From positions 6,099 to 70,098 of the forward strand of contig JBDRXL010000005.1 in the NCBI GenBank assembly GCA_039802865.1: a stretch of DNA of 64,000 nucleotides. Direction: 5' to 3'. The position numbers and the translations under genes are program-made. The notes beneath the pieces are model-generated. The model did no database searches. It was given only the letters and a program-made list of their open reading frames with translations, and had not been told where the DNA came from. The DNA is from a candidate division WOR-3 bacterium (GTDB lineage Bacteria; Hydrothermota; Hydrothermia; LBFQ01; DSFT01). The number at the start of each line of letters is the position of its first letter. Position 1 is the stretch's first letter. Positions 1 through 64,000 of this stretch are shown here, piece by piece.

Positions 1-424
1 ATAACCCCCTACTCTTAAACGAGCTATGAACTTTATATATACATTTATCCATTACAACATCAATACCATTATCTGAAAGTAATTTTGCAGCCTCTTCATT
101 TACTATTCCTTCCTGAAGCCATACAAGCTTTGGCTTATGCTTCATTCTTAAAATTTCCTTTGCATGCTCTAATATAAATTCAGACCTTCTAAATATATCT
201 ACAATATCTACAACATCTTCAACTTCATCTATTCTCTTATAAACCTTTCTACCAAGCCATACTTCAAGTTTTGGATTTACAGGTATAACTTCATATCCAT
301 TTGCTAATAAATAACGAGGTATTTTACCAGCAGGCTCAGTTGTATTGTCCTTTAACCCTATTACTGCTATTTTTTTGGAATTTTTTAAATAGTCTAAAAG
401 CTTTTCCTCATCTTGGATAATCAT
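1..424 (-). CDS. CoA-binding protein (YccU-like); runs off the window start
   Basis: Not in the ORF track. Hand translation from ATG at 424: MIIQDEEKLLDYLKNSKKIAVIG...GYEVIPVNP...DIVDIFRRSE...VWLQEGI...VVMDKC, typical family motifs; no stop before base 1. Confidence 0.85.
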   Translation of the reverse strand, partial: MIIQDEEKLLDYLKNSKKIAVIGLKDNTTEPAGKIPRYLLANGYEVIPVNPKLEVWLGRKVYKRIDEVEDVVDIVDIFRRSEFILEHAKEILRMKHKPKLVWLQEGIVNEEAAKLLSDNGIDVVMDKCIYKVHSSFKSRGL

Positions 425-436
425 AATGTTGAAAGT

Positions 437-688
437 TTAAAGGTTAATCTCTTTTATAAGTTTTAAAATGTCTTTTAGCTCTTCTTTAATAGTTTTTGAA
501 GATTTTATTTTTATTTTATCTTTATTTTCAACAATTCGAATAATTTTTTTAATCGTTTCATATGTATAAAATCTTCTATTTCCATATTTTCTATCTGGTT
601 TTATTAACCCCTTCTTTTCCCAATACCTTATTGTTTCAACAGGAACTTTTGTAATTTTAGATACTTCACTGATTTTATAATATCGCAT
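437..688 (-). CDS. MerR-family transcriptional regulator (HTH domain only)
   Basis: YKISEVSKITKVPVETIRYWEKKGLIKP..RRFY MerR helix-turn-helix pattern. Confidence 0.85.
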   Translation of the reverse strand: MRYYKISEVSKITKVPVETIRYWEKKGLIKPDRKYGNRRFYTYETIKKIIRIVENKDKIKIKSSKTIKEELKDILKLIKEINL

Positions 689-746
689 TTTGAAATTTTA
701 AAGGACAAAAAACAAATTAATTTAATACTTTAAAATTTAGAACTTT

Positions 747-1343
747 ATGGAAATTCCAATAATTATTTCTGTTAGTTATTTTCTTGGTTCCATTCCATTT
801 GGATATATTATTGCAAAATTAAAAGGCATAGACATTACAAAATTAGGAAGCGGAAACATTGGAGCTACAAATGTCGGAAGATTTTTAGGAAAAAAATATT
901 TTTTCATTGTTTTATTCTTAGATGCACTAAAAGGATTTTTGCCAGTTATGATATTTAAAAATTTATATGGAATTGATTATGGAATTTTAGCAGGTTTGTT
1001 TGCGGTAATTGGTCATAGTTTTAGTATATTTATGAGATTTAAAGGGGGAAAAGGGGTTGCAACAGGCTTTGGAATTAGCCTTGGGCTAATACCCTTAGAA
1101 ACAATAATTGCTTTTGTAATTTGGTTTATCACTTTATATATATTTAAAATTATGGCTCTTGCTTCAATTATCGGTGCTATAAGTGTATTTATACTTGTTT
1201 TATTTTTTGAAAAGAGTATTATTCTTAAAATTGTAGTAGGATTTTTATCAGCCTTAATAGTTTTTTTACATAGAGGCAATATAGAAAGAATGATAAAAGG
1301 CATTGAACCTAAATTTTATTTTTTTGAGAAAAAAGGAGGTTGA
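747..1343 (+). CDS. plsY: Glycerol-3-phosphate acyltransferase PlsY
   Basis: SYFLGSIPFG, GSGNIGATN, GHSFS..FKGGKGVAT, HRGNIER motifs. Confidence 0.95.
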   Translation: MEIPIIISVSYFLGSIPFGYIIAKLKGIDITKLGSGNIGATNVGRFLGKKYFFIVLFLDALKGFLPVMIFKNLYGIDYGILAGLFAVIGHSFSIFMRFKGGKGVATGFGISLGLIPLETIIAFVIWFITLYIFKIMALASIIGAISVFILVLFFEKSIILKIVVGFLSALIVFLHRGNIERMIKGIEPKFYFFEKKGG

Positions 1344-1346
1344 AAG

Positions 1347-2009
1347 ATGCTAAGGGAAGAAGATAAGAAACTTATAAAGAAACTTTTTGATGAAAAACTA
1401 AAAAATAATGTAAAAATCATCTTCTTTACACAAAATCTCAATTGTGATTATTGCTATGATACAGAAAGGATATTAAATGAGATTTCTGAACTTTCGGATA
1501 AAATAAAAGTTGAAAAATATAATTTTATTACTGATAGCCAAAAGGCAGAAAAATGGAATGTAGATAAAACACCAGCAATTATTATAACAGATGAAGAAGA
1601 GAATATAAAAGGTATTAGATATTTTGGAATTCCAGCTGGATATGAATTTTCTTCCTTAATTGAAGATATAATTATGGTTTCAAGTAATGAAAGTGGTCTT
1701 TCTGAAAGAGTAATAAATAAACTCTCAAAAATACAAAACAAAACTCATATTATGATATTTGTAACACCAACATGTCCATACTGTCCAAGAGCGGTAAGAA
1801 CCGCACATAAATTTGCACTTGAAAATCCAAATATAATATCAGATATGATAGAAGCTATTGAATTTCCAGACTTAGCGGATAGATATTTTGTTCAAGCGGT
1901 TCCAAAAATTGTTATAAACGATAATGTTAGTTTTGAAGGTGCATTACCTGACGAAATGTTTTTAGAATATGTTTTAAAAGCACAGGAGGATAACTATGCC
2001 AGTTCCTAA
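1347..2009 (+). CDS. Protein disulfide oxidoreductase (two thioredoxin folds)
   Basis: CDYC and CPYC motifs, GIPAGYEF, VQAVPK, FEGA; SD aggagg upstream. Confidence 0.9.
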   Translation: MLREEDKKLIKKLFDEKLKNNVKIIFFTQNLNCDYCYDTERILNEISELSDKIKVEKYNFITDSQKAEKWNVDKTPAIIITDEEENIKGIRYFGIPAGYEFSSLIEDIIMVSSNESGLSERVINKLSKIQNKTHIMIFVTPTCPYCPRAVRTAHKFALENPNIISDMIEAIEFPDLADRYFVQAVPKIVINDNVSFEGALPDEMFLEYVLKAQEDNYASS

Positions 2010-2205
2010 GAGGAAAACTGCAAGAAGCGGAAGGAGAGCAAGAAGAGCACATTGGAAAGCATATACCGCAGAATGGACATTTTGTCCAAGATGTCAGGAA
2101 CCTATTTTAACGCATGCAGTTTGTCCACATTGTGGTTATTATAAAGGGAAAAAGTTAATAATTACGAAGGAAGAAAAGAAGATTGAAGAAGAATTAAATA
2201 AATGA
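1996..2205 (+). CDS. rpmF: 50S ribosomal protein L32 (Zn-ribbon type)
   Basis: MPVPKRKT, CPRC..HAVCPHCGYYKG; lies upstream of plsX. Confidence 0.95.
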   Translation: MPVPKRKTARSGRRARRAHWKAYTAEWTFCPRCQEPILTHAVCPHCGYYKGKKLIITKEEKKIEEELNK

Positions 2206-3209
2206 AATTTAAAGTAGCAATTGATGCAATGGGGGCTGATAATGCTCCCGAACCAGAAATCATTGGTTCCATAGAATATATAAAAAACTTTGATGACACT
2301 ATAATTTACTTAATAGGTCCAAAGGATATTATAGAGAAAAAAATTTTCAAAATTTATCATAAGCACTTTAAAAACATTGAAATTTATCATGCTGATGAAG
2401 TAATAAGCACAAACGAGAAACCATCTGATGCCTTAAAATATAAGAAAAATTCAACTATTTCCATAGGTTTAAACTTACATAAAGAGAATATTGTAAATGC
2501 ATTTATATCAGCAGGTCATACAGGAGCGGTTATGGCATTTTCTATATTTACTCTTGGAAGAATACCTAATGTAAAAAGACCCGCTATTGGAGCATTATTT
2601 CCAACACTTGAAGGAAGTAATTTGGTTTTAGATGTAGGAGCAAATGTAGATATATCTCCACAAATATTATTTCAATTTGGAATTCTTGGAGCTACATTTT
2701 ATTCAATAATATTTAATAAACCAAATCCAAAAGTTGGAATTTTATCTATTGGAGAGGAAGAAGTTAAAGGAAATCAAGTTGTTTTGGAAGCAAGAAAATT
2801 ATTTGAAAATAGTGATTTGAATTTTATAGGTTTTGTTGAAGGACATGAAATTTTATCAAATAAGGCAGATGTTATTGTAATGGATGGTTTTGTTGGAAAT
2901 ACATTATTAAAATTTGGAGAAAGTGTATTTTTCTCATTAATTAGAATGTTAAAAAAGGAAGTTAAGAAAAATCCAATACATTTATTAGGAGCATTTTTAA
3001 TGAAAGGGGCATTTGAAAGTATTAAAAAACATGCGGATTTTGAGGAATATGGAGGAGCACCACTACTTGGGGTTAATGGAAATGTAATAATATGTCATGG
3101 GAGGTCCTCTTATAGAGCAATTTATAATGCTATCAATGTTTCTAAAAAATTATATCAAAGCAAACTTATTGAGAAAATAACAGAGAAAATTAATAGCTTT
3201 AAAATTTAA
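2202..3209 (+). CDS. plsX: Phosphate acyltransferase PlsX
   Basis: VAIDAMGAD, SAGHTGA, RPAI, LDVGAN, DGFVGN, GGAPLLG, CHGRS. Confidence 0.95.
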   Translation: MKFKVAIDAMGADNAPEPEIIGSIEYIKNFDDTIIYLIGPKDIIEKKIFKIYHKHFKNIEIYHADEVISTNEKPSDALKYKKNSTISIGLNLHKENIVNAFISAGHTGAVMAFSIFTLGRIPNVKRPAIGALFPTLEGSNLVLDVGANVDISPQILFQFGILGATFYSIIFNKPNPKVGILSIGEEEVKGNQVVLEARKLFENSDLNFIGFVEGHEILSNKADVIVMDGFVGNTLLKFGESVFFSLIRMLKKEVKKNPIHLLGAFLMKGAFESIKKHADFEEYGGAPLLGVNGNVIICHGRSSYRAIYNAINVSKKLYQSKLIEKITEKINSFKI

Positions 3210-3212
3210 AAT

Positions 3213-4136
3213 ATGCTAAATTTAAAAGATGAAATTATAAAACTGAAAAAGAAATTAAATGCGGTTATTTTAGCACATAATTACCAAATTCCTGATGTTC
3301 AAGATGTAGCAGACTTTGTAGGAGATAGCTTAGAATTATCAAGAAAAGCGAGTGAAACAAATGCAGATATTATTGTATTTTGTGGAGTTATGTTTATGGC
3401 AGAAACTGCAAAGATATTAAATAAGAATAAAAAGGTATTAATTCCAGATTTAAATGCTGGTTGTTCCTTAGCAGATTCAATAAATTTAGAACAACTAAGA
3501 AATTGGAAGAAAGAGCATCCAGATGCGGTAGTGGTATGTTATATAAATACAAGTGCAGAAGTTAAAACAGAATGTGATTATTGTTGCACATCTTCAAATG
3601 CTATAAAAGTTATAAATTCAATTCCAGAAGATAAGGAAATTTTATTCTTACCAGATATGTATCTTGGAATGTGGATTAAAAGACAAACAAAAAGAAATAA
3701 TATACATATATGGCCTGGCGAATGCCATGTCCATGCGGGTTTTAAATATGAGGATTTAGTTAATAAGATGAAAGAACATCCAGATGCAGAAGTTATGCTA
3801 CACCCAGAATGTGGTTGCACTACTCAATGCTTATATTATTCTAATGGAAATTTAAAAGTTTTATCTACAAGTGGAATGATTAGAAATGCAAAGGAAAGTC
3901 CATATAAAAAATTTATTGTAGTTACAGAAACTGGAATTTTATATCCCTTAAAGAAAGCAAATCCTGAAAAGGAATTTATACCAGCAGATGAAAACGCTGT
4001 TTGTAAATATATGAAAATGATAACACTTGAAAAGGTTTATGAATCACTATTAGAGCTTAAATATGAAGTTGTTTTAAGTGAAGAAGTGATAGAAAAGGCT
4101 TATATACCAATCAAAAGAATGCTTGAAATAAACTAA
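3213..4136 (+). CDS. nadA: Quinolinate synthase
   Basis: LAHNYQ, GDSLEL, CGVMFMAE, GCSLA, YINTS, CHVH, HPEC, CKYMK. Confidence 0.95.
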   Translation: MLNLKDEIIKLKKKLNAVILAHNYQIPDVQDVADFVGDSLELSRKASETNADIIVFCGVMFMAETAKILNKNKKVLIPDLNAGCSLADSINLEQLRNWKKEHPDAVVVCYINTSAEVKTECDYCCTSSNAIKVINSIPEDKEILFLPDMYLGMWIKRQTKRNNIHIWPGECHVHAGFKYEDLVNKMKEHPDAEVMLHPECGCTTQCLYYSNGNLKVLSTSGMIRNAKESPYKKFIVVTETGILYPLKKANPEKEFIPADENAVCKYMKMITLEKVYESLLELKYEVVLSEEVIEKAYIPIKRMLEIN

Positions 4137-4139
4137 GTT

Positions 4140-4901
4140 ATGGAAGGCTCGTTAAGTAGTAAATTGAAATTCGCTATTAAAATACTTGGAAATTTAGGAG
4201 AAATCAAAAAGGTTGAAGATGTAATTGAAAATGTCATAAATTTAAAAGATAAAAGTGTTTTAAGGGTTATGAAACCAAGAGCAGATATTATTACATTAAA
4301 AGAAAATATGCTCCTTTCAGATGCCTATGAAATTATTAAAAAATATAATTATACAAAATTTCCCGTTATAGATGAAGAAGGAAACTTCATAGGAATATTT
4401 TACATAAGAGATTTTATTAGAAATTTAGATAAAATGTATGAATTGACAGTCAGGAAATTAACAAAACCACCTGTTTATATTCCATATAATTACAATATAT
4501 TTCAAGCAATTGAATTTTTGAGAGAAAAGCGAATATCTATTGCTCTTGTAATAGATGAGCATGGAACTGTAATTGGTATGGTAACAATGGAAGATTTAGT
4601 TGAAGAAATTGTAGGAGATATTAAGGGGGAATATGAAACTTCAAATATAATAAAAATTTCAGAAGAAGAATATAAAATTGCAGGCAATATCTCCATAGAT
4701 GAATTTTTGGAATTTTTGAAAGAAAAATTTAACATACAAATAAGTATAGAAGATGATATTAATACATTATCAGGATTTATTATGAGAAAAATTAAGAAGA
4801 TGCCAAAAATTGGTGATAAAATCAAAATAGGACATTTATTGCTTGAAATTATTGAAGTTGAAGGATATAGAATTAAATTTGTAAGGCTTAAAAAGTTATG
4901 A
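4140..4901 (+). CDS. CBS-pair plus CorC/HlyC-domain protein without transmembrane region
   Basis: VMKPRADI, ALVIDEHG..IGMVTMEDLVEEIVGDI, TLSGFI. Confidence 0.85.
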   Translation: MEGSLSSKLKFAIKILGNLGEIKKVEDVIENVINLKDKSVLRVMKPRADIITLKENMLLSDAYEIIKKYNYTKFPVIDEEGNFIGIFYIRDFIRNLDKMYELTVRKLTKPPVYIPYNYNIFQAIEFLREKRISIALVIDEHGTVIGMVTMEDLVEEIVGDIKGEYETSNIIKISEEEYKIAGNISIDEFLEFLKEKFNIQISIEDDINTLSGFIMRKIKKMPKIGDKIKIGHLLLEIIEVEGYRIKFVRLKKL

Positions 4902-5911
4902 TATTAGCAATTTTAAATTTTTTACTTTCAATAATCGCCACATATGTAGTTATAAAAATTTCACATAAATTTAAAATTTATGATTATCCAAATGGAAGAA
5001 AACTTCATAAGGAACCAATTCCAAGAATAGGAGGAATAGGATTTTTAATTCCTATAATTATTTCAACAATTATTTTAACGGATATATTTGAAAAATGGAC
5101 ACTTTTTACAATTGCTATAATGCTTATTATTATTGAAGGACTTCTTGATGACTTTATTAATTTGCATTTTTCACAAAAATTATTATTTGAATTTTTTTGT
5201 GCAAGTTTTATATTTTTATCAGGTTATGGGGTAAAGACAATTGGATTTGATATTATTTTACATCCTGCTATTGCCCTTATCATTACAATTATAGGTTTTG
5301 TGGGGGTTATAAATGCTTTTAATATGCTTGATGGGTTAGATGGAGAGCTTAGTATAATTAGCATTATTATATTTTCAACATTTGCTTATTTCTTCTATAT
5401 AACGTCAAACAAAGAGATGTTTGAGCTTTCAATTTGTATTATTTTTGCTCTTCTTGGATTTCTTATATTTAATTTTCCAAATGCAAAAGCATTTATGGGA
5501 GATGTAGGAGCATTAAGTCTTGGATTTTTAGCGGCATCATTTTCGGTATTTTTAACACAAGGTGGATCTTCACATATACCTCCAATTGTTCCAGTAATTA
5601 TACTTTCTATTCCCATATTTGATACACTCTGGACTATGATAAAAAGAGTAATAGATAAATATCCAATTTTTTATTCAGATAAAAGGCATATTCATCACAT
5701 TTTATATAATAGATTTGGGAAATTGAAAGCGGTTTTAATTATTTCTTTATTACAATTAATTTTTAGTCTTTTGGCAATTTTTACCTATAAATTAAATGAG
5801 ATTTATTTATGGCTTATTGCTATAATCTGCTTTATAATAGTAGGAGTTGCTCGATATGAAAAAAGTTATAATTTATGGGTTTGGAGAAGCTGGAAAGCAA
5901 ATAGCAGATGA
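4898..5911 (+). CDS. MraY/WecA-family undecaprenyl-phosphate sugar-1-phosphate transferase
   Basis: D.PNGRKLHKEPIPRIGG, GLLDD, NAFNMLDGLDG, FMGDVG, DKRHIHH. Confidence 0.9.
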   Translation: MILAILNFLLSIIATYVVIKISHKFKIYDYPNGRKLHKEPIPRIGGIGFLIPIIISTIILTDIFEKWTLFTIAIMLIIIEGLLDDFINLHFSQKLLFEFFCASFIFLSGYGVKTIGFDIILHPAIALIITIIGFVGVINAFNMLDGLDGELSIISIIIFSTFAYFFYITSNKEMFELSICIIFALLGFLIFNFPNAKAFMGDVGALSLGFLAASFSVFLTQGGSSHIPPIVPVIILSIPIFDTLWTMIKRVIDKYPIFYSDKRHIHHILYNRFGKLKAVLIISLLQLIFSLLAIFTYKLNEIYLWLIAIICFIIVGVARYEKSYNLWVWRSWKANSR

Positions 5912-7103
5912 TATAATAAATAAAAGAAGTTATGAAATTATAGGTTTTTTAGATGATGATAAAAACAAAATTAATTTAGATTATAAAGGATTTAAAGTTC
6001 TTGGAGATATAAATAAATTAGAAGAACTAATTAAAAATCAAAAAATTGATACATTAATAATTGCTATGCCATCTGCAAGCATTGAAAGAATTAGAGAAAT
6101 TGAGCTTATAGCTCTTAAAAATAAAATTACTGACATAAAAATTATTCCAAAACATTATGTAAAAGAGGAAAAAGTGTATTTAAAGCACATCGTTGAAATT
6201 GATATACTTGATATATTTAATAAACGAGAGGTTTCCATAGATTATGAAAAATTAAAAAGTTTTTATAAAAACAAAGTAATTTTAATAACAGGGGGAGCAG
6301 GAACAATTGGCTCAATTTTATCAAGAGAGCTTTTAAATTTTGAAATTAAAAAAGTTATTCTTATGGATATAGATGAAACAAGATTATATGATTTAGAAAT
6401 TGAATTGGATGATAAAAGGGTTGAAATTTATCTTGGAGATATTACAGATGATTATTGTTTAAATGAGGTTTTTAAAGAGGAAATTGATATTGTATTTCAT
6501 ACCGCAGCTTATAAACATGTTCCTATACTTGAGAAATTCAGATATATGGCACATAAAACAAATGTTATAGGAACAAAAAAATTAGTGGATTATTCAAAAA
6601 GGCACAATATTAAAAAATTTATATTCATATCAACAGATAAAGCTGTTGAACCTATCAGTATTATGGGAAAAACAAAAAAAATAGCAGAAAATTATGTAAT
6701 TGAAAATAATTATACTGCTATAAGGTTTGGAAATGTTATAAATTCAAGAGGAAGTTTAATCCCTACTATTTTAAAACAAATTCAAAAAGGTTATGTAAAA
6801 ATTACACATAAGGATGCCAAAAGATATTTTATAACACCCAAAGAAGCAATATTGCTTATTTTAAGCTCAGCAGTTATTTCAAAAGGAGGAGATATTTTCG
6901 TTATAGATATGGGAGAGCCTATAAATATCAAAAATTTAATAGAAGATTTAATAAGAGCACTTGGATATAAGCCATATGAGGATATTAAAGTTATATTTAC
7001 AAATCTAAGAGATGGTGAAAAAGTTGAAGAAAAACTAATAGAAGAAAATGAAAATTTAGAAAAAACGGAAATTGAATTTATTTATAAAGTTGTTAAAGTA
7101 TAG
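5856..7103 (+). CDS. Polysaccharide biosynthesis nucleoside-diphosphate sugar dehydratase/epimerase (CapD/PglF-like)
   Basis: IYGFGEAG, TGGAGTIGS, HTAAYKHVP, ISTDKAV, RFGNV..SRGS, LRDGEKVEE; ATG 5856 preferred over the track start 5847. Confidence 0.88.
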   Translation: MKKVIIYGFGEAGKQIADDIINKRSYEIIGFLDDDKNKINLDYKGFKVLGDINKLEELIKNQKIDTLIIAMPSASIERIREIELIALKNKITDIKIIPKHYVKEEKVYLKHIVEIDILDIFNKREVSIDYEKLKSFYKNKVILITGGAGTIGSILSRELLNFEIKKVILMDIDETRLYDLEIELDDKRVEIYLGDITDDYCLNEVFKEEIDIVFHTAAYKHVPILEKFRYMAHKTNVIGTKKLVDYSKRHNIKKFIFISTDKAVEPISIMGKTKKIAENYVIENNYTAIRFGNVINSRGSLIPTILKQIQKGYVKITHKDAKRYFITPKEAILLILSSAVISKGGDIFVIDMGEPINIKNLIEDLIRALGYKPYEDIKVIFTNLRDGEKVEEKLIEENENLEKTEIEFIYKVVKV

Positions 7104-7827
7104 AATAACCCCCATCTGCTACAATTACTTGACCCGTTATAAGACTTGAATCTTCCGATGCTAAGAAAACTACGATTTTTGCTATTTCTTCGGGTTTTCC
7201 CCACCTACCTATAGGCATAGCTTGTTTTATACGCTCAATTATTGTAGTATCAAGAATCTGTGTTCCGGGTGTTTCAACAGGACCTGGTGCAATTGCATTA
7301 ACATAAATACCATATTGAGCAACTTCTAAGGCTAATGCCCTTGTAAAACCTACAATACCTGCTTTTGTTGCACAATAATGAGTTAAATTTGGAAAACCTA
7401 TAAAAGTGCCAGCTATGGAAGATATATTTATAATTTTCCCATATTTCTGGATTTTCATATATGGTAAAACCGCTTTTGTGCAATTAAAAACTCCTTTTAA
7501 ATTAATTTGAATTACTTTATCCCATTCCTCTTCTGTCATTTCATCAAAACTTTTAAACGGATATATTCCTGCATTATTTACTAATATATCAACTCTTCCA
7601 AACCTTTCCCAAACTTCCTTAACTACACTTTGAACTTCTTGATAATTTGCTACATCAAGCTTAAAATATAATGCATTTTCTCCAATTTCCAAGGCAACAT
7701 CTTTTTCCTTTCCAGAAACATCCGTAACTACTACTTTTGCTCCTTCCTCAGCGAGGCTTATTGCAATAGATTTACCTATTCCTTGTCCTGCACCTGTTAC
7801 AATAGCAACCCTATCTTTTAATTTCAT
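7093..7827 (-). CDS. SDR oxidoreductase (FabG-like)
   Basis: TGAGQGIG, NNAG, YCATK (YxxxK), NAIAPG. Confidence 0.9.
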   Translation of the reverse strand: MKLKDRVAIVTGAGQGIGKSIAISLAEEGAKVVVTDVSGKEKDVALEIGENALYFKLDVANYQEVQSVVKEVWERFGRVDILVNNAGIYPFKSFDEMTEEEWDKVIQINLKGVFNCTKAVLPYMKIQKYGKIINISSIAGTFIGFPNLTHYCATKAGIVGFTRALALEVAQYGIYVNAIAPGPVETPGTQILDTTIIERIKQAMPIGRWGKPEEIAKIVVFLASEDSSLITGQVIVADGGYSIL

Positions 7828-7830
7828 AGG

Positions 7831-7922
7831 CGGAGAGGGAGGGATTTGAACCCTCGTCCCAACCTTTTAAGTTGGGAAAAGGCTTAGCAAGCCCCCGCCT
7901 TCGACCGCTCGGCCACCTCTCC
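7831..7922 (-). tRNA. tRNA-Ser(GCT), long variable arm, CCA not encoded
   Basis: Minus strand folds as GGAGAGG/CCTCTCC acceptor, GGGGC-TTGCTAA-GCCTT anticodon arm, CCCAAC/GTTGGG variable arm, GAGGG-TTCAAAT-CCCTC T arm, discriminator G. Confidence 0.93.
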
Positions 7923-7928
7923 GCAATA

Positions 7929-8014
7929 CGGAGGGGAGGGGACTCGAACCCCTAAGGGACCTAAGTCCCAACGGATTTCAAATCCGCCGCCTTACCAATT
8001 CGGCACACCCCTCC
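7929..8014 (-). tRNA. tRNA-Ser(TGA), long variable arm, CCA not encoded
   Basis: GGAGGGG/CCCCTCC acceptor, GCGGA-TTTGAAA-TCCGT anticodon arm, GGGAC/GTCCC variable arm, AGGGG-TTCGAGT-CCCCT T arm. Confidence 0.9.
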
Positions 8015-8019
8015 GATAG

Positions 8020-8038
8020 TTTTAAAATTTTAAAGCTT
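8020..8038 (-). repeat. Direct repeat copy containing a -10 box (tRNA-Ser promoter); partner at 9859-9877
   Basis: ttttaaaattttaaagctt vs ttttaaaattttaaggctt, 18/19 identical; the motif also resembles the genome-wide promoter consensus. Confidence 0.45.
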
Positions 8039-8040
8039 AT

Positions 8041-8653
8041 TCACCTTTTTATTTTACCTTTTGCTAATAGTGCATCTTTTATATATAGTTCTCTATTGCT
8101 AGCATTAAATTCATGTTTAACTTGAACTAAAAGCTTTTCCAAAGTATAAATTTGCCATGAAACTGGAATAAAAGCTTTTTTCCCTTTTCTCGTTTCCATA
8201 TCAAGTTCAAAACTCATTAGTAGGTGATAAGCATCCTTTGTTATTTTTGGATCCTTGGATGGTGAAAGAAAAAAGGTTCTAAAACTTTGGTTTTTTGTTA
8301 ACTTACTATAGGTTTTACAATCTAAGTACACCACAATTCCATTATCTCCCAATATTTCTATATCTGGGTATCCTGCTGTCTTTTTCTTGCCACTTCTAGA
8401 AATAGGTCTGTCCGCCTTTAATCCCACCTTTCTCAGTGCTTCTATAACAAAAGGCTCAATATGGTTACCTGCTTCATTCGGTCTTTTTGTAAAAATTCCC
8501 TCCTTATAAGCGTTCTGACCAGCAATAGTAGCAGCCTTTGATAATTTCTCCAACAGCACTTTATTTCGCTTAATAGTAAGTGCCTTCCAGAGGTTCCAAA
8601 AATTTGCTAATAACACTTTCCAGTTGTCTAATATAATTTTCTTTATAGCTCAT
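8041..8653 (-). pseudogene. Frameshifted type II restriction endonuclease (PD-(D/E)xK)
   Basis: ATG 8653 reads MSYKENYIRQLESVISKFLEPLEGTYY to a stop at 8570. The body (track ORF 8041-8616) is in another frame and has GYPDIE...YLDCKT. Directly downstream of an MTase. Confidence 0.7.
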
Positions 8654-8657
8654 AACC

Positions 8658-9857
8658 CTACCTCCTTATCTTTTGAAAAATTAAAATATTTTCTTTCTGC
8701 ATTACATTATAAAGTCCAAAGATAATTTTATTTATGTTTCTAATTAACCTAAACCCTATTTTTTCAGCATATTCAATTACAAACTCAACAGTTTTAACTT
8801 CTTGACCCATATAAGTAGCATTTCCAATAATAATAACTGCATACTTACTAGGTTTAAGAACTCTAAACATTTCGCTTAAACTTTTTTTCATATCTTCATT
8901 ATATAAATCTATTCTTTCTTTACCTTTACCCCTAACGCCAATAAATTTTTCTCTAAGCATAGATAAATTATAACCGAGTTCTCTTAAAGCATGTGCATCA
9001 TTTGAAACATAATCCAAAGCAACAGAATAAGGTGGAGAAGTAATTATCCCATCAATACTTTCATCTTCAAAAGGTAGTTTTCTTGCATCTCCAAGTCTTA
9101 TATCTACTTTACCTAGTTTCAAATTAAGCTCATTTACTAAATCAAAGTAATCCAATACAGAAGCTATCATCATCTCCAAATTCTTTAAAAATGAGATATA
9201 AAATTCTTTTTTTCTTCTAACATTATCACTTATAGCAACAAGTTTTGCCATCTTATAGAAATTTCTCACTCTCTCTTCAGGGATTGAGTTAATAATATCT
9301 TCGATAGCTTTTTCATCTTTATTAAATAAAGAAGTTTTTATTGTTTTAAATATATTCTCTTTCCACTCTATTATTTTTGCTAAAACATACACCGACTCAG
9401 TTTTTACCCTACTTTGAAGAACACAAAGAGGGGATATATCAACTCCTATACAATTTATTCCCAAAAGTTGGGCTTCAATAGCAGTTGTTCCACTACCAAT
9501 AAATGGGTCAAGAATAGTATCTCCCTCCTTAAGCCCAATAATATTCAAAAGCGCCCTTATCATCTGAGGATGAAACTTTCCCTTATAAGGATATATCCAA
9601 TGAGTAAGATATTGATTCACAGAACGTGTTCTATTTTTTTGAATAATATAAAAATAATCAGTAAATTCACCATTCACAGATTTAAAATATGCTAATCTTT
9701 TTCTAAGCTCACTACCATCATTCACTTTTAATAATTTAAATTCTCTTAAACCATCCGTTATTTCAAATTCTACTCCAAAAGACTTCAATTCGAGTTGAGC
9801 CAATGATAACTCATAAATAAACTGAACATTATCAAAAAGAATTAAGTGATTGTTCAT
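8658..9857 (-). CDS. DNA methyltransferase, probably N4-cytosine
   Basis: HWIYPYKGKFHPQM, motif I DPFIGSGTT, motif IV ITSPPY. Confidence 0.88.
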   Translation of the reverse strand: MNNHLILFDNVQFIYELSLAQLELKSFGVEFEITDGLREFKLLKVNDGSELRKRLAYFKSVNGEFTDYFYIIQKNRTRSVNQYLTHWIYPYKGKFHPQMIRALLNIIGLKEGDTILDPFIGSGTTAIEAQLLGINCIGVDISPLCVLQSRVKTESVYVLAKIIEWKENIFKTIKTSLFNKDEKAIEDIINSIPEERVRNFYKMAKLVAISDNVRRKKEFYISFLKNLEMMIASVLDYFDLVNELNLKLGKVDIRLGDARKLPFEDESIDGIITSPPYSVALDYVSNDAHALRELGYNLSMLREKFIGVRGKGKERIDLYNEDMKKSLSEMFRVLKPSKYAVIIIGNATYMGQEVKTVEFVIEYAEKIGFRLIRNINKIIFGLYNVMQKENILIFQKIRR

Positions 9858-9875
9858 ATTTTAAAATTTTAAGGC

Positions 9876-11006
9876 TTGTTTTTATCTGACCTTTCATTAT
9901 ATTTTCTCTTTGCCCCTGCTTACAATTATAAATTTCTAATTTATTCAGAAAACTCATATACATTAAATAACTTTCAAGTTGAATATAAAGGGAAGTTATA
10001 CTTTTTTAGAAATGATGTAAATTCATTTTCTCCAACTCAACTTTCTTCAAAATTCTCATATAGCTATAAAATAAATATGTTTAAACTCTTTATAGAACAT
10101 TTTTGTGAAAATACAATAAATTACAAGCCTTATGATATTAAGCGGTTTGATATATTGGGGTTAAAATATAGGAATCTTTCAATAGGATGGACATTTAATA
10201 AAAGATATGTAGATTATGAGTTTTGGTTTATTTATGAATTTCATTATTCATTGCTTAAAGGAAACTTTTATATAGGAATAAGCGAAAACTTTAAAAAATT
10301 CTATCCATTTATATCAATATGGCTATTAAACATTTCTGGTTTTGAAACAATTTTTAATCCAAATAGCGCTGATACACTAAACACAAAAGAAATACCATTT
10401 GATAATCCATTAAAATTATTTTTATTTGGTGCTAATAGTGGTTTAAATTCAATAAATGGTTATTTTGAAATAAGCAAATATATTCCTATAAACGATTATA
10501 TTTACAATTTCAATTACAAATATGCTGTAAATTTCTTACTAAAAGAAAAAATTTTATTTAAAACTTTTCTTGAAGCAAATTCAGTAACTCAATTAATATA
10601 CCCAAAATGGCTAATTTTACAAATTAGAGCATTATATAAAGGCTTTGGAATAGGTTTAAGTGAGCTTTATACAACAAATATAAGAGAAGATGATTTAATT
10701 TTTAGAAGAAGTGAGTATTTTTTAAACTTTTATAAAAGCTTTAAGTTTTTTGAAATAGATACAAGATATAGATTTATGAAAAGTGATAGTTTAAAGAGCT
10801 TTTATATGAATTTAAATGTTGATATTCAAAAATCTATATTTTTCTTAAATTCAAAATTTGAAATTATCAATAAAGATGTGGATATTTATCTCGGGATTAA
10901 TTATAAGCAGTTTAGAATTTATTATTTAAAGAAATTTAGAAATAAGGGAAGTTTTGATTATTTTTCAAATGAAGATGATTTATTTGGAATTTTAATTAAG
11001 CTTTAA
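9876..11006 (+). CDS. Hypothetical protein, possibly an outer-membrane beta-barrel
   Basis: 376-aa ORF with TTG start, aromatic-rich alternating strands, C-terminus DDLFGILIKL; no family motif recognised. Confidence 0.5.
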   Translation: MFLSDLSLYFLFAPAYNYKFLIYSENSYTLNNFQVEYKGKLYFFRNDVNSFSPTQLSSKFSYSYKINMFKLFIEHFCENTINYKPYDIKRFDILGLKYRNLSIGWTFNKRYVDYEFWFIYEFHYSLLKGNFYIGISENFKKFYPFISIWLLNISGFETIFNPNSADTLNTKEIPFDNPLKLFLFGANSGLNSINGYFEISKYIPINDYIYNFNYKYAVNFLLKEKILFKTFLEANSVTQLIYPKWLILQIRALYKGFGIGLSELYTTNIREDDLIFRRSEYFLNFYKSFKFFEIDTRYRFMKSDSLKSFYMNLNVDIQKSIFFLNSKFEIINKDVDIYLGINYKQFRIYYLKKFRNKGSFDYFSNEDDLFGILIKL

Positions 11007-11015
11007 AATTTCAAA

Positions 11016-11456
11016 ATGATTGGAACCTTAGTTCCTATTTTTGAAGGGATAGCAACAAATGGAGAAATAATTACAAATGAAACGATAAAAGGTAAATGGA
11101 CAATAATTTTCTTTTATCCAAAAGCTTTTACCCCAGGTTGCACAAATGAAGTTTGTAATTTAAGAGATAATTATTCAAACTTACTAAAATACAATGTAAA
11201 TATATATGGTATAAGTAGAGATGATATAGATACTCAAAAGAAATTTAAAGAGAAATACAATCTTCAATATGAGCTTATAGCGGACCCAGAGGGCAAAATT
11301 ATAAAAGCTTTTGGTGTAGCTGGAATTGGAGGAAATGCACAAAGAAAAACTTTTATAATAAATCCAGAAGGCAAAATTGTTTATATATTTGAGAAAGTTG
11401 ATACAAAAAATCACGCACAACAAATAGAAGAAGTGTTAAAAAATTTAATGAAATAA
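11016..11456 (+). CDS. bcp: Peroxiredoxin, BCP type
   Basis: FFYPKAFTPGCTNEVC, GISRD, RKTFIINPEG. Confidence 0.9.
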   Translation: MIGTLVPIFEGIATNGEIITNETIKGKWTIIFFYPKAFTPGCTNEVCNLRDNYSNLLKYNVNIYGISRDDIDTQKKFKEKYNLQYELIADPEGKIIKAFGVAGIGGNAQRKTFIINPEGKIVYIFEKVDTKNHAQQIEEVLKNLMK

Positions 11457-11457
11457 T

Positions 11458-12255
11458 TTGATAGGGGTTTTTTTAATTCCATTTGATAAAGGTGTAATTT
11501 CAAGACCAGGTTCTAAATTGGCTCCTAATAAAATAAAGAGTTATTTAATGAACCTAAATTTTAAAAATAAAGAAATACTAAAATTTTTTGAAATAGAACT
11601 TGAAAATTTTGACACTTACAAAGCTCATCAAGAAATTTACAATTTCATAAAAAAGCATTTAAATTATGAGTTTTATGTTTTTATAGGAGGAGACCATTCA
11701 ATTACATATGCAACATTTAAAGCTATAAATTCTACTCTTAAAAATCCCCTTATTATAAATATCGATAAACATTTTGATATTAGAGATTGGTCCTTTGATA
11801 ATATATCAAGTGGAACTTCTTTTAGTAGGCTTTTAGATGAAAAAATTATTGAACCTAAGCAATTGATAGAAATTGGAATAATGGATTTTTATAATAGCGA
11901 TTATTTATTTCAAAAAGCCAAAAATTATGGATTTGAATTTATTAAAATGCTTGAAATAAAGAAAAACTTTAAAGATGTTATTAAAAAAATAGAAGAAAAA
12001 ATGAAAAATTTTGATAGTATTTATTTGAGCATAGATATAGACGTGATGGATAGTTCAATATGTCCTGGAAGTAGTGCCAGCTCTCCTTTTGGATTAAGAC
12101 AAGAGGAAATTTTTGAGATAATAGACTTAATAATAAGTAGCAAAAAATTAAAAGCCTTAGATATTGTTGAGACAAATCCTCTTGTAGATTTTGATGATAA
12201 TACTTCCAAATTTTCCGCACTAATTCTTGCTTACATAATTAGTCAAATTAAATAA
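11458..12255 (+). CDS. Arginase/formimidoylglutamase-family ureohydrolase
   Basis: RPGSKLAP, GGDHS, IDKHFD, SGTSF, SIDIDVMD, PG, DIVETNP. Confidence 0.8.
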   Translation: MIGVFLIPFDKGVISRPGSKLAPNKIKSYLMNLNFKNKEILKFFEIELENFDTYKAHQEIYNFIKKHLNYEFYVFIGGDHSITYATFKAINSTLKNPLIINIDKHFDIRDWSFDNISSGTSFSRLLDEKIIEPKQLIEIGIMDFYNSDYLFQKAKNYGFEFIKMLEIKKNFKDVIKKIEEKMKNFDSIYLSIDIDVMDSSICPGSSASSPFGLRQEEIFEIIDLIISSKKLKALDIVETNPLVDFDDNTSKFSALILAYIISQIK

Positions 12256-12534
12256 TTTTTCTTACCGTATTATCTTTATTTTAAATTGCCAAATTAAGTT
12301 AAAAATATATAATAAAAATTTTAATAAATTGTCTATTTAGAAAAAGTAAATTATTAAAATTTAAAATTGATAAATTCAAAAAATAATTTAAAAATAAGTT
12401 TTTTATCAAATAAGAATTAATCATTTTAACCTTAAATTTAACAATAAAACTATTAAAATATAAATTGCCAATTTAATTTAAAAATTTTTTGATTTGAAAT
12501 TTTAATAGGGGGGTATTTTAAAATGAGGGGGGAC

Positions 12535-12564
12535 TTGAAAAGGGGTAATTTGATGCTTTAAAAT
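12535..12564 (+). promoter_or_regulatory. Sigma70-type promoter of hup
   Basis: TTGAAA (12535-12540), 18-nt spacer, TAAAAT (12559-12564); SD aaggaggtg before ATG 12613. Confidence 0.6.
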
Positions 12565-12574
12565 TTTCACACTT

Positions 12575-12589
12575 GCAGTGGAAGGGGTC
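12575..12589. repeat. Left arm of a perfect 15-bp inverted repeat flanking hup
   Basis: gcagtggaaggggtc is the exact reverse complement of 12899-12913. Confidence 0.9.
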
Positions 12590-12612
12590 AAAAAACAAAA
12601 AGGAGGTGAAGT

Positions 12613-12885
12613 ATGAACAAAGCCCAACTTATAAATGAAGTAGCAAAGAGAGCTGATTTAACAAAGAAGGAAGCAAAAGCCGCTGTTGATGCGGTATTTT
12701 CCGCAATAAAGGATGCCCTTGCAAAAGGGCAAAAAGTAAGACTCATTGGTTTTGGAACATTTGAAGTAAGAAAGAGATCAGCAAGAAAAGGTAAGAATCC
12801 AAAAACTGGTCAAACCATTAACATACCTGCAAGAAAAGTTCCTGCATTTAAAGCATCCGCTGAATTAAAGAAACTTGTAAAGTAA
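12613..12885 (+). CDS. hup: DNA-binding protein HU
   Basis: [34 protein letters not shown]. Confidence 0.97.
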
Positions 12886-12898
12886 AAACAAAAAACCC

Positions 12899-12913
12899 GA
12901 CCCCTTCCACTGC
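12899..12913. repeat. Right arm of the 15-bp inverted repeat flanking hup
   Basis: gaccccttccactgc. Confidence 0.9.
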
Positions 12914-12915
12914 TC

Positions 12916-14268
12916 TTAAAACAAAATCAAGGAAGCAAGTGTAAAATAAGCGGTATAAGTAATAATATCTCCAATTGTTGTAATAAGAGGAATTCCAACA
13001 CCTGCCGGATCTATGTTCATCTTCCTTAAAATTATTGGAGTTATAAATCCAAATGTATTAGCAACAATACAAGATATAATTGAAGATAAACTAACTACAA
13101 AAGCAAGATTAATATAAAAATTCCCTCTAAATAATGCTATTATAAACATTCCAAGAGCTACAAAAATAGATATTAATAAAATTGTTGAAAATTCCCTCCA
13201 AAAGAACTTCAAAAATGCTCTTAAATTTCTTTCAATTTCACCTGTTGCAATAGCCCTTATAGTAAAAGCAGAAGCCTGTGAGCCTATAATTCCTGTTGTA
13301 TTTGCTAAATTCGGTAAGAAAAATGTTAGAACTGTTAAATGAGCAATTATTTTATCAAAACTATTTAATACCCAACCTGAAAAATTTCCCAAAACTATCA
13401 TAATAAATATTGCAGGAATTCTTTTTAAAACCTTATCTTTATAAGATAGTTCAAAATACTTTGCCTCTGGATCAACCAAACCTACAAATCTATAAATATC
13501 TTCTGTTGCTTCTTCTTCCATAACATCCATAACATCATCAATTGTAATAATTCCAAGTATTCTATTTTCTTTATCAACAACAGGCAAAATTAATAAGTCA
13601 TAATTTTTCATAATTTGAGCAGCAATTTCTCTTTTATCATATGCCGAAACATATAATATATTTTCACTAATATCAGAAAGTTTTAAATTTTTATCACTCC
13701 TTACAATTTTTGTTAATTTTGCATAACCCTTTAACTTATTATCCTTTGAAATTATAAAAATTCCCAATAGGGCTTCATCAGAAATATCACTACTTCTTAT
13801 AATTTCAAGTGCCTGTTCAATAGTAACATTTTCTTCAATTGCTAAAAATTCTGTATTCATTATTCTTCCACAAGAATCTTCTGGATAATTTAATAATTTA
13901 AGAGCAATATCTCTTTCTTCCTTTGGTAAAATTGAAATAATTTTTTGAACCAAAGCAGGTGGAAGTTCCTCAAAAAGAGCAATTTTATCATCATCATCAA
14001 TCTCCTCAAATATCTCTAATAATTGTTTATCAGAAAATGTTTTTATAATTTCTTCAAGTTTATATCCCTCCAAATAAGTAATAACATCTGAGCATTTCTC
14101 ACTATCAAGCAATCTTAAAATAATAACTGCTTTACTTGGCTCTAAATCTTCTATAATTTCTGCTATATCAAAAGGGTGAAGATTTTGAACAAGGACTTTT
14201 AATGATTTAAAGTCCTTTTCTTCTATAGCTTCAATAATTTCAGGAAGTAATAATTGGGATATTCTCAA
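12916..14268 (-). CDS. mgtE: Magnesium transporter MgtE
   Basis: YPEDSCGRIMNTE, CBS pair, GIITIDD, GSQAS, DPA...PLITTIGD. Confidence 0.93.
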   Translation of the reverse strand: MRISQLLLPEIIEAIEEKDFKSLKVLVQNLHPFDIAEIIEDLEPSKAVIILRLLDSEKCSDVITYLEGYKLEEIIKTFSDKQLLEIFEEIDDDDKIALFEELPPALVQKIISILPKEERDIALKLLNYPEDSCGRIMNTEFLAIEENVTIEQALEIIRSSDISDEALLGIFIISKDNKLKGYAKLTKIVRSDKNLKLSDISENILYVSAYDKREIAAQIMKNYDLLILPVVDKENRILGIITIDDVMDVMEEEATEDIYRFVGLVDPEAKYFELSYKDKVLKRIPAIFIMIVLGNFSGWVLNSFDKIIAHLTVLTFFLPNLANTTGIIGSQASAFTIRAIATGEIERNLRAFLKFFWREFSTILLISIFVALGMFIIALFRGNFYINLAFVVSLSSIISCIVANTFGFITPIILRKMNIDPAGVGIPLITTIGDIITYTAYFTLASLILF

Positions 14269-14280
14269 AGTTTGAAAATT

Positions 14281-16065
14281 TTAAAGAACTGCTTGTAATT
14301 CAACTAAATCCTTATAAATCTCACACCTCTTTAATAACTCTTCATGTTTTCCAACATCTACAATTTTTCCATCCTTCATAACAACAATTTTATCTGTAAA
14401 TAAAATAGAGCTAATTCTATGAGTGATTATAATAGCGGTTTTATTATATAAAAACTTTTCAAGTGCTTGAATAATTTTTTCTTCACTTTGAGCATCTACA
14501 TTACTTGTAGGCTCATCTAATAGTATAATTTCAGGTTCTCTTAAAATTGCCCTTGCTATGGTAAGTCTTTGTCTTTGACCCCCAGATAAGTTTAACCCCC
14601 CTTCTGAAATTTTATAAAAATACTTATTTGGCAAACTTTCTATAAAATCATCTATATTTGCTAATCTGCAAGCATATTCAACTTTATCTAAGCTAATATG
14701 CTTTCCAAGTGTTAAATTATCATAAATAGAACCTTCAAAGAGAAATGGCTCTTGTGGAACAAATGCTATTTTCTCTCTATAACTTTCAATATCATAATCC
14801 CATAAATCAATGTTATCTATAAGAATTTTTCCAGTTGTTGGCTTTAAAAGTCCTGCTATAATTTCAATAAGTGTAGTTTTTCCTGCTCCTGAAAGTCCAA
14901 CTATTCCTACTTTTTCACCTCTTTTTATAGTTAAATTTATATCTTTTAAAATCAATTTATCACCATAATAAAAACTAACATTTTCCAAAACAATTTTCTC
15001 TTTCAACCTTTCAAACTTAATAATTCCACCCCTTGGCTCATCTTCTACATTCAAAAATTCAAGTGTTCTCTTATAAACAGAAATTCCCCTTTGAATATGA
15101 CTATTTGCCTTAAAAATCCTCTTTATTGGACTAATACTTGAAACAATTAAAATAAGAAAAACTATAAACTGGTCACTTGTTATTATTGATTTAGTAAAAA
15201 CCGCATTTGATATATAAATTAAAAATAAAATTATTGGAATTGAAACAACAAATTCAGAAAAATTAGAAGAGAAACTACCAAGTGCTTCTAACTTAACAGA
15301 TGAAAGAAAATAATTCTTTGAAATTTTATTAAATTTTTCACTTTCAATATTTTGATTTGAAAATATCTTAATCACTTTTATACCCCTTACAACAGAATTA
15401 ATATAAGAACTAATTTGAGCCATATTTTGATTCAATTTATTCCAGCGATAATTCATAGCTTTTGAAATTAAAAAAAGTAAAATCCCAAGTGGAATAGCTA
15501 TTAAAATTCCAAAAATTAAAAGATTAAAAGCAATTACAATACAAATTGATAAATAAACAATAAGTCTTACAAAAGAAAATATAAATTCAAAAATTCCTTC
15601 CGTTAAAGAACCTTTCAATAACTTAACATCATTTACAAATCTACTTAAAATTTCACCACTACTATTTGTATTTATCCAATAAACTGGAAGTTTTACAAGC
15701 TTTAAAAACATCTTATTTCTCAATTCCATTATGATTTTCTCCTCTGTATAACTAACAATTAAATCCTTAACAAATAAAATTAAAAATTTTAAGAAAAATA
15801 TAGCAAATGTTAAAATTGCAAGTCTTAAAATTGCAGTTTTTGGTTCCACTTCAAAAAATATATCTTTTATTATTTCATCTAAAAATTCAAGCTCCTTAAC
15901 ATTTGAAAAAATTCTTGGTGCTTCTTGACTATTTAAAATAATTCTTAAAGCAATTGGTAAAGAAGTAAAAGAAATACTTTCAACAATTGATGCCAAAAAT
16001 ACTAAAATTATTAAGAGAAATATACTTAATTTTCTTGATAATAAAAATTTCAAAAATTCTCTCAT
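14281..16065 (-). CDS. ABC exporter, fused permease/ATPase (MsbA-like)
   Basis: Transmembrane N-half, GLSGAGKTT, LSGGQRQR, LLDEPTSNVD, ITHR. Confidence 0.9.
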   Translation of the reverse strand: MREFLKFLLSRKLSIFLLIILVFLASIVESISFTSLPIALRIILNSQEAPRIFSNVKELEFLDEIIKDIFFEVEPKTAILRLAILTFAIFFLKFLILFVKDLIVSYTEEKIIMELRNKMFLKLVKLPVYWINTNSSGEILSRFVNDVKLLKGSLTEGIFEFIFSFVRLIVYLSICIVIAFNLLIFGILIAIPLGILLFLISKAMNYRWNKLNQNMAQISSYINSVVRGIKVIKIFSNQNIESEKFNKISKNYFLSSVKLEALGSFSSNFSEFVVSIPIILFLIYISNAVFTKSIITSDQFIVFLILIVSSISPIKRIFKANSHIQRGISVYKRTLEFLNVEDEPRGGIIKFERLKEKIVLENVSFYYGDKLILKDINLTIKRGEKVGIVGLSGAGKTTLIEIIAGLLKPTTGKILIDNIDLWDYDIESYREKIAFVPQEPFLFEGSIYDNLTLGKHISLDKVEYACRLANIDDFIESLPNKYFYKISEGGLNLSGGQRQRLTIARAILREPEIILLDEPTSNVDAQSEEKIIQALEKFLYNKTAIIITHRISSILFTDKIVVMKDGKIVDVGKHEELLKRCEIYKDLVELQAVL

Positions 16066-17117
16066 ATTTTCAAAAACATAAAAATTAAAGCTTCCAAAAC
16101 TATTACTACAATTATTAAAATTTCAAGAAATTCAAGCCTTCTATGTGAAACTTGGGCACTTAAAAAGTTATATATCTCAAATAATGTTCTTTCTTTACTA
16201 TCTATACTTCTTTGCCAGCTATATGCTCCTAAAATTTCAAGCATTTTTGAATAAATTTTTGCAAAATAAGAATCTTCAATAATTTTAAGACTATTTAAAA
16301 TCATTTCTTTTGCTTCAGTAATTTCATTATATAGCAATAGCAATCTCTTTAAAACTCTTTGATATTTTGGATATTCAAAAATTGAGCCTCTAAAATGCTC
16401 TATGGTATTATAAGTCTCATCAAGAACACTATCTAAATAACTATCATAATATCTTAATTCTAATAATTGAGCATTAGCAAACTCTATTAAATCCGGAACA
16501 TCCATAATTCCATCAGGTTCATATATAAAACTACTATCCCAACTTAAAATTACTAAATCTTCGTCAGAATATGAAAATTTATTTCTTAATAAACTACTTT
16601 GAGTTTGCTCACTTAAATTATATTTTTCACCAAGTAATAACTTAGCAATATCAATTTCTTCAAGAACTTCATAACTTTTCAGTTTCCTATCAAAATTTTG
16701 AACATAAACAATTGTATAATCCTCATAATCACTATAAATAGAAGGTTTTTTCAAGCAAAATTTATATTGCTCAAATACCTTATTTAAGTAAATTTTTGAA
16801 ATTTCATCAACATCTTCACCTTCAAGAATTTCTCTAAAAACTTCATATAATTTCTCAACCCTCATATTTTCCAAGGAAATTTTTAAAATTATACTAATTG
16901 CTCCAAATTCATAAAATTTTGCAAATACTTGTGTATTTAAATTTTTAAATAAAATTTCTTCAAAAAATAAAATAGCAGGCGGATTTCTAAAATATACTAA
17001 TTTTTTACCAAATTTTTTTGATATTTCTGCTCTTGCTGTTTGAATTTTAGATAAATCTATTTCACTTGCAACATCATAAATTCTATATGTTAAAATTGAA
17101 CCTCTTAATATCTTCAT
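16062..17117 (-). CDS. Conserved hypothetical protein with a C-terminal TM helix (RMD1/DUF155-like, tentative)
   Basis: 351-aa ORF coupled by ATGA overlaps; ends RRLEFLEILIIVVIVLE. Confidence 0.55.
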   Translation of the reverse strand: MKILRGSILTYRIYDVASEIDLSKIQTARAEISKKFGKKLVYFRNPPAILFFEEILFKNLNTQVFAKFYEFGAISIILKISLENMRVEKLYEVFREILEGEDVDEISKIYLNKVFEQYKFCLKKPSIYSDYEDYTIVYVQNFDRKLKSYEVLEEIDIAKLLLGEKYNLSEQTQSSLLRNKFSYSDEDLVILSWDSSFIYEPDGIMDVPDLIEFANAQLLELRYYDSYLDSVLDETYNTIEHFRGSIFEYPKYQRVLKRLLLLYNEITEAKEMILNSLKIIEDSYFAKIYSKMLEILGAYSWQRSIDSKERTLFEIYNFLSAQVSHRRLEFLEILIIVVIVLEALIFMFLKI

Positions 17118-19087
17118 TTCTTTAAAATTTTCTTTATAACTTCCTTTGCCTTTTTAAAGCTTTCGTAAGCAGAAGGTGGAATTTCATAACCCTTTTCTTT
17201 TAGTTTATTGAGTAAATCTATTTGTTTTTGAGTAGGTTTTAAATGTTTTTCTATCCATTTTAGTAATTTCTTTTGACTTTTTAATGTTTTTTCATCCAAT
17301 TCTAAATTTAATTCCTTAGCTAATTTTTGGGCCATTTCTATTTGTTTTTGAGTAGGGGGTTTATTTTCATCAAGCCATTTTGATAATTTCCTTTTATCAT
17401 TTTTAATTTCTTCACTAAGCTCAATGTTTAAATCCTTAGAGATTTTTTGAGCAAAATTTATTTGCTTTTCACTTGGTTTATTTTCTTTTATCTTTTTTTG
17501 TATATCTTTTAACTTTTCATAAATTTCCTGTGCTACTTTTTTCCAATCAAGTTTCCCCTCCTCTACTAAATCAAGTTTCTCTTCCATTTTTGCAGTAAAA
17601 TTATAATCAATTACCCAATTATATTCTTTATTAAGCCAATCTATCAATTTTTCACCAAGTTCAGTAGGGTAAAATACACCATTTTTTAGCTTTACATATT
17701 TTCTTTGTTTTAATGTTTTAATAATTTGAGCATATGTTGAAGGTCTTCCAATTGAAAGTTTTTCAAGCATTTTAATTAAAGAGCCTTCTGTATATCTTGG
17801 TGGTGGTTGAGTTTGTTTTTCTAATAATTCAACTTTGAAATTATTTAAAACTTCATTTGTTTTTAAATCTGGAATAATAACCATTTCAGGTAAATCATAA
17901 AGCTTTCTCCAACCATCAAATATAATATATTTACCTTGAGCTATCAATTTATAATTACCTGCTTTTATAATAACATTTACCTTTTTCCAGATTGCACTTT
18001 CCATTTGGCTTGCTATTGTTCTATTCCAAATAAGCTCATAAACTTTAAGAACTTTTAAAGGTAAATTTAATTTCTTCGGTTCTCTATTTGGACTTATAAT
18101 AGATGGTCTAATTGCTTCATGGGCTTCTTGTGCAAACTTTTTTGATTTAAAAACTCTTATTTTCTTTGGAACATATTCCTCACCCATATTATGCTTAATA
18201 TATCCCCTTATTTTCACAATTATATTCTCATTTATCTTCACACTATCCGTTCTATGATATGTAATATAACCATTCTCATATAGAAATTGAGCAATATTCA
18301 TAGTTTCTTCTGGACTAATTTTTAAAATTTTACTAGCATCCTCTTGAAGCGTAGCGGTTCTATATGGAGCAGGAGGACTTTCCTTTTCTTCTATTTCATT
18401 TATAGAATAAACAATATGCTCACTATTTTTAATTTCTTGAAAAATTTTTTCCGCCTCTTCTTTATTATATATATTTTCAGTAAGTTTTGCTACAAATTCT
18501 AAATTTCCTTTTTTATAAATTACTTGAATTTGATAATATGTTTTAGGCTTAAAATTCCTAATTTCCCTCTCACGCTCAACAATTAACCTTAAAGCTGGAC
18601 TTTGAACTCTACCCACTGATAATTTTCCTCCTAAGGTTTTACTTGCTAATGGCGATAAAAAATAACCTACAATTCTATCTATAACTCTTCTTGCAAATTG
18701 AGAATAAACCCTATTATAATCTATATCTCTTGGGTTTTTAAGGGCATTTTTTATTTCATCTTCAATTATTGCATGTAATTCAATCCTTTTATAATTTTTG
18801 GGCTTTGTTCTATCAATAATATGATAAGCAATTGCCTCACCTTCCCTATCAGGGTCCGTTGATATATATACAATTTCTGCTTTTTTAACAATTTGCTTTA
18901 ATTCATTTATAATTTTTGATTTTCCTTTTATAGGAATAAAGAACATTTTAAAATCATTAAAATCTATACCAATTTTATCTTCTGGCAAATCTACAATATG
19001 CCCAAGCGTTGCTTTTATAAGATAGCCTTTTAAAAATTTACTAATTGTTTTAGCTTTTGATGGACTTTCAACAATAATCAACTTCAT
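17114..19087 (-). CDS. topA: DNA topoisomerase I (type IA)
   Basis: LIIVESPSKAK, TDPDREGE, SVGRVQS, ITYHRTDS, AHEAIRP, IGRPSTY. Confidence 0.95.
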   Translation of the reverse strand: MKLIIVESPSKAKTISKFLKGYLIKATLGHIVDLPEDKIGIDFNDFKMFFIPIKGKSKIINELKQIVKKAEIVYISTDPDREGEAIAYHIIDRTKPKNYKRIELHAIIEDEIKNALKNPRDIDYNRVYSQFARRVIDRIVGYFLSPLASKTLGGKLSVGRVQSPALRLIVEREREIRNFKPKTYYQIQVIYKKGNLEFVAKLTENIYNKEEAEKIFQEIKNSEHIVYSINEIEEKESPPAPYRTATLQEDASKILKISPEETMNIAQFLYENGYITYHRTDSVKINENIIVKIRGYIKHNMGEEYVPKKIRVFKSKKFAQEAHEAIRPSIISPNREPKKLNLPLKVLKVYELIWNRTIASQMESAIWKKVNVIIKAGNYKLIAQGKYIIFDGWRKLYDLPEMVIIPDLKTNEVLNNFKVELLEKQTQPPPRYTEGSLIKMLEKLSIGRPSTYAQIIKTLKQRKYVKLKNGVFYPTELGEKLIDWLNKEYNWVIDYNFTAKMEEKLDLVEEGKLDWKKVAQEIYEKLKDIQKKIKENKPSEKQINFAQKISKDLNIELSEEIKNDKRKLSKWLDENKPPTQKQIEMAQKLAKELNLELDEKTLKSQKKLLKWIEKHLKPTQKQIDLLNKLKEKGYEIPPSAYESFKKAKEVIKKILKK

Positions 19088-19989
19088 AGTTTTAAAATAT
19101 CATCTAAAACATGCTCATTAATATTTCCACCACTTAATATAAACATACCCTTAGAGATATTAACTTTTTGAAATAAAAAAACCGCTAAACTAATAGCTCC
19201 CGCTCCCTCCAATATAAAACCTAAATTATAATATGCCCATTTAATGGCTTCTTTAATTTCTTCCTCACTTACTAAAATAACATCTTCTAATTTTTCTTTT
19301 AATATATTAAATGTTAAATTGCTTGGATATTTTAACTTTATACCATCTGCAAGTGTTTCCTTTGGTTCAATTTCTACAATTTTATTACTTTTAAATGAAT
19401 AATAAAAGCTTGGAGCATTTTCAGATACAACTCCATAAATTTTAACATTTGGTTTTTTCTCCTTAATATATAATGAAATTCCACTTGCAAGTCCTCCACC
19501 CCCAATTGGTATAAATAAATATTCAAAATCATAATTTTCAATTTCTAATCCAATAGTGCTTTGACCCTCAATAATATCTAAATCATCATATGGATGAACA
19601 AATAATAAATTCTCATTTTCAGATAATTTTTTAGCATAGTTTAAGCTTTCATTTAAATGATTTCCATAAAAAATTGGCTCATATCCATAATTTCTAATTT
19701 TATTAACTTTTATTTGAGGGGTATTTTCAGGTATAATAATTTTCACATTTTTGATATTTAAATCAGAACAAACTTTTGCAACTGCTTGTGCATGATTTCC
19801 ACTTGATGCACAAATAACTCCATTTAAATTATTTAAATTTTTTAAAATTTTATTATAGGCACCACGGGGTTTAAATGAACCTGATTTTTGCAGATTTTCA
19901 AGCTTAAAATAAAAATTTTTATAACTTATGACTGGGGTTTTCCTTATATAATTTTTTATTCTTTCATATGCACTTTGTGTATCTATCAT
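19084..19989 (-). CDS. PLP-dependent threonine/serine dehydratase (no ACT domain)
   Basis: KLENLQKSGSFKPRG, SSGNHAQ, PIGGGGL, LSGGN. Start placed at ATG 19989 because the track start lies inside tRNA-Val. Confidence 0.88.
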   Translation of the reverse strand: MIDTQSAYERIKNYIRKTPVISYKNFYFKLENLQKSGSFKPRGAYNKILKNLNNLNGVICASSGNHAQAVAKVCSDLNIKNVKIIIPENTPQIKVNKIRNYGYEPIFYGNHLNESLNYAKKLSENENLLFVHPYDDLDIIEGQSTIGLEIENYDFEYLFIPIGGGGLASGISLYIKEKKPNVKIYGVVSENAPSFYYSFKSNKIVEIEPKETLADGIKLKYPSNLTFNILKEKLEDVILVSEEEIKEAIKWAYYNLGFILEGAGAISLAVFLFQKVNISKGMFILSGGNINEHVLDDILKL

Positions 19990-19991
19990 AA

Positions 19992-20065
19992 TGGGCGCGC
20001 CCCGACTTGAACGGGGGACCTCCATCGTGTGAGGATGGCGCTCTTACCAGCTGAGCTACGCGCCC
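19992..20065 (-). tRNA. tRNA-Val(CAC), CCA not encoded
   Basis: GGGCGCG/CGCGCCC acceptor, GCTC/GAGC D stem, CCATC-CTCACAC-GATGG anticodon arm, GTTCAAGT T loop, discriminator A. Confidence 0.95.
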
Positions 20066-21180
20066 TTTTCTTTTAATTCCCTTAATAACTCATCCATTTC
20101 TTCCTTTATATGCCAAGGCATTTGAGCATAAACATCTTCAAATGTTGTTTCAGGTCCAGGTAAAGGTCTCTTTTCTGCTTCATCAATAGCTTTATTTAAT
20201 TCATCCTCAATCTGCTCATCTAGTTCTTTTTCCCATTCTTCATTCCAAATTCCAAGCCTTTGTAAATATAATCTTGCTCTCTTAATTGGATCCCATGTTT
20301 TTTGCCAATACTCAAGTTCTCTCGGATCTCTATACCTATCTGCTTGATCTGCTGTTGAATGAGAACCATATCTATAAGTTAAAGCTTCAATTAATACAGG
20401 TTCTTTGTTATGGGCTTTTTCAAATGCTAATTTAGTAGTAGCATAAACTGCCAAAAAGTCATTCCCATCAACATAATAACCTTCCATACCATAAGCAATT
20501 GCTTTAATTGCTATATTTTTAGAAGCATATTGTCTTTTAACAGGAACAGATATTGCCCAGTGATTATTTTGAACAAAAAATACAACTGGCGTTTTAAATA
20601 CCCCTGCCATTGTAAGAGCAGAATGAAAATCACCTTCCGCTGTTCCTCCATCTCCTACATAAACAATTATTGCTTCATCCTTTTTTAAATAATTTATAGC
20701 CATTCCTATACCAACCGCTTGTGGAAGCTGATTTCCAACAGGACTAGAAATAGTTATAATTCTTAATTTTCTCATACCCCAATGGACTGGCATTTGTCTT
20801 GCTTTATTAACTTCCATTCTACCCATTACTTGTGCAAACATTTCAACAAGTGGATAACCTCTTACAAGATAAACTCCATGCTCTCTATGAGCAGGAAATA
20901 TCCAATCATTTTCAGGCACTGCATAACCACTTGCAACAGTTGCAGCCTCTTGACCGGCAACTTCTACATAAAATAATGCTTTTCCAGAACGAGTTAAAAA
21001 CATTCCCTTTCTATCAAAAGCCCTTGTTAATTTCATATAATAATATAATGTCTTTAAATCTTCCTCGGTAAGTCCTATATCTTCTGGTGTAAAGTCAAAT
21101 AAAGGCTCTCCCTCACTTGATATAAATCTTATAGGTTCATCTGTAAATGGTTGAATATAATTTAAAGTTTTTTCAGTCAT
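20056..21180 (-). CDS. pdhA: 2-oxoacid (pyruvate or branched-chain) dehydrogenase E1 alpha subunit
   Basis: GQEA, GNQLPQAVG, GDGGTAEGDF..N (ThDP motif), YRYGSHSTAD. Confidence 0.85.
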   Translation of the reverse strand: MTEKTLNYIQPFTDEPIRFISSEGEPLFDFTPEDIGLTEEDLKTLYYYMKLTRAFDRKGMFLTRSGKALFYVEVAGQEAATVASGYAVPENDWIFPAHREHGVYLVRGYPLVEMFAQVMGRMEVNKARQMPVHWGMRKLRIITISSPVGNQLPQAVGIGMAINYLKKDEAIIVYVGDGGTAEGDFHSALTMAGVFKTPVVFFVQNNHWAISVPVKRQYASKNIAIKAIAYGMEGYYVDGNDFLAVYATTKLAFEKAHNKEPVLIEALTYRYGSHSTADQADRYRDPRELEYWQKTWDPIKRARLYLQRLGIWNEEWEKELDEQIEDELNKAIDEAEKRPLPGPETTFEDVYAQMPWHIKEEMDELLRELKEKGA

Positions 21181-21195
21181 AGTGAAAATTATAAA
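21171..21195 (-). repeat. Direct repeat copy (-10 box, start codon and first codons of pdhA); partner at 23223-23247
   Basis: Minus strand TTTATAATTTTCAC-TA-TGACTGAAA vs TTTATAATTTTCAC-AT-TGACTGAAA, 23/25 identical. Confidence 0.8.
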
Positions 21196-21202
21196 GTAGA
21201 AT

Positions 21203-21761
21203 CTAATAAATCAATTTAAGTGTTTGTTTAAAAAATTGTTCTAAACTCATTTCACTTTTTATGAAATGTTTCAAAGAAGGTGTTAAATCTGTTTTATCTA
21301 TTCCATCACTTATTTTAACCTTGTTTAAATAAGACTCTATTCTCCTATTACTATAACCACTGGTACCAGGGCCTTTTCCTAAAATTTCTTCAATAATAAT
21401 CCGGTGAATGAAAAAATTTTTTCTATCTTCAAACAACTTAATATACTTCCCAGCGTTTAATATTTCCTCTTCTTTCAAAATAAAATCCAATACCAAGAGA
21501 CTTTATATTAGCACATTCTCCCAAAAGATTTTCAAAAAAATTATTAACATTTTGTTTATAACTCAATAGTAATATCAACCCGCTTAGGATAGTATCTTCC
21601 ATCTATAACTATCTCTTTTCCATTTAAGTAATTTACTTTATACCTATTGCCAAGAATATTCTGATAAGTTTCACCTAACCATGTATGAACTGGCCTAATT
21701 TTTTCTAAGATTCAGCCAAAGCTTTAAAAAAGCCTTCTTTTCTTATTTTTACATTGTTCAT
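21203..21761 (-). pseudogene. Degraded restriction endonuclease gene
   Basis: ATG 21761 gives MNNVKIRKEGFFKALAES then TAG at 21705. Later fragments (YYPKRVDITIE; SYKQNVNNFFENLLGECANIK) lie in different frames. Position directly after the MTase remnant. Confidence 0.55.
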
Positions 21762-23232
21762 AATATACCTCTTCTAAAAAACTATCTATAATATCTTTAC
21801 TTTCCTCTTTCCTTAAAAAATTTACTTGTTCTTGACTTAAATGCGGAATACCAAAGTTCATTAAAAATAACTTAGAATAACTTTTCCACCCACCCTGATA
21901 ACTTTTTGAAACATTTTCAATATAAATTTTCATAATTTTTGAATTTAAAATTTTCCTTAATAAGTATAAATCAGTAAAAGGCTCTATTTTAGGAAAAATT
22001 CCATATCCACTATAAAATGTTGTATCTTCTTTTTCACATACTACAAATGTTGGATTCAAAGCCATAGGTGGGGTCAATATTTTCCTTCCAAACGTTGTAT
22101 TTATTCCCTGTGTTCTCCCAAAAGCGAACCATGTTTCATAAGTTTTCTTACCTCTATCTCTATTTAAAAGTATATCTTTTACTCATCTTCCTGTATAATT
22201 TCGTAAGCCTTACTAACTTTTTTATATGGGAAAATTACTGACTTTTATTATCTCTTTTGTTATTTCCTTCTCTATCAAAAATTTTCTTCCATTGAAAAAC
22301 TTAACAAAATAATCACCTTCTTCAACTACATTTTCAATTATATAAATCTCATCTTTTAAAGTGGCAAGTCCTACTCTAATGTCCGCTATGTCTTTTAACC
22401 TATAAGCTTGATTTTCAATAGCTTGGATAATATCTCTATTACTTAAAACCCATATATTATGATTTAGTTCATCAAAGTATATCCTTTCACTATCCAAACT
22501 ATCCAATTTTTGAATCTGACTGGGATTTTTTACTTTTTTAAATATGAAATAGTTTTTCTTTCTCTTTGAAATTATTATTATAGAAGTATAAGCTGATACT
22601 TTGTCAAATACCTGAAAGTGGTCAAAATCAATTACCTCTTCAATTAGTTTGTTTTCCTGCAAAAATTTTCTTAAATTTTTCCTGCATAAGAGGTAAAATA
22701 ACTATTGGGTGTTATATAACCCAATTTTCCATTTTCATCTATTAATTCTATACCTAATTCTATAAATGGTATAAATATATCTGTATCTCCCTTTATAAGT
22801 TTCCAATGTTTTTTTATTAAATTTCGTGTATCATCATCCAAATTCTGTATTCTTACATATGGCGGATTTCCTACAACCGATTGAAATTTTTTATTTCCGA
22901 AAATTGATTTTATAAATGATTTATCTAAACTATTTTTCAAAAACGACAAGAGATAAAAGCTCCTTTGCTAACTATACCGCTTTTGAATCAATATCTATTC
23001 CAAAAATGTTATTTTCAACTATTTCCTTATAACTTTTTCCCGTTTTTTGCTTTAATTTAAATAATGCATCAAGAAGAAAAATTCCATTTCCACAAGCAGG
23101 GTCTAAAACCAAAATATCTTTTGATTCATTTTCCACTATTGTTTTTCTGTTTATATAATCAACTACGAATAATGGAGTATAAACTATTCCCTTTTGTTTT
23201 CTATGTATTTTTAATAATTTTCTTTCAGTCAA
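21724..23232 (-). pseudogene. Fragmented N6-adenine DNA methyltransferase (Eco57I/TaqI-like)
   Basis: Track fragments: 22972-23232 (GIVYTP, DPACGNGIFL, GIDID), 22671-22949 (VVGNPPY), 22222-22662 (DFDHFQVF, IRVGLAT), 21724-22077 (LNSKI, GGWKSY), in different frames. Confidence 0.85.
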
Positions 23233-23247
23233 TGTGAAAATTATAAA
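23223..23247 (-). repeat. Direct repeat copy supplying the -10 box and TTG start of the MTase remnant
   Basis: See partner 21171-21195. Confidence 0.8.
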
Positions 23248-23437
23248 TCTCTCTTAAAATGGATTTTGCTTTTAAACGAACTATTGGATATTCGTGATCG
23301 GAAAGCTTTTTGAAAATTTCTAAAACTCTTATATCTCTCATAAAAGTTAAGGCTTCCATTATTTCTAAAATTAACATAGGATTTTTTTCTTCATTTACTA
23401 TCTGCTCTAAATATGGCAAAGCTTCATAGAGATTCAT
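23225..23437 (-). CDS. Small HEAT-repeat-like protein
   Basis: EALPYLEQIVNEEKNP...EALTFMRD.RVLE...LSDHEYPIVRLKA pattern. Confidence 0.55.
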   Translation of the reverse strand: MNLYEALPYLEQIVNEEKNPMLILEIMEALTFMRDIRVLEIFKKLSDHEYPIVRLKAKSILREIYNFHID

Positions 23438-23526
23438 TTTGCAAATGGTATAAATTATATTGAATTAGTTTTTCTTTATAGGACAGGTTATGAAATTCAA
23501 GAAGTTCATATCCACTTTATAAATAC

Positions 23527-23545
23527 AAAAAGGGGCAAAAGCCCC
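23527..23545 (-). terminator. Intrinsic terminator
   Basis: Minus strand: TAG, then GGGGC-TTTT-GCCCC followed by TTTTT. Confidence 0.8.
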
Positions 23546-26096
23546 CTAGTTTTTAATAAATTTATAAGTTAATTGCTTATTATCTTTGCTATATGCTTTT
23601 AGAATGTATATTCCAGGTTTTAAGGATTTAAGGTTAATTTCTATGTTGTTAGTTTTAAAAATGTTTGAATAAATTAACTTGCCATCAAGAGAGTAAATTT
23701 TAATAGTTATAGGAGTTAGAAAGTTATTTAGATTAAGGGAAATTTTTGATTTATAATAATAAACTTTCTTCTCTGAAATTTTTGATAAAAGATCACCAAA
23801 CTTAGAGATAAAAGCATCATAATTACCTGCATTAGCTCCTTGATAATAAGCATTATTACTAGGACTATATGTTGGAATGTTAGTTGATAATGTATAACCT
23901 ACTACAAAAACATTACCCTGTGTATCTGTTATTATAGAACGAATAAAATCATAAGAACTTCCTCCAAAATAAGTAGCCCACACTCTTTTCCCCAAACTAT
24001 CAAATTTTAAAATAAAAGCGTCAGAATAATAATAACTTCCATCATAGTTGCAATTTCCATCAGTTCCACAATCTCCATCAAAGAAACTGCCATCCATAGG
24101 GTTAGAAACTGGAAAATTACTTGATATTGTCCATCCTCCTATAAACAAATTCCCGTTAATATCAGTAGTAAGAGAAACCGGATTATCAGTGCTTCCATCT
24201 CCTCTACTTCCTCCATAATATGTAGCCCATAACCTAACACCCGAATTGGAAAATTTTAAAATAAAAACATCAGAACTACCGGCATTACTTCCTTGATAAT
24301 AAGCACCATTCTGAGGATCTTTTGTTGGAAAATCACTTGAATTAGTCCATCCTGTTAAAAATATATTACCATTTATATCTGTTTTAATTGAAAAAGCTCC
24401 ATCAATGTAATTTCCTCCATAATAAGTAGCCCACAATCTTTGACCTGAATTATCAAACTTTAAAATAAAAGCATCAGAATAGTAATTATATCCATCATAA
24501 CCACAATTTCCAACATTACCACAAGTGCCATCAAAATAAGCACCATTTTGAGGGTCAAAAGTTGGGAAATTCGTTGAAATAGTATAACCAGTAACAAAAA
24601 TTTCACCACTATCATCTATAGCAATAGAAAAAGCCCTATCTTCATTACTTCCCCCATAATATGTAGCCCATAATAAAGCTCCCGAATTACTAAATTTTAG
24701 AATAAAAGCATCATAATAATTTGGGCAGCCTCCACAAGTACTATCATAATAAGCACCTGAGCTACTTTGAATTGGAAAATCAGAAGAAGAAGTTGCTCCA
24801 ACTAAAAAAACATTACCATTTATATCAATTGAAATAGAATAACCAATATCACCAGAAGTGCCCCCATAATATGTAGCCCATAATCTAACACCCAAATCAT
24901 TAAATTTTAATATAAAAACATCATGAGAACCACCCCCACTAAGATTACCTTGATAGTAAGCTCCATTTTGAGGATTATGTGTAGGAAAGTTACTTGACCA
25001 AGTCCATCCCGTTAAAAACACATTGCCACTATCATCAGTTGTAATAGAATAAGCATAATCAGAAAGACTTCCACCATAATACGTAGCCCATAGCCTTACT
25101 CCGGAATAAGTAAATTTTAATATGAAAGCATCATAATTACCTGCATTAGTTCCTTGATAATAAGCATTATTTCCAGCATCCTGGATTGGAAAATTAGTTG
25201 AAAATGTGCTTCCTATCGCAAATACATTACCATTAGCATCCGTTGTGATAGAATAACCAAAATCATGATAACTTCCACCATAATAAGTGCTCCAAACAAG
25301 AGCATAAGGGTCAATGAGTAAAGATTTGTTTTTGTCATAGTTAGAAATATCAAAGGTTAATAGGTTATTTTCTTTTAGTCTATAAATTACTTCTACTATA
25401 TCATTCCCTTGATACCCCACTAAATTCCCATCCTTTATCTTCCCAATTGGTGTTGATAAAATTATTGATTTTCCATTATCTGCTAATTCTATATCAGCAT
25501 ATTTTACTCTTAACTTTATTTGTGATATCAACTGGGGATTTTTTATCTCAAATTCATGATGAAAATTCCCATTATCATCATACCTAAATATCCAATTTAT
25601 TCCTGGATATACATCCTTTATTATAACCTTCCTATAACTCTTTACAAATAATATCCCATCTGGACAGTGAGCTAAATAGAAGTTCTCATATCCTGGTAGT
25701 TCATCTTGATAGATGATATTTTCTTTTTTTTATTTTCCCTCCTATTAGTTCATAGTCTATTCTGGCGTAGTGTAAAACAGAATTTTCAGGTTTTTCTTCT
25801 ATGTGTGGTAATATCTCTTTATCTTTTGAAACTTCTTTTTTCTCAATATCATATATCACATAACTTAATCCACTTTCAGTTATGAATATGCCCATATTTC
25901 CATTTCTTGAATAGAAAACAACATTTTCAGCTATCTTTCCATCCATAGTGGCAAGCTGTCCTTTATTTGGTGTGAAACCTTTATAGAGATAGGGATAGGA
26001 GTTTAGCCATTCTTTTATAATAACAGGGTCATAGGTATTTATAACATTACCAGCTATGGTTGATACAAAAGATATCAACAAGTTAAAAACTATCAT
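23546..26096 (-). pseudogene. Secreted beta-propeller (SBBP-type repeat) protein with T9SS-like tail, split by one extra A in an A8 run
   Basis: Track ORFs 25701-26096 and 23546-25531 join into one frame if one A is removed at 25724-25731. N-terminal FTPNKGQ, seven (L/V)W(A/S)TY(Y/F)GG repeats, C-terminal IYSLDGKL..PGIYIL..KFIK. SD aggagg upstream. Confidence 0.8.
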
Positions 26097-26194
26097 GATT
26101 TTACCTCCTTTCTACTTTTTAAAATAATTAACATTGCTAACTTGAAAATTTTAAAGCAAATTTTTTATTTTTGAAAAATTAATAAAAACATCAA

Positions 26195-27496
26195 TTAATT
26201 GTTTAAAACTTTTTCTTTCAATCTTTTTCCATTATATTTAACTTTTTCAACATCTATATTCTTAAAATCTCCTTTTTCCATTATAATTTTCCCATTTATA
26301 ATAACACTTGAAACATCCAAGCCATTAGCACTATAAACAATTGCAGAATAAGGGTCATATATTGGCATTAAATGAAAGTTATTTAAAGAAATTGTAATTA
26401 AATCAGCTTTCTTACCTATTTCAATACTTCCAACTTTATTATCAATTCCAAGAACTTTTGCTCCATATATTGTAGCCATTTTTAAAACATCTTTTGCACT
26501 TGCTACTTTTGGATCCATTAAATAAACTTTATGAATTAAGGCACAACTTCTCATCTCATCAATTATGTCTAAATTATTATTTGAGGCAGTTCCATCAGTT
26601 GCAATACCAACATTTATTCCCTTATTTAACATCTTTACAATAGGAGCAACACCACTTGAAAGCTTCATATTACTTTGTGGATTATGAGCAACACCTACAT
26701 TTTTCTCTTTATAAATTTCAATTTCTTCATCATCCAAATAAACACTATGAGCGGATATAAATTTATGCTCTAAAACACCAATTGAATTTAAAAATCTAAC
26801 TGGGGTTAAATTATACTTATTTTTAATAATTTCAACTTCTGCTTTTGTTTCTGCTACATGCATATGAATTGGAATATTATATTTCTTAGCAATTTCAAAA
26901 CCTTTTAAAATTAATTCTTTTGAACAAGAATAAGGAGCATGTAAGCAAAGCGTAGGATATATAAATTCATCATTTAAATAATTTTTTATAAAACTTTCAA
27001 CAATTTTAATCCCATCTTCTGGCTTTTTGAATGATGGAGTTGGAAAATCAATTAAACCCTCACCTAAAAACGCTCTAATTCCTATTTCTTTTGAAACTTC
27101 TGCGGTTATTTCTTGGAAAAAATACATATCATTATATGTTGTTGTTCCTGTTCTAATCATTTCACATATTGCTAACTCACTTGCAAGTTTTATAAATTCT
27201 CTATCAACCGCTCTATTTTCAGCAGGCCATATATAATTATTTAGCCAATCCATTAAATCCTTATCATCTGCAAACCCCCTAAATCCTACCATAGCAATAT
27301 GCGTATGAGTATTAATAAAACCTGGAAGCAATATATTTGGTCTATCATCAATTATATAATCTACGTCTTCTTTTAAATTTTCTAACTTTCCAAATTTCAA
27401 AATTTTATCATTTTCTATAAGAACAAAACCATCCTCTATAACTTCATCATCTTTATTCATCGTTAAGATATAATCTGCTTTTATAAGTATCTTCAT
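26195..27496 (-). CDS. mtaD: MTA/SAH deaminase-like amidohydrolase
   Basis: PGFINTHTH, LHAPY, HMHVAET, AHSV, HNPQSNMKL, ATDG..SNN; ATG 27496 preferred over the track start. Confidence 0.8.
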   Translation of the reverse strand: MKILIKADYILTMNKDDEVIEDGFVLIENDKILKFGKLENLKEDVDYIIDDRPNILLPGFINTHTHIAMVGFRGFADDKDLMDWLNNYIWPAENRAVDREFIKLASELAICEMIRTGTTTYNDMYFFQEITAEVSKEIGIRAFLGEGLIDFPTPSFKKPEDGIKIVESFIKNYLNDEFIYPTLCLHAPYSCSKELILKGFEIAKKYNIPIHMHVAETKAEVEIIKNKYNLTPVRFLNSIGVLEHKFISAHSVYLDDEEIEIYKEKNVGVAHNPQSNMKLSSGVAPIVKMLNKGINVGIATDGTASNNNLDIIDEMRSCALIHKVYLMDPKVASAKDVLKMATIYGAKVLGIDNKVGSIEIGKKADLITISLNNFHLMPIYDPYSAIVYSANGLDVSSVIINGKIIMEKGDFKNIDVEKVKYNGKRLKEKVLNN

Positions 27497-27529
27497 AAAT
27501 GAAATTTTAAAGTATAAAATTTTCAACTT

Positions 27530-28627
27530 TTGGAAAAGATACTTCACTTACTCATTAAATATGCTGAAAGTGAGAACTTTAAGGGTTATGACCCTTATGA
27601 CGCTTTAAATAGTCCCATTTTAAGAGCAATTGGCTTTAACAAATATATAAGAATTTTATTTACTCAACTAATAAAACACTCACCATTTAATTTTAGAAAA
27701 TTACTTCTTATAAAAAAAGAGCATAATCCCAAAGGTCTTGGATTATTTTTATCAGTTTTTTCAAAAATAGAAGACTTGGAAAATTATTATATTATTAAAA
27801 AATTGCTAATAAATTTAAGCTCAAAAGGATATAGTGGATACTGTTGGGGTTATAATTTTCCTTGGCAAAGTAGAGTTTTTTATTTAAAACCATATACTCC
27901 AACAATTGTAAATACTTCATTTATAGCCCATAGCTTTTTGGATGCATATGAAAAATTCAAAAATAGTGAAGATTTTCAAATAGCATATTCAACAACTAAC
28001 TTTATTTTAAATGATTTAAATAAATATGAGGATGATGAAATTTTAGTATTTTCATATACACCTATTGATAATTTAAAAGTTTTTAATGCAAGCTTACTTG
28101 GGGGTTCAGTTTTAGCAAGAATTTATTTATTAAATGGAAATGAATTATTTAAAAATTTGGCTCTTAAATGTGGATTATTTGCTTATAAATTTCAAAATAA
28201 AGATGGAAGCTGGTTTTATGCCCCAAACATTAAATATATTGATAATTTTCATACCGCATTTAATTTAATTGCTTTAAGATGGATATATAAAGCTACACAG
28301 GATAAAAGAATTTTAGAAGCAATTGAAAAGGGTTATGAATTTTATAAAAAATATTTATTTACAGAGGATTTCTTACCAAAGTATTATCACAATAAACTTT
28401 ATCCAATTGATATTCATTCATATGCAACTTCTATTGTTCTTTTTTGTGAATTTGGTGAAAAAGAAATTGCTAAAAAAATTCTAGAAAATGCATTAATTAG
28501 AATGTTTGATATAAAAAAGCACTATTTTTATTTTCAAGAGCATAAATTTTATAAAATTAAAATTCCATACATAAGATGGTCAATTGCTTGGATGGCTTAT
28601 GCTATTACTAATTACTTAACCAAATAA
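27530..28627 (+). CDS. Conserved hypothetical (alpha/alpha)6-barrel-like protein
   Basis: GYDPYDAL, WGYNFPWQSR, QNKDGSWFY, IDNFHTAF, YPIDIH, YIRWS; family typical of polysaccharide loci, activity not assignable. Confidence 0.6.
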   Translation: MEKILHLLIKYAESENFKGYDPYDALNSPILRAIGFNKYIRILFTQLIKHSPFNFRKLLLIKKEHNPKGLGLFLSVFSKIEDLENYYIIKKLLINLSSKGYSGYCWGYNFPWQSRVFYLKPYTPTIVNTSFIAHSFLDAYEKFKNSEDFQIAYSTTNFILNDLNKYEDDEILVFSYTPIDNLKVFNASLLGGSVLARIYLLNGNELFKNLALKCGLFAYKFQNKDGSWFYAPNIKYIDNFHTAFNLIALRWIYKATQDKRILEAIEKGYEFYKKYLFTEDFLPKYYHNKLYPIDIHSYATSIVLFCEFGEKEIAKKILENALIRMFDIKKHYFYFQEHKFYKIKIPYIRWSIAWMAYAITNYLTK

Positions 28628-28648
28628 AAGCCTTAAAATTATCTTACT

Positions 28649-29359
28649 ATGCAAGAATTAAATGAATTTTTAAAGAAGATATTGGAGATAATAGAGGAAA
28701 GAGATAGAAAATACAGAGAAGAAATGGAAAGAAGGGATAGGGAATATAGAGAAGAGATGGAAAGAAGAGACAAAGAATATAGAGAAGAAATAGCAAGAAT
28801 AAACAGAGAAATGAGAGAAGAAATAACAAAAATGATAGATGGTAGAGTTTTCTTCCATTTTGGAAATGAAACAGAAAAATTTGGAGTTGATAAACTAATT
28901 CAATACCTAAAAGAAAATGGATATGAATTAGAATTTCCAAAGAAAGTAATAAATAAGTTTAGTGTATTAAAGGAAGGTAAGAAAGATGAGAAGGGATTAG
29001 ATGAAGTGATATTAGCAAGAAAGGGAAATAAAAATTATGCATTTTTAATAGAGGCAAAGCATACACTGAATAATCAAACATTATTGCTAATTATATTAAA
29101 GTTAAGGTCATCTTTAAATAGGTTTTTTAATCAATTTAAGGATATTGATTTTGAATTTATACCAGTTATTGTTTATCAAATATCAGGTCAAAAGGATATA
29201 ATTCTTGGATATTTTTTAGATGAATTTAAGAAATATGATGGTATGGAATTTAATGAGAGGAATATAGCAGAGATATTATTTGAAGAGTTAAAGAAATTTA
29301 AAGTAAAACAAGTGATTTTTATTAGTCCTATAAATAGGTTTGAGATTTATAAAAAGTAA
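28649..29359 (+). CDS. Coiled-coil plus PD-(D/E)xK nuclease-like protein
   Basis: Four 11-aa repeats (ERRDREYREEM-like) followed by GLDEVILARKGNKNYAFLIEAK. Confidence 0.6.
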   Translation: MQELNEFLKKILEIIEERDRKYREEMERRDREYREEMERRDKEYREEIARINREMREEITKMIDGRVFFHFGNETEKFGVDKLIQYLKENGYELEFPKKVINKFSVLKEGKKDEKGLDEVILARKGNKNYAFLIEAKHTLNNQTLLLIILKLRSSLNRFFNQFKDIDFEFIPVIVYQISGQKDIILGYFLDEFKKYDGMEFNERNIAEILFEELKKFKVKQVIFISPINRFEIYKK

Positions 29360-29385
29360 TTTTTATTAACTTTAAAATTTTAGCT

Positions 29386-30711
29386 ATGTTTTTGATAATA
29401 TTTTTTCAATTACAAGAAAGTGATTTAGAAGTTGAAGCAGAATTTATATCTGAAATTGATAAAATTCAAAAGCCCCTTTTTAATATAAATGATAGTCTAT
29501 ATAAGTTTCAAAAATTTGATTTAATTTTAAGAAGTTATAGAAATCCAAAAACTGATTTAGAAAGGTTTGTATTAGCGGAGGCTTATTACTATAAGAAGAA
29601 TTATAAAGATGCAGATGTGTTATATTCTGAAATTATAAGAAATTCAAATGATTCTCAATTGGTTGCTTTTTCAAAAAGGGCAAAAGCCTGGATTTTATAT
29701 CATTTTAAGTTATATCAAAATGCTATTGAAAATGCACAAAATGATAGTTTGCTTTTATCATTAAGCTTTATTAAGCTTAAAAATTATGCTAATGCTTATA
29801 ATATATCAAGGAATTTTGAAAATGATACATTTTTATTTATTAGTGGTTTTTCATCCTATTTGCTTAAAAATTATGATTTTGCAATTAGCTCTTTTGAAAA
29901 ATTATATCAAAATTATCCAAATAGCTCTTTTACCCCCTATGGTTTATATAGAATAGGTTTTATATATTTTAATACAGATTTTTATGATAAGGCAGTTAAA
30001 TACTTTTCAGTTTTAATAAAGAACTATCCAAATTTTCCATTTATTAAAAATGCTCTTTATTTAAATGCTTATAGTTATTATAAACTTTCTGATTATGAAC
30101 AAAGCTATGAATACTTGCTTAAACTAATAAAAAATTATCCAAATGATGATATAACAAGAACCGCCAAAAATCTAATTAAGGAAATTTATTTAGCAAGACC
30201 TGAAATTGTTGATAAAAATTCTGAATACTATGACTACTTAAAGGCATATAAGCTTTATAAAGAGAATAAATGTAATAGCGCTATTGAAGTTTATAAAATT
30301 TTCTTAAATTCAAAACAAAAAACAGTTTTATTTTTCTTTAAAACTACAATTGGAGATGCTTTCTTAAATGATACATATTTTGAGATGGGCAACTGTTATA
30401 AAGAAATTAGTGATTATAAATCTGCAATTGATTCTTATAAAAAATGCAAACTTAATGAGTGTAAATATGAATTAGCAATTTCATTATATTTAAATGGAGA
30501 TTATCCATCTGCAATTAGAGAATTTGAAAAATTATTAAAAGATAAAAACTTCATATCAAAAATCCCTGAAATATATTATTATATTGGACTTAGCTATTTA
30601 AAAATGAATAAGAGAAAAGTTTCAGAAGAGTATTTAAACAAAGCAAAAGCCTTATATTTAGAAGCAGGAAATAGTGAAAAAGTAAAAGAGATTGAAAGTT
30701 TATTGAAATGA
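29386..30711 (+). CDS. Tetratricopeptide-repeat protein
   Basis: Multiple TPR-like helices, e.g. A..FEKL..NYPNS, ALYLNAYSYY, IYYYIGLSY. Confidence 0.8.
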   Translation: MFLIIFFQLQESDLEVEAEFISEIDKIQKPLFNINDSLYKFQKFDLILRSYRNPKTDLERFVLAEAYYYKKNYKDADVLYSEIIRNSNDSQLVAFSKRAKAWILYHFKLYQNAIENAQNDSLLLSLSFIKLKNYANAYNISRNFENDTFLFISGFSSYLLKNYDFAISSFEKLYQNYPNSSFTPYGLYRIGFIYFNTDFYDKAVKYFSVLIKNYPNFPFIKNALYLNAYSYYKLSDYEQSYEYLLKLIKNYPNDDITRTAKNLIKEIYLARPEIVDKNSEYYDYLKAYKLYKENKCNSAIEVYKIFLNSKQKTVLFFFKTTIGDAFLNDTYFEMGNCYKEISDYKSAIDSYKKCKLNECKYELAISLYLNGDYPSAIREFEKLLKDKNFISKIPEIYYYIGLSYLKMNKRKVSEEYLNKAKALYLEAGNSEKVKEIESLLK

Positions 30712-30715
30712 TTAA

Positions 30716-31120
30716 GTGATAAGTATTAGTAAAAGAGAAGGATATTCTCCAATTCAAGTAAATCAAACAAATGATAGAGGTTTTTTAATTGTTGGTAATG
30801 GTTCTATTATTAGGTTAGATAAATATGGGAATATAAAATGGAAGAAAGCTACTAATAATATTTCTTCTTATGTTCCTCTTATTCAAACAAATGATAGAGG
30901 TTTTTTAATTTTTGATGATGGCTATGTAATCAAGTTAGACAAGGATGGAGATATTAAATGGAAGAAAATTGTAATAGAAACCGTAAGTAAAATAAGTAGT
31001 ATTAGTGATTTTGCTTCTATGATCCAAACAAATGATGAAGGCCTTTTGATTGTTAAAAATGGTTTTCTCCTTAGGACAAAAAATGGAAAATTAGTAATTA
31101 ATGCTTTAAAATTTTCATAA
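30716..31120 (+). pseudogene. Remnant of a beta-propeller repeat gene (about 2.5 repeats)
   Basis: Three (I/N)QTND(R/E)G(F/L)LI units; 28-bp exact repeat at 30763-30790 and 30883-30910; no signal peptide. Confidence 0.5.
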
Positions 31121-31122
31121 AT

Positions 31123-31644
31123 ATGATTATTTATCCATATAAAGGAAAATATCCAAAAATAAGTCAAACTGCTTTTATTGCTCCAAATGCTGTTATTATT
31201 GGAGATGTTGAAATTGGGGATTATAGTTCTATTTGGTTTTCTTGTGTGATTAGAGGGGATGTTCATTATATTAAAATTGGAAATTATACGAACATTCAAG
31301 ATTTAACGATGATACATGCAGAAAGAAATAAATATCCTACAATTATTGGAAATTATGTTTCAATTGGTCATAGGGCAATTATACATGGTTGTATTATAAA
31401 TGATTATGTTCTAATTGGAATGGGAGCAATTATTTTAAATAATGCATTTATTGATAGTTATACAATTGTTGCTGCTGGCTCTGTTGTAAGGGAAGATTTT
31501 AGAGGGGAAAAGGGGGTTTTAATAGCAGGAGTTCCAGCGGTTATCAAAAGAAAATTAACAGATGAGGAAATTGAACTAATTAAAGATATACCACAAAGAT
31601 ATGTAAATTATTCAAGGGATTATATAAATGAAGGGATTAAATAA
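31123..31644 (+). CDS. Gamma carbonic anhydrase-family hexapeptide-repeat protein
   Basis: AVIIGDVEIG, SIWFSCVIRGD, NIQD..MIH, IGH..IIHGC. Confidence 0.9.
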   Translation: MIIYPYKGKYPKISQTAFIAPNAVIIGDVEIGDYSSIWFSCVIRGDVHYIKIGNYTNIQDLTMIHAERNKYPTIIGNYVSIGHRAIIHGCIINDYVLIGMGAIILNNAFIDSYTIVAAGSVVREDFRGEKGVLIAGVPAVIKRKLTDEEIELIKDIPQRYVNYSRDYINEGIK

Positions 31645-31897
31645 AGCTATTGAAAATTATTTAAAATTATCAGGTCTTGAATGGATATTGGATTATATAG
31701 ATGTTAAAGAAATTGCAGAAAGTGTTTTAAAAAGTTATGATTTTGTTGAATTTGAAGATTTTAAAAATGGTATTCTGTTTTTAAAAGTAAAAGATAAAAG
31801 AAAAATTATGGAATTTCACTATAAAAAATTTGGTATTATAAAAGCAATAAATACCATAGCAAGAAGAGATATTGTAAAAGATATTGTTTTAAAATGA
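31628..31897 (+). CDS. Small hypothetical protein, DciA/DUF721-like
   Basis: 89 aa, FKNGILFLKV...EF.YKK..IIK.IN pattern. Confidence 0.45.
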   Translation: MKGLNKAIENYLKLSGLEWILDYIDVKEIAESVLKSYDFVEFEDFKNGILFLKVKDKRKIMEFHYKKFGIIKAINTIARRDIVKDIVLK

Positions 31898-33417
31898 AAA
31901 AACTTCTTTTTCTTGTTTTTTTTATATCTTGCCAACAACCCTTTATATTTAGAAAAAAACCCATTCTTATTGATACAACGGGAACTGTTTTAAATGTTGA
32001 GCCAATTGTAAGGGTAAAAATAGCTCAAGCGGATAGTTTTAATTTGGAATTTTCAGATAGTTTTTATATTATTAAACAAGATACAATTTTAAAGGGATTT
32101 AAAGGAAGTTTATTGTTAAAGTTTTTTGAAGGAAAATCTGCCAAATTAAAATATTATAAAATCCTTGGAAGATATAATAATGTTCCAGATGCTATTTTAG
32201 AAATAGCTTCACTTTCAAAATCAAAACTGAATTTTGAAATTAAGACAATTGGTATAAAACTTTCAAATGTTGATACAAGGGAATTTTTATTATTAGAAGG
32301 ACCATATGAAAAAATTGATAGTTTTATAGAAGGCAAAATTTTAGCTTTATTAGATAAAAGACAAATAGGCAAGATTTTTATTAAATATAATAATTTTGAA
32401 AAAGTTTTAGAAATACCTTTTGAAATTCATTCAAAATCACCTATCACAATAAAAAATTTCCTTTTAGATGATGGACTAAACCCACCAACTATTACAACAA
32501 GAAGTTATGAAGGTTATTTTGAAGTTTGGACTGATATTAATGGTAATCAAGTTTTAATAATAAATGTTATAAATTTTGAAAATTATATTAAGGGAATTTT
32601 GCCTTATGAAATGTCAAATAATTTTCCACTTGAAGCATTAAGAGCACAAGCAATTTTAGCAAGAAGTCATGCTTTAAGTGTTTATAGAAAAAAATTAATG
32701 TTATTATATCAACCCTATGATTTAACATCAGATGTATATACACAAGTTTATGGTGGAACGAAGGATGTAAATGATAATGTAAAATTAGCAGTAGATTTAA
32801 CAAGAGGTTTATTTTTAACATTTAATAATAATATTGTTTATGCATTGTTTCATTCAAGTTGTGGGGGAATTTTAGATGATGGGAACTTGTGGAATAAACC
32901 TTTGGATTATTACTTTTCAAGGCTTGACAATGATGAAAATAAATTTTTAGATTTAACAAATGATAGTTTGGTTAAAAAGTTTGTAGATAATGATAAATTA
33001 AATGTTTATTGTAATAATAAAAGCTTTATTGGAGCAAAAGAAGCCTTTAGATGGAAACAAGTTTTTAAAATATCTGAACTTGAAAAGAAATTAAATAGAA
33101 AAATAGTTGGTTTTGAGGTATTAGAAAGAACAAAAGCAGGAAGAATTAAAAGTTTAAAAATAAAATTTGAAGATGGTGATAGTGTAATTAATGGGGAGTT
33201 GAATATAAGGAAATTCTTTTATAAAAATGGCTATTTAAGAAGTGCTTTATTTTATTATGAAATTAAGGGTGATAGTTTGATTATAAAAGGAGCGGGATTT
33301 GGTCATGGAATTGGACTTTGCCAATATGGAGCAGGAGAAAGAGCATTAAAAGGTCAATATTATTATCAGATTATAAATGCTTATCTAAATGGTGTTGAAA
33401 TTAAGAGATTATATTAA
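31894..33417 (+). CDS. SpoIID/LytB-domain lipoprotein
   Basis: Lipobox-like FISC, YIKGILPYEM, EALRAQAILARS, QVYGG, FHSSCGG, GFGHGIGLCQYGA. Confidence 0.88.
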   Translation: MKKLLFLVFFISCQQPFIFRKKPILIDTTGTVLNVEPIVRVKIAQADSFNLEFSDSFYIIKQDTILKGFKGSLLLKFFEGKSAKLKYYKILGRYNNVPDAILEIASLSKSKLNFEIKTIGIKLSNVDTREFLLLEGPYEKIDSFIEGKILALLDKRQIGKIFIKYNNFEKVLEIPFEIHSKSPITIKNFLLDDGLNPPTITTRSYEGYFEVWTDINGNQVLIINVINFENYIKGILPYEMSNNFPLEALRAQAILARSHALSVYRKKLMLLYQPYDLTSDVYTQVYGGTKDVNDNVKLAVDLTRGLFLTFNNNIVYALFHSSCGGILDDGNLWNKPLDYYFSRLDNDENKFLDLTNDSLVKKFVDNDKLNVYCNNKSFIGAKEAFRWKQVFKISELEKKLNRKIVGFEVLERTKAGRIKSLKIKFEDGDSVINGELNIRKFFYKNGYLRSALFYYEIKGDSLIIKGAGFGHGIGLCQYGAGERALKGQYYYQIINAYLNGVEIKRLY

Positions 33418-33436
33418 GGTCCTTTAAAATATGAAT

Positions 33437-35347
33437 ATGAACGACAGAACCATAGTTGTAGCAGGACATGTAGGAAGTGGAAAGACTACTTTAATTGCCC
33501 AAATTTTAAAAATTACAAATACTATACAAAAGGTAGAAAAAAGCTTGCTTGATTATGACCCTATTGAACAATCTAAAAATATGACTATAAACTTAAAAGC
33601 TTTCAGAACAAAGTATAAAGAATATGACTTTCAATTTATAGATACACCAGGATTTATTGAGTTTGAAGGTGAGCTTATGAGTGCGGTAAGAGTTGCTGAT
33701 AATATGTTAATTGTTGTAGATATTTCAATGGGAATAGAAGTCGGTATTGAAAGGGCATTTGAAGAAGCAAAAAAGTATAATATTCCTATATTTTTTGCAA
33801 TAAATAAGTGTAAAAGTTATGAAAAGGACCCACAAGAGATTTTAAATTTATTAAAAAGCAAATTTTCAAAACAAGTTCATCCTGTCCAAATACCAATTGG
33901 AATAGGTAGTAATTTTAATGGAGTTTTTGATATAATAAATGGAGATTATAATTTGCTTGATGAAAATCTAAAAAAACAAGCTACGGAAAAATATGAGGAA
34001 TTTATAGAAGCGGTAGTTGAAACAGATGATGAATTGCTTGAAAAATATATTCAAGGTGAAGAGATTAGCAAGGAGAAAATTCATGATATTTTTAGAAAAG
34101 CAGTAGATAATAGTTTGTTTTATCCTGTTTTATACATAGATGCATTAAGTGGAGTTGGGGTTAATGAATTATTAGATTTTATTGGAGAATATGGAATTTC
34201 ATTTAAAGAGAGATATGATGATAAGCCTTTTAGCTCATTATTGATATTTAAAACATATTCAGAAGCTCATCTTGGAGAAATGTATCTTTTTAGAGTTTAT
34301 TCAGGAAAAATTACAACTGGTATGGAATTAAAAAATAGTAGAACAGGTACAATTGAAAAAATATCACATATATTTATTCCTTTTGGAAAGGAAAGAAAGG
34401 AGATAAATGAGTTAAAAATGGGAGAAATTGGACTTGTCTTAAAACTTAAAGATAGCAAAACAGGTGATACCCTTTCAAATGATAATATAACTTATGATTG
34501 GATAGAATATCCAGAACCATTATATGTAATAGGAATAAAGCCAAAAACTAAAAAGGATGAAGAAAAACTTTCAGAATCATTACAAAAAATTATGGCAGAA
34601 GACCCAACTTTTACATTTAAATATGACCCAAGTTTAAAACAAACATTATTTTATAGTCAGGGTGAAGTTCATACAAATATCATCTTAGAGAAATTAAAAC
34701 AAAGATTTTCAGTTGAAGTTGAAAAGGAAAAAGCAAAAGTTCCATATAGAGAAACAATTAGAAAGCCAGCAGAAGGACTTGGAAAATACATTAAGCAAAC
34801 AGGCGGTAGAGGTCAATATGGTGTTGCCAATATAAGAATTGAGCCACTTCCAAGGGGTGCAGGTTATGAATGGGTAGATAAAATTTTTGGAGGTGCAATA
34901 CCAAAGGAATATAGACCCTATGTTGAGCAAGGGGTTAAAAAGGCTATGGAAGAAGGATTTGTTCTTGGTTATCCAATTATAGATGTAAGAGTCATATTAT
35001 TTGATGGAAAATATCATGAAGTTGATTCTTCTAACTTAGCTTTTGAAATAGCAGGAAGTTTAGCTTTTAAAGATGCAGTAAGCAAAGCAGAACCATATAT
35101 GCTTGAACCTATTTATAATGTTGAGATTTATTCACCAGAAGAATATATAAGTGATGTAATATCTGAAATAAATACAAGAAGAGGTAAAATTATGAGTATT
35201 GAAAGTAATAAAATTAGTGCTCAAATACCACTTGCAGAACTATACGATTTCTTACCAGCTCTTAGGGCAAAAACAAAGGGAAGAGGGAGATTTAAGATGG
35301 AATTTTCACATTATCAGGAGGTTCCTATAAATTTAGTAAAGCAGTGA
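33437..35347 (+). CDS. Elongation factor G paralog (EF-G2-like)
   Basis: GHVGSGKTT, DTPG, INK, EDPT, VPYRETI, KQTGGRGQYG, HEVDSS, LEPIY; degenerate switch I. The second ATG fits the -10 spacing. Confidence 0.85.
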   Translation: MNDRTIVVAGHVGSGKTTLIAQILKITNTIQKVEKSLLDYDPIEQSKNMTINLKAFRTKYKEYDFQFIDTPGFIEFEGELMSAVRVADNMLIVVDISMGIEVGIERAFEEAKKYNIPIFFAINKCKSYEKDPQEILNLLKSKFSKQVHPVQIPIGIGSNFNGVFDIINGDYNLLDENLKKQATEKYEEFIEAVVETDDELLEKYIQGEEISKEKIHDIFRKAVDNSLFYPVLYIDALSGVGVNELLDFIGEYGISFKERYDDKPFSSLLIFKTYSEAHLGEMYLFRVYSGKITTGMELKNSRTGTIEKISHIFIPFGKERKEINELKMGEIGLVLKLKDSKTGDTLSNDNITYDWIEYPEPLYVIGIKPKTKKDEEKLSESLQKIMAEDPTFTFKYDPSLKQTLFYSQGEVHTNIILEKLKQRFSVEVEKEKAKVPYRETIRKPAEGLGKYIKQTGGRGQYGVANIRIEPLPRGAGYEWVDKIFGGAIPKEYRPYVEQGVKKAMEEGFVLGYPIIDVRVILFDGKYHEVDSSNLAFEIAGSLAFKDAVSKAEPYMLEPIYNVEIYSPEEYISDVISEINTRRGKIMSIESNKISAQIPLAELYDFLPALRAKTKGRGRFKMEFSHYQEVPINLVKQ

Positions 35348-36168
35348 AATTTCTAATTACAGGGGCTGGTGGATTACTTGGTTCTGAATTTAATAAAGTT
35401 GTTGTAGAGGAAAAATTAGCTTTAAAAAGAACTGATTTAGATATTACAAATTTTGAAGATGTTTATAAAATTGTAAAAAATTATAAACCAGATGTAATTA
35501 TAAATTGCTCCGCTTTGTCTAATGTAGATTATTGTGAGGAGCATTTTGATGAGGCAATAAATGTAAATGCAAAAGGAGTAGAAAATCTTTTAATTTCAGC
35601 TATTGAAAATAAATGTTTTTTAGTTCATTTTAGCACAGATTATGTATTTGATGGAAATAAAAACTCACCATATACAATTTATGATATTCCAAATCCTATA
35701 AATAACTATGGAAAAAGTAAGCTTATGGGTGAAGAAATTGTCAAAAATAGTAAATATGAAAATGTTTTGATAATTAGAACAAGTTGGCTTTTTGGAATTG
35801 GAAAAAGCTCATTTGTTAGTAAAATTTTAAATATGATAAATAATGAAGTAATTTATATGACGGAACAGATTTCAAATCCTACATATTCAAAAGATTTAGC
35901 AATAAGAGTTTATAAAATGATAAAACAAGGCTATAAAGGATTGTTTCATTTAACTGGGGCTTTAAGTGTATCAAGATATGAATTAGCAAAATATATTTTA
36001 GATATTGTTGGTTATAAAGGGAAAATAATAAAAGTAGAGAATTTTCCATCTATTGCAAAAAGACCAAGATATTCAAGCTTAGATAACTACCCCCTTGAAC
36101 CTTTAAGAGATTATAAAGTAGCAATTAAGGAATTTTTAAAGGAGTTTTATAATTTTAGAACTTTATGA
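35344..36168 (+). CDS. rfbD: dTDP-4-dehydrorhamnose reductase
   Basis: ITGAGGLLG, FSTDYVFDG, YGKSK, RTSWLFG, RPRYSSLD. Confidence 0.92.
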   Translation: MKFLITGAGGLLGSEFNKVVVEEKLALKRTDLDITNFEDVYKIVKNYKPDVIINCSALSNVDYCEEHFDEAINVNAKGVENLLISAIENKCFLVHFSTDYVFDGNKNSPYTIYDIPNPINNYGKSKLMGEEIVKNSKYENVLIIRTSWLFGIGKSSFVSKILNMINNEVIYMTEQISNPTYSKDLAIRVYKMIKQGYKGLFHLTGALSVSRYELAKYILDIVGYKGKIIKVENFPSIAKRPRYSSLDNYPLEPLRDYKVAIKEFLKEFYNFRTL

Positions 36169-36174
36169 ATAAGC
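36146..36174 (+). repeat. 29-bp perfect direct repeat, left copy
   Basis: tttataattttagaactttatgaataagc is identical to 38325-38353. Confidence 0.92.
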
Positions 36175-37583
36175 AAAGAGAATTTGGGATTCATCTTACT
36201 TCTACTGATATTTTTAGGGAATATATTTTGCCTGAAATTAAGGACGTGCTTTATAAATATACCTGGATAGATTTATTTGCTGGCGAAGGAAATTTAATCC
36301 TACCAATATTAGAGTTAATACCTAAGGATGAAAGAGTAAGCTTCTTTAAAGAGCATATTTTACTTTTTGATATTCAGCTGTAAATGGTTGAAAAGAGCAT
36401 TATAAATGCTATGAGCTATGGGATTCCTTATGAAATAGCTATGAAAAACATAAAAGTAAAAGATACATTATCTGATTATCCAGATTTAAGTTATCTTAAA
36501 TATCCACCATATCATATAACAAATCCACCTTATCTTTATGTGGGTTATATTTCAAAAAATTCTAAAAGAAATCTAAAGTATTTTTCTGGGTTAAATGAGG
36601 GTTATCAAGACCTATATCAGATTGCTTTAATGAATGATTTAAGGCATAACTTGGAAAGAATGATATATATTATTCCTACAAATTTCTTATTTGGTTTTTC
36701 CGTATCTAACAAAATTAGAAGAGATTTTCTTGAATTTTATAATATAAAAAAGGCAATTATTTTTGAAAGAAAAATTTTTGATTTTACTGGAACAAATGTT
36801 TGTATATGCTTTTTTGAAAGAAAACCTAAACCTTCAAGAGAACCAATTTCATTTAATGCTTTAAAAATAAATAGTAAAATTTTTGATAAAAAATATACCT
36901 TATATCCTGAAAATTCTTATAGAGCTGGAAGTGAATTTGAAGAATTTGTATCCCATTTCAAATCCAATTCACCTTTAAAAGTAAAGTTTTATTTAACCAT
37001 AGATGAGGTTGAAAAAAATCAGGGTAATAAGGAGGTTAAACTTTTAGATGCAAATAGCTTTCATAATGGTCGTTATCATATTATAAAGTGTTGTGTTAAT
37101 GAAAAGTTATATGAAAAATTGCAAAAAAATCCTTTATTTATAAGAACTTTGGATACAGGAAGTTGGAATGGAAGAGTGGGAATATATAATATTAAAGAGG
37201 TTTTTAATACTGATGGAATAGTGGTAACAAAAGAAAAATATCGCACTCATCCTATCCAAATTTTTATATCACCACAACTTTCATATGATGACTTGGACTT
37301 ATTGAAAAAATACTTCAATACAATGTTGGAATATTTTAGAAAAATAACTGATAGTGAGTTTTTAACAACTTTCAAGTATTCAGATTGTGATTATGTTAGG
37401 AAATACTTAGGATTATCACAGGCAGGAAAGTTAATAGAAACTTTTCCTATTCATTTAATGTCCTCTCAAAAAAAGCAAATGTTGAGAACTTTGTTGGAAA
37501 AGGGAGATATAGAAGGTATAAAGAATATTTTATTTGATTTCAAACATAAAAAACAAATTACCCTTTTTCAGGATTATGAATAA
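36165..37583 (+). pseudogene. N6-adenine DNA methyltransferase interrupted by one in-frame TAA
   Basis: 36165-36383 (DLFAGEGN, FDI) and 36384-37583 (TNPPY) are in the same frame, junction CTG TAA ATG. Confidence 0.82.
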
Positions 37584-38331
37584 ATGGATTGAAAAAAGTA
37601 TAAAATTGGCAAAAAGTGAGTTCTATCTGGATAAATTATTAGAGATATATCCACCAGAGGAAATTAGTAGAGAAAAACAAGTAGAGAGAGAATCTCCAAT
37701 TTTAAAAAGGCTCTTTCAAGAAAAGAATTGTAAAAAACTTCTTAGAGAACTTATACGCCTAAAGAAAATAGGGTTTAAATTTCCCATTGAAAATCCATAT
37801 ATTAGTTTTCTAAGTTATTATGAAGATGCTATTGACAAGAATCCAGAAACTATTAAGAAAATTTGTGAAAAGCTTTTTGAAATGAGTTATGATGAACTAA
37901 AAGATAGGTTGGAAGCACCAAAAAAGGCAAGTAGAAGAACTGGGCCAATGTTTAAATTGTGGCTTAGAAGTAAATTTAATTTTATAGATGTTAATGAATT
38001 TAGGAGAGCAAAGGGTATAGTTTTTCTAAATGGTGGAGATAAATTTTTAAAAGAATATGCAAAAAGTGAGTTAAAATGTAAATTCAAAGAATTAAGTAAA
38101 GGGTTGGACTTTATAGCAAGGGTTAAAAATAAGTATATAATTGGAACTGCAAAATTTATAACCGACATAGGTGGTTCTCAATCTAACCAATTTATTGAAG
38201 CATTAAGCTTAATAAAGGAAACGAAATGCTCTGAAAATATTATAAAAATTGCTATTATTGATGGTGCTCCTTGGTTAAATGAAAAAGAAAAAAATGAATT
38301 TTGTTTTAGTGCCTTAAACTATCCTTTATAA
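37576..38331 (+). CDS. Putative type II restriction endonuclease
   Basis: Coupled to the MTase stop; KGLDFIAR..YIIGTAKFITD.GGSQ, IAIIDG. Confidence 0.65.
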   Translation: MNKWIEKSIKLAKSEFYLDKLLEIYPPEEISREKQVERESPILKRLFQEKNCKKLLRELIRLKKIGFKFPIENPYISFLSYYEDAIDKNPETIKKICEKLFEMSYDELKDRLEAPKKASRRTGPMFKLWLRSKFNFIDVNEFRRAKGIVFLNGGDKFLKEYAKSELKCKFKELSKGLDFIARVKNKYIIGTAKFITDIGGSQSNQFIEALSLIKETKCSENIIKIAIIDGAPWLNEKEKNEFCFSALNYPL

Positions 38332-38353
38332 TTTTAGAACTTTATGAATAAGC
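38325..38353 (+). repeat. 29-bp perfect direct repeat, right copy (-10 box and first codons of the mutase subunit)
   Basis: Identical to 36146-36174. Confidence 0.92.
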
Positions 38354-38760
38354 CAATTAAGGTGTTGATTGGAAAGGTTGGTTTAGATGGTCATGATAGA
38401 GGAGCAAAAGTTTTGGCAAGGGCTTTAAGAGATGCAGGAATGGAAGTTGTATATAGTGGTCTTCATAGAACTGCAGAAGAAATTGTTCAGATGGCAATTG
38501 ATGAAGACGTTGATGTAATTGGTATATCTATATTATCAGGAGCTCATATGACGTATTTTCCAAAAATTCTAAAACTTATGAAAGAAAATGGTCTTGAAGA
38601 TGTTCTTTTAATTGGAGGAGGAATTATTCCAGAAGAAGATGCAAGAGAATTAGAAAATATGGGTGTTAATAAAATTTTTGGACCCGGAACTCCACTTGAA
38701 GAAATTATAAGTTATATTAAGAATTGGTATGAAAAGAAGAAATTAACAATTGTTAGATAA
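38344..38760 (+). CDS. Cobalamin-binding subunit of a methylmalonyl-CoA mutase-type enzyme
   Basis: [10 protein letters not shown] (DxHxxG), [20 protein letters not shown]. Confidence 0.92.
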
Positions 38761-39133
38761 AGCATTAAATTATATAAAGTTTTCATACGCTCCATATTCT
38801 AAATTCAAAGTTGCTTGCATTTTAATTGCATCAAATGGAATTGAAGAAAAAGAATTTTATGGAGTAAATGTTGAAAATGCATCTTATGGACTTACAATAT
38901 GTGCTGAAAGAGTTGCTATATTTAAAGCAATTTCAGAAGGTTATAACAAATTATTAAAAATGTATCTTGTAGCAGTTGATGAAAATAACAATGAAGTTTT
39001 AAATATTATGCCTTGTGGGGCTTGTAGGCAAGTCATATTTGAATTTTCGGATAGTCTAAAAATAATTACAAGGAGTGGTGAATTTGATATTAAGGAATTA
39101 TTACCTTTTGGCTTTAAAATTTTAAACCTTTGA
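38750..39133 (+). CDS. cdd: Cytidine deaminase
   Basis: [28 protein letters not shown]. Confidence 0.92.
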
Positions 39134-40041
39134 AATTTGACAATATCTTTAAAATAAGTGCTCTTATAAGCTCAATTTTTGTAATTTTAATTCCACTTTC
39201 TATTTTAATTACTCTCTATGTGGAATCAAGTTTAGCTATTAATAAGTTTGGAATTGAATTTCTTTTCAATGCGACATGGGACCCCGTAAAGGAAGAATTT
39301 GGGGGGTTAGTTCCAATTTTAGGAACAATTTTAAGTTCAACAATAGCATTGATTTTAGCTATAATAATGGCTTTTGCAATAGCTATATTCATAACAGAGC
39401 TTTGCCCCAGATTTTTAAGAAATTTCTTTCGTTCAGTTTTTGAATTATTAGCAGCAATTCCAAGTATTATATATGGTATTTGGGGACTTTTTGTATTAGT
39501 TCCTATTATGAGAAGTTATGTGGAACCATTTTTAATTAAAAGTTTGGGATTTATATCAATTTTTAAAGGTGAGCCTTTTGGTATAGGACTTTTAACTGCA
39601 GGTATTGTTCTATCAATAATGATAATTCCATATATTTCATCTATAATGATTGATGTTTTTTTATTAGTTCCAAGTGTTTTTAGAGAATCGGCATATGCAC
39701 TTGGTGCTACGAGGTTAGAAGTTATTAAAAGTGTTGTAATTCCATATACAAAAAGTGGTATTATTGCAGGTATTATTCTTGGACTTACAAGAGCTCTTGG
39801 TGAAACTATGGCAGTTACTTTTGTAATTGGGAATTTATATAAAATTCCAAAAAATATATATGAACCCACTATTACTATTGCTTCATCCTTAGCAAATGAA
39901 TTTACAGAAGCAACAACTGACTTATATCTTTCAAGTTTGTTTTATTTGGCATTTGTTTTATTTTTCATCTCTTTAATAATTATTTCAATTTCAAGATTGC
40001 TTATTTATAGATTACAAAAATGGGAAAGAGAATCTTTTTAG
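39130..40041 (+). CDS. pstC: Phosphate ABC transporter permease PstC
   Basis: WDP....FG, LAAIPSIIYG, ESAYALGAT, RALGETMAV. Confidence 0.92.
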   Translation: MKFDNIFKISALISSIFVILIPLSILITLYVESSLAINKFGIEFLFNATWDPVKEEFGGLVPILGTILSSTIALILAIIMAFAIAIFITELCPRFLRNFFRSVFELLAAIPSIIYGIWGLFVLVPIMRSYVEPFLIKSLGFISIFKGEPFGIGLLTAGIVLSIMIIPYISSIMIDVFLLVPSVFRESAYALGATRLEVIKSVVIPYTKSGIIAGIILGLTRALGETMAVTFVIGNLYKIPKNIYEPTITIASSLANEFTEATTDLYLSSLFYLAFVLFFISLIIISISRLLIYRLQKWERESF

Positions 40042-40835
40042 ATAAAGTTTTTACTGCATTTTCTCTTATTGTTTCACTTTTTGTAATAGTTATTCTTTTT
40101 TGGATTTTAAAGGATGTTTTTATATTTGGAATTAAATCAATAAATTTGAGTTTTTTCTTAGAAGATCCAAGGCCTCCTGGAATTGAAGGAGGAGGTTTGA
40201 GAAATGCAATAGTTGGAAGTTTTATAATAACCTTTATAGCTTTAATTATTAGTTTTCCAATAGCATTATTAAGTGCTATTTATATAAATGAATATAATAG
40301 GAAAATTGCTAATGTTGTGAGATTTGTTTCAGATGTTATGTTATCTGTTCCATCAATTGTAATTGGAGCTTTTGCTTATGCTATACTTGTAAGACCTTTT
40401 AAAACATTTTCCGCAATAAGTGGCTCTTTTGCACTTGCTATAATTTCTATTCCAATAATTTTAAAAATGGTTGATGAGCTTATAAGACTTGTTCCAGATG
40501 CTACAAAAGAAGCTGCATACGCACTTGGCGCTCCAAAGTGGAAAGTTATAACAAAAATTATTTTAAGCTATGTTAAAACTGGAATTTTAACATCAATTAT
40601 ATTAGCATTTTCAAGAATTTTCGGAGAAACTGCACCCTTATTATTTACAAGTTTTAATAATAGTATGTTTGAGATAGATATAACAAAGCCTATGGCTACT
40701 TTAACTGTTAATATATTTGTATATGCAATGTCCCCTTATGAAAGTTGGCATAAACTTGCTTGGGCTGCTTCATTTTTCATCGTTATCTTCGTTTTACTTT
40801 CAAACATTATTTCAAGAACTTTACAAAAGCATTAA
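40020..40835 (+). CDS. pstA: Phosphate ABC transporter permease PstA
   Basis: GGGLRNAIVGS, SVPSIVIG, EAAYALGA, RIFGETAPLL. Confidence 0.92.
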   Translation: MGKRIFLDKVFTAFSLIVSLFVIVILFWILKDVFIFGIKSINLSFFLEDPRPPGIEGGGLRNAIVGSFIITFIALIISFPIALLSAIYINEYNRKIANVVRFVSDVMLSVPSIVIGAFAYAILVRPFKTFSAISGSFALAIISIPIILKMVDELIRLVPDATKEAAYALGAPKWKVITKIILSYVKTGILTSIILAFSRIFGETAPLLFTSFNNSMFEIDITKPMATLTVNIFVYAMSPYESWHKLAWAASFFIVIFVLLSNIISRTLQKH

Positions 40836-40884
40836 ATAATTTAGTTTTATACCATTAATTAAGTTTTAAAGGTTTAAAATTTCA

Positions 40885-40966
40885 AGCTTCCATTTAGGAA
40901 GTTGTCACAAGCTTAGCGTTGTAATAATGCCCTCCACCCACACCCCTTTGGGGGTGGGCTAATCAC
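40885..40966. other. Two intergenic hairpins, each followed by TCAC (terminator or IS200/IS605-like end remnant)
   Basis: CTTCC-ATTTA-GGAAG then TTGTCAC; CCCAC(A)CCCC-TTT-GGGGGTGGG then CTAATCAC. Confidence 0.4.
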
Positions 40967-41036
40967 TTTAAAATTTTCAATCAAACTCAAATTTATATTT
41001 AGCTTAATAAAGCAAGTTATAAAAACAAAACTAAAT

Positions 41037-41936
41037 ATGAGGGAGCTTGAATTTAAAGCAAATAAAATAGATGAAAATTTAGAAGTGCTTGGAAATGCAT
41101 ATGCTTACATTTACTATTTGAAAGTTAATAATTTAAATATCTTAATTGATACAGGAACTGCATTTTATGGAGAAAAATTAAAAAACCATCTTAAAGAAAG
41201 GGGAGTTGAAAAAATTGATTATTTATTATTAACCCATTCACATTACGACCATATTGGAGGAGTTCCTATATTAATAGAAAATTTTCAAGTTAATAGAATT
41301 TTTGCCCATAGCTATATGAAAAATGTATTTAAAAGCCAAAGAGCAATAAACTTAATAAATCAATTAAACATTATTGAGCTTAAAGTTTTAAATCCATTTA
41401 TGAAATATGAATTTAAGCCTTTTGAAATAACTGATGAAGTTAAAGAAGGAGATAGTTTAAACTTTGGAGATATAAAAATTGAATTCTTTGAAACCCCTGG
41501 CCATACCAAAGATTCTGTATCATATTATATTTTACCATATAAAATTTTAGTGCTTGGAGAAGCGGGAGGGGTTCCAAATAAAGATGACAGTTATATATTA
41601 CCCCAATTTTTATCAAGCTTGGAAGATTACTTAAATAGCCTAAATAAAATTATGAATTTAGAAATTGAAATACTTGGACTTCCCCATGAGCATCTTATTT
41701 TTGGAAAGGAAAACATTAAAAATTATCTTCAAAGCTCTTTAAAAACAACGTATGAATATGTAGAAATTATACAAAAAGCTATAATTGAATTAAAAAATTT
41801 TGAAAAAATTATGGATTATTTAACAGAAGAAATACACCAAAAGAAAAATATATCACAACCAATTCATGCATTTAGAGAAAATTTAAAGGCTCAAATTATT
41901 GCGGTTGCTCGCTCAAAAAATTTAACGCTATCCTAA
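41037..41936 (+). CDS. MBL-fold metallo-hydrolase
   Basis: IDTG, THSHYDHIGG, TPGHT, LPH. Confidence 0.88.
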   Translation: MRELEFKANKIDENLEVLGNAYAYIYYLKVNNLNILIDTGTAFYGEKLKNHLKERGVEKIDYLLLTHSHYDHIGGVPILIENFQVNRIFAHSYMKNVFKSQRAINLINQLNIIELKVLNPFMKYEFKPFEITDEVKEGDSLNFGDIKIEFFETPGHTKDSVSYYILPYKILVLGEAGGVPNKDDSYILPQFLSSLEDYLNSLNKIMNLEIEILGLPHEHLIFGKENIKNYLQSSLKTTYEYVEIIQKAIIELKNFEKIMDYLTEEIHQKKNISQPIHAFRENLKAQIIAVARSKNLTLS

Positions 41937-42771
41937 CATCTCTTTCAATTTTCTTCCTTAAATCTTCTAAATTATCAAATTTTTTTGCTTCACTTATAAA
42001 TTTTATAAATTCCGTTTTTACTATTTCACCATAAATCTCTTCATTAAAATCAAAAACATAACTTTCAATAACTTGCCCCACATAAGTAGCAGAATAATAA
42101 ATTTTATTCTTAATATATGATTTTGTCAAATAAACACCTTGCTTTGGAATCAATTTTTCTTCACTAACTTTTATATTTATTGTAGGAAAGCCAATTTCTT
42201 TACCAAGCCCCTTTCCCTTAATAACTTCACCCTTTACAAAATAATTATATCCCAACAATTTATTCGCAATTTCAATTTTTCCTTCTTTTATAAATTTTCT
42301 TATATTACTTGAGCTAATCTCAATTCCTTCTAATTCAATTGGTGGCATAATTATAAGTCCAAATTTAAAATTTTCAACATTTTGACTTAAAAATACTTTA
42401 TCCCCTTCCCTTCTATTTCCAAACTTATGATTATAACCAATCACAATCCACTTTACCTTAAAATTCTCCTTTAATATCTTTAAGAATTCTTCCCTTTTAA
42501 TATCAAAAACACTTCTATCAAGCAATACTACATAATCAAAATTAAAATTCTTTAACATTTCAAGTTTTTCATCCTTTGTTAAAATTAAATCCTTATTTAA
42601 ATGGGGATGCTCTATGAATGTAAAAATTAAACTTCTGATATTAAAATATTTAGATAAATCAAGAGTAACATTTATTAATAACTTGTGGGCTAAATGGAAA
42701 CCATCAAATGAGCCAATTGTAATACAAGTTTCATCCTCTATCTTTGAGCTTGAAAAATTCAAGAATTTCAT
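41896..42771 (-). CDS. ribF: Bifunctional riboflavin kinase/FAD synthetase
   Basis: IGSFDGFHLAH, GYNHKFG, ISSSNIR, GKEIGFPTIN, ESYVFDF. Confidence 0.93.
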   Translation of the reverse strand: MKFLNFSSSKIEDETCITIGSFDGFHLAHKLLINVTLDLSKYFNIRSLIFTFIEHPHLNKDLILTKDEKLEMLKNFNFDYVVLLDRSVFDIKREEFLKILKENFKVKWIVIGYNHKFGNRREGDKVFLSQNVENFKFGLIIMPPIELEGIEISSSNIRKFIKEGKIEIANKLLGYNYFVKGEVIKGKGLGKEIGFPTINIKVSEEKLIPKQGVYLTKSYIKNKIYYSATYVGQVIESYVFDFNEEIYGEIVKTEFIKFISEAKKFDNLEDLRKKIERDVRIALNFLSEQPQ

Positions 42772-42805
42772 TTAGTTTAAAATTTTAAAGCTTTATAATT
42801 TTCAA

Positions 42806-45514
42806 ATGCTTGAACTTATCCTTCTTACTTATTTTGGGAAAAATAAAATTCAATATAAGGATTTTGATTGGAAGATTGCCCAAAGTGAGCATTTTAAAGT
42901 ATTCTATTATGATGGTGGTGAATATCTAAAAGACTTTGCAATTGCTGTTTTAGAAGAAGCTTTTGAGGAATATAAAACAATAATGCCAAGAATTCCAAGA
43001 GATAAAATTCCTGTTATAATTTATAATTCCGCAGAAGATTTTAGACAAACAAATGTTATATTTGATTTAATTGATGAGGGTGTTGGTGGATTTACAGAAG
43101 TTTTCAAAAATAGAATTGTAGTTCCATTTTTTAATTCTTATGAAGACTTTAAACATGTTTTAAGACATGAATTAGTTCATGCATTTCAATATGAAGCTTT
43201 ATCTACTACTGGCTCTTTATTATCAAATGTTGGAAGAATTCCACTTTGGGTTATGGAAGGTATGGCGGAATATGTTTCAATTGGTTGGGATATTACAGGA
43301 GAAACATTTATAAGGGATTTAGTTTTAAATGATTTAATTGTTCCTGTTGAAAATTTATCCTATTATGGAGGATATTTAATTTATAAGCAAGGACAAGCAA
43401 TTTATTATTTTATTGAAAAGGAGTATTCAAGAACTAAACTTAAAGAATTTATATCAAATGCCTTAATGATGTATGACTTAAATAATGCAATTAGAAGAAC
43501 ATTTAATATGTCCATAGAAGAGTTTTCAAGAAAATTTAATATATTTTTAAAAGAACGATATTATCCAGATTTAAGAGAATTTAAACTTCCTTCAAATATT
43601 GTAAGAATTACAAATAGTAGAAAAGGTCAAGGTTATTTTAATATAGCACCCGCTATTGACCCAGATGCAAATAAAATTGTTTTTATTTCTGATAGAAGTG
43701 ATTATAGTGATATTTATATATCAACTATTACTGGTTCTTCACAAAAAAGAATTATTTCTGGACAAACAAAACCAGATTTAGAAAATTTACATCTTCTCTC
43801 TGCAAGAATATCCTTTTCAAATGATGGTAATTATTTTACTTTTATAGCAAGGGGGAAAGGTTATGATATTATTTATATTTCAGATACAAAAGGTAAAATT
43901 ATTAGGAAAATTGAGCTAAAAAAATTAGATGGAGCAAACTATCCAAAATTTTCAAGAGATGATAAATTTATAGCTTTTATTGGATTAAAAGATGGAAAAC
44001 AAGATGTTTATTTGTATAACTTAAAGACAAATGTTTTAAGAAGACTTACAAATGATTATTTTAATGATTTGTTCCCAACATTTGACGAAGAAGGGAATAT
44101 ATATTTTATAAGCGATAGAAATGAGAGTATTTATAATTTTGGAAATTATGCAGTTTTTAAATATGACATAAAAAATGATAGTATTCATCAGATAACACCA
44201 TATTTTGGTAAAATTCATTATTTTGATTTAAGGAATGGAAACCCTGTTCTTTCACTTGAATATAAAGGAACAATTAATGTTTTTGAATATAAAAATAATA
44301 AACTTTATATGCTAACGAACTTCCCAAGTGCTGTATATAGCTTTTCATTTGATAAAACAGGAGAAAAAATGGTTATTAATTTACAATATGAAGGAGCAAG
44401 AGAAATTTTCTATGTGCCTGAAATTAGAATTTTAGATAGCATAGATATACCAAATAGTAATTTTATGAGTTTTAAGGTTTTGGATTATAAGAATTATAAA
44501 TATAAGACGGAATTTTCATTAAGCTGGCTTTCAGGAATTGCAGTTGGAAGCAATTTAGGGCTTGGAGGATATGTTACATTTGGATTTAGTGATTGGACTG
44601 GTGATAACTGGATTATATTCCAAACTCAATCATATATTACTGATATTTCAAATGCTATATTTTTCTTTGATTATTTATATCTTAAAAAGCGCTGGGATTT
44701 AGATGCATCCGCATACCAATACTGGTCAATAAGTTATTTAGATAAATATAACTCATTCTCATATGATAAAATTTTGGGCTCTAATCTATTAGTTTATTAT
44801 CCTTTTAATAGATTTGATAGGCTTGAATTTGGAATTTCTTACAATTATTATACAAGGTATATTGGGAATTTTACATTCATAGGATTTTTATATGATTCCA
44901 TTTTATATAGGCATGGTTTAAGTGGTTATGTTGGATTTTCAAGGGATAAAATTTTATATTATCCTTGGGGACCTGTTCAAGGGCATGGGTTTTTTATAGC
45001 ATTTCAACCATATTTACCTTTTTCACAAATCAAAAATCATATTATTTATGGTGATTTTCGCTATTATTTAAGATTTGCTAAAAGATATACTCTTGCTTTT
45101 AGAACCATAGGTTATAAGTCTTTTGGTGAAGATAGAGAGGGAACAATATTATATGGACCTGATTTAATTAGAGGTTGGACACTTGATACAATTTTAATTG
45201 GAAATAATGCTTTTATCACAAATTTAGAATTTAGATTTCCTTTTATTGATTATTTAAAGCTTGGTTTTCCTATTCCTTTAACTATATCTTCTATAAGAGG
45301 AGCAATTTTTTATGATATAGGTTCTGCTTGGTTTGATAATGATTTTAAGTTTTTTGATAATGATAGTTTATATACACCAAAATCCGCTTTTGGCTTTAAT
45401 ATCTCTGTATTTTTAGGATTTGGAAATATATATCTTACTTGGGCTTGGCGCACAAACCTAAAATATACTGAAAGTTCCCCTAATTTTAGTATATATTTTG
45501 GATTGGATTATTAA
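42806..45514 (+). CDS. Outer-membrane protein: peptidase MA-like domain, TolB-like propeller and BamA/TamA-like barrel
   Basis: YFGKNKIQY, HELVHAF (HExxH), WVMEGMAE, PD40-like repeats, C-terminal FSIYFGLDY. Confidence 0.8.
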   Translation: MLELILLTYFGKNKIQYKDFDWKIAQSEHFKVFYYDGGEYLKDFAIAVLEEAFEEYKTIMPRIPRDKIPVIIYNSAEDFRQTNVIFDLIDEGVGGFTEVFKNRIVVPFFNSYEDFKHVLRHELVHAFQYEALSTTGSLLSNVGRIPLWVMEGMAEYVSIGWDITGETFIRDLVLNDLIVPVENLSYYGGYLIYKQGQAIYYFIEKEYSRTKLKEFISNALMMYDLNNAIRRTFNMSIEEFSRKFNIFLKERYYPDLREFKLPSNIVRITNSRKGQGYFNIAPAIDPDANKIVFISDRSDYSDIYISTITGSSQKRIISGQTKPDLENLHLLSARISFSNDGNYFTFIARGKGYDIIYISDTKGKIIRKIELKKLDGANYPKFSRDDKFIAFIGLKDGKQDVYLYNLKTNVLRRLTNDYFNDLFPTFDEEGNIYFISDRNESIYNFGNYAVFKYDIKNDSIHQITPYFGKIHYFDLRNGNPVLSLEYKGTINVFEYKNNKLYMLTNFPSAVYSFSFDKTGEKMVINLQYEGAREIFYVPEIRILDSIDIPNSNFMSFKVLDYKNYKYKTEFSLSWLSGIAVGSNLGLGGYVTFGFSDWTGDNWIIFQTQSYITDISNAIFFFDYLYLKKRWDLDASAYQYWSISYLDKYNSFSYDKILGSNLLVYYPFNRFDRLEFGISYNYYTRYIGNFTFIGFLYDSILYRHGLSGYVGFSRDKILYYPWGPVQGHGFFIAFQPYLPFSQIKNHIIYGDFRYYLRFAKRYTLAFRTIGYKSFGEDREGTILYGPDLIRGWTLDTILIGNNAFITNLEFRFPFIDYLKLGFPIPLTISSIRGAIFYDIGSAWFDNDFKFFDNDSLYTPKSAFGFNISVFLGFGNIYLTWAWRTNLKYTESSPNFSIYFGLDY

Positions 45515-45516
45515 AT

Positions 45517-46176
45517 ATGATTAAAATTGTAAATTTATCAAAAAGTTTTGGAAATAAAAAAGTTTTAGAGAATGTAAATTTTGAAGTAAGTAAAGGAGAG
45601 TTTGTTTTTATAATTGGGGAAAGTGGTATTGGAAAGACGACATTATTAAAGCATTTATATTTAGAGGAATTTGCTGATAGTGGAGAAATTTATATATTTA
45701 ATAAGTTAATAGATAAAAATATCAAACAAAAGGAAATTCAACTTTTAAGAAGGAAAATTGGAGTTATATTTCAAGATTATAAAATTTTGCCTGATAGAAC
45801 AGTTTATGAAAATGTTATTTTGCCTTTAAGATATATGGGCTTATCAAAAGCTGTTTGTGAGGAAAGAGTTGAATTTGCTCTAAAATTTACAAAACTTATT
45901 GAAAGGAAAAATGACTATCCTTATTATTTATCTGGTGGAGAACAACAAAGGATAGCAATTGCAAGAGCAATAGCTAGACAACCAGAAATTTTATTAGCAG
46001 ATGAACCAACGGGAAATTTAGATTTTAACACTTCATTAGAAATTTTAAAAATTTTAATTGATTTGAATTTTCAAGGTATGACAATAATTATGGCAACACA
46101 TGATTTAGAGTTAATTAAGTATTATGACAATGCAAAAGTTTATAAAATTGAAGGTTATAAAATTGTAAAGCTTTAA
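45517..46176 (+). CDS. ftsE: Cell-division ABC ATPase FtsE-like
   Basis: GESGIGKTT, LRRKIGVIFQDYK, LSGGEQQR, LADEPTGNLD, MATHD. Confidence 0.75.
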   Translation: MIKIVNLSKSFGNKKVLENVNFEVSKGEFVFIIGESGIGKTTLLKHLYLEEFADSGEIYIFNKLIDKNIKQKEIQLLRRKIGVIFQDYKILPDRTVYENVILPLRYMGLSKAVCEERVEFALKFTKLIERKNDYPYYLSGGEQQRIAIARAIARQPEILLADEPTGNLDFNTSLEILKILIDLNFQGMTIIMATHDLELIKYYDNAKVYKIEGYKIVKL

Positions 46177-46212
46177 AATTTCAAAAAGTGTATTTTAAAG
46201 AGGAGGTTTAAA

Positions 46213-46770
46213 ATGAACAAAGAAAATGTAAATGTAGCTTTTGAGTTACTTCTTGAAGAGATTGAGAGTGTTATAAATGAGTTGGATAAAGAGGCTGAAA
46301 AGGCTCTTAAAAATTCTGATTATGAAAATGCAAAAGAAACTATTGAAAAAATAATAAAATTAACAATATTCAGGGAAAAAGTTAAAGAACTTAAAAAAGA
46401 ATGGGGGAGTTTCCTTATACCTACTACTACAATAAAAACTTATAAAAAACTTCCAAGAGGTTTAAGAACTCCAGAAGATGAATTTATAATTCCTATACTT
46501 GAAAGTATAGAGGAACTCGGCGGTAAAGCTCCAATGAGGGAAGTATTAAAGAAGGTTGAACAAAAAATGAGAAACAAACTTAATGAATATGATTACGAGG
46601 AACTTCCTTCAGAACCATCTAAAAAAAGATGGGAAAATACCGCTCAATGGTGTAGAAACACATTAGTAAGTGAAGGATTACTTTCTAACAATTCTCCACG
46701 TGGTATATGGGAAATAACTGATAAGGGAAGAGCTTATTTATTTAAATTTAAGAAAAATAATGTATCTTAA
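46213..46770 (+). CDS. Helical N-terminus plus Mrr N-terminal winged-helix domain, no nuclease domain
   Basis: PILESIEELGG, RWENTAQWCR..LVSEGLL..PRGIWEITDKG; SD gaggagg. Confidence 0.72.
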   Translation: MNKENVNVAFELLLEEIESVINELDKEAEKALKNSDYENAKETIEKIIKLTIFREKVKELKKEWGSFLIPTTTIKTYKKLPRGLRTPEDEFIIPILESIEELGGKAPMREVLKKVEQKMRNKLNEYDYEELPSEPSKKRWENTAQWCRNTLVSEGLLSNNSPRGIWEITDKGRAYLFKFKKNNVS

Positions 46771-47029
46771 AAAGGTTGTAATTGTTAATAAACTTGGTAT
46801 TCATGCAAGACCTGCTACAAAAATAACAGAAATTGCAAACAAATTTGTTTCAGAAATATATATAGAAAAGGATGGAATGGTTGCAAATGCAAAAAGTATC
46901 CTTGGTATTTTAATGTTAGTGGCTCCAAAAGGAACTGAACTAATAATAAGAGCAGAAGGACCCGATGAAGTAGAAGCAGTTGAAAGTATTGCAAAAATAA
47001 TTGAAGAAGGTTTTGGAGAGGAAATATGA
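46760..47029 (+). CDS. ptsH: Phosphocarrier protein HPr
   Basis: GIHARPA (His15), NAKSILG (Ser46). Confidence 0.95.
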   Translation: MYLKKVVIVNKLGIHARPATKITEIANKFVSEIYIEKDGMVANAKSILGILMLVAPKGTELIIRAEGPDEVEAVESIAKIIEEGFGEEI

Positions 47030-48564
47030 AATTAAGAGGCATAGCTATTGTAAAAGGTTATACAGCGGGAGAAATTTTCATAGTAGATAGTAGTTATGAT
47101 AATGAAAATAATGATATTAAAATAGAGCAAGTAGAGGAAGCAATAAAACTTTATATTAACTATTTAATGGAAGAAGTTGAGGGGATGGAAAACAAATATA
47201 AGGAATATGCGAATTTTTATATAAACTTATTAAAAAGTCCAACTTTTATTCAAAATATAAAAAGCAAAGGAAATAACATTATCCAATCCATAAGCTTAGC
47301 AATTGATGAAATTGCCAATAAAATGTTAGAAATAAATGATGAGCACTATAAAAGCATTTCAAATGAGTTAAAATTTTTTAAAAATGAATTGTTAGACTTT
47401 ATAAGAGGAAGAGTTGATAATTTAGAAATTAAACAAAATAGCATAATAGTTGCAAAAAATTTAACTGTAAGGCAGAGTTTAAAAGCTATTAAAAGTAATA
47501 TAAAAGGAGCAATTCTAGAAACATCCGCTTTAACTTCCCATCCTGTTTTAATTTTAAAAGATAAAGGAATACCTACAATTATAGGTATAGAAAATGCTGT
47601 AAATATCGCTAAAAATTACAAATATGCAATTTTAAATGATGATGAAGTTGAATTTACAAATGAAACTTTAATTTTTCAAACAAAAAGCATTGATATAATT
47701 TATGATAAGGACGAATTTGAAACGAAAGATGGAATAAAAGTAAAAGTTCAAATAAATATTGACTTTCCAAGTGAAATAGAAAAAATTAAAAATTTTGACA
47801 TTGGACTATTTAGAACAGAATACTTATATTTAAATGGAATTATAGGAAAAAATGAGCAAAAAGATATTTACGAATATATGAGTCAAAAAGTTTATCCAAA
47901 AATTTTAACAATAAGATTATTTGACCTTGGAGGGGATAAAGTTCCACTTTCCCTTGAAAATACATCAGTTAGAGGGATTAGATATTTATTAAATTATAAT
48001 AGAGAGCTTTTAAATAAGCAAATAAGCGCAATAAAATTGGCAAATAAATTAAAAAATATAAGGATTTTAATTCCAATGGTATCTTCTGTTGAAGAAGTTA
48101 TTGAAATTAGAAAGCTAATAGAAGATATTGATATTGGAATTATGGTTGAAACACCATCATCAGCACTTATAACAGATAGATTTAAGAAATATGTTCAATT
48201 TTTTAGTCTTGGAACTAATGACCTTAGTCAATATACCCTTGCAATAAGTAGAAATGATATAAACTTTCAACAATTTCATCCAAGCATATTTAGATTAATT
48301 TACTATTCATTTTCTAAATCAAAACCAAAGCCTTTTAGTGTTTGTGGAGATATGGCAAGCAATGACTTGGGATTAATTGCTTTATTGTCATTTGGAATTA
48401 GGATTATATCAATTCCTATTTCTTATGTTAATAGGGCTAAGGAAATAATTGGAAAATTAAATAAACAAATGCTTTCTGAAATATCAAGAAAAATTATAAC
48501 TGCACATAAAGAGGAGGATATTTTAAAATGCTTGAACTATTACTTGGATATTTTATCAAAGTAA
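47026..48564 (+). CDS. ptsI: PEP-protein phosphotransferase (Enzyme I), divergent
   Basis: TSHP, GLFRTE, RLFDLGGDK, MVETPS, GTNDLSQY, VCGD. Confidence 0.85.
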   Translation: MKLRGIAIVKGYTAGEIFIVDSSYDNENNDIKIEQVEEAIKLYINYLMEEVEGMENKYKEYANFYINLLKSPTFIQNIKSKGNNIIQSISLAIDEIANKMLEINDEHYKSISNELKFFKNELLDFIRGRVDNLEIKQNSIIVAKNLTVRQSLKAIKSNIKGAILETSALTSHPVLILKDKGIPTIIGIENAVNIAKNYKYAILNDDEVEFTNETLIFQTKSIDIIYDKDEFETKDGIKVKVQINIDFPSEIEKIKNFDIGLFRTEYLYLNGIIGKNEQKDIYEYMSQKVYPKILTIRLFDLGGDKVPLSLENTSVRGIRYLLNYNRELLNKQISAIKLANKLKNIRILIPMVSSVEEVIEIRKLIEDIDIGIMVETPSSALITDRFKKYVQFFSLGTNDLSQYTLAISRNDINFQQFHPSIFRLIYYSFSKSKPKPFSVCGDMASNDLGLIALLSFGIRIISIPISYVNRAKEIIGKLNKQMLSEISRKIITAHKEEDILKCLNYYLDILSK

Positions 48565-49820
48565 ATGAAAGCAATATATCTTTATTAAAAATTATTGAAA
48601 CTGAAAATAGTGTAATTGGAATTGGGAACAGATTAAATGAAAACAACATAGGAGAAATTGTAATTTTGAAATTTTCAAATGATGGTAATTTAATTTTTTC
48701 AAAATCCATATATTCAAACAAATACTTAATTTTTTCAGATGCGGTTTATAGAAATGGTAAAATTTATATAATTGGAACAATACCCATTGAAAATGAAGGA
48801 AATAACATCCTTTTTATATGCATTGATACAAATGCTAACATTCTCATTTCAAGATATTTTTCTGTAATTAACTATGAAAGCCCAAGTGCCATTACAATTC
48901 TCAATGATAAAATCTATATAATTGGAAATATGAATCCCTTAAATAATATCCCAAGGATGTTCTTTCTAATTACTGATACCCTTGGCATTCCAAAATTTTT
49001 AAAAATTGCTTACTTTCTTGTTAATTTTACTAATTTGAAAGGTTTTTTCATTGAAAACAATAACATTTATGTATATGGTGATTACTTTGATAATAAAAGA
49101 ATTCCATTTGTTTTTAAATTTGATAGTTTATTCAATTTGTTAGAAGGAAAGAAGTTTTCTTTAAATACGAACTTACCCATTTTAGGCTTTCAAAAAGTAA
49201 ATGATAGTATTTTCATATTATTTGATAAATACCTTCTAACATTAAGAAGCGATTGGAAAATTTTGAATATAAAAAGTCTTTCAAACTTAATCCCAAAATT
49301 TTTAAATTACTCTACCGTTCTTGAAATTTTTGGAATTTTCAATGACAAACCATTTTATTATGTTTTAGATAGACATTTTCCAATTTTAAAGTATGCAAAT
49401 ATATCATCAAACAATTTAAAATATGCCAAAAACTACATTTTATTTAATTCAACAACTGATTATTTATTCCCAAAAAATTTAACAAACTGCGATGTTTTTC
49501 AATATCAACTCTTTTACTTAAATGATATAAATTTAAACCTAACCGTAGAAAACTTCCCGATTACCTTAATCTCATTTTCTATTCCGTTTTCACAAGTAAG
49601 CTTATATATTAAAGATATAAATACTTCAATTTCATATATTTGTCCTACAAGTGCTATTAAAGATGAAAATTTTGAAGTTTCGTATGATAAATTTTATGAG
49701 GTTTATAAAATTGATGGAACATTTCTTGGAAAACTAAAACCAAAAAATCTAAAAAAGGGCATCTATATTTTAAAGGATGGGAAGAAATGTAAGAAGTTCT
49801 TCAAACTTCATTCCCCTTGA
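48528..49820 (+). CDS. Hypothetical exported protein with a minimal T9SS-like tail
   Basis: Propeller-like repeats (KFSNDGNLIF, IDTNANIL, TDTLG), C-terminus VYKIDGT..KKGIYILK. Confidence 0.5.
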   Translation: MLELLLGYFIKVNESNISLLKIIETENSVIGIGNRLNENNIGEIVILKFSNDGNLIFSKSIYSNKYLIFSDAVYRNGKIYIIGTIPIENEGNNILFICIDTNANILISRYFSVINYESPSAITILNDKIYIIGNMNPLNNIPRMFFLITDTLGIPKFLKIAYFLVNFTNLKGFFIENNNIYVYGDYFDNKRIPFVFKFDSLFNLLEGKKFSLNTNLPILGFQKVNDSIFILFDKYLLTLRSDWKILNIKSLSNLIPKFLNYSTVLEIFGIFNDKPFYYVLDRHFPILKYANISSNNLKYAKNYILFNSTTDYLFPKNLTNCDVFQYQLFYLNDINLNLTVENFPITLISFSIPFSQVSLYIKDINTSISYICPTSAIKDENFEVSYDKFYEVYKIDGTFLGKLKPKNLKKGIYILKDGKKCKKFFKLHSP

Positions 49821-51056
49821 AGCTTTCAATATAATCCTATCATTTGGCTTTAAATAAATTTTTAAAAATTCAATTGCTTTTTCCTTCTCTTTAAAATAAT
49901 AACATTCAACTTTATCTTTTAATTCTTCATAAGTATATCTTACAAAATTTCCAATAAGTATTATTCTATTATGCCCTAAGTTTAGAATGTATTTTGCAAT
50001 TTCCCTATGATAAAATTCAGAAAATTCACCAAGTTCAAGCATATCACCAATTATAAAAACATTTCTCTTACTTGGTCTTATTGAATATAAAAGGGCTTTC
50101 ACGGATAAAGGATTTGAATTATAAGCATCATTTATAACTTCAAACTTTTCAAAATTTAGAATTTCCATTCTCATTGTTTCTGATTTAAAATTTTTTAAGA
50201 ATTTATAAGGCTCTTTGATATTAAAAAATTTACAAACTTCAAAAACTCCAATTGCATTCTCAAACCATCCATAATTTAAAAAATCAATATATTCTGAATT
50301 AAAGAAAACCCTTATTCCAATTTCAAGCAATTCAACTTTATAATTTTTCGTATCAAATGTAAAAATTTCTCTATCATTTGTAAAATTTTTAAAATTTTCA
50401 TAATCTTCTTTTCTCATAAATCCAACTTTTGCATATTTAAAAACACTTAATTCTTCTTTTGCTATTTCTTCAATACTTCCAAAAAATTCAATATGCTCTG
50501 GACCTATATTTGTAATTATAGCATAATCAGGTTTTGAAAGTTTAGATAAACTTTCAATTTCTCCTTTATGATTTGTCCCAATTTCAAGAATTAAAAAATC
50601 ATAATAATTTGGCGTATTTAAAATTGTTAAGGGAACACCAATATGGTTATTAAAGCTTTTTGGACTTTTATAAGTTTTATAAAAATTTGAAAAAATTTTA
50701 TATAGCATTTCCTTAGTTGTAGTCTTTCCAGATGCTCCAAGAACCGCTATTACCTTTATATCTTTTAAATAATTTTCTCTATAAAATTTTGCAAGTTTTA
50801 ATAAAGCAAATAATGTATCTTCAACTTTAATAATTTGCTTTAAATTTTTTTTAAAATTATTTGAAACAACAGCTCCAACAGCTCCTTTATTTAATGCATC
50901 TTCTACAAAATCTTCACCATTAAAATTCTTACCCCTTAATGCAATAAATAATTCCCCTTCTTTTATAGTCCTACTATCTGTTGAAAAACCCTTTATTTCA
51001 TTATCTTCTCCATCTAATTTTGCATTTAATATATTAGCAACTTCACTAAGCTTCAT
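49770..51056 (-). CDS. murF: UDP-N-acetylmuramoyl-tripeptide--D-Ala-D-Ala ligase
   Basis: STDSR, GASGKTTTK, NNHIGVPLT, EIGTNH, DAYNSNP, GDMLELG, KASRG. Confidence 0.95.
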   Translation of the reverse strand: MKLSEVANILNAKLDGEDNEIKGFSTDSRTIKEGELFIALRGKNFNGEDFVEDALNKGAVGAVVSNNFKKNLKQIIKVEDTLFALLKLAKFYRENYLKDIKVIAVLGASGKTTTKEMLYKIFSNFYKTYKSPKSFNNHIGVPLTILNTPNYYDFLILEIGTNHKGEIESLSKLSKPDYAIITNIGPEHIEFFGSIEEIAKEELSVFKYAKVGFMRKEDYENFKNFTNDREIFTFDTKNYKVELLEIGIRVFFNSEYIDFLNYGWFENAIGVFEVCKFFNIKEPYKFLKNFKSETMRMEILNFEKFEVINDAYNSNPLSVKALLYSIRPSKRNVFIIGDMLELGEFSEFYHREIAKYILNLGHNRIILIGNFVRYTYEELKDKVECYYFKEKEKAIEFLKIYLKPNDRIILKASRGMKFEELLTFLPIL

Positions 51057-51698
51057 TTATTCTTCTATATGTGCTACAATGTTTATAAAGAAGAATATAA
51101 AACAGAAAAAGAAATGAGCTAATTCTTTAAAATTAATAAGATATAACGGGTCTCCAATAAAGAAAAATGCAAATGCTAAAAATCCTATAAACCATCTTTT
51201 TCCCAAATCACTTCCAAGATACATCAAAACATTAGCAAGAAGAATAGCAAAGTTCATGTTTAATACAAAAATATACAAGTAGGTTAGAAAATTTTTATTC
51301 TCAATAATTAAAGAAAATAAAAAGCTTAAAATAATAACAGTAGCAACAAGTAATAACCATAACATTGCCTTCATTTTGACTAAGCTCAATCCTTGTCTTC
51401 TAAGTCCTGAAAACATAAATAAAAGTGTAATAAAGAGATAAAATCTTGATATAAGATGTAAGATATCTGAATTTAAAAGTGATGCCAATGGAAATATAAG
51501 ACCATTCAAACTTAAAAGCACCCAAAATCTTCCTCTTAAATTATCAAGACCAATTATTAAAGCTTTTCTTAAACCAGAAATAAGAAACAAAAAACCAATT
51601 ATAATAAAAACTATTCTTGTAAGTTCAGGTTTGAAGAATAAGGACCAAAAAGCAAAGCCTAAAAGTATAAAGTTTAATATCCTCAATATCCAAATCAT
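51057..51698 (-). CDS. Hypothetical integral membrane protein
   Basis: 213 aa with 6-7 hydrophobic segments. Confidence 0.65.
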   Translation of the reverse strand: MIWILRILNFILLGFAFWSLFFKPELTRIVFIIIGFLFLISGLRKALIIGLDNLRGRFWVLLSLNGLIFPLASLLNSDILHLISRFYLFITLLFMFSGLRRQGLSLVKMKAMLWLLLVATVIILSFLFSLIIENKNFLTYLYIFVLNMNFAILLANVLMYLGSDLGKRWFIGFLAFAFFFIGDPLYLINFKELAHFFFCFIFFFINIVAHIEE

Positions 51699-51724
51699 AT
51701 GAAAATTTTAAAGCTAATTTTAAT

Positions 51725-52015
51725 CCTCTAAAGAAGAAAAGAATACTCAAAAAGAAATAAGATAAAGGATCAGCAATAAAGAAAAATGAAAATCAGGGCA
51801 AAATTCATATTTAAAGAAACAAGAAAAAGATAGGTTGTAAGAAAATAGAATAATTCCTAAAATCCATATCCTTGCTTCAATGTTCCCAAAAACATAAACA
51901 ATAAGAAAAGCAGCGGTAGGAAACTATCAAGACCAAAAAAATTTTCTTAAAGCGGAGATTCTAAGCAATATGGTAAATCTGGTTTATTGATTATAGAATA
52001 AAAGGCAAATCCAAG
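51725..52015 (-). pseudogene. Eroded paralog of the adjacent membrane-protein gene
   Basis: Collinear fragments LGFAFYSIINKPDL, ISALRK, GLD, YLFLVSLNMNFA, FFFIADPL match LGFAFWSLFFKPEL, ISGLRK, GLD, YLYIFVLNMNFA, FFFIGDPL. Confidence 0.75.
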
Positions 52016-52018
52016 ATT

Positions 52019-53098
52019 TTAAAGTTTAGAACTTAAACTTTTAATAACTTCTATTAAAACCTCATAAGGAGCATTTGTTTTAATACCATATGGATTAATA
52101 TGAGTTTCGCTTGCTAAATAACCTCTCTTTTTTAAAGCTTTTATAATTCTTCTTCTTGGTGGAGGACTTAATGATATAATATCGCAAAGTTCTTGATAAT
52201 CATAATATAATGGAATTTCTTCTTCTTTCATAATTTTTTCAAGAAATTTCCTTAAATTTTCTAAATCACTTGAATTTTCAATTAGTTTGACAACATATTC
52301 TTTATTATGAAGACTTCCAAGATATATAGGACCACATATTAAACCATCTCCTTCAATTTTATTATTTTCAAATAGTTTATATTCTTTTGTTTGGGGATTA
52401 TATAAGACATAACCGAATTTATCAAAGTTTGCATTCTCAACACCTTTTTTAAGCCTTAAAGCAATTCTCCAAGCATAACCATCATAAAGACTTATAACTG
52501 GTTCAAAATGCATATTTAAATTCCCAGCGCATTTCATAAATTGGCTAATCACAACTCTCATACCGAGCTCATGACAAAACTTTGAATTTATTGTATGAAC
52601 CCCGTAATTTCTAATACTTGCAGTCTGCTTTAAACCACACAATGTAAATCCATCTGTTGAAGTTAAATAAACTAATCCCTCAATTTTTAAAGCCATAATT
52701 ACACTAAAAACAAATTCAGAAGGAGAGCCAAAACTATCTAAATCTATAAAATCAAACCTATTTTCATTTAATGCATTTTCTAATAAAACTTTTTTAGCTT
52801 CCTTATTTGTTATTATAATATCAGGTATGTTATTTAATTTTAAGTTTTCTTTTAAAACTTCAATAGCTTCTTCGTTTGCTTCATTTGCCCATATATTATT
52901 AATTCCCGCTTCCTTATAATACCTAACAGTTCTAAAACCAATTCCAGCCATACATTCCAATACCTTTATATCTCCTTTTAATTGTTTTTCCACTCTTAAA
53001 AGTGCAACTCCAAGTTCCCTTGAAACAATTCCTTTCGGATTATAAAATAATCCCTTTTTTTCAGGCTTTAAGAAAATACAACTACCTTCTTTTATCAT
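52019..53098 (-). CDS. trm1: Trm1-family tRNA (guanine-N2)-dimethyltransferase
   Basis: FYNP..IVSRELG, ECMAGIGFRTVRY, DLDSFGSP, LTSTDG, HELGMR, ETH..P.GIKTNAP. Confidence 0.8.
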   Translation of the reverse strand: MIKEGSCIFLKPEKKGLFYNPKGIVSRELGVALLRVEKQLKGDIKVLECMAGIGFRTVRYYKEAGINNIWANEANEEAIEVLKENLKLNNIPDIIITNKEAKKVLLENALNENRFDFIDLDSFGSPSEFVFSVIMALKIEGLVYLTSTDGFTLCGLKQTASIRNYGVHTINSKFCHELGMRVVISQFMKCAGNLNMHFEPVISLYDGYAWRIALRLKKGVENANFDKFGYVLYNPQTKEYKLFENNKIEGDGLICGPIYLGSLHNKEYVVKLIENSSDLENLRKFLEKIMKEEEIPLYYDYQELCDIISLSPPPRRRIIKALKKRGYLASETHINPYGIKTNAPYEVLIEVIKSLSSKL

Positions 53099-53142
53099 AG
53101 ATAAAATTTTAAAGTGTAAATGAAAAAACTATAAAATTTTAT

Positions 53143-54294
53143 ATGTTTAAGAAAATTTTTATTCTTTGCCTTCTAATATATATTTTAAATTTCATTTTTA
53201 GAATAATTTTCTTTAAATGGGCAATTGTATATAATGATTCACTTGGTGGTTCAAATATGGATGCATTATTTTGGACTTCAAAAGATGTTTATTCTCTTTC
53301 TCCTTTATGGTATTTTTTGGTAAAAATTATTGGTAGTAATTTTAAGTTATTGTGGATTATAAATTTTATTTCTACTTTAATAAGTATTTGGCTTATGTAT
53401 TTGATTTTAAATTATTTTAATTTTTCACAATTTACAAAATCAATAATTTTATTATCAAGTGTATTATCACCCTATATTTTGTTTTCAAGTTTAAAAGTTA
53501 GACCAGATACTATGGCTATGTTATTATCAATATTATCTTTATATCTTGCTTTAAAAAACAAACCAATTTTAAGCGGTATTTCTTATGGTTTTTCTATATT
53601 TGGATTTAAAATTCAATTTGTAGTTTGGTTATTTATTCTTTTATTTACAAATAGAAAAAATATTTTAAAATTTATTTTTAGCTTTGGACTTTTATTTATT
53701 GTTTATTATTTCTTTCTTCTTGATTTTGAAAAACTAACATTTTTTAAAAGTTTTGGTAGTAATGTTAGTCCATTACTTGATATTCATAAAAATATAACTT
53801 ATCAAACGCCTTATTCAATTTTAGGTTTCTTTTCACAACTCGGATTTTTATATATTCTTGGTTTTTTATTACCCCTTTTCAATTATGCCCTTATTCTTCC
53901 ACCATTTCCTTTAAGAAGCTTATATTCAAACTTCATATTGAATCTATCTTCTGGATTTTTAATTGAAAAGTCAAAAAATTTTAAAATTATGAGTATTTTA
54001 CTTTTTTCAATCCAACTTATCATTTTAGTTTATAAATTTGCTTTGGATATTAGAGGATTAATAATTGAGAATAAGTTTTATCAAAAAATTTATGAGCTTA
54101 AATATGTTTGTGCAAACGAATTTCCTGCCCATCTTTATGTTCTTAAAAAAGAACCAATTGAATGTAAATACTATATTATTTCTGATGGCTCACTTCACAA
54201 ATCAGAAATTTTAAATTTAGAAAATTATAAAATAATTTATAAGGTGGAAGATGCTTTTTCAATTAAAAATTTTATAAAATCACGCCTCTTCTAA
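53143..54294 (+). CDS. Membrane protein, GT-C-like glycosyltransferase (tentative)
   Basis: Many TM segments, SPLWYFL, VRPDTMAMLL, FKIQF. Confidence 0.5.
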   Translation: MFKKIFILCLLIYILNFIFRIIFFKWAIVYNDSLGGSNMDALFWTSKDVYSLSPLWYFLVKIIGSNFKLLWIINFISTLISIWLMYLILNYFNFSQFTKSIILLSSVLSPYILFSSLKVRPDTMAMLLSILSLYLALKNKPILSGISYGFSIFGFKIQFVVWLFILLFTNRKNILKFIFSFGLLFIVYYFFLLDFEKLTFFKSFGSNVSPLLDIHKNITYQTPYSILGFFSQLGFLYILGFLLPLFNYALILPPFPLRSLYSNFILNLSSGFLIEKSKNFKIMSILLFSIQLIILVYKFALDIRGLIIENKFYQKIYELKYVCANEFPAHLYVLKKEPIECKYYIISDGSLHKSEILNLENYKIIYKVEDAFSIKNFIKSRLF

Positions 54295-55368
54295 TTCATC
54301 TGATATAATAATAGGATTATTTCTATATTTTGGAATAGTAATTTCTCCTTTTTGAGGTTGATAACTTACTCTTGTTCCCAATTCCATACCGGCTGCAATT
54401 AATATAATTCTAATTTCATCATTTAAGCTATCATCAAATGTAAAACCAAATATAATTTCAACATCAGTTCTACCTCTTGAAGCAGCATTAAATACTCCAT
54501 TTAATATATAATTTACTTCTTCTGTTTTTATAGAATATTCACTATTTTCGGGGCTTGAATGGATGTTTAATAATATACCTTTTGCTCCTTGTATGCTTTT
54601 TACACTATCTATAAGTGGATTTTCAAGTGCTTTTTTAAGAGCTTCTTCCGCTCTTCTCTCACCCCTTCCTATGCCTTCCGATACAATTGCATATCCACTA
54701 TTTTTTAGAATAGTTCTGACATCTTCCAAATCAACATTTATATAACTTGGCTTTGTTATAATATCAACGATTGCTCTAACAGTTTTATATAACACTTCAT
54801 CTGCAAGAGATAATGCTTGAGCAAATTTTAATTCCTTCCTTTTTATAATCTCATCATTTGAAATTACAATCAAGGAATCAACATTTTGGGAAAGTTCAGA
54901 TATACCTTTTAGAGCTTTCTTCATTTTACTTGGACCTTCACTTGTAAATGGTTTTGTAACAACACCAATTGTTAATTTATCCAATTCTTTCGCAACTCTT
55001 GCAATAACAGGAGAAGCTCCTGTACCTGTTCCTCCACCCATACCCGCTGATATTATAACAACATCAACATCTCTTAGTAATTCCTTTATTTCATTAATAC
55101 TTTCTTCTGCTGCCTTTTTCCCAATTTCAGGATTAGCTCCCGCTCCCCTCCCCTTTGTAAGATTCCTTCCAAGGGCTAACTTGTATTCAGCAAGAGAATT
55201 TTCAAGATGTTGTATATCTGTATTAGCAGCAATAGTAATTACACCTTCTATATTTTTCCTTACCATATAATTTAAAGCATTAGTGCCACCTCCACCAACA
55301 CCAATAACCGCTATCCTTACATCCTGTCCCTCATGTGGATAATATATCTCTGGGAACTCCTCTCTCAT
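54280..55368 (-). CDS. ftsZ: Cell division protein FtsZ
   Basis: GVGGGGTN, NTD, GAGANPE, GMGGGTGTG, NVDLED; SD aaggaggtg. Confidence 0.97.
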   Translation of the reverse strand: MREEFPEIYYPHEGQDVRIAVIGVGGGGTNALNYMVRKNIEGVITIAANTDIQHLENSLAEYKLALGRNLTKGRGAGANPEIGKKAAEESINEIKELLRDVDVVIISAGMGGGTGTGASPVIARVAKELDKLTIGVVTKPFTSEGPSKMKKALKGISELSQNVDSLIVISNDEIIKRKELKFAQALSLADEVLYKTVRAIVDIITKPSYINVDLEDVRTILKNSGYAIVSEGIGRGERRAEEALKKALENPLIDSVKSIQGAKGILLNIHSSPENSEYSIKTEEVNYILNGVFNAASRGRTDVEIIFGFTFDDSLNDEIRIILIAAGMELGTRVSYQPQKGEITIPKYRNNPIIISDELEEA

Positions 55369-55380
55369 ACTTTCACCTCC

Positions 55381-56613
55381 TTATTCCATCATTTCCTTTA
55401 ATTTACTAAAAAGCCTTGATAAAAAACTTTTATTATTTTCCACTTTACTAATTTTATCTTTTGGACTTTCAAAGTATAATTTTATTAATCCTGCTAAGGT
55501 TATATACCTAGGACTTAAATAACTCTTATCATTTACTTTAAGGGAAATTTTGCCTATATATACTGGTAAGTTAAATATATTTTCTGCAATTTGTTCAATT
55601 CCTTTAATCTCAGCAATACCTCCTGTTAAATATATACTTGGTGTTGGAACACTTTTTAGAAATCCTGTTTTTTCAATATCACTTTGTATTCTTGTAAAAA
55701 TGGCTGAAATAACATCTAATATAATGCTTGAAATCCTACGAGAGCTTAATCTTACTACTTGATTTTTTCTTTCATCCATAATTTCAATTTCTAAGTCCTC
55801 ATAATCTAATTGATACATATTTGGTATATTTATAGATTTTAAAACATTTTCACAAGTCTTCTTAGAAATCAATGTATCTCTTGAAATCTCATCAATTACA
55901 GAACTAAGTCCTTGCTCATAAACCGCCAAATAATTTAAAGCATCACCATTCCATAATGTTAAAGTTGTAAGTTGTTTTCCAATATCAATTATAATAACTC
56001 CTTCTGAATGCTCATCTTCATCTAAAAAACCATACTTTTGAGCAATAGCATTTAAATATATTTGAGCATCTGAAATTCCCGCACTATTTAAAACCATCTT
56101 TATATTTTTAAGCATTAAAATTTCAACACTTACAATATATGCTTCTACTTCAAGTCTTCTTCCAAACATTCCTATGGGATTTTTTATATTTTTATGATTA
56201 TCAACAATAAAGCTATTTGGATGAACATAAATTATTTCATGCTCACTTGGAATAACCGCTCCCACTTTTGCTTGTTCAATAACCCTCTTAATATCATTTT
56301 CATCTATGGGTTTATTATTCCTTATAGATATCATACCATTTGAACTCTTTGCAGTAAATATACCTTTTCCATTTATACCAACAACAACGGGAAGATATTC
56401 AAACTTTTCAAAATTTGTAATCCTATTTAAGTTTTCAATGGCACTTCTAATACTTTCAGAAGCCTTTTGAGTATTATTAATCAATCCATATCTTATACCA
56501 TAAGATGGAACTTCACTTATTGCTAAAATTTCAATCTCATTATTTGAATAAAAACCAAGACCCGCCTTTATATAACCAGAACCTAAATCTATTGCAATTA
56601 CATAATCTTTCAT
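55381..56613 (-). CDS. ftsA: Cell division protein FtsA
   Basis: IDLGSG, NPIGMFG.RLE, IDIGKQ.T, LTGGIAE; adjacent to ftsZ. Confidence 0.9.
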   Translation of the reverse strand: MKDYVIAIDLGSGYIKAGLGFYSNNEIEILAISEVPSYGIRYGLINNTQKASESIRSAIENLNRITNFEKFEYLPVVVGINGKGIFTAKSSNGMISIRNNKPIDENDIKRVIEQAKVGAVIPSEHEIIYVHPNSFIVDNHKNIKNPIGMFGRRLEVEAYIVSVEILMLKNIKMVLNSAGISDAQIYLNAIAQKYGFLDEDEHSEGVIIIDIGKQLTTLTLWNGDALNYLAVYEQGLSSVIDEISRDTLISKKTCENVLKSINIPNMYQLDYEDLEIEIMDERKNQVVRLSSRRISSIILDVISAIFTRIQSDIEKTGFLKSVPTPSIYLTGGIAEIKGIEQIAENIFNLPVYIGKISLKVNDKSYLSPRYITLAGLIKLYFESPKDKISKVENNKSFLSRLFSKLKEMME

Positions 56614-57464
56614 CTTATAACTACAACCTCCTCTTCAAGCATTATCCCATATTCCTCATAAACTCTCTTTCTCGCAATTTCCATTAATTTTAAAACATCT
56701 TCTGCCTTTCCATCTCCTAAATTTATAAAGAAATTTGCATGTTTTTCTGATATTATAACATCACCTACTCTATAACCTTTAAGACCAACACTTTCAATAA
56801 GCTTTCCAGCACTCATATTATTTGGATTTTTGAACATACATCCCGCAGTTTGAACACCATATGGCTGTGTTCTTTTCCTTCTTTCAGAAAACTCTAATCT
56901 CCTCTTTCTTATTATGTCAGGATTATCTTTTTTTAATTTAAATTGTGCCTTATATAAAATACCATATTTAAGCAAATCTGATTCCCTATATCTTAAATTA
57001 AGCTCTTCATTTTTAAGCTCTAATAATTCTCCATCCCAACTAACTACAAAAGCTTTTAATAATAAGTCCTTAATTTCAATACCATAAGCTCCTGCATTTT
57101 TACAAACAGAACCTCCAATTTTCCCAGGAATTCCATATAAATATTCAAAACCACTCAATCCTAAATTTTCAAGATATATTGCAATTTTTGCAAGTCCCTC
57201 TCCAGCCATAATCTCAACAACATCTTCATCTATAATATCAATTCCCTTCATTTTATCTAACTTTATAACTATTGCATTTATTTCATAATCTGGAAAAATA
57301 ATATCAGAACCATTTGTAATTGGTATAATTTTTAGATCTTTATCTTTTGCTAATTTGACAATATAAATGATATCTTCAATACTTTCTGGTTGTGCAAAAT
57401 ACTTGACATATCCGCCAATTTTAAACGTTGTATGATTTTTTATTAAAACTTTTTCAAAAAGCAT
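56610..57464 (-). CDS. murB: UDP-N-acetylenolpyruvoylglucosamine reductase
   Basis: HTTFKIGG, IPG.IGG...NAGAYG, YRES, AGCMFKNP, HANFFIN. Confidence 0.95.
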   Translation of the reverse strand: MLFEKVLIKNHTTFKIGGYVKYFAQPESIEDIIYIVKLAKDKDLKIIPITNGSDIIFPDYEINAIVIKLDKMKGIDIIDEDVVEIMAGEGLAKIAIYLENLGLSGFEYLYGIPGKIGGSVCKNAGAYGIEIKDLLLKAFVVSWDGELLELKNEELNLRYRESDLLKYGILYKAQFKLKKDNPDIIRKRRLEFSERRKRTQPYGVQTAGCMFKNPNNMSAGKLIESVGLKGYRVGDVIISEKHANFFINLGDGKAEDVLKLMEIARKRVYEEYGIMLEEEVVVIR

Positions 57465-57516
57465 TTCCAAATTTTAAAGTATAGAAAAAACTCAATCAAG
57501 TAGATAATTTAAAAAT

Positions 57517-57611
57517 TTTAAATTTAATTTGACTAATTAAGATAATGTAGGTATGAAGTTTATTTTAGAATTTAAATTTAATTTGACTAATTAAAGTGAT
57601 TTTAATTTGAC
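57517..57611 (+). repeat. Intergenic direct repeats
   Basis: tttaaatttaatttgactaattaa at 57517-57540 and 57571-57594; partial third copy tttaatttgac at 57601-57611. Confidence 0.75.
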
Positions 57612-57731
57612 AATTTATATAAGTTATTGTTTATGAATAACTTAAAAAATTACTCATTTTATAATTTGCCAACTTAAAGGGTTTGTTAAATGAAATTAAC
57701 AATTAAAATTTTAAAGTTTAAAATTTTGCAT

Positions 57732-58646
57732 TTGAAAAAGGCTTTAATTATTAGACTTGGGCAACTTGGTGATGTTATTCTTACTACAAGTGTAATAGAA
57801 GAACTATATGAAAGGAACTATGAAATTCATTATTTAACAAGAAAACCCTTTAATGAGATATTTGCAGATGATTTTAGAGTTAAAAAAGTTTTTATTGATA
57901 AGGAAGTTAAATTATCAGAGCTATTAAAAGAGAAATATAGTCTTATTTTGGACCTGCACTTTAAATTTAAAACTTTTCTTCTTTCAAAAATAATTTCTCC
58001 ATTTCATTCAAAACATTATAATAAGAGAATTTTGGAAAGAAGGCTTACACTTATTTTTAAAAAAAATTTTAATAATAAGAGGATTTATGAAATGTATAAT
58101 GAAACAATTAATTCAAATAAAAAACCAAAGCTTATTGTAAAAGGAGAACCTATTATTGAAGGTGATTATATTGTTATAAATCCAACTGCAAGATATAGCT
58201 CAAGAATTTATAGACATTATGATAAGCTTGATAAACTCCTTGAAAATATACCTATAAAAAAAGTTTATATAGGGACAGAAAAGGATTTACACTTTTTAAA
58301 AAATTATGAATTTTCAGGTATTAATTTAATTGGGAAAACAACTATAAGGGAAATGTTATTGATAGTAAAGTATGCAAAATTGTTTGTTGGAAATGATAGT
58401 GGAATTAGTCATATAGCAAGCGCATTTAATATACCTTCTATTGTATTTTTTGGTCCTACTGTTTTAAGTTTTGGTTTTGAACCATTTTCAGATAAATATA
58501 AAGTTTTTCAAGTAAATGATTTACCTTGTCGGCCTTGCTCACTTCATGGTGAAAAACCTTGTAAAAGGAATGATTATGCTTGTCTTGATTGGATAGAACC
58601 AGAAATTGTATTTGAAAAAATTTTAGAATTTCTTTCATTGCTTTAA
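57732..58646 (+). CDS. Glycosyltransferase family 9 (heptosyltransferase-like)
   Basis: IRLGQLGDVIL, DLH, GNDSG..HIA, FFGPT, CRPCS.HG..C; TTG 57732 lies 7 nt after TAAAAT. Confidence 0.88.
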   Translation: MKKALIIRLGQLGDVILTTSVIEELYERNYEIHYLTRKPFNEIFADDFRVKKVFIDKEVKLSELLKEKYSLILDLHFKFKTFLLSKIISPFHSKHYNKRILERRLTLIFKKNFNNKRIYEMYNETINSNKKPKLIVKGEPIIEGDYIVINPTARYSSRIYRHYDKLDKLLENIPIKKVYIGTEKDLHFLKNYEFSGINLIGKTTIREMLLIVKYAKLFVGNDSGISHIASAFNIPSIVFFGPTVLSFGFEPFSDKYKVFQVNDLPCRPCSLHGEKPCKRNDYACLDWIEPEIVFEKILEFLSLL

Positions 58647-58655
58647 ACTTTTGAA

Positions 58656-59135
58656 ATGAAAAGAGCAATATATCCAGGAACGTTTGACCCAATTACAAAT
58701 GGACATATAGATATTATAAAAAGGGCATTAAAACTATTTGATGAAATTATAATAGCAATTGCAGAACCAAGACATAAAAAACCTTTATTTGACCTTCAAG
58801 AAAGAATTTATTTAGCAAAAGAAAGTTTAAAAGGAATTAATAATATTCAAGTTTTAAGTTTTGATGGTTTATTAGTTGATTTTTGTAAAAAGTTAAATGT
58901 TAGTATTGTTATAAGGGGAATTAGAGCGGTTTCAGACTTTGATTATGAATTTCAAATTGCTTGGATGAATAGAAAATTATTAAGTGATATTGAAACGATA
59001 TTTTTAATGCCATCAGAAGATTATTTCTTTTTATCTTCAAGTCTTGTAAAAGAAGTCGCTATGCTTGGAGGTAATATTGATAATCTTGTGCCCCCTATTG
59101 TAAAAAAAGCCCTTTTGGATAAATTTAAAAAATAA
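58656..59135 (+). CDS. coaD: Phosphopantetheine adenylyltransferase
   Basis: YPGTFDPITNGH, RGIRAVSDFDYE, SSSLVKE. Confidence 0.96.
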   Translation: MKRAIYPGTFDPITNGHIDIIKRALKLFDEIIIAIAEPRHKKPLFDLQERIYLAKESLKGINNIQVLSFDGLLVDFCKKLNVSIVIRGIRAVSDFDYEFQIAWMNRKLLSDIETIFLMPSEDYFFLSSSLVKEVAMLGGNIDNLVPPIVKKALLDKFKK

Positions 59136-60019
59136 TGACAAACAAACAACTTGAAAATTATTTAAAAGAGCATTATAAAGATAAATATGAAAAATTTCTT
59201 GAATGGTCATTAATACCATTAAGACCAGTAATTAGGGTAAATACATTAAAAGCAGAGATTGATGATGTTTATAAAAGGCTTACAAATAAAGGATTTATAT
59301 TATCTAAAATTGATTTTATAAATTTTGCATTTAGGGTTGAATATTATCCTTATGAGATTGGTAATACTCTTGAGCATTATTTGGGTTATGTTTATGTTCA
59401 AGAGATTTCTTCAATGATACCTGCTATTCTTTTAGAACCAAAAGAGGGAGAAATAATTTTAGACCTTTGTGCTGCTCCTGGCTCAAAAACAACATTAATT
59501 TCACAATTGATGAATAATAAAGGTGTTATTATAGCTAATGATGTAAATATAGATAGAACTTCTGCCCTTGCATTTAATGTTGATAGAATGGGTTGTTTAA
59601 ATGTAATTATAACTCAATTTAAAGGTGAGATATTTTATAAGTATTATGAAAATTATTTTGATAAAGTTTTAGTAGATGTTCCTTGTTCTGCTATTGGAAC
59701 AATTCATAAAAATAAAGAGATTTTAAAATGGTGGAGTTATAAAAAAGTAAGAGAATTTTCAAAGCTACAAAAGAAACTTATTGAAAGTGGATTTTTATCA
59801 TTAAGAAAGGGTGGGATATTAATTTATTCAACATGCACAATTACAAGAGAAGAAAATGAAGAAGTTATTAATTATTTAATTAGCAAATATGAAAATGCAA
59901 AAGTTGAAAAAATTACTTTACCATTTAATGATTATTATACTGATAGTTTAAATTTAGGGGTTTATATAAGTTTTGGAGAATATGAGCCATTTTATATATG
60001 CAAAATAAAAAAATTATGA
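59135..60019 (+). CDS. RsmB/RsmF/NOP2-family RNA m5C methyltransferase
   Basis: RVNTLK, QEISSM, DLCAAPGSKT, DVPCS, YSTCT..EENE. Confidence 0.9.
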   Translation: MTNKQLENYLKEHYKDKYEKFLEWSLIPLRPVIRVNTLKAEIDDVYKRLTNKGFILSKIDFINFAFRVEYYPYEIGNTLEHYLGYVYVQEISSMIPAILLEPKEGEIILDLCAAPGSKTTLISQLMNNKGVIIANDVNIDRTSALAFNVDRMGCLNVIITQFKGEIFYKYYENYFDKVLVDVPCSAIGTIHKNKEILKWWSYKKVREFSKLQKKLIESGFLSLRKGGILIYSTCTITREENEEVINYLISKYENAKVEKITLPFNDYYTDSLNLGVYISFGEYEPFYICKIKKL

Positions 60020-61113
60020 AAGTTTTAATTCTTGGAGACTTTCAATCAAAACATACAATTTTATGGTTTAAAAGTTATTCTAAATTTTTTGAAACATATG
60101 GATTTTCCCTTCAAGAGCCAATTATAAAAGATGAAAAAATTTTTTATGTTAAACCAAAATCCCATTCAGAGAAGTTAAAATATATTTTAGCATTAAATGA
60201 ATTAAAGAAAATTTATGAAAAAATTAAACCAGATATAATTCATGCACATTTTATTCAAAATTATGGGCTTATGGCTTATTTACTAAAAAAACCTTATATA
60301 TTGTCTGTCTGGGGAAGAGATTTATTTTCAATAGCTTATAAGAAATTTAGAAATTATATTTCAAGAGAAATTTTAAAAAGTGCTAAAATTATTCATGTTG
60401 ATGCATATTCTCTTAAATGGCTTTTAGTAAATAACTTTCAGATTAATCCATTTAAAATTATAAACTTTCCATTTGGTCTTGAAAGTGAAATTTTAAATAA
60501 ACCTTTAAAGCCACTGAAAAATGATATTTTTAGAATTGTTGAATTTAGAAAGCATATAAATGAAATTTATAATCAATTAAAAATTTTAGAAGCAATAAAA
60601 GTTTTAAAGAAAAGAGGATTAAAGAATTTTGTTTTATTTTTTCTTTCAAAAGGAAAAGATAGTGAATATTATAAAAAAATTTGTATAGAATTTGGAATAA
60701 GTGATTTAGTTGAATTTAAACCTTCAACACATAGTGAGATAATGGATTTGCTTTCAGAAAGTCATATTTATATAAGTGCATCCTTTGTTGATTCAACATC
60801 AGTTTCACTTCTTGAAGCTATGAATTTTGGAGCATTTCCTATTGTCTCTGATATTTGGGCTAATTTTGAATGGGTTATAGATGATTTTAATGGTTATTTA
60901 TTTAATCCTTTAAATGAATATGATATTGCCCAAAAAATTGAAAAGGCTATGGATTTTGAAAAAATTGAAAAAGCAAGAGTTATAAATAAACAAATAGTAA
61001 AGGAAAAAGCAGATTGGGAAAAGAATTTTTATAGTTTTTTAAATTTCATAAGTTTAAATTCATTTCAAATAGATAAAAAAATTAAAGGCAAATTTCCTTG
61101 GAGTTATATTTAA
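60016..61113 (+). CDS. Glycosyltransferase family 4
   Basis: PDIIHAH, SVWGRD, SVSLLEAM..G..PIVSD. Confidence 0.85.
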   Translation: MKVLILGDFQSKHTILWFKSYSKFFETYGFSLQEPIIKDEKIFYVKPKSHSEKLKYILALNELKKIYEKIKPDIIHAHFIQNYGLMAYLLKKPYILSVWGRDLFSIAYKKFRNYISREILKSAKIIHVDAYSLKWLLVNNFQINPFKIINFPFGLESEILNKPLKPLKNDIFRIVEFRKHINEIYNQLKILEAIKVLKKRGLKNFVLFFLSKGKDSEYYKKICIEFGISDLVEFKPSTHSEIMDLLSESHIYISASFVDSTSVSLLEAMNFGAFPIVSDIWANFEWVIDDFNGYLFNPLNEYDIAQKIEKAMDFEKIEKARVINKQIVKEKADWEKNFYSFLNFISLNSFQIDKKIKGKFPWSYI

Positions 61114-61162
61114 AATTATATGGTGCTTGCCCCTTTAAAATTTTCAAGAATAGTTTTAGTGA

Positions 61163-64000
61163 ATGTTTATTATTTTAATTTCTGATTTTCAAATTCAAAA
61201 GAAGCTTTTTGAAAGATATGCCTATGTAGAAAAGCAAATCTCATTCTTCAATAGACGAATAAATCCCCTTAAATTTTACAAAAATAAATTCAATATATTC
61301 CAAACAGATACTATAACTATTTGTATATTAGCTTTAAGAGTTGAATTTCAAGAAGAAAATCCAGATGATCCCCTTACAACAGGAAATGGCTTATTTGATA
61401 CTACAAGTTATGGAACAAAAGGCACATTTGATTATAAACCCCCTTATGATAGCTTATATTTTTCATCAATTTTAGAATTTTCAAAAAATTACTTTTTATC
61501 TGCAACTTATAATAGAATTAAGTTCAAATATAGTATTTCACCAGTTATAAAAGTTCCTCACAAAATTAGATATTATGGAGATTTGAACTTCTTTGTTCAA
61601 GGTATAACATCATTTTTTAGGGATGCTATAAGAAGTGCTGACCAGATGGGAATTTTCTCAAATCAAAATTTAGCTTATTGTAATCCTCAACCAGGAGAAT
61701 TAATTTTTAGAAGAATTGCTATATTTTTTGCAGGCTCTGCATATCAAACTGATATAAATGGAGATACTCCTTATGATTTGCCAGCTCTTACAATTTTTCC
61801 TGGTGCTCTTGAATACTATCTTGGAGAGCCATATATTATAGTAAATAATGGAATTGATACAATATACGATGCAACAATATTACCACAAACATTAAGACAA
61901 GATGGAATTAATGTTGGACTTGAAGGAACAGTTATTCATGAGCTTAACCATTTAATTTTCTTTGTAGATGATTTATATGATTATACTGGAATTGGAACAG
62001 GAGCAGGATATTTTGACTTAATGGCAGTTGGTGGTTATGGTGGAGATATTGATAATATACCAGAAGGCTACCTTCCTACACTTCCTGGTGCTTATACAAA
62101 ATTATATATGGATAGTATATTAAATTTAATATGTCCAAGTTGTCAAAGAATTATTGAGCCAAATGAAATTATTGATATTCAATTAAGTTTAAATGAGCAA
62201 ATTTTTAATATACTACCATCTACATTTTATCCACAATTTTATAGAATTTTATTTGACAATAAGGAATATCTTCTTATTGAGTTTAGAAAAAGGGAAAAAA
62301 TTGAAGATAATAAAGTGGAATTTATATGGAGTAGTGATAGCTCTTATAGATTTGGTGTTAAGAATGATGAATGGGATTATGCTTTACCTGGTGAGGGAAT
62401 TTTAATATGGCACATTGATAAAAACATCATTGATTCATTTGGATTTTTATTTCAATCTAATAGACCAATGGGAGTTAGTTTGATTGAGGCAGATGGTGTC
62501 CCAGACTTTCAATATTTTATAAAATATCCAGAGGGTTGGAAGGGCTCTAAATATGACCCATTTTATAGAGGAAATAGGGATAGAATTGATGATTTTACTT
62601 ATCCTTCATTAAAAACAAATGAAAATAAAATAACAGGATTTGAAATTTATGATATTTCTAATGTTTCAAGCAATATGAGTTTTAAGGTAAGAAATCAAAA
62701 ATTATTAAAGTTATATCTTGGAAATGAAAATTATAAATTCCAAAAGCAATATATTATTTCAAAAGATAATTTCATTATGGCTTTGTTTGAAGGGCACTTA
62801 GATACAATTGACCAAAATACAAACACAGTAAGAATTTATTCGGAGTTATATTTGTTCAAATCAGATGGAAATCCTTATTATAATCAAGCCCTTGTTAAAA
62901 TATTTTTCCAAATTAGAGATTATACATTTTATCCATATTTATTCAAATATCCACCACTCATTGAAGACTTTAATAATGATGGAAATTATGAAATATATTT
63001 AGGCTCAACAGACGGGAAATTATATAGCTTTTTAATTTCAAATACGTTTTCAAATAATTATATTCAAGGTTTCAATTTTCCAATTAGAAGTTGTTTAAAA
63101 AGAATTAAAAATTACATCTTGCTTGGAACAGATGAAGGAAAACTTATATTATTTGAGCCAATTTCAAGAACAATTTTTAAATCAAAATTTCTTAACTTCC
63201 CTATCTCTACATGTTTTCAAATCAAAAACGATACAATATATTTACAAGGAATTGATGGAACATTTTATATAATTGATGATACACTTGGCATAATAAATTC
63301 AAAACAACTTGAAGTCTTACCTAAACCTATTGAAGTTATCCCAATTATATTAAAAGATAGAATTTATACTCTTACGAACAACTATCTTTGGATATTAGAT
63401 AAGAATTTAAACATTTTAAGACAAGTTGAATTAAAGGATATTGCTAAAAATTTAAGCTATTATAAAGATGGAATTTTGGTTATAACGGAAAATGGAATTT
63501 ATAAATATAATTTTGAAGGAGCTTTGATGGGTTATATAAATGAAAAAACTGCATTTGTTTTAAGTGCAGATACAAGCATTTTATTTAATTCATATGTTTT
63601 TAATTATTCAAAAGGATTTTCTGATGTTTATCCTTTATTGAAAAATTCAATTTTTGTTCATTCTGACTTAAAAAACAATATATACTTTTGGAATTTCAAT
63701 TATAGTCAATCCTTTATATCTTCCTTTTATGAATATAATGACATATCGGAGTTTCCTGTTTCAAAGAAAATTAAACTTTTGGCTTATCCAAATCCCTTAA
63801 ATTCAAATCAAAAGCTTACAATAAGATTCTATGTTGAAGAGATTAAAAGTTATAAAGTGAGAATTTTTGATTTTTCTGGAAGAATTGTATATGAACAAGA
63901 AGTAAATCCAAATTTAAAAGGAATTTATGAATTTAAAGTTGATAATAAATTTAAAAAAGGAGCATATATTGTAGAAATTGAAGGACAAACTACAAAATTT
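61163..64000 (+). CDS. Secreted M6-like zinc metalloprotease with FG-GAP/propeller region and T9SS type-A-like tail; runs off the window end
   Basis: Missing from the track because it has no stop in the window. Hand-translated open frame: ALRVEFQ..DPLTTGNG, HELNH..DDLYD (61937-61951), GILIWHID, IEADG, DFNNDG, AYPNP..RIFDFSGR..KGAYIV. Confidence 0.85.
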   Translation, partial: MFIILISDFQIQKKLFERYAYVEKQISFFNRRINPLKFYKNKFNIFQTDTITICILALRVEFQEENPDDPLTTGNGLFDTTSYGTKGTFDYKPPYDSLYFSSILEFSKNYFLSATYNRIKFKYSISPVIKVPHKIRYYGDLNFFVQGITSFFRDAIRSADQMGIFSNQNLAYCNPQPGELIFRRIAIFFAGSAYQTDINGDTPYDLPALTIFPGALEYYLGEPYIIVNNGIDTIYDATILPQTLRQDGINVGLEGTVIHELNHLIFFVDDLYDYTGIGTGAGYFDLMAVGGYGGDIDNIPEGYLPTLPGAYTKLYMDSILNLICPSCQRIIEPNEIIDIQLSLNEQIFNILPSTFYPQFYRILFDNKEYLLIEFRKREKIEDNKVEFIWSSDSSYRFGVKNDEWDYALPGEGILIWHIDKNIIDSFGFLFQSNRPMGVSLIEADGVPDFQYFIKYPEGWKGSKYDPFYRGNRDRIDDFTYPSLKTNENKITGFEIYDISNVSSNMSFKVRNQKLLKLYLGNENYKFQKQYIISKDNFIMALFEGHLDTIDQNTNTVRIYSELYLFKSDGNPYYNQALVKIFFQIRDYTFYPYLFKYPPLIEDFNNDGNYEIYLGSTDGKLYSFLISNTFSNNYIQGFNFPIRSCLKRIKNYILLGTDEGKLILFEPISRTIFKSKFLNFPISTCFQIKNDTIYLQGIDGTFYIIDDTLGIINSKQLEVLPKPIEVIPIILKDRIYTLTNNYLWILDKNLNILRQVELKDIAKNLSYYKDGILVITENGIYKYNFEGALMGYINEKTAFVLSADTSILFNSYVFNYSKGFSDVYPLLKNSIFVHSDLKNNIYFWNFNYSQSFISSFYEYNDISEFPVSKKIKLLAYPNPLNSNQKLTIRFYVEEIKSYKVRIFDFSGRIVYEQEVNPNLKGIYEFKVDNKFKKGAYIVEIEGQTTKF

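Follow-up and report, generated by a model that had tools for sequence, protein, structure and literature searches.

Short uncharged hydrophobic N-termini as putative minimal signal peptides in a WOR-3 bacterium

How are proteins with envelope- or secretion-type domains exported when they begin with only seven to nine hydrophobic residues, none of them basic? The question is raised by four genes in a 64,000-nucleotide stretch of DNA (the window), for which the sequence-only reading had proposed that they carry either minimal signal peptides or heads recognised by a variant route. That proposal is supported by the sequence comparisons described here, and of the three findings named as fatal to it (cytoplasmic proteins, non-canonical upstream starts, equally short leaders in homologues everywhere) each was looked for and none refutes it. 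The reading favoured here, with a probability of about 0.7, is that in this genus of Hydrothermia-type WOR-3 the short heads are true Sec signal peptides of a minimal, lineage-specific form. The host is an uncultured, hot-spring-type bacterium of the phylum WOR-3.

The four N-termini and their start codons

All four genes lie on the plus strand, and their translations begin as had been claimed: MFLIIFFQ (29386), MLELILLT before YFGKNK (42806), MLELLLGYF (48528) and MFIILISD (61163). None of them has Lys or Arg ahead of its hydrophobic run, which bears out the absence of a basic n-region. The TPR gene (29386-30711), whose product is of periplasmic type with YbgF/CpoB- and BamD-like repeats, opens with the uncharged seven-residue segment MFLIIFF followed by Gln (29386..29409), so that its first polar residue, at position 8, is a Gln, as it is in 39% of the short-head class described below. 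Its ATG is preceded, at a distance of 5 nt, by the promoter box CTTTAAAATTT (29370..29380), giving a leaderless-type start. In the 902-aa peptidase-MA/TolB-propeller/Omp85-type-barrel protein (gene 42806-45514, barrel at about 44477-45511), the eight residues MLELILLT (42806..42829) precede the mature start YFGKNKIQYKDFDWK, which is conserved in homologues. Upstream lies a bidirectional promoter region (42776..42801) comprising the palindrome TTTAAAATTTTAAA (42776-42789), which serves a minus-strand gene starting at 42771, and the box CTTTATAATTT (42791-42801), 4 nt upstream of ATG 42806; both are in the genome-wide box list (C5 + 48873/48889; C5 - 28764). The 430-aa protein with a T9SS-tail-like C-terminus (gene 48528-49820), for which the profile search gave no family match, starts with MLELLLGYF (48528..48554), an uncharged or acidic segment of the M-phi-[D/E]-phi3 subclass. 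Its start is fixed without a promoter box, by the Shine-Dalgarno (SD) sequence AGAGGAGGA 9 nt upstream of the ATG (48510..48518). The M6-like metalloprotease gene, beginning with MFIILIS (61163..61183), runs past the end of the window, and its T9SS type A C-terminal domain (CTD) lies at 63785-64000; the box CTTTAAAATTT (61133..61143) is 19 nt upstream of its ATG, leaving a short leader without an SD site, and three of four relatives have a comparable box at roughly this distance.

A further short uncharged N-terminus, MIVFNLLISFV (26064..26096, minus strand), belongs to an SD-led 131-aa ORF (25701-26096) that resembles a head split off from the downstream CTD protein (ORF 23546-25420); elsewhere in the genome, paralogues of this split pair are each encoded by one ORF, of about 570-840 aa. 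Two other types of signal were considered for the four proteins and rejected: none has the lipobox [LVI][ASTVI][GAS]C of an SPase II substrate, and none has an Arg within its first 10-29 residues, as a Tat signal would need.

The in-frame stops that had been reported just upstream are there (TAG 42773, TAA 29350, TGA 61160, TAA 48507), 0-11 codons before the called starts, and no ATG, GTG or TTG lies between stop and start in any of the four genes. The intervening DNA is taken up by an SD site or by a box used genome-wide: CTTTAAAATTT is found 4-8 nt upstream of the ATG in about 500 genes, those of cytoplasmic proteins included, is enriched at operon-first genes, and is accompanied by a divergent upstream neighbour in 51% of cases, vs 9% for SD-led genes. 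A comparable architecture is known from the leaderless genes of Actinobacteria and Deinococcus-Thermus, in which a -10-like box lies about 7-10 nt before the start; at 29386 and 42806 such a box lies only a few nucleotides upstream. Unlike an export signal, leaderless architecture concerns transcription and initiation, and the box pins down the start codon without accounting for the shortness of the signal, because short uncharged N-termini are found on SD-led genes too, at normal SD spacing. As each ATG is preceded either by an adjoining promoter box, which implies a leaderless or short-leader mRNA, or by an SD site, the called starts are, judging by the sequence, genuine.

The true N-termini could nevertheless be longer, the n-region being hidden by non-AUG initiation (ATT or ATA), frameshifting, stop read-through or assembly errors. 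In-frame ATT codons do occur upstream of 29386 and 42806, and translation from an out-of-frame ATG at 61120 would give MVLAPLKFSRIVLV. However, the ATT codons lie inside the -10-like promoter box and initiation there would add only 2-8 residues, which does not restore a normal signal; the upstream stops include all three stop codons and often lie within the box itself (TAA); a TGA abuts ATG 61163, with stops 0-3 codons upstream in four relatives; relatives do not share the open frame upstream, and metagenome-assembled genomes of independent studies agree. Together with the SD-led genes that carry the same heads, this makes mis-called starts a very improbable explanation.

Homologues and the genome-wide class of short heads

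The label "BamA-like" given earlier to the 902-aa protein holds for the fold and not for the sequence. Its last 345 residues (558-902) were modelled by AlphaFold2 (pLDDT 76) as a BamA-type barrel, for which the top 50 Foldseek matches are all BamA (TM 0.6-0.68, E down to 7e-10), but the profile search gave no Omp85 sequence match and no POTRA domains, the N-terminal 550 residues matching peptidase MA/BSP and TolB/PD40 propeller repeats. On this model, the protein has an Omp85-type barrel and is not BamA itself. Similarly, the "M6 protease" matches the NCBIfam model of T9SS-dependent M6-like proteins below the cut-off (152 vs 600 bits), while its T9SS tail is confirmed (PF18962, 30.7 bits, cut-off 27; TIGR04183, 32 bits, cut-off 23). 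The genome has 24 T9SS CTD hits over the cut-off; the C-terminus of the 48528 protein scores below it. A protein with the OmpA peptidoglycan-binding domain also carries a short N-terminus, MLVILTYF. The barrel fold, the T9SS CTDs and this OmpA-domain protein speak against a cytoplasmic location.

Presequences in more than 100 homologues of the barrel protein stop 0-5 residues short of FGKNKVQY. They are 21-43 aa long and contain Lys or Arg in Zixibacteria, KSB1, Ignavibacteria, Bacteroidota, Gemmatimonadota and others, 10-16 aa long without Lys or Arg in many WOR-3 genomes, and 8 aa long in the present genus, where relatives begin with MIEILLIT, MIEFFLLV and MVELLLFT, with Glu3 conserved. By this comparison the short head takes the place, relative to the mature protein, of a basic signal of 21-43 residues, and the trait is graded across WOR-3, being most extreme in the present genus; leaders are not equally short everywhere. 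Orthologues of the M6-like protease in the four relatives start with MILFLFSN, MFIILITD, MFLVLTLN and (M)ILILLNSS, heads of 7-8 residues in which the letters vary and hydrophobicity is always kept.

The same pattern (Met, six to eight Leu/Ile/Phe residues, no Lys or Arg, then a polar residue at position 8-9) recurs throughout the genome. Under a strict definition it is fitted by 123 of 1524 N-termini, vs 2.2% of internal Met positions (p about 2e-31); the class comprises about 115-125 genes, a 3.6-fold enrichment, and some 35 of its roughly 120 strict members are the number expected by chance. The first polar residue has a median position of 8 and is Gln in 45/115 members (39%, an 18-fold enrichment). 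Proteins with a T9SS CTD are enriched in short heads (odds ratio 9, p 1e-9), and about 27 of 33 complete T9SS-tail proteins, judged by eye, have one with no Lys or Arg before the hydrophobic run. The M-phi-[D/E]-phi3 subclass has 12 N-termini vs 1.9 expected, some with Glu at position 3. With six to eight Leu/Ile/Phe-rich residues directly after Met, the segment lies at the lower edge of an h-region (about 7-15 residues). The 60-63 lipobox proteins have cores as short, their signals consisting of Met, one or two Lys/Arg and about eight hydrophobic residues ending in the lipobox Cys (position mode 12-14).

Could such heads be a by-product of AT-rich composition, T-rich promoters yielding Phe/Ile/Leu heads by chance, or decaying signals of proteins no longer exported? 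In favour of this are the 27% G+C of the genome and the 2.2% of internal positions that fit the pattern. Yet the N-terminal enrichment is specific to exported families, while cytoplasmic proteins behind the same promoter box begin with MKILIK or MIEKINK; AT bias should favour Lys (AAA), which is avoided; the position-specific Gln is left unexplained; and in a WOR-3 genome of 30% GC most T9SS signals are of the MKK type. The ORFs are long and intact, and the M6-like orthologue heads suggest purifying selection on hydrophobicity. Composition or decay is hardly credible as the origin of the class.

Export machinery and routes of export

Inspection of SecA, Ffh and LepB, which had been proposed as a check, showed that the genome encodes SecA, SecY, LspA and a single LepB with the catalytic box SGSMEDT, and that Ffh, FtsY and 4.5S RNA were not found in it. 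The three are also absent from eight other sampled genomes, seven of the same class and one of another family, and are kept in seven other WOR-3 families; SRP loss as the cause of short signals is not shown statistically. Neither YidC nor an SprA-sized T9SS translocon was found in the 92%-complete assembly. Export independent of SRP is known from mitochondria (Oxa1 C-tail, mL105) and from Streptococcus mutans ffh/ftsY mutants with YidC2; as in these, Ffh, FtsY and SRP RNA were not found in this genome or the rest of the class, but here the lineage is one of free-living diderm thermophiles, and the YidC of SRP-less relatives has no extended basic, ribosome-binding C-tail.

If the heads are minimal Sec signals, most SPase-I-type exported proteins of this genus begin with formyl-Met and six to eight Leu/Ile/Phe residues, with a polar residue, mostly Gln, next at position 8-9. 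The very hydrophobic short core alone would engage SecA/SecYEG; the uncharged N-terminus, formylated or free, would not be anchored at the cytoplasmic face, and this would let an eight-residue peptide reach the peptidase site, where LepB would cut just before Gln, probably leaving pyroglutamate. Cleavage before Gln is probable by analogy with the "Q-rule" of Bacteroidota, by which most SPI substrates have Gln at the +1 position of the cut, described as Bacteroidetes-specific and for signals of normal length (Bochtler et al. 2018, PMC5837995; PMC10653852). The likeness extends to the Gln directly after the signal, presumably the +1 residue, to the AQ/SQ ends of the longer signals here and in FCB-group homologues, and to the T9SS cargo of the lineage; the differences are the shortness of the signals and the type I glutaminyl cyclase (PF05096), which was absent in six WOR-3 genomes. 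The genome encodes an M28 protein, exported and ending in a PDZ-like tail, as well as a cytoplasmic M20/M28-like protein, and a type II cyclase is a candidate only. The exact cut site is uncertain, because the residue before the first polar one is small in only about a third of the class (Ser, Ala or Thr in 37/115) and Leu in another third (36/115).

Set beside classical Sec/SPase I signals (n-h-c, von Heijne rules), the heads share the extreme N-terminal position, the hydrophobic core followed by a polar stretch, the place relative to the mature protein and the presence of SecA, SecY and LepB; they differ in having no basic n-region (some are acidic at position 3), in a total of about 7-9 vs 18-30 residues with an h-region at or below the experimental minimum, and in a weak -3/-1 small-residue pattern. 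Signal engineering in E. coli, of the kind associated with Chou and Kendall (1990), Hikita and Mizushima (1992), and Jain, Rusch and Kendall (1994), reportedly requires an h-region of about 8-10 residues and a c-region of 3-9 residues, and a helix of eight residues in all is too short to cross a bilayer; both points count against eight residues as a minimal signal. Charge-less or minimal Lpp, OmpA and PhoA variants, made from the 1980s in the Inouye laboratory and later by others, are said to offset the loss of charge by a more hydrophobic core, and the natural heads are likewise almost pure Leu/Ile/Phe; the engineered variants, however, reportedly still had at least 15 residues and were usually exported more slowly, whereas here the short head is the natural default of a lineage.

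These constraints leave some room for a head that merely resembles a truncated Sec signal and is in fact uncleaved or a targeting element for a non-standard route, possibly SecA- or YidC-only insertion, a receptor replacing SRP, or a transient membrane tether removed by another protease. The missing SRP components would fit, as would the absent or acidic n-region, exemplified by the conserved Glu3 of the barrel protein and the excess of acidic N-termini, the weak enrichment of small residues at -1, and a length of eight residues, which is below the known limits of SPase I substrates. The segment nevertheless sits exactly where homologues have canonical cleavable signals, the Gln enrichment right after it mirrors the Q-rule (PMC5837995), lipoproteins with equally short cores keep a standard lipobox, WOR-3 lineages in which SRP is retained have similar uncharged signals, and the YidC of SRP-less relatives is not of the ribosome-binding kind. 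A non-standard route is considered unlikely, though less so than mis-called starts or compositional chance, and minimal Sec signal peptides remain the preferred reading.

Significance for export in WOR-3

With about eight greasy, uncharged residues at the head of most of its exported proteins and a class without the normally universal SRP system, the lineage probably achieves export with far less signal than textbook rules demand. The stronger proposal, that the signal peptides of its secretome are the shortest known in nature (7-9 residues, uncharged or acidic, cut before Gln) and that it has dispensed with SRP, is tentative and rated at somewhat below even odds; in the literature searched, no description of natural short uncharged export signals of this kind was found.

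A basic n-region and a length of 18-30 residues are the rules underlying every secretome prediction and much secretion engineering. Uncharged signals of 10-16 residues, common in the phylum, and of about 8 as the norm in the genus would mean that these rules are not universal, and would provide natural minimal signals for probing the mechanics of Sec and signal peptidase. SecA, SecYEG and LepB would then accept signals much shorter and less charged than the limits established in E. coli allow, or else the heads would be read by an unrecognised receptor. Standard predictors would grossly under-call the WOR-3 secretome, exported proteins, T9SS cargo and outer-membrane proteins being systematically missed or mislocalised by current tools. 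Finally, a free-living, diderm and thermophilic class that has lost Ffh, FtsY and 4.5S RNA would make membrane-protein targeting without SRP directly testable, a question that is tractable because a cultured member of the class exists (strain sy37, NBRC 116057; PMC12285271).

Translation starts and the short-head class

The short, uncharged hydrophobic N-termini (heads) of several proteins in the window are, with a probability of about 70%, genuine minimal Sec signals, in which the strong hydrophobicity of the core would make up for the lack of charge and length, and the cut would fall directly before Gln. Four of them were considered: those of the barrel protein (902 aa, gene 42806-45514), the TPR protein (29386), the M6-like protease (61163), and a 430-aa protein with a T9SS-tail-like C-terminus (gene 48528-49820). 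Translation reproduces the N-termini of the sequence-only reading, MLELILLT-YFGKNK, MFLIIFFQ, MFIILISD, and MLELLLGYF, respectively, as well as the in-frame upstream stops (TAG 42773, TAA 29350, TGA 61160, and TAA 48507), and ATG, GTG, and TTG are absent from every stop-to-start interval. The evidence throughout is the sequence of MAGs, that of the window being 1.64 Mb in 54 contigs (27% G+C, 92% complete), with genes called by our own simple caller.

Most short-head genes carry the -10-like box CTTTAAAATTT 4-8 nt before the ATG. Genome-wide, the box (with at most one mismatch) precedes about 500 ATGs at this spacing, including those of ribosomal proteins, tRNA synthetases, and other cytoplasmic proteins. 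Because 51% of the box genes have a divergent upstream neighbour, versus 9% of the Shine-Dalgarno (SD) genes, the box is regarded as a promoter yielding leaderless or near-leaderless mRNA; the same proportion and its presence before cytoplasmic genes rule it out as a coding or RBS element. The frequent in-frame TAA just upstream of starts is a component of the box. Among the four genes, those at 29386 and 42806 (+) have box-type (leaderless-type) starts, in 61163 the box lies 19 nt before the ATG, and 48528 has an SD, AGAGGAGGA, 9 nt upstream. At 42776-42801, a perfect palindrome of 14 bp, TTTAAAATTTTAAA, and a second box after it, CTTTATAATTT, make up a bidirectional promoter region of 34 bp that separates the divergent genes starting at 42771 (-) and 42806 (+).

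Several ways in which the true starts could have been missed were weighed. A non-canonical upstream start would not restore a signal of normal length, as the ATT codons before two genes fall inside the box and would extend the protein by only 2-8 residues. An alternative genetic code or read-through is ruled out by the use of TAA, TAG, and TGA alike as upstream stops, and a frameshift from ATG 61120 by the sequence upstream of the M6-like protease gene in its relatives, which differs and has stops 0-3 codons upstream. Many SD-led genes encode the same kind of N-terminus, and the heads are therefore not artefacts of start calling; that the true starts lie elsewhere is scarcely credible. Leaderless status is also ruled out as a cause of short signals, since SD-led genes have short heads and leaderless lipoproteins keep MKK.

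The heads are common in this genome. Of its 33 complete ORFs with a T9SS C-terminal domain (CTD, PF18962), about 27 start with Met and a short Leu/Ile/Phe run without Lys or Arg, and only about 4 with MKK/MRK-type signals. An initial, loose definition of a short head lacked specificity, as it also took in about 10% of the genes of two WOR-3 control genomes, and was replaced for this reason by a strict one (at least 5 residues, at least 70% L/I/F/V/M/W/A, then a polar residue and a non-membrane stretch), with internal Met positions of the same genome as the null. The strict class comprises 123 of 1524 N-termini versus 2.2% of internal Met positions (p 2e-31); some 35 N-termini would be expected by chance, and an artefact of composition or decay is very improbable as an account of the class. 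T9SS-CTD proteins are over-represented in it (odds ratio 9, p 1e-9). The head types include MLFLILSQ, MLELILLT, and MKKVLFLLLIAC, and the median position of the first polar residue is 8. In 45 of 115 cases this residue is Gln, an 18-fold enrichment over the background, and in 32 it is Asn. Asp or Glu at position 3, as in MLEL, occurs 12 times against 1.9 expected.

Lipobox proteins offer an independent length ruler because their cut site is defined. The lipoprotein signal peptides of this genome are unusually short: the lipobox Cys has its mode at positions 12-14 (31 of 63 proteins), twice lies at positions 8-9 (MIILVIS|C and MIVFVLIS|C), and follows a core of about 8 residues with 1-2 Lys/Arg retained.

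Probable export of the proteins

A barrel fold, a T9SS CTD, and an OmpA domain indicate that short-head proteins are probably exported, as had been assumed. The last 345 residues of the barrel protein are modelled as an all-beta barrel (pLDDT 76); in the PDB, the 50 structures closest to it are BamA barrels (TM 0.6-0.68, with E as low as 7e-10). The description BamA-like thus suits the barrel fold and not the rest, the front of the protein comprising a peptidase-MA domain and a TolB-type propeller instead of POTRA, with no Omp85 match of the 902-aa sequence. The M6-like protease resembles a T9SS-dependent family, but that match is below cut-off, while its type A CTD is above it. The TPR protein has YbgF/CpoB-like and BamD-like repeats, and a 950-aa OmpA-domain protein begins with MLVILTYF. 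For the 48528 protein, Pfam and NCBIfam searches gave no match, and its tail, KGIYILKDGKKCKKFFKL, resembles the end of a T9SS CTD with a score below threshold. Its gene overlaps the preceding 512-aa ORF (47026-48564), within which its SD lies, by 37 nt.

Por_Secre_tail has 49 matches in the genome. A SprA/Sov-sized T9SS translocon is not evident in the 92%-complete assembly, as no ORF exceeds 1383 aa. At 23546-26096 (-), a 131-aa ORF (25701-26096, MIVFNLLISFV..., DUF7948) and a 624-aa CTD-bearing ORF (23546-25420), separated by a gap of about 280 nt or a frameshift, look like one split T9SS cargo gene, whose paralogues elsewhere are single ORFs; the split may reflect a pseudogene or an error of assembly.

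Secretion machinery and the loss of SRP

Inspection of SecA, Ffh, and LepB, proposed in the sequence-only reading, found the first and a single LepB encoded and Ffh absent. SecA, LspA, and Def were detected by motif and SecY by HMM; LepB, which has an SGSMEDT box and a single N-terminal TM segment, is much like that of relatives. Export by a non-standard route, or a head left uncleaved, is considered unlikely.

The SRP_SPB (PF00448) and SRP54 (PF02978) domains of Ffh/FtsY are absent, DTAGR occurs in no frame, and tblastn with Ffh/FtsY of SRP-containing WOR-3 genomes returned only P-loop noise. Ffh and FtsY are lacking in nine genomes, namely this one, seven others of the class (of which G006 and G058 are 100% complete), and G001. 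The set of genomes without 4.5S RNA (RF00169) is identical, whereas 6-7 other WOR-3 families have all three components. SRP is described as universal in SRP reviews, and its loss here is a separate, strong observation. YidC of the SRP-less relatives has a short C-tail, without a compensating Oxa1/YidC2-like basic extension, and YidC (PF02096) was not found in the 92%-complete assembly. As a cause of uncharged signals SRP loss is unsupported: T9SS signals without K/R make up 16 of 55 in SRP-less and 5 of 31 in SRP-containing genomes (p 0.2), G058 lacks SRP yet has canonical signals, and, conversely, the barrel-protein signals are uncharged in G017, G031, and Stahlbacteria, all of which retain SRP. 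The loss may be permissive.

Signals of relatives and the Q-rule

Barrel-protein homologues (sets of 20, 30, and 80) were compared by the presequence before the conserved mature FGKNKVQYKDFDWK, which varies in length. The refuting condition that homologues everywhere be equally short does not hold: the presequence has 21-43 residues with 1-4 Lys/Arg, usually ending in AQ or SQ, in Zixibacteria, KSB1, Ignavibacteria, Kapaibacteria, Bacteroidota, Gemmatimonadota, Cloacimonadota, and others, 10-16 residues without Lys/Arg, ending in SQY, in many WOR-3 and Stahlbacteria genomes, and 8 residues in this genus (MLELILLT, MIEILLIT, MIEFFLLV, and MVELLLFT). A cut further in than about residue 9 would take away mature sequence that is strongly conserved. 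In four species-level relatives the heads of the M6-like protease differ but are always hydrophobic and of 7-8 residues, as is to be expected if a signal peptide is selected for character, not sequence. T9SS cargo of 14 other WOR-3 genomes has canonical and uncharged signals mixed, and in two control genomes analysed with this pipeline uncharged heads are fewer and longer (median first polar position 12 and 9.5). The short-signal trait thus varies by degrees across the phylum and reaches its extreme in this genus.

If the heads are minimal Sec signals, their uncharged N-terminus may be what gives a peptide this short access to the peptidase site, and the cut would precede Gln as under the Bacteroidota Q-rule, in which Gln follows the SPase I cut (PMC5837995). 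A type I glutaminyl cyclase was looked for and not found; Gln cyclisation is possibly spontaneous at high temperature. Literature searches yielded no work on WOR-3 that deals with its signal peptides, secretion, leaderless genes, or SRP. As a cultured Hydrothermia strain exists (sy37, NBRC 116057, genome AP038914; PMC12285271), N-terminal proteomics is feasible. In homologues L218-L297 and L004-L020 of the barrel protein, AQ or SQ directly precedes the mature start in Zixibacteria, KSB1, Ignavibacteria, Kapaibacteria, Gemmatimonadota, and Cloacimonadota, and since signals end in this way in several phyla, the Q-rule (Gln at +1) may extend far outside Bacteroidota, in the barrel-protein family at any rate.

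Follow-up and report, generated by a model that had tools for sequence, protein, structure and literature searches.

A perfect direct repeat of 29 bp encloses two restriction-modification (R-M) genes in an uncultured candidate-division WOR-3 bacterium, and it raises the question whether the repeat is the scar of their insertion or arose later, in a cassette that was already in place. R-M genes are reportedly able to enter genomes by 'insertion with long target duplication', as described by Nobusato et al. in 2000. The preliminary description of this locus had proposed exactly such an insertion. The locus lies in a stretch of 64,000 nucleotides (the window) from an assembly of 1.64 Mb. It contains the following features:

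35344..36168, + strand: rfbD, dTDP-4-dehydrorhamnose reductase (PF04321, E 2.3e-69)
36146..36174, + strand: left copy of the 29-mer, composite (search of genome and window, comparison with the short allele)
36165..37583, + strand: remnant of an N6-adenine DNA methyltransferase gene (MTase; PF02384, alignment with the L037 and L040 homologs)
37576..38331, + strand: remnant of a Tsp45I-family type II restriction endonuclease gene (REase), 251 aa (PF06300, E 2.6e-57)
38073..38331, + strand: range of all cassette sequence that survives in the short allele, namely 38073-38112 (2 mismatches) and 38166-38331 (allele comparison)
38317..38324, + strand: AACTATCC, just 5′ of the mutase promoter; REase homology stops right before it
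38325..38353, + strand: right copy of the 29-mer, with TATAAT, an 11-nt spacer, ATG and the first 3 1/3 codons of the mutase subunit gene
38344..38760, + strand: host gene for the B12-binding subunit of a methylmalonyl-CoA-mutase-type enzyme (PF02310, E 8.5e-28)

The sequence TTTATAATTTTAGAACTTTATGAATAAGC occurs at 36146-36174 and at 38325-38353 with no mismatch. A search allowing up to three mismatches found no further copy in the window, where none was expected from shuffles, and none in the 1.64-Mb assembly. The claim of a unique duplication is thus correct, with exactly two copies in the genome, and the 29-mer is not a dispersed repeat. On the 5′ side, the left copy is flanked by T and the right copy by C; on the 3′ side, the neighbours are A and C, respectively. 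The contents of the repeat were also read correctly: it holds the conserved -10 element of the downstream gene, its ATG and its first three codons. The MTase starts with MNK at the left ATG, as the mutase subunit does at the right ATG, because the repeat carries the start codon and first codons of the host gene. Between the copies lie an N6-methyltransferase gene (PF02384) and a gene for a Tsp45I-family endonuclease (PF06300). All sequences compared are metagenome assemblies, and a chimeric or mis-joined contig at the repeat has to be considered for this reason. However, the long allele including both 29-mers is identical in at least nine assemblies or contigs that are independent of each other, coming from NCBI MAGs, Logan and JGI and thus from different assemblers and sources, a second, short allele is present in at least four contigs, and the 29-bp repeat is shorter than the reads. 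As the same structure was recovered at least nine times, an assembly artefact is very unlikely, and we assign it next to no probability. The long allele was found in the metagenomes SRR27730046, SRR27730012 and SRR27730013 and the short allele in SRR27730027; further sources of the alleles are SRR24079435, ERZ4756919 and JGI 3300038392.

By its sequence, the locus is a decaying Tsp45I-family type II R-M cassette between rfbD and the mutase promoter. It shares with Tsp45I-type (GTSAC) systems a full-length REase Pfam match (194.8 bits to PF06300, for a curated cut-off of 25), an adjacent gamma-class N6-MTase (FxGxG, NPPY) and the M-then-R order, which was observed in five of five homologous cassettes examined. 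In contrast to such systems, where intact full-length R and M frames are expected, both genes are damaged here, and the GTSAC specificity is a predicted one. A search among 5.8 billion proteins returned no intact close relative of the cassette; the nearest non-self homologs are 72-75% identical (REase 73%, MTase 75%). The MTase lacks about 37 N-terminal residues, and MNK is joined in frame at residue ~38 of homologs with 505-506 aa, where these read ..KRREFG.. and the protein here reads MNK-QREFG. An in-frame TAA at 36381-36383 (codon 73, E in the homologs), directly followed by ATG, splits the frame into ORFs of 72 aa and 399 aa; motif I (DLFAGEGNL, in the first ORF) and motif IV (NPPY, in the second) are both present. 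Compared in an alignment with 11 homologs of 263-273 aa, the REase is missing 8 internal residues near the C-terminus, and at the C-terminus itself about 10 residues are exchanged: the homologs continue ..SALLLEEFIK.., whereas here SAL is followed by NYPL and a stop, which is the TAA within the TATAAT of the right copy. The end of rfbD is affected as well. In the long allele, its final seven codons (FYNFRTL) and TGA stop lie inside the left copy, and the TGA overlaps the ATG of the MTase (ATGA); in the short allele and in relatives, rfbD is shorter and has its own TAA.

The two copies of the repeat are not equivalent. The module TTTATAATTTTA(G/A)(A/G)ACTTT-ATG is kept in G001-G004, L066 and five JGI metagenome contigs despite differing upstream genes; the right-copy module is conserved across six species. 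The scan of JGI metagenomes for the promoter and start pattern returned only these five contigs, all from the G002-like species and none from the WOR-3 host species. The mutase subunit gene heads a conserved block and is followed by cdd, pstC and pstA, with synteny in relatives. The right copy is the native promoter, predicted to be of the leaderless type (-10 TATAAT), together with the start of the mutase subunit gene. The AACTATCC element is probably native flank upstream of this promoter; of the 9 nt that precede the right copy, 8 are shared with the corresponding site of the congener G004. The predicted leaderless-type module of this genome consists of G-C-TTTAWAATTT, 3-7 nt and ATG, with the motif ending 6-10 nt before ATG. 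The motif is found 6-10 nt upstream of ATG at ~22% of crude gene starts. Many genes of this bacterium appear to be leaderless, and for this reason a complete expression signal (-10 motif, short spacer, ATG) would need only ~25-30 bp. A C at position -1 occurs in 91% of 307 gene-proximal promoters genome-wide and a T in 3%. The right copy carries the motif and the C, with a spacing of 11 nt at the edge of the range, and the left copy carries the same motif with the same 11-nt spacing and a T. The conserved C is missing at the left copy because GT precedes it. The right copy at a second locus, upstream of pdhA, also has the C at -1, and the left copy there has an A. A duplicated target should have the C before the left copy, so its position before the right copy counts against a target duplication. 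A scan with the sigma-70 consensus, which gave 25 sites where chance predicts 25.6, recovered neither the left nor the right copy and says nothing about promoters of this type.

Relatives that lack the cassette, G003 and L066, carry one copy of the promoter module, as had been expected in the preliminary description. The seamless junction rfbD..GGAGT-TTTATAATTTTAGAACTTTATGAATAAGCC that it had envisaged as the ancestral state was not observed. Instead, in both empty sites rfbD ends with its own TAA, and a spacer of 19-24 nt separates this stop from the single promoter copy. The short allele is a second allele of the same species, found in at least four contigs (four shown and two similar) with flanks that are 99.7-100% identical. 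Its order is rfbD..GAGT-TTTATAATTTT-GTTTAA-ATTGTTGATGAATTTAGGAGGAC-AAAATG, pieces of the REase, AACTATCC and the promoter. Of the left copy, it has no more than the initial 11 nt; next come the rfbD stop, 29 unique nucleotides and the REase remnants, and positions 38113-38165 are deleted between ATAG microhomologies. Comparison of the alleles resolves the left copy into three parts. Positions 36146-36156 are the 11-mer TTTATAATTTT common to the short allele, 36157-36170 (AGAACTTTATGAAT) were most likely copied from the mutase promoter and start, and 36171-36174 (AAGC) are possibly a microhomology with the MTase gene. Only 14-18 bp of the left repeat are new relative to the short allele. The 29 unique nucleotides do not occur in the long allele or anywhere else in the G000 genome, and they supply a stop codon where the relatives have theirs. 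They match the G003 spacer at 15 of 19 bases, a similarity that 680 of 5000 shuffles also reach and that is not significant alone. The long allele in turn keeps MTase and REase sequence that is missing from the short allele. As each allele keeps sequence that the other has lost, neither is ancestral to the other.

Any history of the locus has to account for what was observed directly: how it is built, how its genes are truncated, that the right copy is native, and that two alleles as well as empty sites exist. Since the genes are truncated, the right copy is native, the empty sites are not seamless and a short allele exists, we hold with moderate confidence that the cassette is older than the repeat, and that the left copy was derived from the mutase promoter and start at a later time and is not an insertion scar. 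Insertion with long target duplication is known for all R-M types, and the class is delimited by the presence of R and M homologs, a length of <20 kb, the lack of other mobile-element genes and a duplication of >30 bp; repeat-mediated R-M amplification is cited in the same work (Furuta, Abe & Kobayashi 2010, PMC2853133). The locus resembles this class in that PF02384 and PF06300 lie within 2.15 kb with no other ORF families and no mobility gene, inside a unique, perfect direct repeat that is single-copy in relatives. The same signature at two more loci in the genome would suit a dedicated mechanism, and all three repeats end at ATG+10. If the 29 bp were made in this way, the short allele would have formed later by a deletion with a 29-nt filler (GTTTAAATTGTTGATGAATTTAGGAGGAC). 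However, the duplication measures 29 bp, below the 30 bp of the class, with only 14-18 bp demonstrably new, and both MTase and REase are cut at the junctions. The empty genomes G003 and L066 have a single copy, behind an rfbD with its own stop and a spacer. The native flank lies at the right copy, which for a target duplication is the wrong one: it is this copy, and not the left, that has the conserved C at -1 and the G004-like flank before it. The sister allele shows the cassette without the full repeat, and its 29 nt, which occur nowhere in the genome and provide the stop codon where relatives have one, speak against this reading as well. The proposed insertion with long target duplication is not supported by these data, and we regard it as unlikely.

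A one-step, MMBIR-like insertion of a pre-truncated R-M fragment would fit the AAGC microhomology at the left junction and the ends of the fragment within genes. Here replication would have left the host template at ATGAATAAGC, run through the foreign fragment and returned to the host upstream of the promoter, and the left flank would have been altered later. Such an event predicts the native flank (AAACTATCC and the C at -1) before the left copy, where it is absent, and the rfbD stop and spacer after the 11-mer in the short allele would stay unexplained; we consider it quite improbable. It might also be argued that nothing was copied and that the two 29-mers are independent instances of a strong promoter consensus followed by common first codons, as near-identical modules of 21-29 nt do stand before unrelated or paralogous genes (13 exact pairs among 844 modules). 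This pair, however, is identical over 19 variable positions and is the top-ranked module pair. Its members share an atypical 8-nt stretch between motif and ATG and the unusual 11-nt TATAAT-ATG spacing, and the promoter's typical C at -1 is missing on the left. In addition, three of 132 similar pairs are located ≤2.2 kb apart, compared with ~0.2 expected. Independent origin is therefore hardly credible, and pure chance from the promoter consensus was rejected by the ranking of module pairs.

For a cassette older than the repeat, the following history can be proposed. The ancestral allele would already have contained the cassette, with TTTATAATTTT at the end of rfbD and probably AAGC at MTase codon 37/38; it would have read ..TTTATAATTTTGTTTAA..AGGAGGACAAAATG, running into MTase codons 1-37. 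The mutase promoter and start, which lie 2.2 kb downstream, would then have been the source of 14-18 nt (AGAACTTTATGAAT, plus AAGC) copied leftwards between two short homologies, the 11-mer and AAGC, as anchors. This might have happened by a template switch or short-patch ectopic conversion on both homologies, or in two steps, with AAGC mediating a tandem duplication of the cassette before a deletion took place between the two 11-mers. About 140 nt would have been lost. On the rfbD side these comprise its stop and the spacer, and on the MTase side the leader, which included the ribosome-binding site and ATG, as well as codons 1-37. The outcome would be MNK in frame on the MTase body and the new ATGA overlap of rfbD and MTase. 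We infer this order of events and the mechanism, and also the ancestral state, the latter because none of the alleles found has the 5′ end of the MTase intact and the nearest homologs are only 72-75% identical. Of four homologs, one (L037; AAA AAG CGA AGA GAA TTT) has AAGC at the corresponding codon. The left copy might drive, or might once have driven, MTase expression, in which case the incoming gene would use the host signal; this copy lacks the C at -1, and the MTase carries a nonsense codon. As in microhomology template switching, short-patch ectopic conversion and repeat-mediated R-M amplification or deletion, a short tract lies between homologies of 11 nt and 4 nt within 2.2 kb, and recipient sequence was lost; different from these, a whole expression signal is fused in frame to a foreign gene, three loci are involved and the ancestor is a reconstructed one. 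As in promoter capture or N-terminal fusion, a foreign ORF stands behind a resident promoter and start codon, but the resident signal was duplicated and not usurped, which is possible because a leaderless signal is so short.

The second locus with this signature also lies in the window:

21171..23247, - strand: second, more decayed R-M remnant (N6_Mtase, Eco57I and TaqI_C fragments), with a 25-nt repeat at pdhA

The 25-nt repeat, TTTATAATTTTCAC[AT/TA]TGACTGAAA, is identical at 23 of 25 positions and reproduces the promoter and start of pdhA along with 3 1/3 codons. Three population contigs were found for this locus (one place shown and one similar), with a contig that starts inside the cassette, and they revealed no alternative allele; relatives have no homolog of the 70-aa ORF upstream. 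At a third locus, on contig C24, a 1-kb insert with a SAM-methyltransferase shows the same signature; it offers no empty site because it is fixed in 20 of 20 population contigs. The three loci, two R-M remnants and one 1-kb insert, are all in-frame fusions. Candidate repeat pairs on contigs C16, C22 and C30 were rejected as chance or paralogous repeats. The generic -10 motif has a rare T variant, which is the one found in the 11-mer. Two of ~10 bona fide T-variant promoters have an R-M remnant upstream together with a partial copy, versus one of ~298 A-variant promoters, and this enrichment fits homology-dependent copying. On the other hand, at two independent loci the 11-mer would already have been present at the 3′ end of the upstream gene, and both times in one frame (E-[F/I]-Y-N-F), an uncomfortable coincidence for the copying model unless the cassettes brought the 11-mers along as promoters; of four homologous cassettes, only one (L037) has a TATAAT at a comparable distance. 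The copying model also does not predict that all three repeats end exactly 10 nt after the A of ATG. Tentatively, and with some doubt, modules of ~25-30 bp might be copied recurrently, with the first three codons, onto the 5′ ends of adjacent foreign genes. If so, this would be a regular and possibly selected way for acquired genes to gain expression, and in the case of R-M genes the copying could be enforced by the lethality of lost methylase expression. Should the three-locus pattern reflect a real process, horizontally acquired genes would be tamed here in a way that is new.

What looked like a textbook R-M target duplication is, in the light of the alleles in the population, probably a cassette of greater age that is decaying and was rearranged secondarily. 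Where R-M genes are flanked by repeats, an insertion scar should be assumed only if an empty site of the same species is at hand. The locus would also illustrate how little DNA can rewire expression in an organism that seems to rely heavily on leaderless genes, and the long and short alleles in hot-spring WOR-3 populations provide natural pairs for the study of R-M decay. In the genome, no pentamer is more strongly depleted than GTSAC, which Tsp45I recognizes; its observed/expected ratio is 0.32 (rank 1 of 1024). This strong depletion suggests that a GTSAC specificity, as predicted for the cassette, has shaped the genome over a long time.

The 29-mer TTTATAATTTTAGAACTTTATGAATAAGC occurs at 36146-36174 and 38325-38353 in two identical copies, and the bases around it differ between the copies on each side. 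The preliminary description of a perfect repeat around the R-M cassette therefore holds. A search for further copies with up to 3 mismatches, in the window and in the 1.64-Mb, 54-contig assembly (G000, in which the window is C5:6099-70098), found none. The organism is placed in candidate division WOR-3 by the names under which cassette homologs and the rfbD protein of congener G003 are recorded. The locus is arranged as follows:

35344-36168, rfbD (PF04321)
36165-37583, N6_Mtase frame (PF02384)
37576-38331, Tsp45I-family REase (PF06300, E 2.6e-57)
38344-38760, B12-binding mutase subunit (PF02310), followed by cdd, pstC and pstA

The rfbD frame runs through the left copy and its TGA overlaps the ATG of the MTase, while the REase stop codon is the TAA within TATAAT of the right copy.

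The promoter consensus of this genome is very strong (aaGCTTTAAAATTTT). TTTA[AT]AATTT lies no more than 30 nt upstream of 336 of the 1517 crude gene starts (~22%) and in most cases ends 6-10 nt ahead of the ATG; a Shine-Dalgarno-like word was found at only 370 starts. Leaderless-type signals thus appear to be used by a large share of the genes, with widespread leaderless or near-leaderless mRNAs. Across 307 gene-proximal instances, position -1 relative to the motif holds C in 91% and position -2 holds G in 54%; at the variable position 97% have A and 3% have T, and the ~10 genuine T-variant promoters include that of the mutase gene. Near-identical promoter and start modules of 21-29 nt stand before many separate genes.

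By sequence comparison, the right copy is native to the mutase gene. TTTATAATTTTA(G/A)(A/G)ACTTT-ATG precedes this gene in four congener genomes (G001-G004), in a further species (L066, GCA_900175145.1) and in five JGI contigs, and promoter and start are kept in relatives despite differing upstream genes. Of the 9 nt immediately ahead of the right copy, 8 agree with G004 (AAACTATCC versus AAATTATCC). It is also the right copy that follows the near-invariant C at -1; ahead of the left copy stands GT. The preliminary description had proposed an R-M insertion with long target duplication. In that class the insert carries R and M and is <20 kb, and the repeats are >30 bp and both align to a single copy where the genome lacks the insert (PMC2853133, Furuta et al.). 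The insert studied here likewise holds R and M and is <20 kb. In contrast, the repeat falls short of >30 bp, and the native upstream flank, expected at the left copy after a target duplication, is found at the right copy instead. We therefore do not assign the locus to this class.

Relatives without the cassette were also informative. Congener G003 keeps the EF-G-like/rfbD/mutase synteny, and in L066 rfbD lies directly upstream of the mutase gene. Both carry a single promoter copy, as had been anticipated; the predicted seamless junction, however, is absent, as rfbD ends in its own TAA and a 19-24-nt spacer precedes the promoter. A junction in which rfbD runs through the promoter into ATGA was not seen in G003 or L066. 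In G003 (L035), the orientation of the SpoIID-like gene that lies upstream of the EF-G-like gene is opposite to that in the window (31104-33417).

Exact-protein look-ups yielded many same-species contigs with flanks 99.1-100% identical, all from metagenome assemblies, like the other sequences compared here, and these carry two alleles. The long allele, which is the arrangement of the window and comes from several NCBI MAGs, three Logan runs and one JGI sample, combines both 29-mers with the 72+399 MTase split, and the MTase TAA is always present. The short allele (GCA_039802905.1, GCA_039802985.1, ENA ERZ4756919 and SRR27730027) retains the initial 11 nt of the left copy, after which come an rfbD stop codon, 29 nt and two REase fragments. 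Its 5′ order is ..AAAGGAGT-TTTATAATTTT-GTT TAA, then ATTGTTGATGAATTTAGGAGGAC, then AAAATG..; its 3′ order is window 38073-38112, window 38166-38331, AACTATCC, promoter and mutase gene. The 29 nt have no match across the G000 genome. Their beginning resembles the G003 spacer (15 of 19 bases, a match that is not significant by itself), and they end in AGGAGG-N5-ATG, plausibly the ribosome-binding site and start of the original MTase. Since each allele holds sequence lost from the other, we infer a common ancestor with the cassette but without the full left copy. Strains represented by L053 and L054 show 12 SNPs against the window in 934 nt (34993-35926), yet no difference throughout the cassette and the 1.2 kb that follow; the flanks of short-allele contig L055 are 100% identical to the window. 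The identity pattern at 35927-39521 suggests recent recombination or a sweep, or chimeric consensus contigs. A 42-nt indel (40868-40909) separates L054 from the window in the spacer between pstA and a metallo-beta-lactamase-fold gene.

Both cassette genes are decayed. MTase homologs (505-506 aa) have ~37 residues ahead of ..KRREFGAHLTS.., whereas the window MTase starts MNK-QREFGIHLTS. An in-frame TAA (36381-36383), at the E of the homologs' DIQKEMVEK, is directly followed by ATG, giving ORFs of 72 and 399 aa. This TAAATG (36381-36386) divides motif I from motif IV, and the two pieces may form an active two-chain enzyme. The MTase of homolog L040 is also split, elsewhere in the protein (351+159 aa). 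Compared with homologs of 263-273 aa, the REase lacks 8 residues (WLGGKMKSTLEKLKNNEF versus WLNEK..EKNEF) and, after ..FCFSAL, reads NYPL and a stop in place of LLEEFIK... The MTase 5′ and REase 3′ truncations place both cassette junctions inside genes. The REase truncation and 8-codon deletion are common to both alleles and hence older than their split. No close intact relative of the cassette was found among 5.8 billion proteins, the best matches being 73-75% identical.

For the left copy, only AGAACTTTATGAAT would need to be new, because TTTATAATTTT pre-existed, as in the short allele, and homolog L037 has AAGC at the matching MTase codon (AAA AAG CGA AGA GAA TTT). It could have arisen by a template switch or short-patch ectopic conversion with the promoter 2.2 kb downstream as donor, or by AAGC-mediated tandem duplication with a subsequent deletion between the 11-mers. 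Each route would remove ~140 nt (rfbD stop, spacer, MTase leader, ribosome-binding site, ATG and codons 1-37), fusing MNK in frame to the MTase and creating the ATGA overlap with rfbD. Given this overlap and a copied -10 element that lacks the C at -1, MTase translation could depend on rfbD coupling as much as on that element. The fusion may have restored expression of the methylase at a time when the REase still worked, or it may have been a neutral change in a dead cassette.

Similar copies were found at two other loci. Upstream of pdhA lies a second R-M remnant (23247-21171, minus strand), heavily decayed into N6_Mtase, Eco57I and TaqI_C fragments that are interrupted by several stops; the 25-nt repeat on either side of it has 23 identical bases. 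Here the conserved pdhA promoter, start and 3 1/3 codons are copied onto an Eco57I/TaqI-type MTase remnant, and again the C at -1 stands at the right copy (AC before the right, GA before the left). The 70-aa HEAT-like ORF upstream of this remnant has no homolog in relatives. A genome-wide scan revealed the third case, on contig C24 (7638-8666; L076:2639-3667), where AATTGCTTTAAAATTTTAAATGGT[T/C]ATCA (29 nt, 28 bases identical) flanks a 1-kb insert encoding a 74-aa ORF starting MVI and a 254-aa class-I SAM methyltransferase. The carboxyltransferase gene downstream likewise starts MVI, and the insert is fixed (20 of 20 population contigs). In three of 132 similar promoter-module pairs the two modules lie within 2.2 kb of each other, against ~0.2 expected. 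Such copies occur at 2 of ~10 T-variant but 1 of ~298 A-variant promoters, a bias consistent with copying that depends on sequence identity between the host promoter and a cassette promoter of the TATAAT type. In each of the three cases the repeat stops 10 nt past the A of ATG and the fusion is in frame, features that go beyond what the copying model predicts.

No pentamer in G000 is depleted more strongly than the site recognised by Tsp45I, GTSAC (GTCAC/GTGAC; rank 1 of 1024; 98 sites versus 307 expected, observed/expected 0.32); it is followed by GTWAC (0.41), then CASTG and GASTC (0.41). This depletion suggests that restriction has acted on GTNAC-type sites over a long time. In congener G002 (L100, contig C26), an MTase 57% identical to that of the window adjoins a REase only 32% identical, and G004 (L101, contig C87) retains only a short MTase remnant. 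Both belong to a related cassette at other genome sites than the window's, and thus this R-M type comes and goes within the genus.
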